32,000 bases of DNA from Candidatus Saccharimonadota bacterium (GTDB taxonomy: Bacteria; Patescibacteriota; Gracilibacteria; BD1-5; UBA2023). Both the position numbers and the translations under genes were made by a program. The notes under the pieces are model-generated. The model ran no database searches, was not told the DNA's origin, and saw nothing but the letters and a program-made list of their open reading frames with translations. Where the stretch lies: the NCBI GenBank assembly GCA_042852035.1, contig BAAFHK010000001.1, forward strand, positions 90,001 to 122,000, given 5' to 3'. Numbering within the stretch: the stretch's first letter is position 1; each line of letters starts with the position of its first letter. This document shows, piece after piece, positions 1-32,000 of this stretch.

Positions 1-7
1 ATGTTGC

Positions 8-1024
8 TTAGATTTTTGGGTGAGAAATATATTCCTCACCCTTTTTTGTAATCTGCCTCCCACGTGGAGTTCTTTCGATGAGTCCAATCTGAAGGAGATA
101 TGGCTCTACCACATCCTCAATTGTAGACACCTCTTCGCCGATAACTGAGGCAATTGTAGAAAGTCCAGTCGCTCTTCAGGAGAAAGTATCCCGTAGATGA
201 TGAAGAAGCTTCCTATCGAGAGAATCGAGCCCAGCGATATCTACCCCAAATCCATGAAATATTTCATCGCAATCTTCTTTTGTGGAGATATTTCTTCCAG
301 TAGTCATGTAATCGCGTAGAATTTTCACGTATCTATTTGCGATACGTGGAGTTCCACGAGAACGAAGGGCGATAGAAGTAATCGTATCAGATTCAACCTT
401 CTCTAAAGAAAGAATCTTAAATGATCGTTGTACAATTGTTGCAAGCTCCTCAGTATTATAGAAATCAAGTTTGAGGACATTCCCAAATCGATCTCGGAGA
501 GGATTCGAGAGGCTGGAAAGTTTTGTTGTTGCTCCAATAAGTGTAAATTTTGGAATATCCATTTTAACACTTGTGCTTCCTGTTCCACTTCCAATCATGA
601 TATCAATCTGAAAGTCCTCCATCGCTGAATATAGAATTTCTTCGATTTGTGGCCTGAGGCGATGAATTTCGTCAATGAAAAGAATTTCTCACTCAGTAAG
701 GCTTGTGAGAAGGGAAATAATGTCAGCCTGTTTTTCTATAGCTGGACCACTTGTATGCTTAATTGGTGATCCCATCTCGTGGGCGATTACGGTCGAAATT
801 GTGGTCTTCCCAAGCCCTGGAGGACCATAAAAAAGAATGTGCTCAAGTGGGGATTTTCGTATTTTTGCACTTTGTATAGCCACTCCGAGATGTCTTTTCA
901 TCGATTCCTGTCAGACATACTCGCCGAGAGTCCGGGGGCGGAGAGATATTTCGGAGATGATTTCTTCTTCGCTTTGCTCGGGTTTCACAATTCGTGTAAT
1001 GTCAGAAGAGGATTTGATAGCCAT
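8..1024 (-). CDS. ruvB: Holliday junction branch-migration helicase RuvB
   Basis: Track fragments 176-622, 689-901 and 911-1024 share one frame and join across TGA at 176-178, 689-691 and 911-913. Walker [20 protein letters not shown]-terminal [25 protein letters not shown] at 1022-1024, TAA at 8-10. Confidence 0.95.
18..47 (+). terminator. Intrinsic terminator-like hairpin (GGGTGAG-N10-CTCACCC followed by T6), probably for a convergent plus-strand gene ending before or at the window start
   Basis: 7-bp GC-rich stem at 18-24 / 35-41 followed by TTTTTT at 42-47. It overlaps the last codons of ruvB. Confidence 0.4.
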
Positions 1025-1085
1025 AATAAGGGAGATTATATTAAAAAAATGATGCCAAGCAAAGAGAAAAAATGAATTAATTATT

Positions 1086-1115
1086 AAAAAAGTCAATAAT
1101 AATATTGACTTTTTT
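1086..1115. repeat. Perfect inverted repeat A6-GTCAATA-(ATAA)-TATTGAC-T6 in the ruvB / HD-gene divergent intergenic region
   Basis: Read directly: AAAAAAGTCAATA at 1086-1098 pairs with TATTGACTTTTTT at 1103-1115. It looks like a bidirectional terminator but sits between two divergent gene starts. Confidence 0.5.
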
Positions 1116-1232
1116 AAATAAAAGGTTATTTTTAACTGAATTTTATTCAATACAGTGATTAGTACCGCTAAAACTTCATGATCAGAATCTGCTACTATTG
1201 AGCCGTTTTTTGACCAAAAAGTAGCTCAGGAG

Positions 1233-1862
1233 ATGCCAAACGTATCACTCATAAGGGGTGGTGGTGAAAAACCTGTCCTTTCCGTCTGAAGGGTTCAATT
1301 AGCAATGTCGATGAATCCGAAGGTCTTGGTAGAAAAAATACGGAATCACCCAAAAAATCCCGCCAAGAGACCAATTGATAAGCAAAAACTTAATAAGGCA
1401 ATCAGCCTCGCTATGGGGCTTCCATTTAAGCCAAGAAAATCATGAGAGCCTTATGTGGCACATCTTTTGAGATCAGCACTTTACTATCTCAATTTTTGTC
1501 CAAACCCTACTGTTGATGGCTTGATGGCAGCCATCCATCACGATTCATATGAGGAGCACCCGGAAGGAGTGAATAGAATTCGTTGAGCCATTGGAGTTAC
1601 ATCACTTGAAACCGTTATGGCACTCTCAAAAATGCCACCTAAACTTTTGGAAGAGACTGATCGGAAGTGAATTTCCCCAAGAGTGATGGGGGTTCATAAG
1701 CGAGTACGAAGTGCCCTAGAAAGCCATAGTATGGTTTTAGATGCGCTAAATTTTGAGGCAACTGCCTTCAAACTTGCGAGAAATTCTCTTGAAATGCTCC
1801 CATTTCTGCGGGAACTTGTAACTCCAGAGGTCTTTTTAAGAGAGCTTGCAGCTACGGAATAA
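1233..1862 (+). CDS. HD-domain protein, RelA/SpoT-type (p)ppGpp hydrolase-like (small alarmone hydrolase-like)
   Basis: Invisible in the standard-code track. With TGA=Gly the frame is open from 1122 to TAA at 1860-1862. Motifs SGEPYVAHLLRSAL...MAAIHHDSYEEH...IRGAIGVTSLETVMALSK resemble the HD_4 hydrolase domain. Start is uncertain (ATG 1233 or 1305, GTG 1155). Confidence 0.5.
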
Positions 1863-1934
1863 TCTCTCGTAGGATCGCGTTCACATAACCCAGATGACTT
1901 GATTGCTCTCTGAGAGCTCTATCAGAGGCTTAGA

Positions 1935-2288
1935 ATGTGAAGCGACAATGAAGATCTTTATGAAGAGATGGCTCTTGCAATAGGGCTTTTAGAAACAGAA
2001 GAGAATGATTTGGAACGTCTTTATATAAAAATAAGCTGAGATAGAATAGATAATATAATCGATATTACATCCCTTCGTACTATAGTAAATAGAGCAAAAA
2101 CTGACTCGAGTGTTCTTGCGAAAGCAAAAAAGGCACTTTGAAGTGCTACTAAGACTCTTGTGACTACAAAATTCTACCTTCACCTTGTCAAAACTCGTCT
2201 TAAAAATCCTGAGTTATATGCTGTTTTATCGACTCTTGTTGGTTGGTACGAAAATGAAATATTTTCTCTCGAACTGTCGCTACGATAG
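1935..2288 (+). CDS. Hypothetical protein; open frame resumes immediately after, and in frame with, the TAA of the HD-domain ORF
   Basis: Frame is open from 1863 to TAG at 2286-2288 with 4 in-frame TGA. First ATG at 1935, in-frame TTG at 1899. No recognisable domain. Confidence 0.3.
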
Positions 2289-2290
2289 AT

Positions 2291-2572
2291 TTATATAAAC
2301 CGAAAGACTTTTTGGCTTTTCTGAAAAAAACGATCTAAACTCTCCGAAAAAGCTTTTTCAAACGTAAGAAGCTCTAGATTTATGAGAGGCTTTCCTGTGC
2401 GTACTGTCACATACTTTTCTGTCACTTTCACGCTTTGTATATAAGGAAAAAGGTCATCTCTTCCAGCCTCATGGAGAGTTTTTTTTAGAGCATTCCAGGC
2501 AAGAGCTGTTTCGATATCATGAGAATTATGTCGCGTTTTTATTCCTGGGAGGGGGATTTTGAGTTTTTCCAT
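2291..2572 (-). CDS. Small hypothetical protein, possibly DUF721/DciA-like
   Basis: 93-aa ORF, ATG at 2570-2572, TAA at 2291-2293. The pattern ...ALAWNALKK...VKVTEKYVTVRTGKPLINLELLTF... weakly resembles DUF721. Confidence 0.4.
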   Translation of the reverse strand: MEKLKIPLPGIKTRHNSHDIETALAWNALKKTLHEAGRDDLFPYIQSVKVTEKYVTVRTGKPLINLELLTFEKAFSESLDRFFQKSQKVFRFI

Positions 2573-2828
2573 AGAGTGGATGATGGAGTCAGAATGTTTT
2601 ACTTTTCCAGGATGTTCCAGTTTTTACTGATCGTAAGAAAACTTCTTTGGTAACGATGCTTTCTACGAGAATAAATCAGTCTTCAAGTATTGCAACAATA
2701 CGGGCACAATTTTTTGAGCAGAAATTCATTATTCCAATTGGAATTTCGCTTGCATGAACTGTAATGCGATGTTCACCATAGGCCTCAATAAGAGAGTTTG
2801 CTATAGGAGTTCGAGTAAAGGTGGACAT
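2538..2828 (-). CDS. Hypothetical protein (96 aa)
   Basis: ATG at 2826-2828 overlaps the TAA of the upstream methyltransferase (TAATG). It reads through TGA at 2676 and 2589 to TAA at 2538-2540 and overlaps the next ORF start by 35 nt. Confidence 0.4.
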
Positions 2829-4063
2829 TATAAACGAATTTTTATAATTTCTCTCCCTACAGTCTGAAGAGATCGACGATAGAGGAGACTTCATTTCATA
2901 GTATTGAGCTTCATATGAGAAGGAAGGAGAGGAATAGTTCGAAAACCATACTTTTCGAGAATTTCATAGATTTCCGAAAAATATACAAATCGGTCTTCGA
3001 TATTCCAGAAAGGGAAAGACATAACAATATTCCCTGAAAATTTCAATTTTTTCAGTCAGGAGAAGAAGCCATCGTAAAGTTCAGAAAGTTTTTTTCGTTC
3101 AAGCCTTACTCTTTCAAGATTGATATCTTTACTCGACATTATTTCTCCAAGATATCCTTCACTTGCAATAACTGCTTGGCTTACCCATGAGCTATCTTTT
3201 ACTAAATTAATACGAGCAGCATCTTGCTCGAAAATAGAGGTCTGAAGGTTGCGAAAATCTTTTGTCGGAACCCCGCCAGCTTTTATGATACGCTCTTGCC
3301 AAATCTTCTCTTCTTCTATAAAGTCTGCGAGGCTTTTCTTGCTTGAATGTACCATCCGAGGAGAGATATCACTTCCATAGAGGATGTGTTTTCCCATATT
3401 TGCTCCTTCGATGAGAAATGTTCAGAGTCCACAAAATGGATCATAGAGTCAATCTCTCCCGGTATCTCATGCAATATTTATCATCATCTGACAAAGTTTC
3501 GGAGGCATCATCCCCACGACCATATCACGTGATTTTTCCGTATCTCTTTTTGCATATGCATCCACATCCTGACAGGCGAGAGTGACAGTAAGATAGGATT
3601 TTTCTCCCATTTTTAAGAGATTATATTCACTCTGACTTTTTCCAAGTCTTTCTTTCTTCCATCAAGCAGCATTAATATTCTTATTCTCGGTATTAATTAG
3701 GCGTGCTGAAATTCATTTTTCCCCAAGGGTTTTTTTAATCCTCAGACCAACATGATTTTGCTCAAAATCTTCCCCGTAGACTCAGAGGGCAAAGTGAAAT
3801 TTTCCCTCGGGTTTTCCAATATGTTCTATTACATCCGTTGCAAATTTCTTTGTCTCGGTTTCCTGAAGAACTTTCATGACACGAATTGATCCTCATATAT
3901 TGCGAAAATTTGCTATAATATCTTTTTCTTTGTCGAGGAGTTGAAATATGGTCACTTGTTCGTTATGGCAAACATAGGATTTTTCTCAAAAAATCGAAAA
4001 TAGTTCTGCGAGTGAGAGCTTCCACTCTCGACCAAGAGTAAAGGCGTAATGGTTGTTTGTCAT
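2828..4063 (-). CDS. SAM-dependent RNA methyltransferase, UPF0020/Trm11-like
   Basis: Single 411-codon frame once the many TGA are read as Gly. Motif I LYDPFCGL[G]TFLIEGA (TGA at 3422-3424), MPPKLCQMMINIA, YGSDIS, VIASEGYLGE. ATG at 4061-4063, TAA at 2828-2830. Confidence 0.8.
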
Positions 4064-4230
4064 TGGGAGAAAGCGAGTAAATTCGGTAATAGGGAAAGAT
4101 TTGAGATTTATTTAAAAGACTCTTCCTGTCTGAGTCACTCAGGAATGCCACTTAGAGAAGCAAAAGTATACGATATTTTATTATCTTTTCAAGAAAGTCT
4201 TGTTTTTCAATTTCTAGCAAAACTTATATC

Positions 4231-5142
4231 TTAAACATCTACCCATGGTGATATATTAAATCCACTTTGTTTTTTTGCTTCTATGCAGTATTTTTCTATA
4301 GAGTTCCCAAAATAGTCGGGAAGTGACTCTTGGATTTTTCCGATAGTAAAATATCCGATAAGCATCATGAGTGGATAATTGATTCCTTCAAAGAGGGGAA
4401 TATTTATCTGATTTCCCCCATATCGTATCTGGCTTTTATTTTCGAAACAGAGAAATAGTTCTTTCGAATCTGGTACTACTGTAGTTGCATGCTTCATTTG
4501 TTCATGTGAGAAGATATCTCTTGCTACTTTTCGACCAAAAAGTTCGATAAATTTTACTTCAAACATTTCTCTCAGGAGGACAAATTCATTAGGAATAACG
4601 AGAAAGAACGAAGTCAAATTTCCTATCTCTATATCCTTCAGAATTCATTTTAAGAGGGGAGTGAGTATATCTGAAAGATAGGCCTCAAGATCTGTAAGTG
4701 AACTTTCTGGATATTCTGCGAGCATATATCCAAAATAGGTTGAGGTATTATATGTGTAAGGTTCACGTATTTTCGGCATGACTATACTTCCATCAGCAAT
4801 AGTTCTCCCGCTACTTTTTTCACTGGATGAGATAAGAAAGGTATTTTTCCCAAGCTTTTTAGCATTCTCAAGAATAATTGGTGCATGTTTTTCTCCGCTT
4901 GCTGAGACAACAACCACGTCTGTAATAGAAGAGATATTCTCGATTTTTCCCATAAATTCACTTTCTCCCGCAAAATAGGCAGGACTATTTCGAAAGAGAA
5001 TGCGACCTGTATAATAACCGTTTCAACTTCAGACAACGAGAGGTGTCTTAAATTGTTTTATATCAAGCTTTGGAAGGTTCTTGGCGCCTTTAAAACACTC
5101 AATAGTAGACAAGACGATTTCACAGAGTGATGGGTATTGCAT
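4231..5142 (-). CDS. SIS-domain-like protein (sugar isomerase / phosphosugar-binding fold), function uncertain
   Basis: Fragments 4231-4617 and 4645-4953 plus upstream sequence join across TGA at 4645, 5023 and 5029. VVGSGNGYYTGR and VVVVSASGEKHAPIILENAKKLGKNTFLISS resemble SIS motifs. ATG at 5140-5142, TAA at 4231-4233. Confidence 0.5.
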
Positions 5143-5181
5143 AGGAGAATAATTAGATGAAAATTATATCCAGAAAAAAAT

Positions 5182-5217
5182 ATTCGCAAAAAATAATCCC
5201 GTTTTCACGGGATTATT
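5182..5217 (-). terminator. Intrinsic terminator after PiT gene
   Basis: AATAATCCCG (5192-5201) pairs with CGGGATTATT (5208-5217), followed on the minus strand by a T-run. The stem includes the pit stop codon. Confidence 0.7.
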
Positions 5218-6244
5218 TGTTAACAAAGAAAGAAAAAGTTAAAAATAAACCATATGCTATCGCACATGCCATAGGTATGGTAAATATCCATGCCCATACG
5301 ATTCTAAATGTCATTCCCCATTTTACGGCACGAGCATTTTTTGCAGATCCTACTCAAGAAATAGCACCAGTGATAGTATGCGTAGTAGAGACAGGGACTC
5401 CAAGTGCTGAAGCAGTAAACAGGGTGATTGCACTTGCTGTTTCTGCAGCAAATCCATCTATAGGGGTGAGTTTTACGATTTTTGATCCCATGGTTTTCAC
5501 GATTCTCCAACCTCATGTCATAGTTCCAAGAGCAATCGCAACGTAAGCCCCGATAATTACCCACATAGGAATCGGTGCTCATTTTTCCAGAAGATGTACC
5601 GAAAGAAGAAGGCTCATGATGATTCCCATTGTTTTTTGGGCATCATTTGATCCATGACCGAGTGAATATAGTGCTGATGAGGCAAGCTGAAGAAAACGAG
5701 AAGCCTTATTCATTATAGATAGGGAAAAATTCTTTCCAATCCACATCGCAAGAATGAGAAGTGTAAATCAGAGAGCAGCACCCATGAGTGGTGCGAGAAA
5801 GATGAAAATCAATGTTTTTGTCCATCCAGAAGCAATCACAACACTCCATCAACCATTGGCAAGAGCAGCACCGAGGTATCCTCCAAGAAGAGCATGAGAG
5901 GAGCTTGTTGGAAGACCAAGCCACCAAGTAATAAGGTTCCAAGAAATGGCACCAAGAAGTCATGCAAAGATTACAAGCGGAGTTACATAAGATATATCAA
6001 TCATCCCTTTTCCAATAGTTTTTGCTACCGCAGTACCAACAACGAATATTGCCACAAAGTTAAAGAATGCAGCCCAAAGCACCGCCATACGAGGCGAAAG
6101 TACTCGAGTAGCAACAACCGTAGCGATAGAGTTCGCTGCATCATGCATTCCATTCGTAAAATCAAAAGCAAAGGCAACAAGAATAATAAAGGCAACAAAC
6201 GGGTAATCTGTTACCAAATGTGTAATAAATGAAAAGAATTCCAT
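5213..6244 (-). CDS. pit: Inorganic phosphate transporter, PiT (PitA) family
   Basis: N-terminal [18 protein letters not shown] and central [15 protein letters not shown], ...[14 protein letters not shown]. Fragments join across TGA at 5960, 5849, 5767 and 5579 among others. ATG at 6242-6244, TAA at 5213-5215. The plus-strand ORF 5157-5546 is its antisense shadow. Confidence 0.9.
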
Positions 6245-6276
6245 AGTAATATATAAGAGTATGAAGTAAAAGAGAA

Positions 6277-6906
6277 TTAGCTCGCCTTTAACTTGATACC
6301 CTCGATAGTATTTGCTGCTTGTTCAAAGCTATCCATAGCAGCTTCCATATTTTCGATAGCAACCCTCCATTTCATAAGTGTAATTGGGTCTTTTTCTTTC
6401 GTGAAGATTTCTCTGATATTTTTTACATAAATATCATCACCCTGACCCTCAAGAGTATGGATTGCAACTATAACTTTTGAAGTATTAATGTGCTTATTTT
6501 TCTTCTTTCCAAAAAGCGCTTTCAGAAGTTCGCCAATACTCTCTGCTGACTCATCATAAAGCTGAGCAAATTCATCGATACAAGCTCGTTTCTCAGTAAT
6601 ATCATACATATAAAAACTTTGGATAACATTCTCAAGATCGTCGACAACATCATCAAGTCCGACAACAAGTGCGTGAAGATCTTCTCGATCATATGGGGTG
6701 ATGAATGCAGTTTGGAGTTCGTTCAGAATCCTATGTGTAGCATCATCTGCTTGTTCCTCGATAATTCGAGCCTTATGTGCGAATCGTTCAAAATCACCGA
6801 AGTTATTTCGGAACTCATGCACGAGTTTAACCATGTCCTTAATGCTTTCGGCAAGTTCGAGGAAGAGGTTGTCGAACTTATTGTTCTGAGGAAACAGGAT
6901 ACTCAT
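6277..6906 (-). CDS. DUF47 / PhoU-like phosphate transport regulator (PiT-associated)
   Basis: Intact 209-aa ORF directly upstream of the PiT gene, the classic DUF47-PiT pair. Helical, acidic sequence with ITPYDREDLHALVVGLDDVVD. Confidence 0.85.
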   Translation of the reverse strand: MSILFPQNNKFDNLFLELAESIKDMVKLVHEFRNNFGDFERFAHKARIIEEQADDATHRILNELQTAFITPYDREDLHALVVGLDDVVDDLENVIQSFYMYDITEKRACIDEFAQLYDESAESIGELLKALFGKKKNKHINTSKVIVAIHTLEGQGDDIYVKNIREIFTKEKDPITLMKWRVAIENMEAAMDSFEQAANTIEGIKLKAS

Positions 6907-6923
6907 AGGGGTAAAGATAAAAG

Positions 6924-6966
6924 ATAAAAAAATCCGCCCTCAGTATAAGCAGGGCGCGATTTTTTG
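6924..6966 (-). terminator. Bidirectional intrinsic terminator hairpin
   Basis: CGCCCT (6935-6940) pairs with AGGGCG (6951-6956), with an A-run before and a T-run after. It lies downstream of the pnp / 7015-7467 unit. Confidence 0.6.
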
Positions 6967-7014
6967 CAAATGAGTCGATATGGAATTAATCGGCTATTAA
7001 TCTTTCGATTAATT

Positions 7015-7467
7015 TTAGATATTTGGTATAAGTACTTTCATTCATGATTGTTTCTTTGCTGCTTTAAATTCAGAAGAGAGTCAATTATTTCGAGCAGCAA
7101 GGTAGACTCATTGGAGCTCACAATATCCTAATAACTTTGTTCATTGATATCCATTCATTACCTTACTCAAAAATCTAGCGTCAACCGTTCATGTTCTTTT
7201 GATGTGTTTTTTGGTTATATCATAGTAGAGTTTTGTTGCCCTTCATCATCAGCATACAAGAACGGCTCAAAGAAATGCCGTAAACGCAATCACCGTTTCT
7301 ATCTCTCCTCAGTAATAAAGTGTGGTTCAGAGTGTTGTGTCGGCAACTAAAAGAACTCTATTTTTTATATTTCATGAAAGACATTCCACGCTAAATTTTC
7401 AAAATCTTTTTAGAGTTTCAATTCGAGATTCAGGAGCAGTTTTTTTAAAATCATCTAGCCTTCCCAT
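7015..7467 (-). CDS. Hypothetical Gly-rich protein with extreme TGA usage
   Basis: No TAA or TAG for 158 codons on the minus strand (7015-7488). ATG at 7465-7467 overlaps the pnp stop region; alternative GTG at 7387-7389. 13 in-frame TGA including the triple TGA-TGA-TGA at 7243-7251 (VC[GGG]RAT). TAA at 7015-7017, followed by a terminator. Confidence 0.4.
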
Positions 7468-9668
7468 ACTGCCGTTATAACATTTTCATTACTATTTGTT
7501 TCTTGAGGACTGTTGCCTCATTCTATGATTTTCTCAAGTCCAATCCGCCCCTTTTCCTTATCGACTGAGTAGACTTTTACTTTGACGACTTCGCCCACTT
7601 TTGCGACATCATTCACATTCGCGATTCGTTCTTTGACTCCGAATTTCGAAATGTGAATCATTCCTTCTTTTCCTTTAGTGAGTTCGACAATGGCACCAAC
7701 CGTATCAAGAATTTTTACAATTTTTCCTTCGTAGGTGTCACCTACTTCGATATCTTTGAGAATACCCTTGATGAAGGCGAGGGCAGCCTGACCTGCTTCT
7801 TGAGTTTTTGCGGTGATGGTACAGTGTCCATCATCTTCGAGATTGACCTCAACACCAAAATCTTTCTCGATACCTTGGATCGTTTCTCCACCCTTTCCGA
7901 TAACTTCACGCATTTTTTCTTCTGGTACAAATACTGCGAGGAGAAATGGTGCATATGGTGAGAGTTCACTTCGTGGACTTGAAAGGCATTTCTTCATCTC
8001 TCCCATGATGTACCCACAAGCATCTATGGATTTATCGAAGACATTCTTTATAACTTCCATCTTGAGTCCAGCAATTTTACAGTCCATCTGGAGTGCAGTA
8101 ATCCCCTTATCAGTTCGAGCTACCTTGAAGTCCATATCTCCGAGGAAGTCTTCTTGAGCTTGTATGTCAGCGAGGATTTCATATTTTCCAGTATCTTCAT
8201 CATAGATCATTCCCATTGCGACTCAGGCAACCATAGCCTTGATTGGAACTCAGGCATCCATGAGTGACATAGTTGAACCACAGACTGATGCCATCGAACT
8301 CGACCCATTACATGTTGTCGTTTCAGAAACAACACGCATCATGTATGGAAAATCTGCCTCATCTGGGAGGACTGGTTCGAGTGCTTTCTCAGCGAGACGT
8401 CCGTGACCAACCTCACGTCGTCCTACTCCACGAAGTGGCTTCACTTCACCTACAGAAAAAGGAGGGAAGTTATAGTGGTGGATGTATCGTTTCGTATCCT
8501 CCTCATACATATCGTCAATAATCTGGATGTCGCTTGGTCCACCAAGCGTTGTTACTGAGAGAACTTGTGTTACTCCACGCTCGAAGAGGGCAGAGCCATG
8601 AGTTCTTGGAAGGACTGGAGCAGTCGCACGTACAGGGCGCACCTCATCAACACGACGTCCATCGAGGCGAGTTTGGGTGCTGAGTACAGTATTCCTCATA
8701 TGTCCTGATACCACTTTTTTCACGCTATCAGCGATGTCTCCCATTTTTGGAGTATTTGTTTCTTCGTCGTATCAGAGTTTTTCAGCAACTGATTCCACGA
8801 GATTGTGAAGTGCATCATGGAATTCGAGCTTTCCGAGATTATAGAGAGCAACGATTTCTTCCTCGCTCACGAGTCATTTTACTTTCTCGATAACCTCAGT
8901 ATCAGTATCGACAACCGTAAGTTCTGTTACTGGAAGGGCATGAACTTTGCTATATTCTTTCATGAAATCATTTTGTGCTTCACAAAGCTCCTTGATGATG
9001 CTATGTGCAAATTCGAAAGCGCGCACCATGAGGTCATTGCTTACTTCCTTTCCTTGACTCTCTACCATAGTAATAGCATCGAGCGTTCCAGCAACTGTGA
9101 GATCGAGATGAGCATTCGTGAGCTCATCGAATGTTGGATCAAAAATGAATTTCCCACCCTCGTCTGAGGCAATACGAACTCAGGCAACAGGTCCTTCGAA
9201 CTCTTTCACTCCTGCGAGCATAATCGAGAGGGAAGCGCCAGTAACTCCATACCATCCAAAATCAGAGAGTCCAGAGGAGCTCATAATCGTCGAAATAATC
9301 TGAGTATCAGTACGGGTATTTTTCGGGAACATTGGACGAATTGGACGATCAATGACACGACTATTGAGAATCGCAGCTTCACTCGGTCGCCCCTCACGTT
9401 TTTGGAATCGGTTTCCACCAATCTTTCCTCCGGCATAATATTTCTCCTGGAACTCTACCGTGAGTGGGAAAAAATCTCCATCTTTTGGATTTCCAATCCC
9501 TGTGGTGGTGAGAAGGTAGTTTCCATCTTCATCTTTGATTACTACTGAACCTGTCGCAAAGAGTGCGAGTCGACCTGATTCGAATGTAATCTTTTTGCCC
9601 GCAATCGTATACGACTTCGTGACAATAGCACGTTCGAGCGCGTGCTTATCTTTGAGAGCTACTATCAT
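7455..9668 (-). CDS. pnp: Polyribonucleotide nucleotidyltransferase (PNPase)
   Basis: Fragments 7518-8216, 8250-8744, 8874-9068 and 9180-9668 are all in one frame. The junctions read LMDA[G]VPIKAMVA[G]VAMG and EGPVA[G][11 protein letters not shown] and S1 domains at the C-terminus. ATG at 9666-9668, TAG at 7455-7457. Confidence 0.95.
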
Positions 9669-9850
9669 AAAAAATAGTTTAAAATGTAAGAGCTATATTC
9701 ACTCGTCTCTCCAAACAAATACACGGAATATGTCCTTGTTCGGATGGGCGAGAGGAATAGAGCGGATGTATTATAGTGGTGGAGCGAAAAATTGCAAAAG
9801 ATAAGAACTTTAACCTATAAGATATCACGCTTTCAGAAGAGCATATTATA

Positions 9851-9879
9851 TTGACTATTTCATATTCTGTTTATAGTAA
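9851..9879 (+). promoter_or_regulatory. Sigma70-like promoter for the EEP nuclease gene (TTGACT-N17-TAGTAA)
   Basis: TTGACT at 9851-9856, TAGTAA at 9874-9879 (or TATAGT at 9872-9877). A strong SD, AAAGGAGA, ends 5 nt before the ATG at 9958. Confidence 0.35.
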
Positions 9880-9957
9880 AGTTATCTCCAATCTTATGGA
9901 GGAAAAACACATAATGAGTCAAATTCCTCATACTTCAATTTTTCGAAAGGAGACTTC

Positions 9958-10896
9958 ATGAATTGGGTCACTTGGATCCTTGTCATCTGTCTCCTCGTGA
10001 GCGGATGTAATGGTGAAGGAAGCACCGAAAAACCTTCTCCCGTAGAGTCCGCGTCAGCGACTACTCGTGATGTGCCTCTCGGAAGCTGTCCGAAGGATGC
10101 TCTGACACTCGTGTCATGGAACGTCATGAACTTCGGATCGAAGAAAACAGATGAGACCATCAAACGCATGTCTGACATCCTCCTCTCTCGAGGACTGATC
10201 TATCGAAATCAAGAAAAGATTCGAGCGAATATCATCCTCCTTCAAGAGGTGAACGCCGGATCTCGTACGGGTGGAGTCCAGACAGTTGCTCGTCTCGGGT
10301 CTGCCCTCGGGCAAGATTGGGACTCGGTGACGAGTGACAGTACCTCGGGTGATGGAGTCGAGCGGTATGCTATCCTCTGGGAGAAATCTGCTTTCGAGGT
10401 GAATCGTCGAGATGCTTATCTGGTGCAAGATCTCCGTGATGCGATTGATCGAGAACCCTTCGGTCTCAGGCTCACTCGAGGTGGACAATCCTTTTGGGTT
10501 TATAGCTACCACGCAGTACCGACGGCAAAAAAACCCATACGGGAAATAAAAGTCGTCAGAGGTTCGGCAGAGCTCGAGTCACGAAGTGCTGCTATCCTTG
10601 CTGGAGACTTCAATCTCGGTCGCACATCGGTGGTGGATATCTTCGCGGGATGGACTGATCACATCGACGGGAAAACCTCACTCAAGTCAACGATCGGAAA
10701 GGATGGAAGCTACCTCTCCTACCAATACGATCACATCCTCACAAAGGGTGGTGTACGAGTCTGTGAGAGTGGCATTATCGACTTCGTGTCACTCCATTTT
10801 TCTCCTGTTGATGTCGAAAACCTGAGACGTGCTCGTGAAATAAGCGACCACCTGCCCGTCTACATACGATTCACTCTGAAACCAGAAGGGAACTAA
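9958..10896 (+). CDS. Secreted endonuclease/exonuclease/phosphatase (EEP, DNase I-like) family lipoprotein
   Basis: Intact 312-aa ORF with no TGA. Signal peptide with lipobox LVSGC. LVSWNVMNFG, LLQEV, AGDFN and C-terminal SDHLPV are typical EEP motifs. Tandem stops TAA-TAG. Confidence 0.85.
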   Translation: MNWVTWILVICLLVSGCNGEGSTEKPSPVESASATTRDVPLGSCPKDALTLVSWNVMNFGSKKTDETIKRMSDILLSRGLIYRNQEKIRANIILLQEVNAGSRTGGVQTVARLGSALGQDWDSVTSDSTSGDGVERYAILWEKSAFEVNRRDAYLVQDLRDAIDREPFGLRLTRGGQSFWVYSYHAVPTAKKPIREIKVVRGSAELESRSAAILAGDFNLGRTSVVDIFAGWTDHIDGKTSLKSTIGKDGSYLSYQYDHILTKGGVRVCESGIIDFVSLHFSPVDVENLRRAREISDHLPVYIRFTLKPEGN

Positions 10897-11022
10897 TAGA
10901 GGCATTAACCTCGAACTTAAAATAAGACCTCTAGATTATACCGAAATAAATATTAGCCTCGAAGATGCGAGCAATCGCTGTCCTCAGGTTGTTGCATAGG
11001 AGAAGATTCTCCTGAGCATTTC

Positions 11023-11055
11023 CTCCCCCGTGAAATATCGGGGGAGAATTTTTTA
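11023..11055 (+). terminator. Intrinsic terminator
   Basis: CTCCCCCG (11023-11030) pairs with CGGGGGAG (11039-11046), followed by AATTTTTTA. Confidence 0.65.
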
Positions 11056-11100
11056 TTTAATAAAAATCCCAAGAACAAGTCTTGGAATTTTGTATTTTTC

Positions 11101-11177
11101 TGGAGCAGGTAATGGGACTCGAACCCACAACAGCCGCCATGGCAAGGCGGTACTCTAGCCAATTGAGCTATACCTGC
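11101..11177 (-). tRNA. tRNA-Gly (anticodon GCC), CCA encoded
   Basis: Cloverleaf folded by hand: acceptor GCAGGTA/TACCTGC, anticodon stem CCGCC/GGCGG with loop TTGCCAT, T-arm GTGGG-TTCGAGT-CCCAT, 3-prime TCCA. Confidence 0.9.
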
Positions 11178-11291
11178 GTGTGGGATGTATATTATGTATT
11201 TTTATATTTTTTCAAGAGGAATTAAAAAATCTCCCTGAAAAGAGAGTTTTTATTTACTGGATTGCTTCCTTTCACTCGCAATGACGGAAAA

Positions 11292-11858
11292 CTATTTTTT
11301 TGAAAATTGCTTCTTTAGCCAATCTGCCCCCATTCGGAGGAGATCGTCCTTATAGTCACCATCATTATTTTTATCGAGGAGATTCACGGCGAGGGATTCA
11401 AGCATTGAGCGAGAGTTCTTACTGGTACTCGAGAGGACTCATGAGAGATTATCGAGGGTGATCCCGCCTTTTGATTTCTCTTCTCCGAGGGCTCCGAGGA
11501 GGAGTGGAGCAATGGCTGCGAGTGCACTGCCAGCTTGGCTCTTCGAGACTCCACTTTCTCGGGCAATCGTATCAGCAGTCGTCTCTTTCTCATCTCCGAA
11601 GATGTGACCGATAATCTTTTGTCCGTCAGTATCATCATCATCGATATCAGTCTTTGCACTTGTATGCTTATCGAGGGCATCATAGAGAGCGCTTGCTCAT
11701 TCTTGAGACTCTGCATTTTTTGAGAGCTTTTCGAGGAGGAGCGGGGCTCCGAGGGCGATGAGTTTTTTGGCTTGAGCATTATCGACTCAGAGCTTGGCAG
11801 CTATTTTATCAGTAGCACCCGAGGCAATAGCAGATTGGAGAAGGCTTGAGATATCCAT
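11292..11858 (-). CDS. DUF937 family protein
   Basis: 188 aa after reading 3 TGA as Gly. Repeated ...A..L.A.APLLLG.L units and C-terminal LLDKNNDGDYKDDLLRMGADWLKKQF are typical of DUF937. ATG at 11856-11858, TAG at 11292-11294. Confidence 0.7.
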
Positions 11859-11873
11859 AAGTGGGAAGGGTTA

Positions 11874-12599
11874 TTATTCTGCCGGGAGGACTTTCGGATT
11901 GGTGCGAACAGTCGCTTCTGTTATCGGAAATGGTTTATCAGAATTGAGGATTGGGGTACGAGAGTAGACAGGAGCAGTTGTTTCTGGTTCTGTTTTTTTC
12001 GTGGTGGTAGTTTTTGTTGTTGTTTTTTTTGGTGATTGAGCAATTGGTGGGGTTGCTCCAGTGTTATTTATGTTTTCTTCATTCGTTGTTTCGACTTTTG
12101 TTCCCGCGAGACTTTCACAGACGATACCATCCTTATCTCGGTCGAGTCCGTAGAGATCAAGTGACTTTACCTTTTTTGCATCGACGCCATCATTGTAGCT
12201 CGCGATATCGTTCGCACACTGATCATATTTTGCTTGGGCTTCTGTTTGGGTCGCGAAATTTTTACAGTCGAGCTCATTTTTATCATTGCCGATTGGCTTC
12301 ACACACGAGCCCATGATTTTGAGTCCATCTTTCGTATGTTGTACTCGAGAGGCTTGTATATCTCAGGTTTCCCAGAGCTTCCCGAGATCGAGATCATAGT
12401 TAAATGTCTCGATACCGATAGCAGCGAGGATGAGGATTGCGAGACCAATCGCGAATCCTTTTTTGATAATCCCAAGTATGAAGAGAAGGAGAATTACTGC
12501 GAGGAGGAGTACCATGAACCAGATACGAGTTGATTTGGTATTGCGAGCATTTTGTGCTCCTGCCTTGAGATTTTCAGCGGCTTGCTTGAGATCTGCCAT
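11874..12599 (-). CDS. Membrane-anchored Excalibur calcium-binding domain protein
   Basis: Fragments 12363-12599 (two TM helices) and 11874-12314 join across TGA at 12363-12365. Excalibur motif DCKNFATQTEAQAKYDQC...LDRDKDGIVCESL, then a Thr/Lys/Pro-rich tail. ATG at 12597-12599. Confidence 0.75.
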
Positions 12600-12629
12600 A
12601 GAGAAAAATAAAGGATAAATGACGAGTCG

Positions 12630-12657
12630 AGTATAATCTCTTTCTTTCGAATTACAA
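12630..12657 (-). promoter_or_regulatory. Possible promoter TTGTAA-N16-TATACT for the Excalibur/DUF937 unit
   Basis: Minus-strand TTGTAA (plus 12652-12657) and TATACT (plus 12630-12635), about 30 nt upstream of the ATG at 12599. Confidence 0.3.
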
Positions 12658-12661
12658 TATG

Positions 12662-13303
12662 CTAGGCTCACTCCTTTTTACGAAGCCATTTCACGATAGG
12701 GTAGAGAAATGGAGTGATGGCGACTTCTGTAGCAAGCTTCCAGATATAGTTCGAGAGAAACATCGAAATGAGGATATCGGTCGAAAATATGGCTCCGAAT
12801 GTATCACCGAAGATTGCGAAAATCCCAGAAAAGGCGACGATGAGGAATATCGCGGTATCGAGGGCATGTCCGATAACGGATGACCCGAGAGTGCGCATCC
12901 AGAGATGTTTTCATTCCGTGAGTTTCCGTATTTTCATGAGGATGGTCGCATTCGCGAGTTCTCAGGCGAGGTAGGCGATGAGGCTTGCGAGGATGATGCG
13001 AGGAGTAGATCCGAGGATGGTGTCATATGATGCCTGATTAGTCCATTCGGCATTCGCAGGGATGCGCCCGACTGCCCAGGTGATGAGCGAGAAAAGAAGG
13101 AGTGAAGCAAATCCCGTCCAGATGATTTGTCGAGCATTTTTAATCCCATAGATCTCCGTGAGTATATCTCCGAGGATGTAGGCAAGTGGGAAGATGATTG
13201 TCCCCCCGTCGAAGGTAAATGGTCCAATATCGATGAGCTTCACGCTCGTGATATTGGCGATGATGAGAGTGGCGACGAAGAGTCCAGAAATGATAGGAAG
13301 CAT
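12662..13303 (-). CDS. yhhQ: Queuosine precursor transporter, YhhQ/DUF165 family
   Basis: FTFDGGTIIFPLAYILGDILTEIYG and SSVIGHALDTAIF motifs. Fragments join across TGA at 12962, 12911 and 12668. ATG at 13301-13303, TAG at 12662-12664. Confidence 0.85.
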
Positions 13304-13340
13304 GGAGAATTTTAATTGTTATTTGGAATGGTTTATATTC

Positions 13341-13414
13341 TGGTGCTCCCGGCGAGAATCGAACTCACGTTTTGAGCTTCGGAGGCCCATGTTCTTCCAC
13401 TATACTACGGGAGC
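13341..13414 (-). tRNA. tRNA-Arg (anticodon CCG), CCA encoded
   Basis: Acceptor GCTCCCG/CGGGAGC, anticodon stem TGGGC/GCTCA with loop CTCCGAA, T-arm GTGAG-TTCGATT-CTCGC, discriminator A plus CCA. Confidence 0.9.
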
Positions 13415-13450
13415 TGTGAAGATTTAGGATATTCAAAGTGAATAAAAAGA

Positions 13451-13486
13451 CAAAAAATAAAACCTCCATTCGGAGGTTTTATTTTA
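13451..13486 (-). terminator. Intrinsic terminator ending the hom-lysS-DUF4145-zeta unit
   Basis: AAAACCTCC-ATTC-GGAGGTTTT hairpin flanked by A- and T-runs on both sides. Confidence 0.75.
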
Positions 13487-13603
13487 CTGTTTCTGTTGTG
13501 GCTTGTCGGAAGTAAGTGCGGTTTTTTTTATTTTTGGAGAAAATAGCAATCTGCTTTTTTCCAGATCACTCGATGCCTTTTTCGATTAATGTTTTGAGGT
13601 TTT

Positions 13604-14446
13604 CTAGGTTCATAAGTGGTTATTCGTGATTTTGAAGTACCAGAGCTTGAGCCAAGCCATGAAACTTCCACTTCCGCGATAATTCGCAATCAGTGTATTC
13701 TGAAAACTTTCGATGTCAAGGGTGAGACGTTCTTTATTGTAGAATACTCACATAGAGTATCATATTCTGAATTTTTTACAAAAACTTTCCAAAGTTTTTA
13801 TCCCATCATAGGTTCGGTAGGTAAACTCGTGTTTATCGATGTTATGATAGGTTTTACTCGCGACAAATAAAAATATATTATACTCATCACGAGCGCGAAA
13901 AGCATTTTCGATCGAAGAATAAAACCCATCGATAAATACAGGAACAGGAACATTCCTCATTTTGTACATCTTTCTGAGAAAGGTGTAATAAAATGAAATT
14001 CGAGGTTCTTGGAAGATAAGTGTAACCATAACCTTTCGTTCATAGTGCATGCACTGGTCGAGATTTTGTTTCACCTTTTCATAGCTCCGAAATGTTCCAT
14101 CGAAGATGAAATTCAAGTGATTATGGAAGCAGTATTTGAGAATCTTATCAGCAACTCGTACCGATGCTTTTTGGTATTCACTCGCATTCTCTCCGTTGTA
14201 ACCACGGAACATTTTCCTATATGCATCTATATCTATGACGATAAAATTCGACTTGAGATCAGAGAATATGGTCTCGAGGAATTCACTTTTTCCAGCTCAT
14301 GGAGCTCACGCAAGAAAAATAGCAGAGATATCGAGAGGATCTTTGATCGCATATTTTTCCTTCTTTCCAAAACTCTCGATGATATATTCCGCGAGTTTCT
14401 CTATTCCGGCTTCGGTGTTGTCGAATTTTGTTCGGAGATCGAGCAT
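13604..14446 (-). CDS. Zeta-toxin family P-loop kinase domain protein
   Basis: Walker A FLA[G]AP[G]AGKSEF with both glycines encoded by TGA (14306-14308, 14297-14299). VIDIDAYRKMF (zeta D-x-D-x-x-R) and FIFDGTFRS. Joins track ORF 13760-14212 across TGA. ATG at 14444-14446, TAG at 13604-13606. Confidence 0.8.
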
Positions 14447-14461
14447 CTTGAATATTACTAA

Positions 14462-15181
14462 CTAAGGAGTTTGTATTTTTTGAGCCTGTTTAGCGTCCCC
14501 TAGCTTTTTTAGTCATTGAAGTCTAGTATTTTTATCGTGTCTTTTTATGTACCATTCTTCCAAGAGAAATTCTATTAACCACTTTAATTGATCAACTTCT
14601 CATTCATCTATATCTATAATGAGGTTGATATCTTTCTCCATATGAGCTCAGATATTTCAAGTTTTTCTTAGAGTCTCAATAGCGTCAATGATATCAGTAT
14701 CGTGTATAACATTTTTTAATTCATCAATTTCATCAACCAATCGTGATTTTACTATTTTATGAAAATCACGAATCATTCATTGCAAGCATCTTCGCAAAAG
14801 TGTGGCAGAGGCCTTAGGTGAGAGTGATGCTATTTTGCATGCTTCATTATAATCTTCAATTATTGGTTCTGGAATAATTCATGAAGGGAACTGTTTTGCC
14901 AGAGAGTCAGGCACAAGTTGCCAGCTATTTATAACTTCAAATTTTGAACTAATCCCATCTTCTTCACTTTCATAATCAATATAAGATCCAAGTGTTGCAG
15001 TTACTTGATGCATTCTGCACTCGGGATTCGTACAAACGATTATGTCAGTATTAAAGTAGAGACGTTTTTTTAAGTAAACAGTTTCAATTTCAAAGTCATG
15101 ATATGAATTGGCATGGCTCGAATTAGAATCATTTACTACCATTCTTGTTCAGCAGTATGGACAATGGTTTGTATGACTCAT
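14462..15181 (-). CDS. Zn-ribbon plus DUF4145 domain protein (HEPN-like R..GN..AH motif)
   Basis: N-terminal CPYC[G]...CTNPEC. C-terminal IIEDYNEACKIASLSPKASATLLRRCLQ...AIETLRKTGNIGAHME...LIEFLLEEWY matches the DUF4145 pattern. ATG at 15179-15181, TAG at 14462-14464, 15 nt before the zeta-like gene. Confidence 0.75.
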
Positions 15182-15201
15182 AAAAAATAGTTCATTAAAA
15201 A

Positions 15202-16788
15202 TTACTTTTCTTCTTTTTCATCTACAACATGAATCGGCTTCATAAATGGAAAATACTGCACTTCTCGGATCGGCTTATCTTCGAGGAATGCAAAGAGTCG
15301 CTCACCAAATCCAAATCCACATGTCGGAGGCATCCCATGCTCGAGCATCTCGACGAAATCCCAATCTGGCATCATCGCTTCATCATCACCGCTTGCGAGC
15401 ATTTCTTGTTGTTTTTCGAAACGAGCACGTTGATCGAGCGGATCATTTAACTCTGAGTAGCCATTTCCGATTTCACTTCCTCCGAGAATCACTTGGAATC
15501 GTTCGACGGTTCCTGGATTTTTGCTACTTGCTTTCGCGAGAGGAGAGATAAGAGCCGGGTGATTCACGAGAAATGCGGGTCCAGAGATGAGCTTACGAGT
15601 ATATTTCCAGAGGGTATCGGTGAGGCGTTCGCGATTGGTTCCGTCATACTTTACCCCGAGTTCTTCGAGTTTTTTTCGCATCTCATCATCGGTTGCTGTG
15701 AGGATATCGATTCCTGTTTTTTCTTTCACTGCCGTCACATAGTCGACTCGTCTCCATTCATCGGCGAGATTGAATTCGTGCCCACGGGCAGAGAATTTTG
15801 TCTTTCCATAAACTTCGATTGCGATATATCGATACATTTCTTCGACGAGTTTCATGCCCATCTCATAATCCGCATATCCCCAGTAGAACTCCATATTCGT
15901 GAATTCCTGAAGGTGATCAGGGCTTGATCCCTCGTTTCGGAATGCTCGACCGATTTCGAAGGTCTTCGGAAATCCTCCCGCCATGAGACGTTTCTGCCAG
16001 AGTTCTCCGATAGAGATGCGAAGGTAAACATCGACATCGAAATCATTGTGATGTGTTGCGAATGGACGAGCTTCAGCTCCACCAGTTGTGTGTTCGAGAG
16101 TTGGGGTATCTACTTCGAGGAATCACTTGTTTATGAGGAAGTCACGAGTGGCTTTCCAGAACTTACTTTTGCGGATGAATGTCGCACGGAGTTCATCATC
16201 CATGGTCATATCGAGGTATCTTTTACGGTAGCGTTCGTCATCACTTTCGATCCCATGGAATTTCTCTGGAAGTGGGCGGATAGCCTTCGTGAGAAATGAG
16301 AATTCCTTCACGAAGAGGGTAAGCTCACCTTTATGGGTATAAAAAAGCTCTCACTTTACGCCGATGAAGTCTCCAAGATCGATAAGTTTTTCTGCGAATT
16401 TATAGGCTGATACTGGTTCTGTTTCTCCTGTGAGTTCAGTTTTTGACTCACTTCCGAGATTGATCGAGCAATTTTCTCTCGAGAAAAGCACTTGTATTCT
16501 TCCTGTTCCATCAGAAATCGTCGCGAAACAAATCTTCCCAAAACTTCGATGAAGCATCACTCTTCCTGCGAGGGCGATATCTCCATTTGGATTTGGTATC
16601 ACCTCTTCAACTGATCGGAATGAAGAAGTTTCTCCCTCTTCGATTTTGCTTTTGTAAGCTCAGAGAATGGCCCCAATTTGGTGGGTTGTATCAAATTTAG
16701 TCGCAAAGGGATTCACTCCAAGCGTACGGATGCGTTCGAGTTTCTTGATACGGTCGAGGGTTTCGGTAGAGTAATTTGGTGTAGACAT
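15202..16788 (-). CDS. lysS: Lysine--tRNA ligase, class II
   Basis: FEIGRAFRNEG, GGSEIGNGYSELNDP, GMPPTCGFGFGERL, and an N-terminal OB-fold region. Fragments 15202-15984, 16123-16311 and 16351-16602 are in one frame joined by TGA. ATG at 16786-16788, TAA at 15202-15204. Confidence 0.95.
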
Positions 16789-16799
16789 GAGGAAAATAA

Positions 16800-17924
16800 T
16801 TATACAATTCGTTCTTTTAAGAGGGATGCCAGATCAACACGGATGCTATTGGCAGTATTTTCGATACCAGCTCAGGGTCGAGCACATTCGCTTGTGAAAC
16901 AATCCGTTTCGATAACAACCTTGTTATCTGTTCCTGTGAGTGATCCTAGAGGGCTTTCGAGAGAAACTTCTTGTGGTCCAACATGAATCGATGCTTTTTG
17001 ATTTTTAGTTTTCATCGAAGCGATATATCTGAGAGTCTTTCATTCTGATTTGAGTCTGGTAATTCTATGAGAAAAATCAAGATCAAGATGGGCAATATTC
17101 TCAAAGAATGTCTTTCAAGAATAAGAAGCATATTCTTGAGAAATAAATGGCACAATCTCAATATCTTCTATCGAGATATCGTATCCAGCCGTTCGAGCCA
17201 GTATAAGTATTTTTTTTGCAACATCGAATCCAGAAAGGTCATCCCATGGGTTTGGTTCTGTGTATTTTCGAGAGTGAGCATCTTTCACGATTTCAGAAAA
17301 TTTCTTCGATTTTTCAAGCTCAGTACAGATATATGCAAGGGTTCCTGAAAAACATCATTCAATAGAGTGAACGGTATTTTTTGTATCATAGGCTCAGGCA
17401 ATTTCATTTACAGCAGGTCCTCCAGCCATTACTGAGGCGCGGTAGGCATATTTCCTGCGATCACGAGTGAGATATCGGAATTCTTCTACACTTGAGAGGG
17501 CAATAGGGTTTTTATTTGCGGTGACGATAACTCAACCCCTTCTTATGACTTCCTTATGGAATTCAAGATTCTCCTTTGAGGCATCAGCTGTGGTATCAAT
17601 AAAAACAATATCAGATTCTCTGAGTCAGAGGGTTTTTAGTGAATGGAGGATACTCCAGTATCACTCACGGATGGTTACTCACATTCGATCGATATCTTTT
17701 TTTATATCTTCACTCTGCTCCCAAGAAAGTCCCTGAAGGACAGAGTTAGGATCTGCAAGGAGAATTTTCTTACTATTTGCAACTCAGAGGATGCGAGTGG
17801 GATGGAGATGGTCACTGTCCCAAAAATCACAACGATTAATTTGTTCGATTACTTTTCCTCATACTCATCAGGTTGCCCCTATAATAAAGACATTTTGTGC
17901 GTGAATGTGCCCATGCCAGTGCAT
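16800..17924 (-). CDS. hom: Homoserine dehydrogenase
   Basis: Not visible in the standard-code track (13 in-frame TGA). NAD motif IIGAT[G][G]V[G]GKV (TGA at 17859, 17865, 17868). EPNPWDDLSGFDVAKKILILAR. ATG at 17922-17924, TAA at 16800-16802. Confidence 0.9.
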
Positions 17925-18033
17925 AAACGATGATAATAACCTGTAGAATATACAGAAAATATTGAGAATTACAACCCTTTCTCCAGGCTCATCTGACTTT
18001 ATGAAAAAGAATAGAGTCACCCCATAAGGTTTC

Positions 18034-18684
18034 TTATCCGTAACGAAAGAGAAATGATGGATCTGGACAGAAGTTTCTTATGCTTGAGAGATCTTTCTCG
18101 CTACAATATCATCGGTTTTTCCATGTATCCAGGTCTTGACCTGTAAATACTTGGAGATGAAGGTGTGGAAACCAATTCCCATTCTCTTCTGGTGCACCAA
18201 GAGTTGCGAGATATTCTCATCGTTTTACAAAAGTATTTTTCGTAATCGAATCCAAAGAAAGATGTCCATAAAGAGCGTAAAATTTCATTGTATCGAGGAT
18301 ATACTCTATTATAATATATCATCCATAATTCCCATCTCATGGTTCATATCAGCTCTCATAAACTCTGCCATCAAGAGGGTTATAGAGCTTTGTTTTTGCC
18401 TCAAAAAGTATATCTATACCGAGATGATAGATTCGGCCCTCTTCACGAATATGTGTTCCCGTGAGTATATGGGATCGATCCTCGAGGTATCCTCATATTG
18501 CCCATGTGGCTCAAGAATTATTAAGAAGTGAACGATTATACTCCTCCATGGATTCCATATTTCTCGGATCGATAACCAGAAATTCTGGAACTGAGTAATC
18601 AAGAGAAGCTGGAGGGGTGGTAGTATTCTCACCGAAGAGTGGAAAAATATCGAGATGTTGAGAAAGTAAAGGAAGTGGATACAT
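18034..18684 (-). CDS. M23 (LytM-domain) metallopeptidase-like protein, no signal peptide
   Basis: HLGIDI...PLDGRVY...YGGYIIIEY...YGHLS...WFPHLHLQV. Several TGA=Gly. ATG at 18682-18684, TAA at 18034-18036. Confidence 0.8.
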
Positions 18685-18692
18685 AAAAAGAA

Positions 18693-19757
18693 TTAGGAAT
18701 GAATAAGTGAGAGGTAATGGTCACGCACAGTATGGCAGATTTTCTCTGGATTGAGTGATCCGAGCGAGAAAGTACGAAGTTCTGAAGCACTATCTCCATA
18801 ACCATCTATAGTTCGGTTATGATTGTGCGGCTCAGGTAAATCTCATCAGATGTCGACATGGTTATAGAGGAGCTCACTCGAATGGAACTCAACTCCGCTC
18901 TGGAGTGCGTATCGTATGGATTGAGGAGAATGTGTCGCATCCGTTCCGAGTGCTCGATATTCTCAGTAAACATTATGATTTCCTCTGTGGAGCGCTTCGA
19001 CGTGAAGTGCGGTTGCGAGGGTACTCATGATGCCTTGTCCACGATATTGTGGGAGAGTAGAAGACTCAGTGAGCTCTCCATGTTCCACTTTTCTTCCATC
19101 ATCGAGAATATGGGGTTGATGATTATAGAGGATGGATGCTACGAGGAGCCCTCTATGGTTCCTTACCCCGAGTACAAAATCACCCTCTTTACTTCAAAGA
19201 GTTTCTTCACATGCTTCTGTAGACCATCAGAAGGGAATCCAGAGATGTGCGAGTTCTTCTGCCTCAATATCTTTGGTAAGTCTGTATCATTGATTTCGAA
19301 ATCTTTCGAGTCAAGTGAGGGCATGATGTTTGAAGTCTCCGATTTCCTCGAGAATACGTGCACGATAGGCCCTATTAATCTCCCTGAGGCGTAATTGAGT
19401 CTGATTGTTTGGATTTCGATCCTCACGATTGTGAGAGTATGTTATATACCAAATATTTTTCCCTCATACAGAGTAATCAGGATAGTATGAGAGGGTTCCG
19501 CCACACGATTGGATAATTCTCTCTTCGAGTTCCTGGATTTCGTGCTTGTCCGCTTTTAGGAGAGATCGTATCACGAGTCGTGATCGAGAGCTACGTTTAA
19601 ATATCTCGAGAATTTCTCCTACGTTTTTGAGGAAGTTGGTTGGCGTGAGTAAGGTCTGTCGATTTTCATAAGTAAGCCGGTGGTATGAAGCATCGAGATT
19701 GATGCCTTCATGTGATCCTCAGGAGTATCAAGAGGCTTGGGGAAGGGGATGTGTCAT
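18693..19757 (-). CDS. GNAT-family N-acetyltransferase domain protein with an unknown ~200-aa N-terminal region
   Basis: C-terminal LVASILYNH...ESSTLPQYRGQGIMSTLATALHVEA is the GNAT acetyl-CoA motif. Continuous 354-aa frame with TGA=Gly. The plus-strand ORF 18858-19394 is its antisense shadow. Confidence 0.7.
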
Positions 19758-19852
19758 GAGTAGTAAAATAAGCTAAAAAATAAACTTCGAACCTTTGCAT
19801 CTTTGCTTTTCAAAGACGATGATATAAAAGCTTTTTCAAGTAGTCTTCCTTA

Positions 19853-19895
19853 TAAAAAATCCACCCTGAAGTGAGTGGATTTTGTTCTTTTTTTC
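19853..19895. terminator. Terminator-like hairpin inside the thrC-GNAT spacer
   Basis: ATCCAC (19859-19864) pairs with GTGGAT (19875-19880), flanked by A6 and a T-rich tract. Confidence 0.4.
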
Positions 19896-19992
19896 TGCCA
19901 ATAAGAATCAAAAAGAATCCCACTCATAGAGAAGGTTCTTCTTTTTCTTTGAGGTATGATTTCCTGAGTAAAACATAATTTTTATGAAGTTG

Positions 19993-20025
19993 AAAATAAA
20001 AAACCTCTCCGAGAAATCGGAGAGG
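19993..20025 (-). terminator. Intrinsic terminator downstream of thrC
   Basis: 9-bp stem CCTCTCCGA (20004-20012) / TCGGAGAGG (20017-20025) with GAAA loop, followed on the minus strand by TTTTTTATTTT. Confidence 0.75.
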
Positions 20026-20141
20026 TTTGGAGTTGCTTGCATTACACCAAAGAGCCTATCCGATTGGAGAGGCGAGCTTCTTTGTTGTGATAGAGTGGGA
20101 GAACATGAATTTGAATATATGAATGAAGTATTGAATGTCAA

Positions 20142-21761
20142 TTAATTCACATTTCTTTTCGGGAAGATATCTGTTGCGGCTGTTTCGACAGCTCTTCTTA
20201 CTTTTTCGATTCTGGCTTCAGGAGAAAGGTCTTTGAGGTTGAGTCTGAGATAGTGTACTCCTTCTTCTGGCTCTGCCTTTCTCATGGCATCGATTGTGGC
20301 TTGGAACTCTCCGTCTTCGGGAAGGATGATGCCACTATCGCTAAGTTCTCTTCTGAATTGTGCATGATGAGAAGTTTCGAGGATTACGATAGGAGTTCAG
20401 GCTCTTTGATGGTCTGCGAGCGTTCCATCAATGGTTGGAGTGGCAGCAGTAGCTGTATGGGTTTCGATAGGGTGACCATAGAGATCAAGAAATTCTTGGA
20501 TGGTACCGAGTCGTTGCTCATTTGTACTTTTTGATGAACTGAAAATACTCTGAATATTTCTTCGTGTTTCAGCATCAACTTCAAAATATCATTTATTCTT
20601 CAGATCGACATTATACCATTGGTTTATCTTTGCTTGATCTCATCCGCAAGCAAGAAATATTGCTCGTTCAAGATTACTTGATTTTGCAATATCTTGAGAT
20701 GGTGCATTCGAAATAAATACTTTTTGTTCTTCACGAGGAGCGTATCTTCCTGTTTTTATAAATTCATCGAGAACGTCATTCTCATTGGTGGCAACATGGA
20801 TTTTTATTGGGAGTCCCATATATTTCGCATACATTCCTGCAAGGGCATCTCAGAAATTCCCAGAAGGTACAGAAAAAACCACCTCTTCTCATGACGTGAT
20901 AACTCACTGTTTTATGAGTTCGGTATAAGCTCGGAAATAATAGACAGTTTGTGCGAGTATGCGAGCGATATTAATAGAGTTAAAGGAAGTAATCCCATAC
21001 TCTTGCTTAAATGAAGAAAAACCTTCTCCATTGAGAGCCTTGATAACATCTTGAGCTGGATCAAAGGGGACATCTACAAGGAGGGTGAGAGCATTAGGAT
21101 TATTCATAAGCCCATGAGTCGCTTGGAGAGCCTGTACTTCAGAGGGGCCTTTTCCAGTTCGAGCATCTCTTTCTGGGAGCATGAAAATTGATTTGATATT
21201 TTCTGTGCCTTTTACCCCGAAATGTGCTGCATTGATAGTGTCGCCACTCGACGCTCCGAGTACATGATGGACCTTTGCTTTTGTTCATCTTCGGGTAAGT
21301 TTCTCGATAATAGCATCCAAAAAACGAGGAAGGAATTCGAGAGCGACATTTTTAAATGCCATAGTAGGGCCGTATCAAAGATGAAGCGAGTAGAGTCATT
21401 CTCAGATATGTTTTACAGGAGTTGTATCTTTACTGTACCAATCGTTTCCACTTGGTTTGCTCCATTGTTCTCCATAAGCCTCATCGATAATTGCAGCAAG
21501 CTCATCTCTTGAGATTCCCCAATCAAATGAAGAAAGTATAACCTTTGCCAAAGCCCGATAATCGAGATTTGCCATTCAGGCGAGATATTCAGTGTTGAAT
21601 TTTGGAAAGTCACCCTCACTCATCGTGTAGAGTCAGCCACCAGACTGAGGTTGGCTCTTATATACTGCTTGGGGAAGATCCTCTTTCTCAACAAAACCTC
21701 GTGAATCTACGAGCTGGAAACGCAATACTCGAGCATGTGCATGTTTTTTTAGGGTATACAT
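20142..21761 (-). CDS. thrC: Threonine synthase (long form)
   Basis: Whole frame checked codon by codon: no TAA or TAG, at least 12 TGA. PLP site L[G]YGPTMAFKNVALEF, SSGDT, FNSINIARILAQTVYYFRAY. ATG at 21759-21761, TAA at 20142-20144. Confidence 0.9.
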
Positions 21762-21868
21762 AGAGCGATTGAAAAAGTTTAAAATCCATAAACATAAAAT
21801 ACTCTACGTTTTACTTGAGTAAAGTCAATAGACATGAATAATAAAACAGAATCCTCTCCCTAAAAATA

Positions 21869-22174
21869 CTACTGATTTTTTTCTTCCCCCCACCATTCCG
21901 CGACTTTTAAGAGTTTCTTTATAAGTCCTTCACCTTTTGCTGATAGACCATAACTTCCTTCAGTTTTACATTTCTCGAGAACTCCTAGATCTACAAGCTC
22001 ATTGAGTCGATCAGTTAGTATCTTGGTATTTGCCTCACCAACTCATTTCCTAATATCTGTAAATGTATGAGCTCCGTGATAGATGGCATTCAAAATAAAA
22101 AGAGACCACTTCTTTCCAATAAGAGAAAAAAGACTTGTTGCATTTGGACATGAACATTTGGGTTGCTTCACCAT
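21869..22174 (-). CDS. HxlR-family winged-helix transcriptional regulator
   Basis: CPNATSLFSLIGKKWSLFILNAI..GAHTFTDIRK[G]VGEANTKILTDRLNELVDLGVL. 101 aa. Divergent from the nitroreductase gene. Confidence 0.8.
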
Positions 22175-22216
22175 ATGAAAAGTATAATAGTCAATTTCTT
22201 TTTCAAAGCAAAAAAT

Positions 22217-22244
22217 TTGCAAAACAAGAAAAAATCTATAGTAT
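22217..22244 (+). promoter_or_regulatory. Sigma70-like promoter TTGCAA-N16-TAGTAT for the nitroreductase gene
   Basis: TTGCAA at 22217-22222, TAGTAT at 22239-22244, 32 nt upstream of the ATG at 22277. Confidence 0.4.
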
Positions 22245-22276
22245 CCATTTACTTTATTTTTTAAACTAAATTAATC

Positions 22277-22897
22277 ATGGCTCTAATAGATTCACTTAAA
22301 TGGAGATATGCGACAAAGAAATTTGATACGGAAAAAGTAGTAATGAATGAAGACCTCGATACAATACTTGAGGCGATACGTCTCGCTCCTGCTTCACTTA
22401 ATCTTCAAGCATATAAAATCCATGTAGTAAAAGATCAAGAAACTAAGGATAAGATTCAAGCGGTTGCATGGAATCAGGCACAGATTTGAACTTGTTCACA
22501 CCTTCTTGTATTTACTGCGCGTACAGATTTGATTGATGCAAAGGAGGAGCTTTTCTCTATGCTCTCTGGATGAGACGCGCACGTGAGAAATCAACTTGCC
22601 GGATATGAAGGGATGGTGAGTGGACTCATTACAGGACTTGAGGCATCAAATAGCGCTCTTGCATGGTCAGCGAAACAATCCTATATTGCTCTTGGATTTG
22701 GTATGGTTGCGGCAGCAGAGCTTCGCATAGATAGTTGTCCGATGGAAGGATTTGATGGGGGGAGTGTTGGGGAGATTCTTTCTCTTCCTCCTTCTGAGAC
22801 GGCGGTTGTGATGCTTCCGATAGGATATCGAGCTGAAGGTGAGGGTCCTCGCAGTCCTGAGAAGGTAAGACTTCCGAAAGATGCACTCTTCGTATAA
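22277..22897 (+). CDS. NAD(P)H nitroreductase family protein
   Basis: Fragments 22277-22489 and 22583-22897 are in one frame joined across 2 TGA. N-terminal RYATKKF, LEAIRLAPASLNLQ and C-terminal SCPMEGFD are nitroreductase-fold motifs. Confidence 0.85.
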
Positions 22898-22902
22898 GGA
22901 TT

Positions 22903-22935
22903 AAAAAGACTGGAACAATCTCCAGTCTTTTTTTG
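22903..22935. terminator. Bidirectional intrinsic terminator shared by the nitroreductase gene and the convergent metal cluster
   Basis: AGACTGGA (22907-22914) pairs with TCCAGTCT (22921-22928), with A5 before and T7 after. Confidence 0.75.
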
Positions 22936-22993
22936 CATCGAATTTACCCACTCTATTCTTCTTTTTGGTCTTACGATAACTGAAATCTAGAAA

Positions 22994-23476
22994 TTAGAAT
23001 TTCTCTGAGTTAAGCACCTGTCTCATAGTTTCAGGATCGAGATCATCCTCGGGATTTTCTTTTTGAGGTGCATTCGATTTATCAGATTTTTTTACAATCA
23101 AAGCAGGACCTTCCTTTCTTGCTTTCTCTCTCTTTTTTTCACTCTCTGGGAGGCTTTCAGGGGAGAGAATTGCATTTGCATCGTAGATAACCTTCGATCA
23201 TTGGAATACATTTTTTTTCTCCTTTTCTTTCATTTTTTTTCTATGACTTTGATAGAAAGAATTTGAAAAATAGAGTATTCCAATAATAGCAATCGGATAT
23301 TGGTAGGCTTTAAGGAAGTCGAGAATAAATGCAAATTGATTCATCCAAGATACTCCCTCACGAATGAGAAAGTTTCTATTCTCAGAATCAAGCCAAAAGC
23401 CCGTGAGCTCATGATCCCAAAGGAAGAGTATAGTTATGAAGAGGAGAAAAAAGATAAAAAGGAGGAATTTTCTCAT
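22994..23476 (-). CDS. Hypothetical membrane protein with a charged Lys/Glu-rich C-terminal tail
   Basis: ATG at 23474-23476 lies 11 nt after the CDF stop. Two or three hydrophobic helices, reads through TGA at 23198, TAA at 22994-22996. The track start at 23509 is a TTG. Confidence 0.5.
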
Positions 23477-23487
23477 ATGAGAAGGGG

Positions 23488-24384
23488 TTATGTATTGTGT
23501 ATGGGGCAAACTTCTGGTTCAGGATCGGTATCAAGATGGAGAGTGATGGTTGCTCCAAGAAAACGGGCTCATAAGGCTGACTCAAGAGATTCAGACACAT
23601 TATGAGCATCCTGGAGAGATATTTTTTTGTCACGGAAAACGATATGTGCTTCGATAAATATATCATCTCATGACCGTCTTGTTTTAAGGAAATGGTAGGA
23701 TTCAAGTCATTTCTCACTCTTTAATAAACTATCAATTTCCTTTATTTCCTCTTCGCTTAATGATCGATCAAGAAGCATATTGATTCAATTCCAAAGGATT
23801 GGCAGCGCGTTTTTAAGTATCCAAAGAGCTATGGCAATAGCAAAAATCGAATCTGTCCACCATAAACCGAAGAATTTCGTAAGTATAAGAGCGAGAAGTA
23901 TTCCTATATTCATGACAAGATCTGATGAATAATGGAGTGCATCTGATTGAATAAGAAGTGACTTTTGTATTTTTGAGACTCGCAAAAAATTCCACATAAT
24001 GAGAATGGTTCAGAGTATTGCAAGAATCATGGCAGAAATTTCAATACCCGAGATTTCAGGATGTTTTTGGGCTGTAAAATTTACTATGCCGTTATATCAA
24101 AGGAATAGTCCAGAACCCAGCACGATACTTCATTCGAAAATTGCAGCAAATCCTTGAACTTTCCCAAGGCCATAAGAATAGTTTCGAGTTTTATCCTTTT
24201 CTGAAAGCCATAGTGCTCAGGCATTTACAGAGGAAACGAACATATCCATAAATGAATCAAGAGCCGATCAAAGAATAGCAAGAGATCCTGATAAGAAACC
24301 TATAACTGCCTTTAGAATTGCTAAAACAAGAGAGATAATCAGTGCAAATCTGATTGCGAATTTAGGGGTGCTAGGAAGTTTCAT
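23488..24384 (-). CDS. Cation diffusion facilitator (CDF) family divalent-metal efflux transporter
   Basis: 298 aa checked codon by codon. ...LGSALDSFMDM..., HYSSDLVMNIG, and a cytoplasmic C-terminal domain ...FIEAHIVF...ITLHLD. ATG at 24382-24384, TAA at 23488-23490. Confidence 0.85.
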
Positions 24385-24475
24385 AAAAGACAGATATAAA
24401 ATGAGCATATTCATTTTTTATCTTTCATCAATCAAAACTCTCAAGTTAAACTCATTATATGGGTTTATATTTTTT

Positions 24476-25252
24476 TTAATGTTGAGTATATTCACTGGTT
24501 TCGGTCGATTCTTCATGATGATGGTGCTCTGCAAATAATGACATAAAGAGTACTCCTATAAGAAATGCGAGGATGGAGAGGTATTTGTTTTTTGTCGTTG
24601 AGTGAATGACAGGTAAGAGGTCAGTCGTTGCTATGTAAAGTAATGAACCACCAGCAAATGCTGCAGCAAGACCAACGATAACTTCACTTACATTTGACAG
24701 CATAAAATCTGAAATAAAGTACCCCAATGGTGCTGCGAATGCAAATAAGGTAACCAAGACTATTTGAAATCGTTTCTGTAACTTTGATTCACGCATAAGT
24801 GCCGCAAGGGAGAGCGAGACAGGGATTTGATGGACTCATACTCAAAAAAGTATCGCATATCCTGCCGCTTCTGAGAGTCACATTCCGGCACGAATGCCAA
24901 CTCCATCAAGGAGTGTATGACTAAATATCGCAAGAAAAGATACGACTGCCACATGATCATAGTGTTCGTGTGGGTCTTCGTGTGCATGATCACCATGTGA
25001 GTGATCATGTCGATGAGGAGTAAGAAGCTCCTCAATAAGATAGATACTAATAAAACCACTGAGAAATGCATATACAGCAAGCTCTGTTTGTTCGAGTGAT
25101 TCTGGGAAAATATGTACCAATGAAACAGCAAGCATCGATCATGCACCAACGGCAATAAGAAGGTTTAAAAGCGCTGTATTAATTTTTTGAAAAAAATAGA
25201 GCAGAAGTCATGTAGCTGAAATTGCCGTGAGAATAGAGAGAGGAAGTAACAT
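24476..25252 (-). CDS. ZIP family zinc transporter (ZupT-like) with His-rich loop and tail
   Basis: Fragments 24476-24796 and 24878-25135 plus the N-terminus are in one frame. His-rich loop HRHDHSHGDHAHEDPHEHYDH, HTLLDGVGI, VHQIPVS, C-terminal EHHHHEE. Confidence 0.85.
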
Positions 25253-25276
25253 AAATATGAATTGATTTATAATGAA

Positions 25277-26227
25277 TTAAGATGCAAAGAGTACTGATCT
25301 ACCCGCCGTGCTACACTCATCGAGGAGTTTTCTGATGAGAGCTTCATCCATATTTTTCCCGATAAAAACAAGCTGAGAATTATTCGGTACACTTCGATGC
25401 CACGGTTCCATAGTGAATCTCGCTCACGCTTTTTGTATGAGCCACCATTCTCCGGGTTTTTCCGTGAACTCAACAAATCACTTTACTCGATAGGCATCGG
25501 TTGTGAGATCTTCGAAGAATTGGTCGAGTTCGCGGGCTTTCATTTTTCCGTTCGGGGTATAGGAGAAAACTTGGAGGTCCTCATGACCATGTTTGCTTTT
25601 TTCTTTTCCTTGCTCATACATCTCCGGATAGAGGGAAAATCTTTCGGTTGAGAGGAGGAGGTTAAGGTCTACTTTTCCGTATTCGGTATAAATAATAGGA
25701 GCAAATGCATTCACCCTTTGTATGAGTCATTCAAGATATTTTTTCTTAGATGATTCAATAAGGTCACACTTGTTCATGATTATAAAATCTGCAAATTCAA
25801 GCTGATCCAGTGCGATATCTGGATTTGAAATGAGTAGGTTTTCAAAATTGAGCGCATCAACCAGGCATATTATGGAATCAAGTTTTACCCTTCAGCCCAT
25901 GTCATTCATAAGAAAAGACTGCGCTATCGGAAGGGGTTCGCTTGCTCAGGATGCCTCGATTACAATCGCATCAATCTTTTTGCCACTATCAAGGAGTCTT
26001 TCAATCGCATCCATCCAATCTTTGCGAACAACGCAACACATACAACCGTTCGAGACTTCGATGAGCTCTTCGCTTGATTTTTCGATGAGGTCAGAATCAA
26101 TAGAAGTTTCTCAAAACTCATTTTCGACCACCGCAATTTTGATACCATGATCCCCAGTGAGTATGTGGTTGAGGAGAGTAGTTTTTCCGCTCCCAAGAAA
26201 ACCAGTGACGATAGTTATAGGTATCAT
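25277..26227 (-). CDS. CobW/G3E-family metallochaperone GTPase (ZigA/YeiR-like)
   Basis: P-loop [21 protein letters not shown] metal motif, NKCDL, CobW C-terminal domain. Frame verified with no TAA or TAG. ATG at 26225-26227, TAA at 25277-25279. Confidence 0.9.
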
Positions 26228-26230
26228 GAG

Positions 26231-26578
26231 TTAGTTTTTACAGTGGTTACAATTTTTTATGAGTTCTATGGTTTCCGATTTTATGGAATCAGGAGCAAGT
26301 GGAGTATGTTTTTCTTCGATGCTGTGGCAATTTATGCAGCATTTGAGCGTCACAGCATCCTCCTTTTTTTTGCACTGACAGAGAGTAAAATATTTTTCCC
26401 CGTCATACTCGACCCGATGAATGATTCACTCACTCATGAACTTATCGAGGATTCGATAGAGTGTTGTTTGATTCATTTCATGTGTATGGATAAAGCATTC
26501 TTTCAGTTTCCGAAGAGAACTTGTTTTTACATTTTCTAAAAATGAAAGAATATGTCTTCTGTGAATTGTGGAAAGCAT
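26231..26578 (-). CDS. Fur-family metalloregulator, Zur-like by genomic context
   Basis: HRRHILSFLEN...NQTTLYRILDKFMSE[G]IIHRVEYDGEKYF and CxxC pairs (CINC, NCNHC). Its stop is 3 nt before the cobW-like ATG. The ATG at 26576-26578 is favoured because the alternative ATG at 26620 lies inside the predicted promoter. Confidence 0.75.
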
Positions 26579-26585
26579 AAAATGG

Positions 26586-26622
26586 ATTCTATTTAAAATG
26601 CATTTTTTTTGCAAATGCATTT
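26586..26622 (-). promoter_or_regulatory. Promoter TTGCAA-N17-TAGAAT overlapped by two copies of the palindrome AAATGCATTT (candidate Fur/Zur operator)
   Basis: Minus-strand -35 equals plus 26609-26614, -10 equals plus 26586-26591. Palindromes at 26596-26605 and 26613-22 (that is, 26613-26622). The -10 element ends 7 nt before the ATG at 26578. Confidence 0.45.
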
Positions 26623-26640
26623 TTTTATATCTTGAAGGTA

Positions 26641-26663
26641 CAAAAAAACCTGCCGAAGCAGGG
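26641..26663 (-). terminator. Intrinsic terminator after the first Fur paralog
   Basis: CCTGC-CGAA-GCAGG hairpin followed on the minus strand by T7. Confidence 0.7.
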
Positions 26664-26671
26664 AATTGTGT

Positions 26672-27046
26672 TTAGTGAATCATACAGGCATTACAGTTTT
26701 TCATTCGAGCAAAGGTGTCGCTTGAAATGTATGGATTTGCAAGTTTTGAGTGTACGTCATAGATAGCTCAACAATTCTCACAAAAACTTATTGTTATGGC
26801 ATCATTTGGTCCAGCGTGTTCACACTGACATGGGAATATTACTCGTTCTCAAGCAACAGTCATCTCGTGTATAAGTCCTTGATCACGAAATGCGTCAACA
26901 ATTCGATAGAGTGTGGCGAGATTCATTCCTGGATGTCATTTCTTTCCGACAAGCTGCTTTTTTAAATCAGAAAAGGTAATTCGATTTGCTTGACTCAGTG
27001 CTTCGACAAATCTTTTTCGTGGTTCGGTAATTCGTGTTTCTGCCAT
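26672..27046 (-). CDS. Fur-family transcriptional regulator (second paralog)
   Basis: Only visible with TGA=Gly. RITEPRKRFVEAL...NLATLYRIVDAFRDQGLIHEM...FPCQCEH...FCENC[G]...NCNAC. ATG at 27044-27046, TAA at 26672-26674. Confidence 0.75.
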
Positions 27047-27080
27047 GTTCTTTTGGGTGTAAAATTTTAACGAGATTGGA

Positions 27081-27108
27081 AATATAGCGAGTTTTTTTAT
27101 ATTTGCAA
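27081..27108 (-). promoter_or_regulatory. Promoter TTGCAA-N16-TATATT for the upstream Fur paralog
   Basis: -35 equals plus 27103-27108 (within ATTTGCAAAT), -10 equals plus 27081-27086. Confidence 0.4.
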
Positions 27109-27198
27109 ATTTTTGCGCAGAAAATTATTTTTGTACTTTTTGCACAAGGAGATTCAATGAGATTTATCAACCTTAAAGGAAAATATTCTTCTCAATTT

Positions 27199-28281
27199 TT
27201 ACCAGTTCCAGACCGTTCCAGCAACTCAAACCTCAAAAATCTGTCATTGATATTCTGGTCTTTTTTTTGCTTCAGCAAGATCATCCAATGGATCATCTTG
27301 ATTGTCATCGGCGAGGTCAAAAGTAGAATGGTGGATTCCTATAGCTTTTTTGACCTTAAGCTCTCTTTGTATTTGCATACCTTCAAATGGGTCGGTATGC
27401 ACTGGAGCCATGAACCAACGAGGCTTGTAAGCACCGATAGGAATCAGTCCAAAATCAAAACCATCATCAAATTTTGAAGCAACCTTTTTTATGAATTCAC
27501 CATATCAAGTATCTCAGGCAAAGTAGAGTGATTTTCATGCAATCTCGATTCGAAAACCTCACCAGAGCGTTCTATTTCTGTCAGTAACTCAGCGAGCAGA
27601 AAAGTGCTGCGAAGGGAGATATGTGATTGTTGCTTTCCCATTTTCTGTATACTCTTCACTATCCCACCAATCCATCTCGATAACATGATTGATTGATCGT
27701 TTTTTGAGGTACTTTTTATTCCCAAGACCAGTGTATATAACAGGATTATCTCGTTCTTCCAATTTTTGGAGGGTTGGTACCTCCATATGATCATAATGAT
27801 TGTGAGAAAGAAGGATGATATCTATTTTTGGAAGGTTTTCGAATGTGATTCCAGGGTCTTGATATCGTTTTGGTCCAATCCATGACCATGGGCTTGATCG
27901 GTTATTCCAAACTGGATCAGTAAGGATATTGAGTCCATCGGTTTGGATGAGATATGTTGCATGTCAGACATTCGTAATACGAAATCATTTATCATTGGTT
28001 GCTTGAGGTACAACAGGGGTTATTTCTCGTTTTATCCACTTTCTTTTATTTCTGTGGAGAAGCCAATAAATAAGTCCTCCTTTTCTTTCTCGTCACCATT
28101 CTATTTGAAGGGATTCTCGAGGAGACCATCAAATATTGTAAAAATGTTTTCCATCAAAATGATCTGTTTTTTTACCAGGAAATTTGTCGCTCGCATAAAA
28201 ATGGTTCGCTACTAATAGTGCTATACCAAAAAGTATACCACTGTAGAATATCGAGAAGAGAAGTGTAATAATCGTATCCAT
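27199..28281 (-). CDS. MBL-fold metallo-hydrolase (NAPE-PLD-like) with N-terminal TM helix
   Basis: Frame verified codon by codon. LLSHNHYDHM (HxHxDH), GHATYLIQTDG, FAGDTGY, IGIHHSTF. ATG at 28279-28281, TAA at 27199-27201. Confidence 0.85.
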
Positions 28282-28283
28282 GT

Positions 28284-28308
28284 AAGAGAAAGCCGACCTT
28301 AGGCCGGC
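28284..28308 (-). terminator. Possible terminator: GC-rich hairpin GCCGGCC-TAA-GGTCGGC plus a T-rich tract
   Basis: Hairpin at plus 28292-28308, preceded on the minus strand by a second hairpin CGCCAA-GGT-TTGGCG (plus 28308-28322). It ends only 3 nt upstream of the MBL ATG. Confidence 0.35.
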
Positions 28309-28359
28309 GCCAAACCTTGGCGGAGTATAAAGAAGTTTAGCATTTCTGCAAGCGAATTC

Positions 28360-29484
28360 CTAAACAAAGAGAGTTTTCAGAACAAAGAAAATAGTTCCAG
28401 CAAGGACGGTTGAAACAGGGAGTGTGAGAACCCAAGCCATAAGAATTGCTTTAATGGTATCTCCTTGAAGTCCACCTTTTCCGTGTTCATGAGCCATAGT
28501 TCCAGCTACTCCAGATGAGAGAATGTGTGTTGTTGATACAGGGAGATGAAGGTGCGATGCTGATTCTATGGTAATGGCTGTCATGAGAGAAGCGACCGTT
28601 GCTTGAGCATAGGTAAGTTTATCTTTTCCGATTTTTTCCCCGATGGTGATAACGATACGCTTCCATCCAACCATGGTTCCGAGTCCGAGAGAAATAGAAA
28701 TCATGATAATTACCCAATATGGAATTTGCTCTGTTCCACTAATAATACCAGCGATATTATAATCTGCTGGGAAGAATGCTATAAGGATAAGCATAGCAAG
28801 TCCGACTCATTTTTGACCGTCATTTGATCCATGTGCAAAACTCACGAATGCACTTGAAGTTATGAGAGTGCTTTTGATCCAAGTCTTTGGATATTTATTC
28901 CAGAAACGCCCCGGATGTTTAAAGAAGTCCTTATTTGTTACATAAAGATGAAGGATATGCATAGCACCAAAAGCAAGAACAAATCCCACAAAAGGAGAAA
29001 CAAGGAGAGATTCAAGAGTTTCAATAACTTTATGCCAAGGAAGAAGTACTGAGTTATCTGAAAATTTCATCACAAGCCCTACTCAAAGGATTGATCCAAT
29101 AAGCGTATGTGAGCTCGATGCTGGGATACCAAGATACCAAGTTCCAAAATTCCAGATAATTGCTGCAATAAGTAGAGAAAGTACGGCACAAATCCCAAAG
29201 GACATGCTAGAGGCGGCTATTTTATCGAGAGGAAGAAGCTTCATAATACCAATAGCAACTCAAGTTCCTCAAACAACTACACCGAGAAAGTTAAAGAATG
29301 CTGCGAGAAGTACGGCTTTTTTTGCTGAGAGTGAATTTGAATAGATTACTGGAGCAACAGCATTGGCTGTATCATGAAAGCCATTAATAAATTCAAAGGC
29401 ACATACGAGCGCAAGACAAAGGCTTGCAAAAATAAGAGGAGCGTCCATAGGTAAAAAAGGATAAATACCGAAATATTCTCTCAT
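28360..29484 (-). CDS. pit: Inorganic phosphate transporter, PiT family (second paralog, no DUF47 partner)
   Basis: [27 protein letters not shown][G][18 protein letters not shown]. Fragments 28360-28794, 28807-29073 and 29269-29484 are in one frame. ATG at 29482-29484 (alternative ATG at 29448), TAG at 28360-28362. Confidence 0.9.
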
Positions 29485-29632
29485 AATTCGTGATTAAATG
29501 CAAAAAACTCAATCTTTTTTGTCGTTCTTTTGCTTTTTTATAAGAAATTTTTATTATGGAGACTACGAATCGTGAATATTCACTATACGTGGAAGAGAGT
29601 ATCTTCATCTTATTTTCTCATAATTAAAACTT

Positions 29633-31456
29633 ATGTGTTGAGTTTTTGGTTATCTGGGTCGATCTGGAAAAGCTGCTCAAGAGGTTATCGCGTGACTTCA
29701 ACGTCTCGAGTATCGATGATATGATTCCGCGGGCATATGTGTACTTGATGAGAATCATGCTATAGAGGTGATTAAGGCAGTAGGAAAAGTTGGGAATCTG
29801 AAAATGAAAACGGATTCTTATAATTTTTCTTCCTATCATGCGGGAATTGGGCATACTCGGTGGGCCACTCATGGAGGGGTAACTGAGGACAATTGTCATC
29901 CACATATTTCTCAGTCAGGAAGATTTGTCGTCATCCATAATGGTATAATCGAGAATTATAGCGAACTGAAATCTGAACTTATCCAGAAGGGGTATACATT
30001 TTATTCGCAGACAGATACAGAAGTTACGGCAAAGCTCTTCGAAGATCTTTTTGATGGGAATCATATTACTACTCTTCAGAAACTCATTAAGAAGATACAT
30101 GGTGCGTATGGTCTTGTGTTTCTAGATCGAGAGCATCCAGATAAAATATTCTGAACCAAAAAGGGAAGCCCGATGGTAATCGGGTTTGGGAAGTGAGAAC
30201 GATATGTTTCGTCCGATTATAGGGCTCTTATTGGTCTTATTGATGATTATATTATTCTCGAAGACGGAGATTTGTTCCTCATGACCCCAGAAACATATAC
30301 AATCCTTTCTGAAGATACTCGAGTACAGAGGGAAACACATACTATTGATGAGGCTGAGAAACCTGCTGAACTCTGAGACTTTGAGCACTTTATGCTCAAA
30401 GAAATATATGACCAAGGATCAGTTATACGAGATGTATTTCGTGGAAGGGTTGATTTCGAAAAAGCAACTCTCCACTCAGAGACTCTCGAAGCTATCGGTC
30501 CTGATGACTATGATCGAGTGGTGATTGTGGCATCGGGGACCAGTTACCATGCTTGACTCATGGGGAAATACTATCTTGAAGAATATGCTGATCTTCCGAC
30601 TGATGTTATTGTTTCTGCAGAATTTAAGTTCAAAAAGAAATTTATTGATCCGCGTACCCTCCATGTCTTTGTTTCTCAGTCAGGAGAAACTATTGATCTT
30701 CTTGAGTGTGTAAAAATCGTGAAAGATCAGGGTGGTCATATTTTTGGTATTGTAAATGTGCCTGGATCAGCGATTGCCCGTACCTGTGGAAGGGGACTTT
30801 ATACTCGAGCTGGTATAGAGGTGTGAGTTGCGTCTACGAAAGCCTTCTCTACTCAGGTAGTGACTTTCCTTATTATGGCTCTCCATTTCGGGAAAAAGAG
30901 AAACCTCGATTATAGAAAATATCGAGATATTCTTTCTGCACTTGAACGGCTACCAGACGCTATTGAATCCCTTATTGCTAAAAAGTCTGAGATTCAGGCG
31001 GTCGCAAATACCTACTCTCAGTATAAAAACTTCTTTTTTATCGGTCGTAATGTCGAGCTTCCAATCGCAATGGAGGGATCTCTCAAGCTGAAAGAAATAT
31101 CATATATTCATTCAGAGGCGTATGCGAGCTGAGAGTTAAAACACGGTTCTATCGCCCTCATTGATGAAGATTTTCCTACGGTTATCGTCAATGGAGCTAC
31201 GTCACTCTATGAGAAAAATGTGAGTTCTGTCCAGGAAATTAAGGCGAGAAATGGGAAGGTAATTGGCGTCATTTCTTCTCTCGATAAAAAGAAAGATCTC
31301 TATGATGCAGTTTTAGAATTTGACTCGCTTCATCCAGAGGTGGACCCAATTCTTGAAGTAGTCATCCTCCAGCTCTTCTCCTATTTTGTAGCTCTTCATC
31401 TCGGACGTGAGATAGACAAGCCGAGAAATCTTGCAAAATCTGTAACCGTTGAATAA
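29633..31456 (+). CDS. glmS: Glutamine--fructose-6-phosphate aminotransferase
   Basis: Starts MC[G]VFGY with the Gly encoded by TGA at 29639-29641. GIGHTRWATHG, two SIS domains, C-terminal KPRNLAKSVTVE. Five track fragments in one frame. TAA at 31454-31456. Confidence 0.95.
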
Positions 31457-31464
31457 TTTTAATT

Positions 31465-32000
31465 ATGCGCATTATCTCCTGGAACGTAAACGGTATCCGT
31501 GCGACCTATAATAAATGAGAACTTGGAAAATTCATCGAGGCTCATGATCCAGATGTTATCTTTATGCAGGAAATTAAGGCAACTCTAGATAAGCTTCCGG
31601 AGGAGTTAAGAGCTCCAGAGGGGTATGAGGCATTTTATAATTCAGCAGAAAAGCCCGGATATGCAGGGACGGGTATCTGGGTTAAAAATGAATATAGAAA
31701 GTATATTCATTCGATTCAGACAGGATTTGAAGGTGACCCAACCGCCAATGAATGACGAGTTTCACACCTTATCTTAGAAAAGGATGGAGAAATTTTTGAT
31801 ATATTTGGCATCTATTTTCCGAACGGTGGGAAAAGTGAGGAGGCTTGGAAGGGGAAAATCGTATTCTATCATGAATTTGCGAAACGCATGGATGAGCTTC
31901 GTTCTTTAGGGCACTATGTTCTTTGGGGGTGAGATCTTAATTGTGCGCATCATGAAATTGACCTTGCACGACCAAAGGAAAATGATGGAAAAATCTGATT
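31465..32000 (+). CDS. xth: Exodeoxyribonuclease III (partial, continues past the window end)
   Basis: MRIISWNVNGIRA, DVIFMQEIK, GYAGTGIW, W[G][G]DLNCAHHEIDL. TGA=Gly at several sites. Confidence 0.9.

Follow-up and report, generated by a model that had tools for sequence, protein, structure and literature searches.

In-frame UGA is most probably a glycine codon (translation table 25) in a 32-kb Gracilibacteria genome segment

The window, by which we mean the whole 32-kb stretch of DNA analyzed here, has a moderately low GC content (~40%) and carries about 30 genes whose Pfam family matches cover most or all of the respective model, together with two tRNA genes (Table 1). Under the standard code hom, the M23 peptidase gene, the gene for Fur-family regulator 2 and an orphan ORF with an HHD motif contain no in-frame ORF of at least 60 amino acids, and most other genes are fragmented. 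An earlier reading made without database searches (the sequence-only reading) had listed these genes, along with thrC, as absent from a standard-code ORF call, which was correct except for thrC, of which a 92-aa fragment survives. The same reading had labeled the orphan ORF an HD hydrolase, a label whose sole basis is a sub-threshold HD_4 match; the one database relative of this ORF is the same sequence with Trp at TGA.

Table 1 Features of the 32-kb window, with in-frame TGA codons per ORF and supporting matches.
Feature	Coordinates	Strand	In-frame TGA	Matches and remarks
ruvB	8..1024	-	3	Pfam RuvB_N 1-159/159, RuvB_C, AAA_lid_4
Orphan ORF with HHD motif (earlier label HD hydrolase)	1233..1862	+	4	HD_4 sub-threshold, E = 0.069
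UPF0020-type methyltransferase	2828..4063	-	10	Pfam PF01170
Conserved protein, function unassigned	4231..5142	-	3	No Pfam match
PHO4 phosphate transporter	5213..6244	-	6	Pfam PHO4 1-350/350
DUF47 / PhoU_div protein	6277..6906	-	0	7 Gly codons; Pfam PF01865
pnp (PNPase)	7455..9668	-	6	9% of Gly codons; five Pfam domains
DNase I-like (Exo_endo_phos) lipoprotein gene	9958..10896	+	0	27 Gly codons; GC 0.51
tRNA-Gly(GCC)	11101..11177	-		ARAGORN; Rfam tRNA, 64 bits
DUF937 protein	11292..11858	-	3	Pfam PF06078
Membrane protein, weak Excalibur-like motif	11874..12599	-	1	Orthologues in 9 relatives
Vut_1 / YhhQ-type transporter	12662..13303	-	3	Pfam PF02592 1-151/152
tRNA-Arg(CCG)	13341..13414	-		ARAGORN, Rfam
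Zeta-toxin-family kinase	13604..14446	-	5	Two TGA in Walker A A[G]AP[G]AGKS; Pfam PF06414
DUF4145 protein	14462..15181	-	7	70% of Gly codons; Pfam PF13643
lysS (class II LysRS)	15202..16788	-	3	Pfam
hom (homoserine dehydrogenase)	16800..17924	-	13	48% of Gly codons; Pfam, PDB, 109 homologues
M23 peptidase	18034..18684	-	7	Pfam PF01551
GNAT-domain protein	18693..19757	-	10	Pfam PF00583
thrC (long-form threonine synthase)	20142..21761	-	12	Pfam Thr_synth_N
HxlR-family regulator	21869..22174	-	1	Pfam
Nitroreductase	22277..22897	+	2	Pfam 1-167/167
CDF cation-efflux transporter	23488..24384	-	9	Pfam Cation_efflux, ZT_dimer
ZIP zinc transporter	24476..25252	-	5	Pfam
CobW/G3E GTPase	25277..26227	-	6	Pfam cobW 1-179/180
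Fur-family regulator 1	26231..26620	-	1	Pfam FUR
Fur-family regulator 2	26672..27046	-	3	Longest standard-code ORF 36 aa; Pfam FUR
Metallo-beta-lactamase-fold protein, NAPE-PLD type	27199..28281	-	11	Pfam
Second PHO4 phosphate transporter	28360..29484	-	4	Pfam PHO4 1-350/350
glmS	29633..31456	+	9	Pfam
xth (exonuclease III family), cut at window end	31465..31998	+	4	Pfam Exo_endo_phos

Reading TGA as sense raised the number of stop-to-stop ORFs of at least 300 amino acids from 2 under the standard code to 21, and the gain was specific to this codon: dropping TAG as a stop left 2 such ORFs, dropping TAA gave 3, and 200 shuffles of the sequence yielded none. The annotated frames hold 151 in-frame TGA codons, spread over 26 of the 28 tabulated ORFs, and no TAA or TAG; in the other two frames each of the three triplets occurs in hundreds. 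All 27 complete tabulated ORFs end in TAA (21) or TAG (6), as the sequence-only reading had claimed, and Pfam models span the TGA positions, mostly at full length (RuvB_N, PHO4 and cobW, for instance). These observations bear directly on the alternative that TGA does act as a stop in these frames, whether in a decaying, pseudogene-rich genome, through sequencing or assembly errors, or with selenocysteine insertion or read-through at scattered points. Its one support is the broken ORF track under the standard code. Against it, TGA alone interrupts the frames, the interruptions coincide with columns of conserved Gly, 28 independent assemblies share them or have GGN instead, and for selenocysteine the sites are far too many and align with Gly rather than Cys. 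The true-stop reading is vanishingly improbable, being refuted by this codon-specific and site-specific pattern.

The long ORFs are restored equally by tables 4 and 25, and in table 4 UGA is Trp, as in Mycoplasma, Spiroplasma and several insect endosymbionts. Some public pipelines do put Trp at UGA in these genes, and some database homologues show Trp at the TGA columns; at least two of them (P0122 and P0241) are table-4 mistranslations of the same organism. We tabulated the codons and residues opposite TGA. In 28 related Gracilibacteria loci of 4-21 kb each, the codons opposite window TGA were GGN in 54%, TGA in 17% and Ala in 6%, with TGG (Trp) at none of the 728 aligned codons. By comparison, window GGN sites faced Gly in 74% and TGA in 7%, and window TGG sites faced Trp in 82%. 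In the reverse direction, 381 of 555 TGA sites in the relatives had a Gly codon or TGA as their window counterpart, and the spread of GGA, GGT, GGG and GGC opposite window TGA resembled that at ordinary Gly sites. TGA and GGN thus interchange as synonymous codons among these relatives. The exchange is clear at single positions: RuvB residues 37 and 111 are GGN or TGA in seven of seven relatives, the TGA in motif I of the methyltransferase (3422-3424) is GGN in 10/10, residues 38 and 40 of the unassigned conserved protein are GGN or TGA in the orthologues of six relatives, and the three xth TGA sites covered by relatives are all GGN or TGA. At about 30% of the TGA sites the column is variable, with Ala, Ser, Asn, Asp or Glu in homologues, and such sites are uninformative on the encoded residue.

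Standard-code orthologues and solved structures gave the same picture. Across 52 standard-code genomes, two of the three LysRS TGA sites aligned with Gly in 52/52 (TGA146) and 51/52 (TGA222), and Trp was found at none of the 144 LysRS residues aligned with TGA in such genomes. GlmS, which has the C-terminus ...SVTVE in common with the E. coli protein (4amv), matched Gly in the latter at eight of its nine TGA sites and Ala at the ninth. PNPase residues 473 and 482, within LMDA[G]VPIKAxVA[G], were Gly in all three PDB structures, and residue 163 was Gly or Ala in the PDB alignments; ThrC residues 43, 304 and 391 were Gly in every PDB structure whose alignment covers them, and E. coli YjiA has Gly at 3/6 TGA sites of the CobW/G3E GTPase. 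Among 109 distant Hom homologues, the conserved TGA sites were Gly in 106/107, 103/109 and 102/109, and in the NCBI Hom protein HHAS10_01020 each of the 13 TGA codons is translated as Gly. For the NAPE-PLD-type protein, the eight TGA sites aligned with PDB 4qn9 corresponded to five Gly, one Thr, one Ala and one Trp, the last at residue 249 against this human homologue. At conserved columns of the standard-code orthologues, those of ThrC, CobW and the NAPE-PLD-type protein among them, TGA paired with Gly. Taking the best PDB match for each of six proteins, Gly stood at 27 of 44 aligned TGA sites and Trp at one, residue 249 of the NAPE-PLD-type protein. True TGG codons, in contrast, paired with Trp in 82-97%, and the Walker A, Rossmann and GlmS N-terminal motifs need a Gly that Trp would replace at the cost of breaking them. 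The residue tabulation refutes the table 4 reading, which we regard as extremely unlikely.

All eleven TGA positions cited in the sequence-only reading proved to be in frame and in exactly the peptide context given, including those in PNPase (9180, 8250 and 8223), the methyltransferase (3422), the zeta-toxin Walker A motif (14306 and 14297), GlmS (29639) and the Rossmann motif GAT[G][G]V[G]G of Hom (17868, 17865 and 17859). Its statement that TGA occupies invariant Gly positions was borne out at conserved sites in LysRS, GlmS and PNPase but not at the second Rossmann-motif TGA (Hom position 20), where most homologues have N or K and Gly is therefore not invariant.

Taken together, the sequence comparisons indicate, with a probability of about 0.97, that the window derives from the chromosome of a Gracilibacteria bacterium (BD1-5/GN02, now Candidatus Altimarinota) using table 25, with UGA read as Gly and only UAA and UAG as stops, as the earlier reading had proposed. 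They support TGA as a synonymous member of the Gly codon family, neither Trp nor stop, and the fragmented standard-code ORF track is therefore an annotation artefact. By analogy with the clade, a dedicated UCA-anticodon tRNA-Gly would decode UGA, RF2 (prfB), which otherwise reads UGA as a stop, would have been lost, and RF1 would terminate at UAA and UAG. A tRNA-UCA-Gly with the Gly identity elements G1:C72, C2:G71, G3:C70 and U73 is expected in recoded members (PMC8629427), prfB was absent and prfA present in all BD1-5 genomes examined (PMC6851277), and proteomics has shown UGA to be read as Gly in this clade (PMC4032931). ARAGORN and Rfam found only tRNA-Gly(GCC) and tRNA-Arg(CCG) in the window, which belongs to a 750-kb source contig, and no UCA-anticodon tRNA; none was found in the 28 related 4-21 kb loci either. 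The tRNA-Gly(GCC) decodes GGY codons, not UGA.

Table 25 is common to Gracilibacteria and Absconditabacteria (SR1; PMC8629427), and the sequence-only reading had left the choice between these sister lineages open. An absconditabacterial origin is very unlikely. The MAGs that carry the 28 closest LysRS genes, at 70-88% identity, are for the most part named Gracilibacteria, oral GN02-873 among them. The window itself comes from a MAG filed at NCBI as Candidatus Altimarinota, as Gracilibacteria are now called, under taxid 363464, which Shulgina and Eddy list as Gracilibacteria (PMC8629427). Codon usage narrows the placement in the same direction. In Absconditabacteria, CGA and CGG are predicted to be read as Trp and to be rarely used (PMC8629427), whereas in the window CGA is used more than any other Arg codon (120 times), stands at invariant Arg sites and pairs with Arg at 77% of sites in relatives and at 341 of 477 sites in standard-code genomes. 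At conserved sites CGG (17 uses) also pairs with Arg, and the window contains a gene for tRNA-Arg(CCG). The lineage thus keeps both codons as Arg, favoring Gracilibacteria over Absconditabacteria.

Set against known systems, the window showed no difference from table 25 among the features compared within its 32 kb: TGA occurs in frame where Gly is conserved, genes stop at TAA and TAG only, and the moderately low GC and the Gracilibacteria placement agree as well. With table 4 systems it has in common UGA as a sense codon, the presumed dispensability of RF2 and the same restoration of ORFs, but there the residue is Trp, and here TGA pairs with Gly and never with TGG. With the extended code of Absconditabacteria (Shulgina and Eddy 2021, PMC8629427) it has in common UGA as Gly and CPR/Patescibacteria membership, and it departs from that code in CGA and CGG. 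Code 25 is thus real here, but it is already well known, was already applied in the Hom translation of the source record and is biologically nothing new. UGA has been known as a Gly codon in Gracilibacteria since 2013, with proteomic confirmation in 2014. The practical value lies in annotation: the standard code loses or fragments genes, and table 4 would put Trp for Gly at all 151 sites, mistranslated copies of this kind being present in public collections. The window's own additions are modest, namely a clean per-site tabulation, the retention of CGA and CGG as Arg and a gene-to-gene gradient in TGA use.

Of the Gly-family codons in the window genes, 22.7% were TGA, as were 1.7% of codons overall. 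With TGA counted as Gly, this amino acid rose from 5.9% to 7.6% of residues, the latter being more usual for bacterial proteins. The earlier estimate that TGA supplies 20-40% of Gly codons in hom, thrC and glmS fits the measured share in thrC (29%) but was too low for hom (48%) and too high for glmS (18%). The gradient among genes is strong, from 70% in the DUF4145 gene to 9% in pnp and none in the DUF47 (0/7) and DNase I-like (0/27) genes.

The TGA-free DNase I-like gene, which adjoins tRNA-Gly(GCC), also differs from its neighbors in GC content (0.51 vs ~0.40). Its product matches NCBI GAB0174215.1 (locus tag HHAS10_00940) at 100% identity. Two other Gracilibacteria contigs that are clearly recoded carry orthologues likewise lacking TGA and raised in GC, and a copy in L081, a locus whose code is itself ambiguous, has both features too. 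All three well-placed copies have the same neighborhood, beside tRNA-Gly(GCC) and pnp, and in one of the clearly recoded relatives, L007, the natural C-terminus of the protein coincides exactly with the first in-frame TGA. The gene might have entered this lineage from standard-code bacteria, the TGA stop of the donor now being read through, or might be under selection for readability in both codes, although we consider this doubtful; if true, recoding would be a leaky rather than a firm barrier to gene transfer. The plainer reading is that of a highly expressed gene; TGA depletion and raised GC are general among housekeeping genes in these genomes.

UGA is translated in the window, as glycine, and UAA and UAG are its sole terminators. 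Within these 32,000 bp (GC 40.2%), stop-to-stop ORFs of at least 300 aa increased from two under the standard set of stops (TAA, TAG and TGA) to 21 when TGA was read through, while control removals of TAG or of TAA gave two and three such ORFs, respectively, and none of 200 window shuffles yielded any ORF of that length with TAA and TAG as sole stops. The sequence-only reading, which had attributed the fragmented ORFs to the standard code and assigned UGA to glycine (translation table 25), was right in this respect and requires correction in a few details; every coordinate it cited was found to be an in-frame TGA in the peptide context described. With TGA translated as an unknown residue (X), about 30 genes, mainly on the minus strand, were laid out nearly end to end, and their Pfam matches spanned the TGA positions, usually over the whole model (see table). 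The annotated genes contained 151 in-frame TGA triplets but no TAA or TAG, each of the three triplets being present in hundreds in the remaining two frames of the same DNA, and the 27 complete tabulated ORFs ended in TAA (21) or TAG (6).

Features of the window and of related loci, with Pfam matches that extend across TGA codons
Feature	Sequence	Position	Strand	Observation
ORF with HHD motif	window	1233-1862	+	
141-codon ORF	window	1863-2288	+	same frame, directly past the single TAA of ORF 1233-1862
DNase I-like (Exo_endo_phos) lipoprotein gene	window	9958-10896	+	
tRNA-Arg(CCG)	window	13341-13414	-	
zeta-toxin-family kinase and DUF4145 genes, adjacent	window	13604-15181	-	between lysS and tRNA-Arg
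hom	window	16800-17924	-	
thrC, long form	window	20142-21761	-	
apparent metal-homeostasis cluster	window	23488-27046	-	CDF efflux, ZIP importer, CobW/G3E GTPase, two adjacent Fur-family regulators
DNase I-like orthologue	L007	14135-15199		TGA 0/21
DNase I-like orthologue	L082	8275-9192		TGA 0/22
DNase I-like orthologue	L081	10001-10894		TGA-free, GC-rich
RuvB_N	window			model 1-159/159
PHO4, two genes	window			model 1-350/350 each
cobW	window			model 1-179/180
nitroreductase	window			model 1-167/167
PNPase	window			five domains

A LysRS-based scan for relatives, with one genome per GTDB species, retrieved 28 loci whose MAGs mostly carry the name Gracilibacteria (LysRS 70-88% amino-acid identity) and 52 further loci from standard-code Patescibacteria (55-64%). 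Nearly all Gracilibacteria loci were fragmented under table 11, the oral GN02-type loci L012, L014 and L015 less so than the others, and the 52 standard-code loci were unfragmented. Synteny allowed 26 of the 28 tabulated window ORFs to be aligned to the relatives, which carried Gly codons (54%), TGA (17%), Ala (6%) or Ser (4%) opposite the window TGA and TGG at none of the 728 aligned codons. For comparison, window GGN sites faced Gly (74%) or TGA (7%), and window TGG sites faced Trp (82%). In the reverse direction, 381 of 555 TGA sites in the relatives faced Gly or TGA of the window. Tabulation of the residues opposite TGA rules out table 4, under which UGA would encode Trp. Pseudogenes, sequencing errors or selenocysteine as the source of in-frame TGA are likewise excluded, given that TGA alone among the stop triplets is involved, that it is placed at conserved Gly columns and that it is common to, or swapped with GGN in, 28 independent assemblies. 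The Gly-family codons opposite TGA in the relatives (GGA 35%, TGA 24%, GGT 23%, GGG 11% and GGC 7%) resembled the mix at ordinary Gly sites; an origin of TGA mainly from GGA was tested, and no enrichment of GGA was found.

Among the 52 standard-code genes, LysRS TGA146 corresponded to Gly in all 52 and TGA222 in 51, with TGA43 lying in a variable segment. The GlmS sites matched Gly at eight of nine positions in the E. coli enzyme and Ala at the other, the former including the N-terminal MC[G] and the YA[S/A][G]ELKHG motif, and both TGA codons of the PNPase motif LMDA[G]VPIKAxVA[G] were Gly in the three structures shown. In Hom, ThrC, CobW/YjiA and the NAPE-PLD-like hydrolase, conserved TGA sites were occupied by Gly and variable sites by a mixture of residues. 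Across the best PDB hit of each protein, Gly occupied 27 of 44 aligned TGA sites and Trp one. A deep Hom alignment of 109 homologues, each below 50% identity, placed Gly at residue 19 in 106 of 107 sequences, at residue 22 in 103, at residue 351 in 102 and at residue 295 in 79, and Gly or Ala at residues 47 (83 and 22) and 190 (82 and 20). Most homologues have Asn or Lys at residue 20, so that its previous description as an invariant Gly was overstated. The comparisons with close relatives, with standard-code genes and with deep Hom homologues are independent, and all three agree on the residue encoded by TGA. Counting TGA as Gly raised the glycine share of the window proteins from 5.9% to 7.6%, the latter being more usual for bacterial proteins.

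The finding is a textbook case of a genetic code already described. The NCBI Hom protein HHAS10_01020 (374 aa) carries G at each of the 13 TGA positions, and the deposited translation therefore already uses TGA as Gly; the public record of this genome thus applies the code to the one TGA-containing protein checked. P0122, a hom copy produced by a different public assembly pipeline, carries W at the same 13 positions and is a table-4 mistranslation, and P0241, the only database relative of ORF 1233-1862, likewise has Trp at every TGA. Both entries of public protein collections derive from genes of this organism, and they place spurious Trp in Gly columns of homologue alignments.

Glycine at UGA was confirmed by proteomics in a BD1-5 bacterium (PMC4032931), and prfB was found in no BD1-5 genome examined, with prfA present (PMC6851277). 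Two nominal Gracilibacteria that lack tRNA-UCA-Gly and retain RF2 still use UGA as a stop (PMC8629427). By analogy with this literature, UGA would be decoded by a dedicated tRNA-Gly(UCA), and release factor 2 would probably have been lost. The window encodes only two tRNAs, tRNA-Gly(GCC) and tRNA-Arg(CCG), in agreement with an Rfam search, and the tRNA scan of the 28 related loci detected Gly(GCC), Arg(CCT), Gln and Glu tRNAs and none with the anticodon UCA.

The DNase I-like protein was 100% identical to GAB0174215.1 (locus tag HHAS10_00940) from a 750,307-bp contig of a Candidatus Altimarinota MAG, whose taxid, 363464, is listed as Gracilibacteria by Shulgina and Eddy (PMC8629427). The same authors predicted an additional reassignment of CGA and CGG to Trp in Absconditabacteria, and the possible use of CGG for Trp by some Gracilibacteria (PMC8629427). 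Unlike the prediction for Absconditabacteria, CGA and CGG of the window align with Arg. CGA is its top Arg codon (120 uses) and occurs at invariant sites such as LysRS R81, R284, R497 and R508, each Arg in 52 of 52 standard-code genomes, and the rare CGG (17 uses) faces Arg codons, never Trp, at its conserved sites, GlmS R76 and PNPase R708 being examples. The lineage of the window has not taken the CGA/CGG-to-Trp reassignment. Together with the tRNA-Arg(CCG), the LysRS neighbours and the name of the record, these assignments narrow the earlier placement in Gracilibacteria or Absconditabacteria to Gracilibacteria with plain table 25.

Use of TGA varied strongly from gene to gene: in the window it ranged from 7% of Gly codons in lysS and 9% in pnp through 18% in glmS and 48% in hom to 70% in the DUF4145 gene. 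The last, the highest share of the window, belongs to a gene with no counterpart among the 28 related loci. Across these loci pnp, glmS and lysS were again the most TGA-depleted, with 0-6 TGA per 40-68 Gly-family codons, and had a higher GC than their own loci, which suggests that conserved or highly expressed genes disfavour UGA as a Gly codon. Within the window, GC3 (rho -0.37, P 0.08) and conservation (rho -0.28, P 0.2) each showed a weak correlation with the TGA share.

Depletion in the window was most extreme in the DNase I-like gene, none of whose 27 Gly codons is TGA (P ~0.001) and which has a GC of 0.51 and a GC3 of 0.50, the neighbouring genes having about 0.40 and 0.30. The orthologues in the further loci L007 and L082 had a GC of 0.51-0.52 versus 0.40 for the remaining locus. 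All three copies share a neighbourhood, adjoining tRNA-Gly(GCC) and pnp, or a DUF937 gene, and are 44-63% identical as compared to 67-85% for the flanking genes. The first in-frame TGA of the L007 copy coincides exactly with the end point of the window protein, the natural C-terminus, as though a stop of the standard code had been retained; standard-code homologues often have a TGA stop there. L081, an apparent relative with a TGA at the natural stop, was not counted as firm, the code of its flanks being ambiguous. A metagenome scan for relatives of the gene returned four loci, all seemingly standard-code. This pattern could reflect past transfer of the gene from a standard-code donor, or could equally represent the end of an expression-linked gradient of TGA use.

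The earlier label of ORF 1233-1862 as an HD hydrolase was not confirmed: Pfam gave no match with TGA as X and, with Gly at these positions, HD_4 only below threshold (E = 0.069), and no database relative was found besides the same sequence. The downstream ORF had no relative at all in the database search and was therefore not taken to indicate read-through of the TAA; the pair most likely comprises one real orphan gene and non-coding sequence. The window also contains an apparent metal-homeostasis cluster, and the genome is an example of a CPR genome carrying hom and a long-form thrC. Those distant Hom homologues with a source name were mostly from DPANN archaea (Woesearchaeota, Pacearchaeota and Nanoarchaeota) and Scalindua (37-42% identity), and this DPANN-dominated set hints at a possibly unusual origin of the hom gene.

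What the first reader, a model, noticed from the sequence alone, without database searches (positions are those of the whole stretch)
9851..11055. TGA-free secreted EEP nuclease lipoprotein with its own promoter, strong Shine-Dalgarno and terminator: likely import from a standard-code donor
The 312-codon gene has 27 Gly and none is TGA. At a 20-30% TGA share of Gly in neighbouring genes, the chance of zero is about 0.002 or less. It is the only plus-strand gene in a roughly 20-kb minus-strand block. It is the only gene among about 15 starts I inspected with a canonical SD (AAAGGAGA, 5 nt before the ATG). It carries a TTGACT-type promoter, tandem TAA-TAG stops and a private terminator. A code-11 to code-25 transfer is permissive when the gene does not end in TGA, which fits here. 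Functionally, a lipobox-anchored DNase I-like nuclease would suit nucleotide scavenging by a reduced episymbiont.
Basis: partly seen in the sequence, partly recalled or inferred. Interest (0 to 1): 0.65.

Follow-up and report, generated by a model that had tools for sequence, protein, structure and literature searches.

The report
TGA-free DNase lipoprotein gene in Gracilibacteria
This gene encodes a surface-anchored DNase I-like nuclease in a bacterium that reads TGA as glycine; its lack of TGA and its ribosome-binding site are real but are shared by the whole gene family in related recoded genomes, so they do not mark a recent import from a standard-code donor.

Summary
Gene 9958-10896(+) has 312 codons and 27 Gly codons, none TGA. 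The other 31 window genes use TGA for 24% of Gly. It is the only plus-strand gene in a 20-kb minus-strand block. It is the only one of 32 genes with a canonical Shine-Dalgarno site. It ends TAA-TAG and has a strong terminator. The TTGACT promoter is weak.

The product is a lipoprotein precursor with a complete DNase I-like catalytic domain. The organism is a Gracilibacterium, and TGA=Gly is shown.

"Recent import from a standard-code donor" is not supported. All clearly classifiable close homologues (55-63% identity) lie on recoded contigs. One sits beside the same DUF937 and tRNA-Gly neighbours. Once TGA use is modelled against GC3, zero of 27 has P=0.06-0.14.

The standard-code look is a family trait. 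All ten homologues on recoded or probably recoded contigs have no TGA in the domain (0 of 235 Gly) and keep an AAGGAG-like site. Seven have TGA exactly where the protein should end.

My best reading is a standard-code-style gene lineage long resident in Gracilibacteria, sitting here in a rearrangement-prone tRNA-Gly slot with its stop repaired to TAA-TAG.

The parts
9852..9878 (+). Possible sigma-70-type promoter: TTGACT, a 15-nt spacer, then TATAGT. The spacing is suboptimal.
   Evidence: Read from the sequence. The consensus scan did not call it; it found only minus-strand sites facing PNPase in this intergenic region.
9946..9953 (+). Shine-Dalgarno site AAAGGAGA, 4 nt upstream of the ATG.
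   Evidence: Duplex energy is -9.0 kcal/mol, against -5.8 or weaker for the other 31 starts. An AAGGAG/AAAGGA-like motif is kept in all EEP homologues, while the surrounding upstream sequence differs by eye.
9958..10008 (+). Signal peptide with lipobox (residues 1-17, L-V-S-G-C17).
   Evidence: Translation. G16 and C17 are invariant in the seven closest homologues. The model predicts an N-terminal helix.
10009..10101 (+). Ser/Ala/Thr/Pro-rich linker between the lipid anchor and the catalytic domain (residues 18-48).
   Evidence: pLDDT is below 50 for residues 28-38. The motif GCNGExSxEKxSPVxSASAT is shared with the L010 copy.
10102..10875 (+). DNase I-like EEP catalytic domain (residues 49-306), free of TGA.
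   Evidence: Pfam PF03372 matches residues 52-298 at 1.9e-9, above the cutoff. The AlphaFold model has pLDDT 88.6. The best PDB matches are human and bovine DNase I and DNase1L3. N55, E97, E135, H185, D217, N219, D258, D297 and H298 are invariant in 30 homologues.
10894..10899 (+). Tandem stop codons TAA TAG.
   Evidence: This is rare in native genes, 3 of 90.
10954..11058 (+). Structured 3' UTR. Two hairpins are followed by the intrinsic terminator (stem 11023-11046, then a T-run).
   Evidence: Terminator scan. The terminator folds at -17.7 kcal/mol with z = -3.5, and the 149-nt region has z = -5.2.
11101..11177 (-). tRNA-Gly(GCC). It is the landmark of the variable slot that holds the nuclease gene.
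   Evidence: ARAGORN and Rfam. The same tRNA lies next to the EEP gene in L009/L010 and L002, and next to unrelated genes in L012 and L013.
9669..9957 (.). Divergent intergenic region between PNPase (minus strand, ATG at 9668) and the nuclease gene.
   Evidence: Gene model and Pfam. Minus-strand promoter-like sites lie at 9873-9845 and 9798-9770.

Best explanation
What the gene encodes. The product is a lipoprotein precursor. I infer that Lgt/LspA-type processing at Cys17 leaves a DNase I-like, Mg2+-dependent endonuclease tethered by a flexible linker to the outer face of the cell membrane. There it would cut extracellular or host DNA. This would feed nucleotide and phosphate uptake in a Gracilibacterium with limited biosynthesis. 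PhoU-like and PHO4 phosphate-transporter genes lie 3 kb away, and directly upstream of the homologue in L010.

How it is expressed. It forms its own transcription unit, divergent from PNPase. It has a leader that uses a Shine-Dalgarno site and a strong intrinsic terminator. Native genes in this lineage show no SD.

How it evolved. The lack of TGA, the SD and the elevated GC are traits of the whole lipoprotein-nuclease lineage in recoded Gracilibacteria. I read this as a gene lineage of standard-code style. It descends from, or was acquired from, standard-code CPR (Candidate Phyla Radiation) relatives in which it ended in a TGA stop. It was typically part of a Rhomboid-EEP operon.

The window copy has been in this lineage since before the split from the L001/L002 organism. 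It sits in a rearrangement-prone slot next to tRNA-Gly(GCC). Its stop has been repaired to TAA-TAG. Any proximate donor was another recoded Gracilibacterium, not a standard-code organism.

Shown: fold, catalytic residues, lipobox, SD uniqueness, TGA statistics, synteny and the code state of the homologues' contigs. Inferred: export and lipidation, substrate, physiological role, direction and timing of any transfer.
For: Function:
- Pfam EEP hit, a confident model and DNase I as the best structural match.
- All nine catalytic positions are invariant.
- The lipobox Cys is conserved.

Organism and code:
- PNPase hits are named Gracilibacteria.
- TGA aligns with Gly.

Family trait:
- The ten homologue contigs other than L019 are recoded by ORF coverage or by Pfam domains running through TGAs. 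L017 is too short to classify, and the short L018 is only probably recoded.
- All ten have 0 TGA among 235 GGN codons in the domain.
- This includes L016, whose copy has GC3 of 0.33. The native regression would predict about 29% TGA there.
- All keep an AAGGAG-like SD. About 94 native starts, including r-protein L21, have none.
- Seven of the ten have TGA at the natural end. The code-11 relative L019 ends in a real TGA stop.
- Rhomboid-EEP synteny occurs in L003, L016, L017 and L007, with ATGA overlaps in L003 and L017.

Residence:
- L001/L002 carry the gene between DUF937 and tRNA-Gly. Flanking proteins are 70-82% identical and the EEP is 63% identical.
- The clade of window, L001, L017, L003/4/6 and L016 has 99% bootstrap support.
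- Codon usage matches the host's GC-rich class.

Variable slot.
Against: - Within the window alone the TGA absence is not significant once GC3 is taken into account (P = 0.06-0.14). A purely native, codon-biased gene therefore fits the window data.
- If the family has resided in recoded genomes long enough to diverge to 45-63% identity, neutral drift should have introduced TGA Gly codons. It should also have erased the terminal TGA. Their persistence is unexplained and may mean selection rather than ancestry.
- No standard-code donor or sister closer than 47% was found.
- The L010 copy shares the window's linker motif yet falls outside the clade in the NJ tree. Orthology versus replacement at the tRNA-Gly slot is therefore unresolved.
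- All homologues came from a protein database that was partly called with code 11. However, no high-identity fragments that would betray TGA-containing copies were seen.
- Lgt/LspA genes, the 16S anti-SD sequence and expression could not be checked.
Confidence: 0.55

Rival explanations
1. Native gene at the extreme of the genome's own codon-bias gradient. TGA is a disfavoured Gly codon in GC-rich, highly expressed genes. This abundantly made surface nuclease avoids it through selection, or partly by chance. The SD serves strong initiation. No transfer is involved.
For: TGA share falls with GC3 in 98 native genes. It is 13% for genes with GC3 of at least 0.45, and PNPase shows 3-9%. The predicted share for this gene is 10%, giving P(0/27) = 0.06-0.14. 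The codon choices match the host's GC-rich genes: CTC for Leu, CGA/CGT for Arg, CAA for Gln and GGA for Gly. Neighbours are shared with L001/L002.
Against: It does not explain the AT-rich L016 copy (GC3 0.33), which has no TGA. It does not explain TGA at the natural end in seven homologues. It does not explain why no other native gene has an SD, r-protein L21 and PNPase included. Only 1 of 71 native genes with at least 15 Gly lacks TGA. The native ExoIII-like EEP gene at 31465 uses TGA for 4 of 20 Gly.
Confidence: 0.25
2. One reading: a recent import into this genome directly from a standard-code (code 11) donor. The import was tolerated because the gene does not end in TGA.
For: The gene has the highest GC in the window (0.51 against 0.40). 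It has the unique SD, no TGA, and is next to a tRNA. It is absent from the same locus in the two closest relatives by PNPase.
Against: The best standard-code relatives are at most 47% identical. The 55-63% relatives lie on recoded contigs wherever the code can be judged. The L001/L002 copy sits in the same neighbourhood at only 63% amino-acid and 67% nucleotide identity, so residence is old. Codon usage is host-like. No integrase or mobility gene is nearby. There are no close phage homologues.
Confidence: 0.05
3. A gene kept code-neutral by selection. The family is maintained free of TGA, SD-led and ending in TGA plus a later TAA/TAG (or in TAA-TAG). This could be because it is repeatedly exchanged between code-25 episymbionts and standard-code bacteria. 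Alternatively, UGA at these gene ends may still act as a termination or stalling signal.
For: The terminal TGA is kept in seven divergent homologues, and none has an ordinary sense codon there. The tails evolve like non-coding DNA. Whole blocks of such genes lie beside TGA-rich genes on the proven recoded contigs L003 and L007. Code-11-compatible phages of Gracilibacteria with no in-frame TGA and several different stops at gene ends are described in the literature (PMC10746230).
Against: No transfer event was caught and no mobile-element context was found. RF2 is reported absent from BD1-5 genomes (PMC6851277), which argues against UGA termination. The window copy itself ends in TAA-TAG, so it says nothing about UGA function.
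Confidence: 0.15

Closest known systems
Eukaryotic DNase I / DNase1L3 (EEP superfamily, PDB 4awn, 1atn, 7kiu)
   Same: Same fold: it is the best Foldseek match (E = 1e-15, TM 0.73 on the target). The catalytic positions correspond (from my own knowledge of DNase I numbering) to N7, E39, E78, H134, D168, N170, D212, D251 and H252. The motifs are SWN, LQEV, ERY, HAVP, GDFN, YDHI and SDHLP.
   Different: Only about 20% identity. It is a bacterial lipoprotein with an N-terminal lipid anchor and linker. It carries a clade-specific 12-residue insertion (SRGLIYRNQEKIR). Actin binding, disulfides and Ca2+ sites were not examined.
MnuA family membrane nucleases of Mycoplasma (NCBIfam NF045851)
   Same: Works alike. 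Both are lipoprotein-anchored EEP nucleases on the surface of a small-genome, nucleotide-scavenging bacterium that also reads UGA as sense. The N-terminal third matches partially (residues 52-150, E = 7e-10).
   Different: The score is 39 bits against a family cutoff of 185, so it is not a member. It comes from a different phylum (CPR) and a different code (UGA=Gly, not Trp).
EEP-family nucleases of standard-code CPR and Bacteroidota (e.g. Paceibacteria, Moranbacteria, Falkowbacteria; B. thetaiotaomicron 3mpr)
   Same: Same family at 33-47% identity, with the same catalytic set and a similar length. The code-11 relative L019 shares an upstream DUF2491-like neighbour with L003 and L007.
   Different: Most have a plain membrane anchor instead of a lipobox and lack the insertion. 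They live in standard-code genomes, where TGA is their real stop.
Code-11-compatible phages predicted to infect Gracilibacteria/Absconditabacteria (Liu et al. 2023, mBio, PMC10746230)
   Same: Same sequence logic: no in-frame TGA, and more than one kind of stop codon close together at gene ends. The genes therefore read correctly under both codes.
   Different: Here it is a chromosomal cellular gene in a conserved neighbourhood, not a phage genome. Phage homologues are few and distant.

Membership tests
Endonuclease/exonuclease/phosphatase (EEP) superfamily, Pfam PF03372 | Profile match above the curated gathering score. | tested here: met
   38 bits against a cutoff of 24.5. Residues 52-298 cover profile positions 1-225 of 225.
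Endonuclease/exonuclease/phosphatase (EEP) superfamily, Pfam PF03372 | Complete set of catalytic and metal-binding residues (Asn, Glu, Glu, His, Asp-x-Asn, Asp, Asp-His). | tested here: met
   N55, E97, E135, H185, D217, N219, D258, D297 and H298 are invariant in a 30-sequence alignment.
DNase I-like nucleases | Closest structural neighbours are DNase I-type enzymes rather than ExoIII, sphingomyelinase or phosphatase branches. | tested here: met
   Top Foldseek hits are 4awn, 1atn, 7kiu and 2a42, followed by TDP2. The model has pLDDT 88.6.
DNase I-like nucleases | Mg2+/Ca2+-dependent endonucleolytic cleavage of double-stranded DNA. | not testable with these tools
   Needs an enzyme assay of the mature domain.
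MnuA family membrane nuclease (NCBIfam NF045851) | Whole-protein score above the curated cutoff. | tested here: not met
   39.4 bits against a cutoff of 185, and only profile positions 2-99 of 317 match.
Bacterial lipoproteins | Lipobox [LVI][ASTVI][GAS]C at the end of a hydrophobic signal segment. | tested here: met
   L-V-S-G-C17 follows WILVICLL. G16 and C17 are invariant in the close clade. The n-region of this copy has no Lys or Arg, unlike several homologues.
Bacterial lipoproteins | Lgt and LspA present in the genome, and lipid modification of the Cys. | not testable with these tools
   Only 32 kb of a 750-kb contig is available.
Recently acquired foreign gene (genomic islet) | Closest homologues lie outside the recipient lineage. 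| tested here: not met
   The closest homologues (55-63%) are on recoded Gracilibacteria-type contigs wherever the code can be judged. Standard-code relatives are at most 47% identical.
Recently acquired foreign gene (genomic islet) | Atypical composition and translation signals. | tested here: inconclusive
   GC is the highest in the window and the SD is unique. However, synonymous codon choice matches the host's GC-rich genes.
Recently acquired foreign gene (genomic islet) | Patchy presence at a tRNA-adjacent site, with mobility genes nearby. | tested here: inconclusive
   The gene is next to tRNA-Gly, absent in L012 and L013, and present in L001/L002 and L010. No integrase, flanking repeats or phage genes were found.
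[quoted passage not shown] | No in-frame TGA, and more than one stop codon close together at the gene end. | tested here: met
   0 of 27 Gly are TGA, and the stops are TAA-TAG. Homologues show TGA followed by TAA/TAG.

The most novel reading that the evidence does not exclude
Recoded Gracilibacteria may carry a discrete class of chromosomal genes, this nuclease family among them. These genes are kept readable under both genetic codes. They are SD-led, contain no internal TGA, and end either in TAA/TAG or in a conserved TGA followed by a later TAA/TAG. They may be maintained by selection, for example through continuing exchange with standard-code partners, or because UGA at these ends still acts as a termination or stalling signal. 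On contigs such as L003 and L007 these genes form operon-like blocks, with ATGA overlaps, next to TGA-rich genes that lack an SD.
Probability: 0.2. Interest if true: 0.75.

Novelty: new member of a known kind. Interest (0 to 1): 0.45.

Why it matters
The gene itself is an expected tool for a nucleotide-dependent episymbiont. It is a surface DNase of a known fold, functionally like the mycoplasma membrane nucleases.

The wider value lies in the family-wide pattern. A gene lineage in UGA=Gly bacteria never uses UGA in its body and keeps a Shine-Dalgarno site that native genes lack. In most members it still carries UGA where the protein should end.

If this reflects ancestry, such genes are markers for dating and tracing gene flow across a genetic-code boundary. 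If it reflects selection, it would show that a code change does not fully wall off a genome, or that UGA keeps a second role. Both readings can be tested with existing complete genomes and metaproteomes.

Tried and rejected
- Sequence search of the PDB gave no hit; the fold search was needed.
- The genome-contig scan failed with the 30-sequence alignment. With 10 sequences it found only the contig already held as L007, so the window genome and named relatives were not recovered.
- Both metagenome-contig scans found nothing.
- The viral-contig scan gave two distant homologues at 32-33% on 125-175-kb contigs.
- The phage collection gave one hit at 29% identity. A phage vehicle was therefore rejected.
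- Cluster look-up gave almost no organism names.
- Rfam found only the two tRNAs.
- The repeat search around the gene gave no convincing flanking direct or inverted repeats that would explain insertion or inversion.
- The G1/RNY frame statistic wrongly suggested a second plus-strand gene at 12602-13315. Homology showed it is the antisense of a Vut_1 gene.
- I first took L007 for a standard-code contig because most of its genes lack TGA. That was rejected when a Pyr_redox_2 domain was found to run unbroken through three TGAs.
- A Biopython bootstrap timed out, so I used my own NJ bootstrap.
- I considered that the L010 copy proves an independent acquisition at the same tRNA. I downgraded this because its linker is the most window-like of all.
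- The 5' UTR shows no significant structure.
Full report
**Genetic code and organism**

The window (40% GC) reads TGA as sense. ORFs of at least 120 aa cover 45% of it under code 11 and 96% when TGA is read through. TGA codons align with GGN glycine codons in orthologues 87 times out of 115, and never with Trp. Named PNPase hits are Candidatus Gracilibacteria; the best unnamed hits reach 88% identity. This is therefore a code-25 Gracilibacterium.

**Check of the observation**

- The gene runs 9958-10896(+), with 312 codons and no upstream in-frame start.
- It has 27 Gly codons and none is TGA. The other 31 genes use TGA for 168 of 691 Gly (24%).
- It is the only plus-strand gene between about 2291 and 22270. 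That block holds UPF0020, PHO4, PhoU_div, PNPase, tRNA-Gly, DUF937, Vut_1, tRNA-Arg, Zeta toxin, DUF4145, LysRS, homoserine dehydrogenase, an M23 peptidase and others.
- AAAGGAGA lies 4 nt before the ATG and pairs with a generic anti-SD at -9.0 kcal/mol. The other 31 starts score -5.8 or weaker.
- TAA-TAG follows the last codon. Only 3 of 90 native genes have an adjacent second stop.
- The hairpin at 11023-11046 plus T-run is the strongest terminator in a 7-kb scan. It folds at -17.7 kcal/mol, z = -3.5.
- The TTGACT hexamer exists, but its best -10 box is 15 nt away, and the scan did not call it.

**Is the lack of TGA more than chance?**

The pooled rate gives P = 5e-4. However, TGA share ranges from 0 to 76% between genes and falls with GC3. 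I fitted 98 native genes from the window and four related loci. The fit predicts about 10% TGA for this gene. That gives P(0 of 27) = 0.06 (binomial) or 0.14 (beta-binomial). Even so, only 1 of 71 native genes with at least 15 Gly has no TGA. The window alone is therefore suggestive, not decisive.

**What the gene encodes**

- Pfam gives an EEP match above threshold.
- NCBIfam gives only a partial, sub-threshold match to mycoplasma MnuA membrane nucleases.
- An AlphaFold model built on 30 homologues is confident (pLDDT 88.6).
- Its best PDB neighbours are human and bovine DNase I and DNase1L3, followed by TDP2.
- N55, E97, E135, H185, D217, N219, D258, D297 and H298 are invariant. From my own knowledge of DNase I, they sit in the DNase I motifs.
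- The N-terminus is a signal segment ending in L-V-S-G-C17. The Cys is invariant in the close clade. A disordered Ser/Ala/Thr/Pro-rich linker follows.
- I infer a lipid-anchored surface DNase that serves nucleotide and phosphate scavenging. PhoU_div and PHO4 lie 3 kb away, and lie directly upstream of the homologue in L010.

**Relatives and their genetic code**

The family is small: 256 representatives among 1.84 billion proteins. The closest homologues are 55-63% identical. I fetched their contigs.

- L001/L002, L003, L004/L005, L006 and L016 are recoded by ORF coverage.
- For L003, ADP-ribosylglycohydrolase and NAPRTase domains run unbroken through 9 and 6 TGAs.
- L017 is too short to classify.
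- The more distant homologue contigs L007, L009/L010 and L018 are also recoded. The evidence is a Pyr_redox_2 domain running through TGAs in L007, JGI calls with W at TGA in L010, and ORF coverage. The evidence for the short L018 is the weakest.
- L019, a 175-kb JGI contig, uses the standard code.
- No standard-code homologue exceeds 47% identity.

**Residence in this lineage**

- L001/L002 carry the 63% homologue between DUF937 and tRNA-Gly(GCC). Flanking proteins are 70-82% identical to the window's.
- In the window the gene lies on the other side of the same tRNA, in the opposite orientation.
- L009/L010 carry an EEP gene directly upstream of the same tRNA, between PHO4 and NUDIX-PNPase.
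- The two closest relatives by PNPase (88%), L012 and L013, have no EEP near PNPase. They fill the tRNA-Gly surroundings with unrelated TGA-rich genes.
- The slot is therefore variable, but the gene is not a newcomer.
- Its synonymous usage matches the host's GC-rich genes. Examples are CTC at 68% against 78% of Leu, CGA/CGT for Arg, CAA for Gln and GGA for Gly.

**The family-wide pattern**

- In all ten distinct homologues on recoded or probably recoded contigs, the domain has no TGA: 0 among 235 GGN codons.
- This includes L016, whose copy is AT-rich (GC3 0.33). The native regression would predict about 29% TGA there.
- All keep an AAGGAG/AAAGGA-like motif 5-11 nt before the ATG, although the rest of the upstream sequence differs by eye.
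- About 94 native starts in window-type loci have 3-9% G in the last 20 nt and no SD. These include PNPase and r-protein L21.
- Seven of the ten have TGA exactly where the protein should end. It is followed by 6-140 unconserved codons before a TAA or TAG.
- The other three (window, L001, L017) stop at TAA or TAG. None has an ordinary sense codon at that place.
- The standard-code relative L019 ends in a true TGA stop.
- Fragments that would betray TGA-containing close homologues were not found.

**Phylogeny and context**

- In a bootstrapped NJ tree, the window, L001, L017, L003/4/6 and L016 form a clade with 99% support. L007 and P0011 join it at 79%.
- Rhomboid-EEP is the neighbourhood in L003, L016, L017 and L007. 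In L003 and L017 the genes overlap by ATGA.
- A DUF2491-like neighbour is shared with the standard-code L019.
- The Rhomboid-EEP arrangement therefore looks ancestral, and the window/L001 context looks derived.
- The L010 copy falls outside the clade (0.3% support for sisterhood). Yet it has the most window-like linker, 15 of 28 residues. Orthology versus replacement there is unresolved.

**Interpretation**

A recent, direct import from a standard-code donor is not supported.

The best fit is a standard-code-style gene lineage long resident in Gracilibacteria. Here it sits in a rearrangement-prone tRNA-Gly slot with its stop repaired to TAA-TAG.

The main rival is translational selection on a native gene. 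That rival fits the window statistics. It does not explain the AT-rich TGA-free copy, the terminal TGAs or the unique SD.

The persistence of the terminal TGA across divergent homologues is unexplained. It leaves room for selection for code neutrality. Code-11-compatible phages of these bacteria show the same sequence logic (PMC10746230). RF2 is reported absent from BD1-5 genomes (PMC6851277), which argues against UGA termination.

**Limits**

- Only 32 kb of the genome was available.
- Look-ups of further contigs were exhausted.
- The trees are distance-based.
- Export, lipidation, activity and expression are inferred.

Noticed in passing
L003:6426-11020 and L003:13803-18590; L007:5096-10532: On contigs proven to be recoded, blocks of genes have no internal TGA, carry SD motifs, show ATGA start/stop overlaps and have TGA at the natural end. 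They lie beside genes that have no SD and use TGA for roughly 20-70% of Gly. There are two distinct gene classes on one contig.
   Followed up: partly
window 7015-7467 (-) and 14462-15181 (-): A 150-aa ORF between PNPase and PhoU_div encodes 13 of its 17 Gly with TGA (76%). The DUF4145 gene uses TGA for 7 of 10. These are the opposite extreme from the nuclease gene.
   Followed up: no
window 31465-31998 (+), cut by the window end: This is a second EEP-fold gene. It looks ExoIII-like by its sequence, and Pfam PF03372 matches at 3.7e-17. It has no SD and uses TGA for 4 of 20 Gly. It serves as an internal control showing that the fold itself does not exclude TGA.
   Followed up: yes
window, about 30 gene starts; L010, L012, L013, L001: Native genes have G-depleted (3-9% G), T/C-rich sequence in the 20 nt before the ATG and no SD. 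Many have a TATAAT/TATACT-like box ending 3-10 nt before the ATG, which may mean short or absent leaders.
   Followed up: partly
window 7449-9677 (+), 9871-10935 (-), 12602-13315 (+), 20094-21752 (+): Very long open frames run antisense to real genes when TGA is read as sense. They probably arise because TTA and CTA are rare. They are not genes, and one of them misled a frame statistic.
   Followed up: yes
window 10954-11018 (+): Two further stable hairpins lie in the 3' UTR just upstream of the terminator. The 149-nt region folds with z = -5.2. There is no Rfam match.
   Followed up: partly
window 9896-9961 (+): An out-of-frame upstream ORF ends, in the code-11 sense, at the TGA of the ATGA start. 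Its last codons (R-K-E) carry the SD, as at the Rhomboid C-terminus in L016, with a related ...E-R-E-S-S end in L017. It may be a relic of a Rhomboid-EEP operon junction.
   Followed up: partly
window 13604-14446 (-); L010:6512-7354; L013:2666-3508: The Zeta-toxin gene keeps a TGA-encoded Gly two codons before its stop in three genomes. This is a conserved, clearly sense TGA near a gene end.
   Followed up: no
window 23488-27124 (-): This is a metal-homeostasis cluster. It holds a cation-efflux (CDF) transporter, a ZIP transporter, a CobW-type GTPase and two FUR-family regulators.
   Followed up: no
window 5213-6244 (-) and 28360-29484 (-): There appear to be two phosphate transporters in 32 kb. 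The first is a confirmed Pfam PHO4 match and is paired with a PhoU_div gene (6277-6906). The second looks like PHO4 from its sequence by eye only and was not searched.
   Followed up: no
L013:6834-9771; L012:6610-7682: The surroundings of tRNA-Gly(GCC) upstream of PNPase differ in every related genome. They hold a sigma-70 factor plus two unknown genes in L013, a 315-aa unknown gene and an inverted tRNA in L012, NUDIX in L010 and the nuclease gene in the window.
   Followed up: partly

Follow-up and report, generated by a model that had tools for sequence, protein, structure and literature searches.

Organization of the lysS locus

The genes described here occupy part of a window of 32,000 nucleotides (the whole stretch of DNA that was analyzed), all on its minus strand, and comprise the following features:

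15202-16788, minus strand: lysS, lysine--tRNA ligase (NCBIfam TIGR00499 lysS_bact, 457 bits against a cut-off of 427.6)
14462-15181, minus strand: gene 1, predicted RAZR/PD-T7-4-family protein of 239 aa (Pfam DUF4145 and PADLOC PD-T7-4)
13604-14446, minus strand: gene 2, predicted zeta-toxin-family P-loop kinase of 280 aa (NCBI HHAS10_00990; Pfam Zeta_toxin)
13479-13613, minus strand: small ORF of 44 aa (NCBI HHAS10_00980), putative antitoxin or regulator, constant 3' neighbour of the kinase
13454-13485, minus strand: intrinsic terminator (14-bp stem, 4-nt loop, T-run)
13341-13414, minus strand: tRNA-Arg(CCG), given as context only and belonging to neither module (ARAGORN; Rfam tRNA, 58 bits)

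The housekeeping gene lysS (528 aa, with three TGA codons read as Gly) lies 5' of both modules and is followed after 20 nt by gene 1 and, after a further 15 nt, by gene 2. A scan of the coding strand from the lysS stop to the gene 2 stop listed no terminator-like sites, and the terminator that ends the unit sits directly past the stop codon of the small ORF; similar hairpins occur 3' of the small ORF in nearly all related loci checked. An earlier note on this DNA had described two genes behind lysS with these gaps, no terminator between them and a strong one closing the unit, all of which holds. Both of its genes are real, but it overlooked the 44-aa ORF, which occupies the apparent 118-nt gap between gene 2 and the terminator. 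Read-through from lysS into both modules, and hence their co-transcription, is probable; an internal promoter-like site is present at 13692-13719.

All translations were read in table 25 (TGA = Gly). Seven of the ten glycines of gene 1 are encoded by TGA, and three of these (G135, G175 and G178) fall in family columns where Gly makes up at least 94%; the use of code 25 is thereby confirmed. In the Walker A motif of gene 2 (AGAPGAGKS) both G47 and G50 are TGA-encoded, as the earlier note had recognized. The GC content of gene 1 is 33% versus 45% for lysS, and low GC is common to genes 1 and 2, both of accessory type. An island integrated at the tRNA-Arg was considered and rejected: the genes are found on the 5' side of the tRNA, not at its 3' end.

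Gene 1, a predicted member of the RAZR family

Gene 1 encodes a Cys4 zinc-ribbon domain (residues 1 to ~90, motif CPYCG...CTNPEC), a linker and a C-terminal DUF4145/HEPN domain carrying R172 and H180. A zinc ribbon plus DUF4145 domain had been proposed from the letters alone, and this is borne out by Pfam, where DUF4145 (PF13643) matches residues 112-185 with 38.8 bits against a cut-off of 23.1 (E 1e-9), accompanied by weak zinc-ribbon matches. The protein also matches the PADLOC model for PD-T7-4 (E 3.3e-13), as do 52 of 52 aligned homologs. PD-T7-4 is RAZR, the ring-activated zinc-finger RNase of E. coli (Zhang et al., Nature 2026; PDB 9y9c), which forms a 24-mer ring on phage portal or Gp77 rings, cleaves single-stranded RNA non-specifically and acts in abortive-infection defence (PMC13017515). 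Sensing is done by its zinc-finger domain (ZFD), which varies more than any other part of the protein, and either of the substitutions R146A and H154A abolishes defence (PMC13017515).

RAZR (9y9c_OA) was matched with E 6.9e-4 when the single gene 1 sequence was used and with E 9.6e-10 when the family profile was used, in both cases over the linker and HEPN domain only. The profile alignment places the segment vRkvGNigaH of the gene 1 family on RAZR R146-H154 (R-x7-H), residue for residue and with the same spacing of Arg and His; the earlier proposal that LRKTGNIGAH is an R-x(n)-H motif of HEPN type is thereby substantiated, these being the catalytic residues of RAZR. C7, C10, C50, C55, R172 and H180 are invariant among the 52 homologs. 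Mean pairwise identity within the family is 30% in the zinc-finger domain versus 65% in the linker and HEPN domain. Gene 1 shares with RAZR both its layout (N-terminal Cys4 zinc ribbon, conserved linker, C-terminal DUF4145/HEPN) and the location of its most variable region. However, identity to RAZR is low, only RAZR residues 64-184 align to the gene 1 family, and this subfamily shows unusual conservation in its HEPN core. The zinc-ribbon domain is also about 25 aa longer than that of RAZR (~90 versus ~65 aa) and is unalignable past CPxC. The longer zinc ribbon and the restriction of the alignment to linker and HEPN are points against the RAZR assignment.

An AF2 model, built from the near-identical protein P0001 with W at the seven TGA positions, has a pLDDT of 89.4, with residues 1-90 rich in beta structure and residues 105-237 helical. 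Foldseek returned no PDB match for this model at E<=0.001, the HEPN part of 9y9c being of low resolution, and its single BFVD match was a viral protein without a name; neither search was informative. Of the checks suggested previously, the sequence profiles agree for both genes, Zeta_toxin and DUF4145 exceeding their Pfam cut-offs, and the fold comparison agrees for the kinase (PezT/zeta, see below).

Among 80 metagenome loci that contain gene 1 relatives, no family of neighbouring genes is shared by more than 3. Relatives are found in the lysogeny modules of Streptococcus temperate phages (e.g. SM1 gp7) and on a few plasmids, and the family matches phrog_1305 with E 1.8e-28. Gene 1 is a stand-alone, mobile gene with no need of a partner gene, which resembles RAZR, likewise a single gene without a conserved neighbour that occurs across phyla and in prophages. 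Unlike RAZR, it is written with TGA codons for Gly, in a host of Gracilibacteria type.

On this evidence gene 1 is assigned to the PD-T7-4/RAZR family, a family of HEPN RNases that act as single proteins in abortive infection. Its RNase activity and phage trigger are inferred by analogy. According to the RAZR precedent, the variable N-terminal Cys4 zinc ribbon would detect a phage protein of ring shape, the portal for example, the triggered protein would build a large ring, and HEPN (DUF4145) dimers, acting through R172 and H180, would cut single-stranded RNA non-specifically and so turn translation off. To our knowledge, no phage infecting this host has been described. With this assignment the RAZR family reaches code-25 Patescibacteria, where its conserved glycines are written as TGA, which is useful for annotating and expressing such genes.

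Gene 2, a zeta-family kinase with a conserved downstream partner

The zeta/PezT assignment made for gene 2 in the earlier note is well founded. Pfam Zeta_toxin (PF06414) matches residues 41-182 with 81.8 bits against a cut-off of 22.3 (E 6e-23), and an AF2 model (pLDDT 90.6) has as its best Foldseek matches PezT (2p5t) and zeta (1gvn/3q8x), with E 5e-9 to 7e-8, TM 0.57-0.67 and alignments covering 248-283 columns. Most of the ~80-aa C-terminal extension noted earlier thus belongs to the zeta fold, and what other Patescibacteria kinases lack is limited to roughly the final 40 aa, which form two helices. The protein contains the Walker A motif G47-S54 (GAPGAGKS), IDIDAYR with D74 as the equivalent of the zeta catalytic D67, and DGTFR, in which G117-R120 constitute a GTxR motif (for the roles and definitions of GTXR and of zeta Asp67, see PMC6362051).

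Within the kinase family K53, D72/D74, D116, G117 (G, or W where mistranslated), T118 and R158 are conserved, and a profile alignment sets the conserved residues of gene 2 on zeta K46, D67, E116, G117 and T118 and on PezT R157. In the Gracilibacteria branch K53, D74 and T118 are invariant and R120, which aligns to zeta R120, is present in at least 90%. As judged from these alignments, gene 2 is a member of the zeta kinase family in which every catalytic residue is preserved, and the putative UDP-sugar-binding GTxR motif is kept in the Gracilibacteria branch. The Arg of GTxR is lost in Patescibacteria branches outside the Gracilibacteria, which makes the substrate of the kinase uncertain.

The 44-aa ORF starts within the 3' end of the kinase gene, with an overlap of 10 nt. 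A small ORF lies directly 3' of the kinase in 28 of 28 intact genome loci, and also behind the kinase on two viral contigs and in loci L125 and L126; across intact loci the two either overlap, by at most 22 nt, or stand as much as 39 nt apart. In the reciprocal test, all three small-ORF relatives (3/3) were found directly 3' of a Zeta_toxin gene. The four closest relatives of the small ORF differ mostly at third codon positions, with more synonymous than nonsynonymous changes; the ORF is coding and under purifying selection. It was also considered as a frameshifted continuation of the kinase; in two loci (L003 and L011) a TAA stop and a 17-nt gap part the two ORFs. In one further locus (L028) the kinase is disrupted and the small ORF intact.

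The small proteins measure 44-64 aa and share a core motif. The 44-aa ORF has no match in Pfam, PADLOC or PHROGs, and no similarity to epsilon, PezA or Arc1 was found. Both proteins of the pair are basic (pI ~10 for the 44-aa protein, ~9 for the kinase), which is atypical for antitoxins and is a point against a toxin-antitoxin reading. Kinase and small ORF constitute a bicistronic module conserved across the Patescibacteria, in which translation of the small basic protein is probably coupled to that of the kinase.

Epsilon/zeta and PezAT are toxin-antitoxin systems whose toxins are UDP-GlcNAc 3'-kinases. Gene 2 has the same fold and a similar size, and shares with these toxins the Walker A motif, D74 (= zeta D67), D/E-G-T-x-R and the equivalent of PezT R157. 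In contrast, sequence identity is 15-19%, the family is limited to Patescibacteria and their putative phages, and neither an upstream antitoxin of epsilon/PezA type nor an omega regulator is present, the partner being instead a basic protein of 44-64 aa encoded downstream and overlapping the kinase stop.

A precedent for the toxin-first order is AvrRxo1-Arc1, in which a zeta-family NAD kinase is followed by its antitoxin (PMC4938570). Here too a short ORF comes right behind a zeta-family kinase and reads the same way, and AvrRxo1 forms the second-best Foldseek group for gene 2 (E ~4e-5), below zeta/PezT. Nevertheless, AvrRxo1 is longer (378-421 aa versus 235-280 aa for the kinases described here), and Arc1 measures 81-121 aa and carries KExFD...YExxYY, a motif absent from the 44-64-aa proteins. 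The AvrRxo1 homologs of Patescibacteria are likewise distinct, with 742-893 aa and Fic/Doc domains; the AvrRxo1/Arc1 homologs of Parcubacteria and Saccharimonas, considered as relatives of the kinase pair, were set aside as a separate, much longer family.

Kinase and small protein most likely work as a toxin of zeta type and an antitoxin encoded behind it, in which case the kinase would phosphorylate a UDP-sugar or another nucleotide cofactor and the small downstream protein would hold it in check; substrate, toxicity and antitoxin role are all inferred here by comparison. No relevant report on zeta toxins in Patescibacteria was found in the literature searched. Nor did that literature describe a kinase of the zeta family followed by a conserved micro-protein, such as occurs here across Patescibacteria and on two viral contigs. 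If the toxin-antitoxin reading is true, this would be the second independent toxin-first zeta module after AvrRxo1-Arc1, with a far smaller antitoxin.

Gene 1 and gene 2 as probably separate modules

The earlier note had proposed that the DUF4145 protein takes the place of epsilon beside the zeta kinase, the two forming one candidate toxin-antitoxin or abortive-infection module. The two genes share a strand, lie 15 nt apart with no terminator between them and are both low in GC and of accessory type, all of which would agree with that proposal. However, no gene 1 relative was found within 6 kb of the kinase in any of 31 kinase loci (nor in loci L117-L126), and no DUF4145 gene in about 40 loci with kinase relatives. 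Conversely, no zeta-like kinase occurs within 5 kb of gene 1 relatives in 80 metagenome loci, nor at three other code-25 gene 1 loci (L033, L034 and L127). The only other contig with the lysS-gene 1-gene 2 order (L032) was considered as an independent case and rejected; its kinase is 100% identical and it therefore represents the same organism, so that the arrangement is unique to the organism of the window.

Comparison of lysS loci points in the same direction. The slot between lysS and the kinase contains no gene 1 in L001, L006, L008 and L126. In L001 and L006 lysS is 79-80% identical to that of the window and the kinase follows it; in L008 lysS has its own terminator ahead of the kinase; and in L126, the closest distinct relative (kinase 89% identical), three opposite-strand genes separate lysS and kinase. 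Gene 1 is a lineage-specific insertion into this variable slot, found in this lineage only.

One locus seemed to offer a recurrent link between HEPN protein and kinase. In L011 a 292-aa zinc-ribbon protein, in which RNxxxH can be made out by eye, is encoded directly 5' of the kinase-small ORF pair; hhalign detected no homology between it and gene 1 (probability 0.4%), it has no Pfam or PADLOC match, and it was rejected as such a link. In addition, RAZR acts alone (PMC13017515), and the kinase already has an invariable downstream partner. The claim of a two-gene system fails because genes 1 and 2 never co-occur elsewhere, neither in the ~40 kinase loci nor in 83 loci of the gene 1 family. The pairing is largely refuted by these co-occurrence tests, and a single DUF4145-zeta system is in our judgment highly improbable.

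Beyond the domain calls, the HEPN-type reading and the genetic code, what remains of the earlier proposal is the general and reasonable idea of accessory conflict-type genes. Gene 1 and gene 2 are each explained separately, the one as a RAZR-type single-gene system and the other as a kinase with its own downstream partner, and a false lead, DUF4145 as a zeta-kinase antitoxin, is removed. We consider it likely that the locus holds two unrelated conflict-type modules in tandem, the RAZR-family gene 1 and the kinase with its 44-aa ORF, the latter most likely a toxin-antitoxin pair.

Genomic contexts of the kinase pair and its possible roles

The genes upstream of the kinase vary and include gene 1, lysS, hisS, hsdR, rpsI and others. 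Several contexts are of the kind expected of conflict genes: in L011 the pair lies within a type I R-M operon carrying a MazF gene, in L009 it adjoins hsdR, in L117 it is part of an island with Fic, YafQ-RelB, Mrr-nSTAND3 and OLD, in L003 it adjoins IS66 and Phd, and it was also found on two IMG/VR contigs. Other contexts are those of core genes. The pair keeps its lysS...PNPase synteny in at least five Gracilibacteria genomes (lysS 79% and kinase 73% identical), and the order rpsI-kinase-small ORF-367-aa gene is shared by three Saccharimonadales-like genomes (RpoA 78%, kinase 62-65% identical).

Such housekeeping synteny, stable in two lineages despite divergence, makes the pair look more domesticated than an addiction module. 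It could accordingly be a housekeeping or regulatory kinase, domesticated and specific to Patescibacteria, whose regulatory subunit or nucleic-acid-binding adaptor is the small protein. The divergence of the kinase, only a little faster than that of lysS (73% versus 79% identity), its invariant catalytic residues and the basic character of both proteins are in keeping with this. One possibility is that the pair tunes UDP-sugar and cell-envelope precursor pools; ORF 29633-31456 of the window has a GlmS-like N-terminus by eye and, if it is GlmS, UDP-GlcNAc synthesis would be plausible here. Against a housekeeping role stand the small size of the family for a universal gene, with 334 clusters (at E<=1e-10) among 1.84 billion representatives and 27 loci in 185,579 species genomes as recovered with restrictive search patterns, and the presence of the pair in R-M operons, in a toxin-antitoxin/defence island, beside a transposase gene and on viral contigs, together with one pseudogenised kinase next to an intact small ORF. 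On balance we regard domestication as unlikely, the toxin-antitoxin pair being preferred. Were the pair not a toxin-antitoxin system, it would represent a conserved kinase of small genomes.

A further view, to which we give a similarly low probability, is that kinase and small protein form an undescribed Patescibacteria-wide module, not a classical addiction cassette but a regulator of nucleotide-sugar or cofactor pools or a kinase-based anti-phage switch, retained by these episymbiotic bacteria among their core genes, which in this organism would be co-transcribed with the RAZR-type RNase and act together with it during infection.

The position of the kinase behind lysS in one clade and behind hisS in another also raises the question of a polynucleotide- or tRNA-directed (PNK- or PSTK-like) kinase tied in function to the neighbouring aminoacyl-tRNA synthetase genes. 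An Rnl2-type RNA ligase gene near the kinase in L003 is consistent with this, as are weak matches to the PSTK NCBIfam model (E 6.6e-4), to a PHROG polynucleotide kinase family (E 2.4e-4) and, by Foldseek, to C. thermocellum Pnkp (E ~3e-4). Nonetheless zeta/PezT are clearly the best matches by both sequence and fold, and the GTxR UDP-sugar motif is present, so that very little weight can be attached to a PNK- or PSTK-like activity. Most other kinase loci have no synthetase neighbour, and in L008 the lysS gene is closed off from the kinase by a terminator of its own.

Gene organization downstream of lysS

The genes studied lie on the minus strand and are readable only with translation table 25, in which TGA encodes glycine. 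An earlier note treated the DUF4145 zinc-ribbon gene behind lysS (gene 1) and the following zeta-toxin-family kinase (gene 2) as one candidate toxin-antitoxin or abortive-infection module. The layout it gave (lysS, both genes, gaps of 20 nt and 15 nt, terminator) is accurate, and both domain calls lie above the Pfam cut-offs, but it was incomplete, a 44-aa ORF at the 3' end of the kinase having been overlooked.

15202-16788, minus strand: lysS, lysine--tRNA ligase, 528 aa, above the NCBIfam equivalog cut-off
14462-15181, minus strand: gene 1, 239 aa, starting 20 nt past lysS; Pfam DUF4145, 38.8 bits (cut-off 23.1)
13604-14446, minus strand: gene 2 (kinase), 280 aa, starting 15 nt past gene 1; Pfam Zeta_toxin, 81.8 bits (cut-off 22.3)
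13479-13613, minus strand: small ORF, 44 aa, overlapping the last 10 nt of the kinase, stop directly before the terminator
13454-13485, minus strand: the sole strong terminator, a 14-bp hairpin plus T-run
13341-13414: tRNA-Arg(CCG), after the terminator

Scanning the coding strand from the lysS stop to that of gene 2 gave no terminator-like sites. Seven of the ten glycines of gene 1 are TGA codons, and at the TGA-encoded positions G135, G175 and G178 at least 94% of homologs have Gly; G47 and G50 in the Walker A motif of gene 2 are likewise written TGA, as had been noticed earlier. The kinase is 100% identical to an annotated protein of 'Candidatus Altimarinota bacterium' (Patescibacteria group). 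Its 3' end reads ...CAC TTA TGA ACC TAG, and the ATG within TTATGA starts the small ORF (13604-13613). The standard code would make this junction a classic ATGA stop/start overlap; with code 25 the kinase continues through TGA (Gly) for two further codons. Two more distant relatives (loci L003 and L011) have a TAA stop and a 17-nt gap between kinase and small ORF.

The top promoter-like site of the region (TTGACA, 16 nt, TACACT; 13692-13719, minus strand) lies within the 3' part of the kinase, about 80 nt ahead of the small ORF start, and could provide a separate transcript for the latter. It overlaps the conserved peptide LDIESFQNTL, so that DNA conservation is no guide to its function. Elsewhere in the window, an endonuclease/exonuclease/phosphatase-family protein predicted to be a lipoprotein (9958-10896, plus strand) is overlapped by a 344-aa antisense ORF and lies in the sole 1-kb stretch (10001-11000) with a GC content of 0.50 (0.36-0.45 elsewhere).

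Gene 1 and the kinase are not a conserved unit

Homology searches with the kinase recovered only 53 close relatives (159-281 aa), all assigned to code-25 organisms from the G or W at their TGA sites. Look-ups of two relatives, together with 185,579 scanned species genomes, yielded 31 kinase loci, in none of which does any relative of gene 1 lie within 6 kb of the kinase; ten further kinase loci (L117-L126) likewise have none. The gene 1 family is very large (more than 7,796 matches at 44-50% identity, across phyla). In 80 metagenome loci of this family, two kinase HMMs detected no zeta-like kinase near the gene 1 relatives, and no neighbouring family recurred in more than three loci. Three other code-25 members adjoin, respectively, a DUF4238 gene, NUDIX plus SRA-HNH genes, and an ATPase with an N-terminus that is AAA_15/OLD-like by eye. 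The DUF4145-zeta pair is thus not a unit, and the two-gene system proposed earlier is not a conserved entity, given that the families co-occur neither in these kinase loci nor in these gene 1-family loci.

Outside the window, the order lysS-gene 1-gene 2 was found only in contig L032. Its kinase is 100% identical to that of the window and its gene 1 differs solely by W at TGA sites, which identifies it as the same organism; it was therefore rejected as a second independent case.

The space between lysS and the kinase takes variable cargo. In the window it holds gene 1, flanked by spacers 15182-15201 and 14447-14461; in L126, the closest distinct relative (89% kinase identity), three opposite-strand genes (L126:1730-3510); in L001, one opposite-strand gene (L001:5146-6000); and in L008, 117 nt (L008:1165-1281) with lysS's own terminator. 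Since slot content differs among these loci, gene 1 is a lineage-specific insertion, and the putative co-transcription with lysS would be a local accident. L001 also has tandem class-II tRNA-synt_2 genes (515 and 553 aa; L001:1713-5145) upstream of the kinase, the second being the lysS ortholog and the first LysRS-like (phmmer E 4.5e-164 against the window's lysS).

Gene 1 as a member of the RAZR family

PD-T7-4, renamed RAZR in 2026, is an E. coli ring-activated zinc-finger RNase that consists of a Cys4 zinc-finger domain and a DUF4145 domain, a divergent HEPN RNase, and requires R146 and H154 for defence (PMC13017515). The zinc-finger domain, its most variable region and the determinant of specificity, binds ring-shaped phage proteins (the putative recombinase Gp77, or portal proteins), round which 24 subunits assemble and cut RNA non-specifically, leading to translation arrest (PMC13017515).

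All sequence-level features of this family are present in gene 1, which is accordingly classed, on sequence grounds, as a further RAZR/PD-T7-4 member, unusual in its host and genetic code. PADLOC matched it to PD-T7-4 (E 3.3e-13), and 52 of 52 aligned homologs match the same model. The family profile matched PDB 9y9c (E 9.6e-10, RAZR residues 64-184) through a chain present in 24 copies and named 'DUF4145 domain-containing protein'. The alignment pairs 'vRkvGNigaH' with the 'cRIVGNQAVH' of RAZR (R146/H154), bearing out the HEPN guess of the earlier note. C7, C10, C50 and C55 are invariant, and so are R172 and H180, at RAZR's spacing. Also as in RAZR, the zinc-finger region is the more variable (mean pairwise identity 30%, versus 65% for linker plus HEPN). 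In the AF2 model (pLDDT 89.4) the N-domain is rich in beta structure and the C-domain is helical; Foldseek against PDB gave no significant match. By analogy with the family, gene 1 would be a complete system by itself.

Relatives of gene 1 also occur in lysogeny modules of temperate Streptococcus phages and match phrog_1305 end to end; a few plasmids carry them too. One, gp7 of Streptococcus phage SM1 (NC_004996.1:3160-3840), shares the integrase's orientation within its lysogeny module. This placement suggests a prophage-encoded RAZR-type defence in streptococci, and that the PHROG/GenBank name of gp7, 'DNA binding protein', is probably wrong.

The kinase and its small downstream partner

Domain, fold and motifs mark gene 2 as a predicted zeta-family enzyme. 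The nearest Foldseek matches of its AF2 model (pLDDT 90.6) are PezT (2p5t) and zeta (1gvn, 3q8x), with E ~5e-9 and TM 0.57-0.67, in keeping with the family first proposed, followed by AvrRxo1 and, at a greater distance, polynucleotide kinases. Its conserved residues correspond to the zeta catalytic set: K53 lies in Walker A, D74 aligns to zeta D67, the substrate-deprotonating base (PMC6362051), D116-G117-T118-x-R120 aligns to zeta E116-G-T-x-R, the GTXR of which is the UDP-GlcNAc-binding motif (PMC6362051), and R158 aligns to PezT R157. The wider family (626 50%-identity clusters at E<=1e-3, 334 at E<=1e-10) reaches Saccharimonadales, Parcubacteria, Kerfeldbacteria and Peregrinibacteria, the kinases of which are 235-245 aa long and have lost the Arg of GTxR.

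The small ORF occurs directly downstream at every intact kinase locus: 28 loci, 24 of them distinct, obtained by genome scan or kinase look-up; two viral IMG/VR contigs; and L125/L126. It encodes 44-64 aa, starts anywhere from a 22-nt overlap with the kinase 3' end to 39 nt beyond it, and is usually followed by a terminator. Differences by codon position (3:1:2) are 166:90:44 among five Gracilibacteria copies, and synonymous codon changes exceed nonsynonymous ones in four closer relatives. Copies share the basic core K-x-[IL]-[VI]-x-K-[AG]-x-x-[GA]-x-x-x-Q, that of the window is annotated (HHAS10_00980, hypothetical protein), and in a reciprocal test all three relatives picked from a profile search lay directly after a Zeta_toxin gene. 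Together, these results show that the small ORF is a real gene. In L122 and L123 (2998-4168 in each) the kinase has a pair of small ORFs behind it (59 and 55 aa), perhaps a partner-gene duplication.

Contexts and possible role of the pair

The contexts of the pair point two ways, conflict-type and housekeeping-type.

Genomic contexts of the kinase-small ORF pair.
Conflict-type
L011: hsdM, MazF-like gene, hsdS, 292-aa zinc-ribbon protein, kinase, small ORF, hsdR
L009: hsdR, kinase, small ORF
L117: Fic, YafQ-RelB, kinase, small ORF, Mrr-nSTAND3, OLD-type nuclease
L003: Phd-type antitoxin, Rnl2 and hisS upstream of the pair; IS66 transposase downstream
Two viral contigs: on one, a 772-aa ORF (tail tape-measure-like by eye) plus an ORF resembling an M23 peptidase (by eye)
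L028: kinase disrupted by a ~100-nt hairpin-repeat insert, small ORF intact
Window: RAZR-type gene adjoining the kinase
Housekeeping-type
Window, L126, L001, L006, L008: lysS...PNPase synteny; lysS 79-80%, kinase 70-74% identical
Three Saccharimonadales-like genomes: rpsD, rpoA, rplQ, rplM, rpsI (by eye), kinase, small ORF, 367-aa gene

The most likely working of the pair, held with slightly less than even confidence, would be that of a zeta-type toxin with a small downstream antitoxin. The gene order is that of AvrRxo1-Arc1, in which the toxin gene precedes its antitoxin (PMC4938570). Against an antitoxin, the small protein is basic (pI ~10), as is the kinase, and resembles no known antitoxin. 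The main rival, in which the kinase has been domesticated and works with a regulatory micro-protein, draws on the housekeeping-type synteny of the lysS...PNPase and Saccharimonadales-like loci. The kinase is of the zeta family but lacks the upstream epsilon/PezA antitoxin of zeta/PezT systems, and the small ORF is not an Arc1-type partner; the two are hence best regarded as a variant module of the zeta/AvrRxo1 type. No description of this pair was found in the literature searched. The RAZR part of the locus is already explained; the kinase and its micro-protein offer a clear lead that can be tested.

In L028 (2349-3291; intact small ORF at 3127-3291) the insert contains two hairpin copies, CC(T/C)CGTCAGCTTGCTGCG(A/G)GG, shifts the frame, and may represent either a MITE-like element or an error of assembly; the locus is reminiscent of known avrRxo1 pseudogenes that retain arc1 (PMC4938570). 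The 292-aa protein of L011 (L011:5057-5935), directly upstream of the pair inside a type I R-M operon with a MazF/PemK gene, carries CxxC...C at its N-terminus and 'FYRNEVVHF' (RNxxxH, HEPN-like by eye) at its C-terminus; it showed no detectable gene 1 homology and no Pfam or PADLOC match. In the three Saccharimonadales-like genomes, RpoA is ~78% and the kinase 62-65% identical, and we suspect that the 367-aa gene after the pair is prfB.
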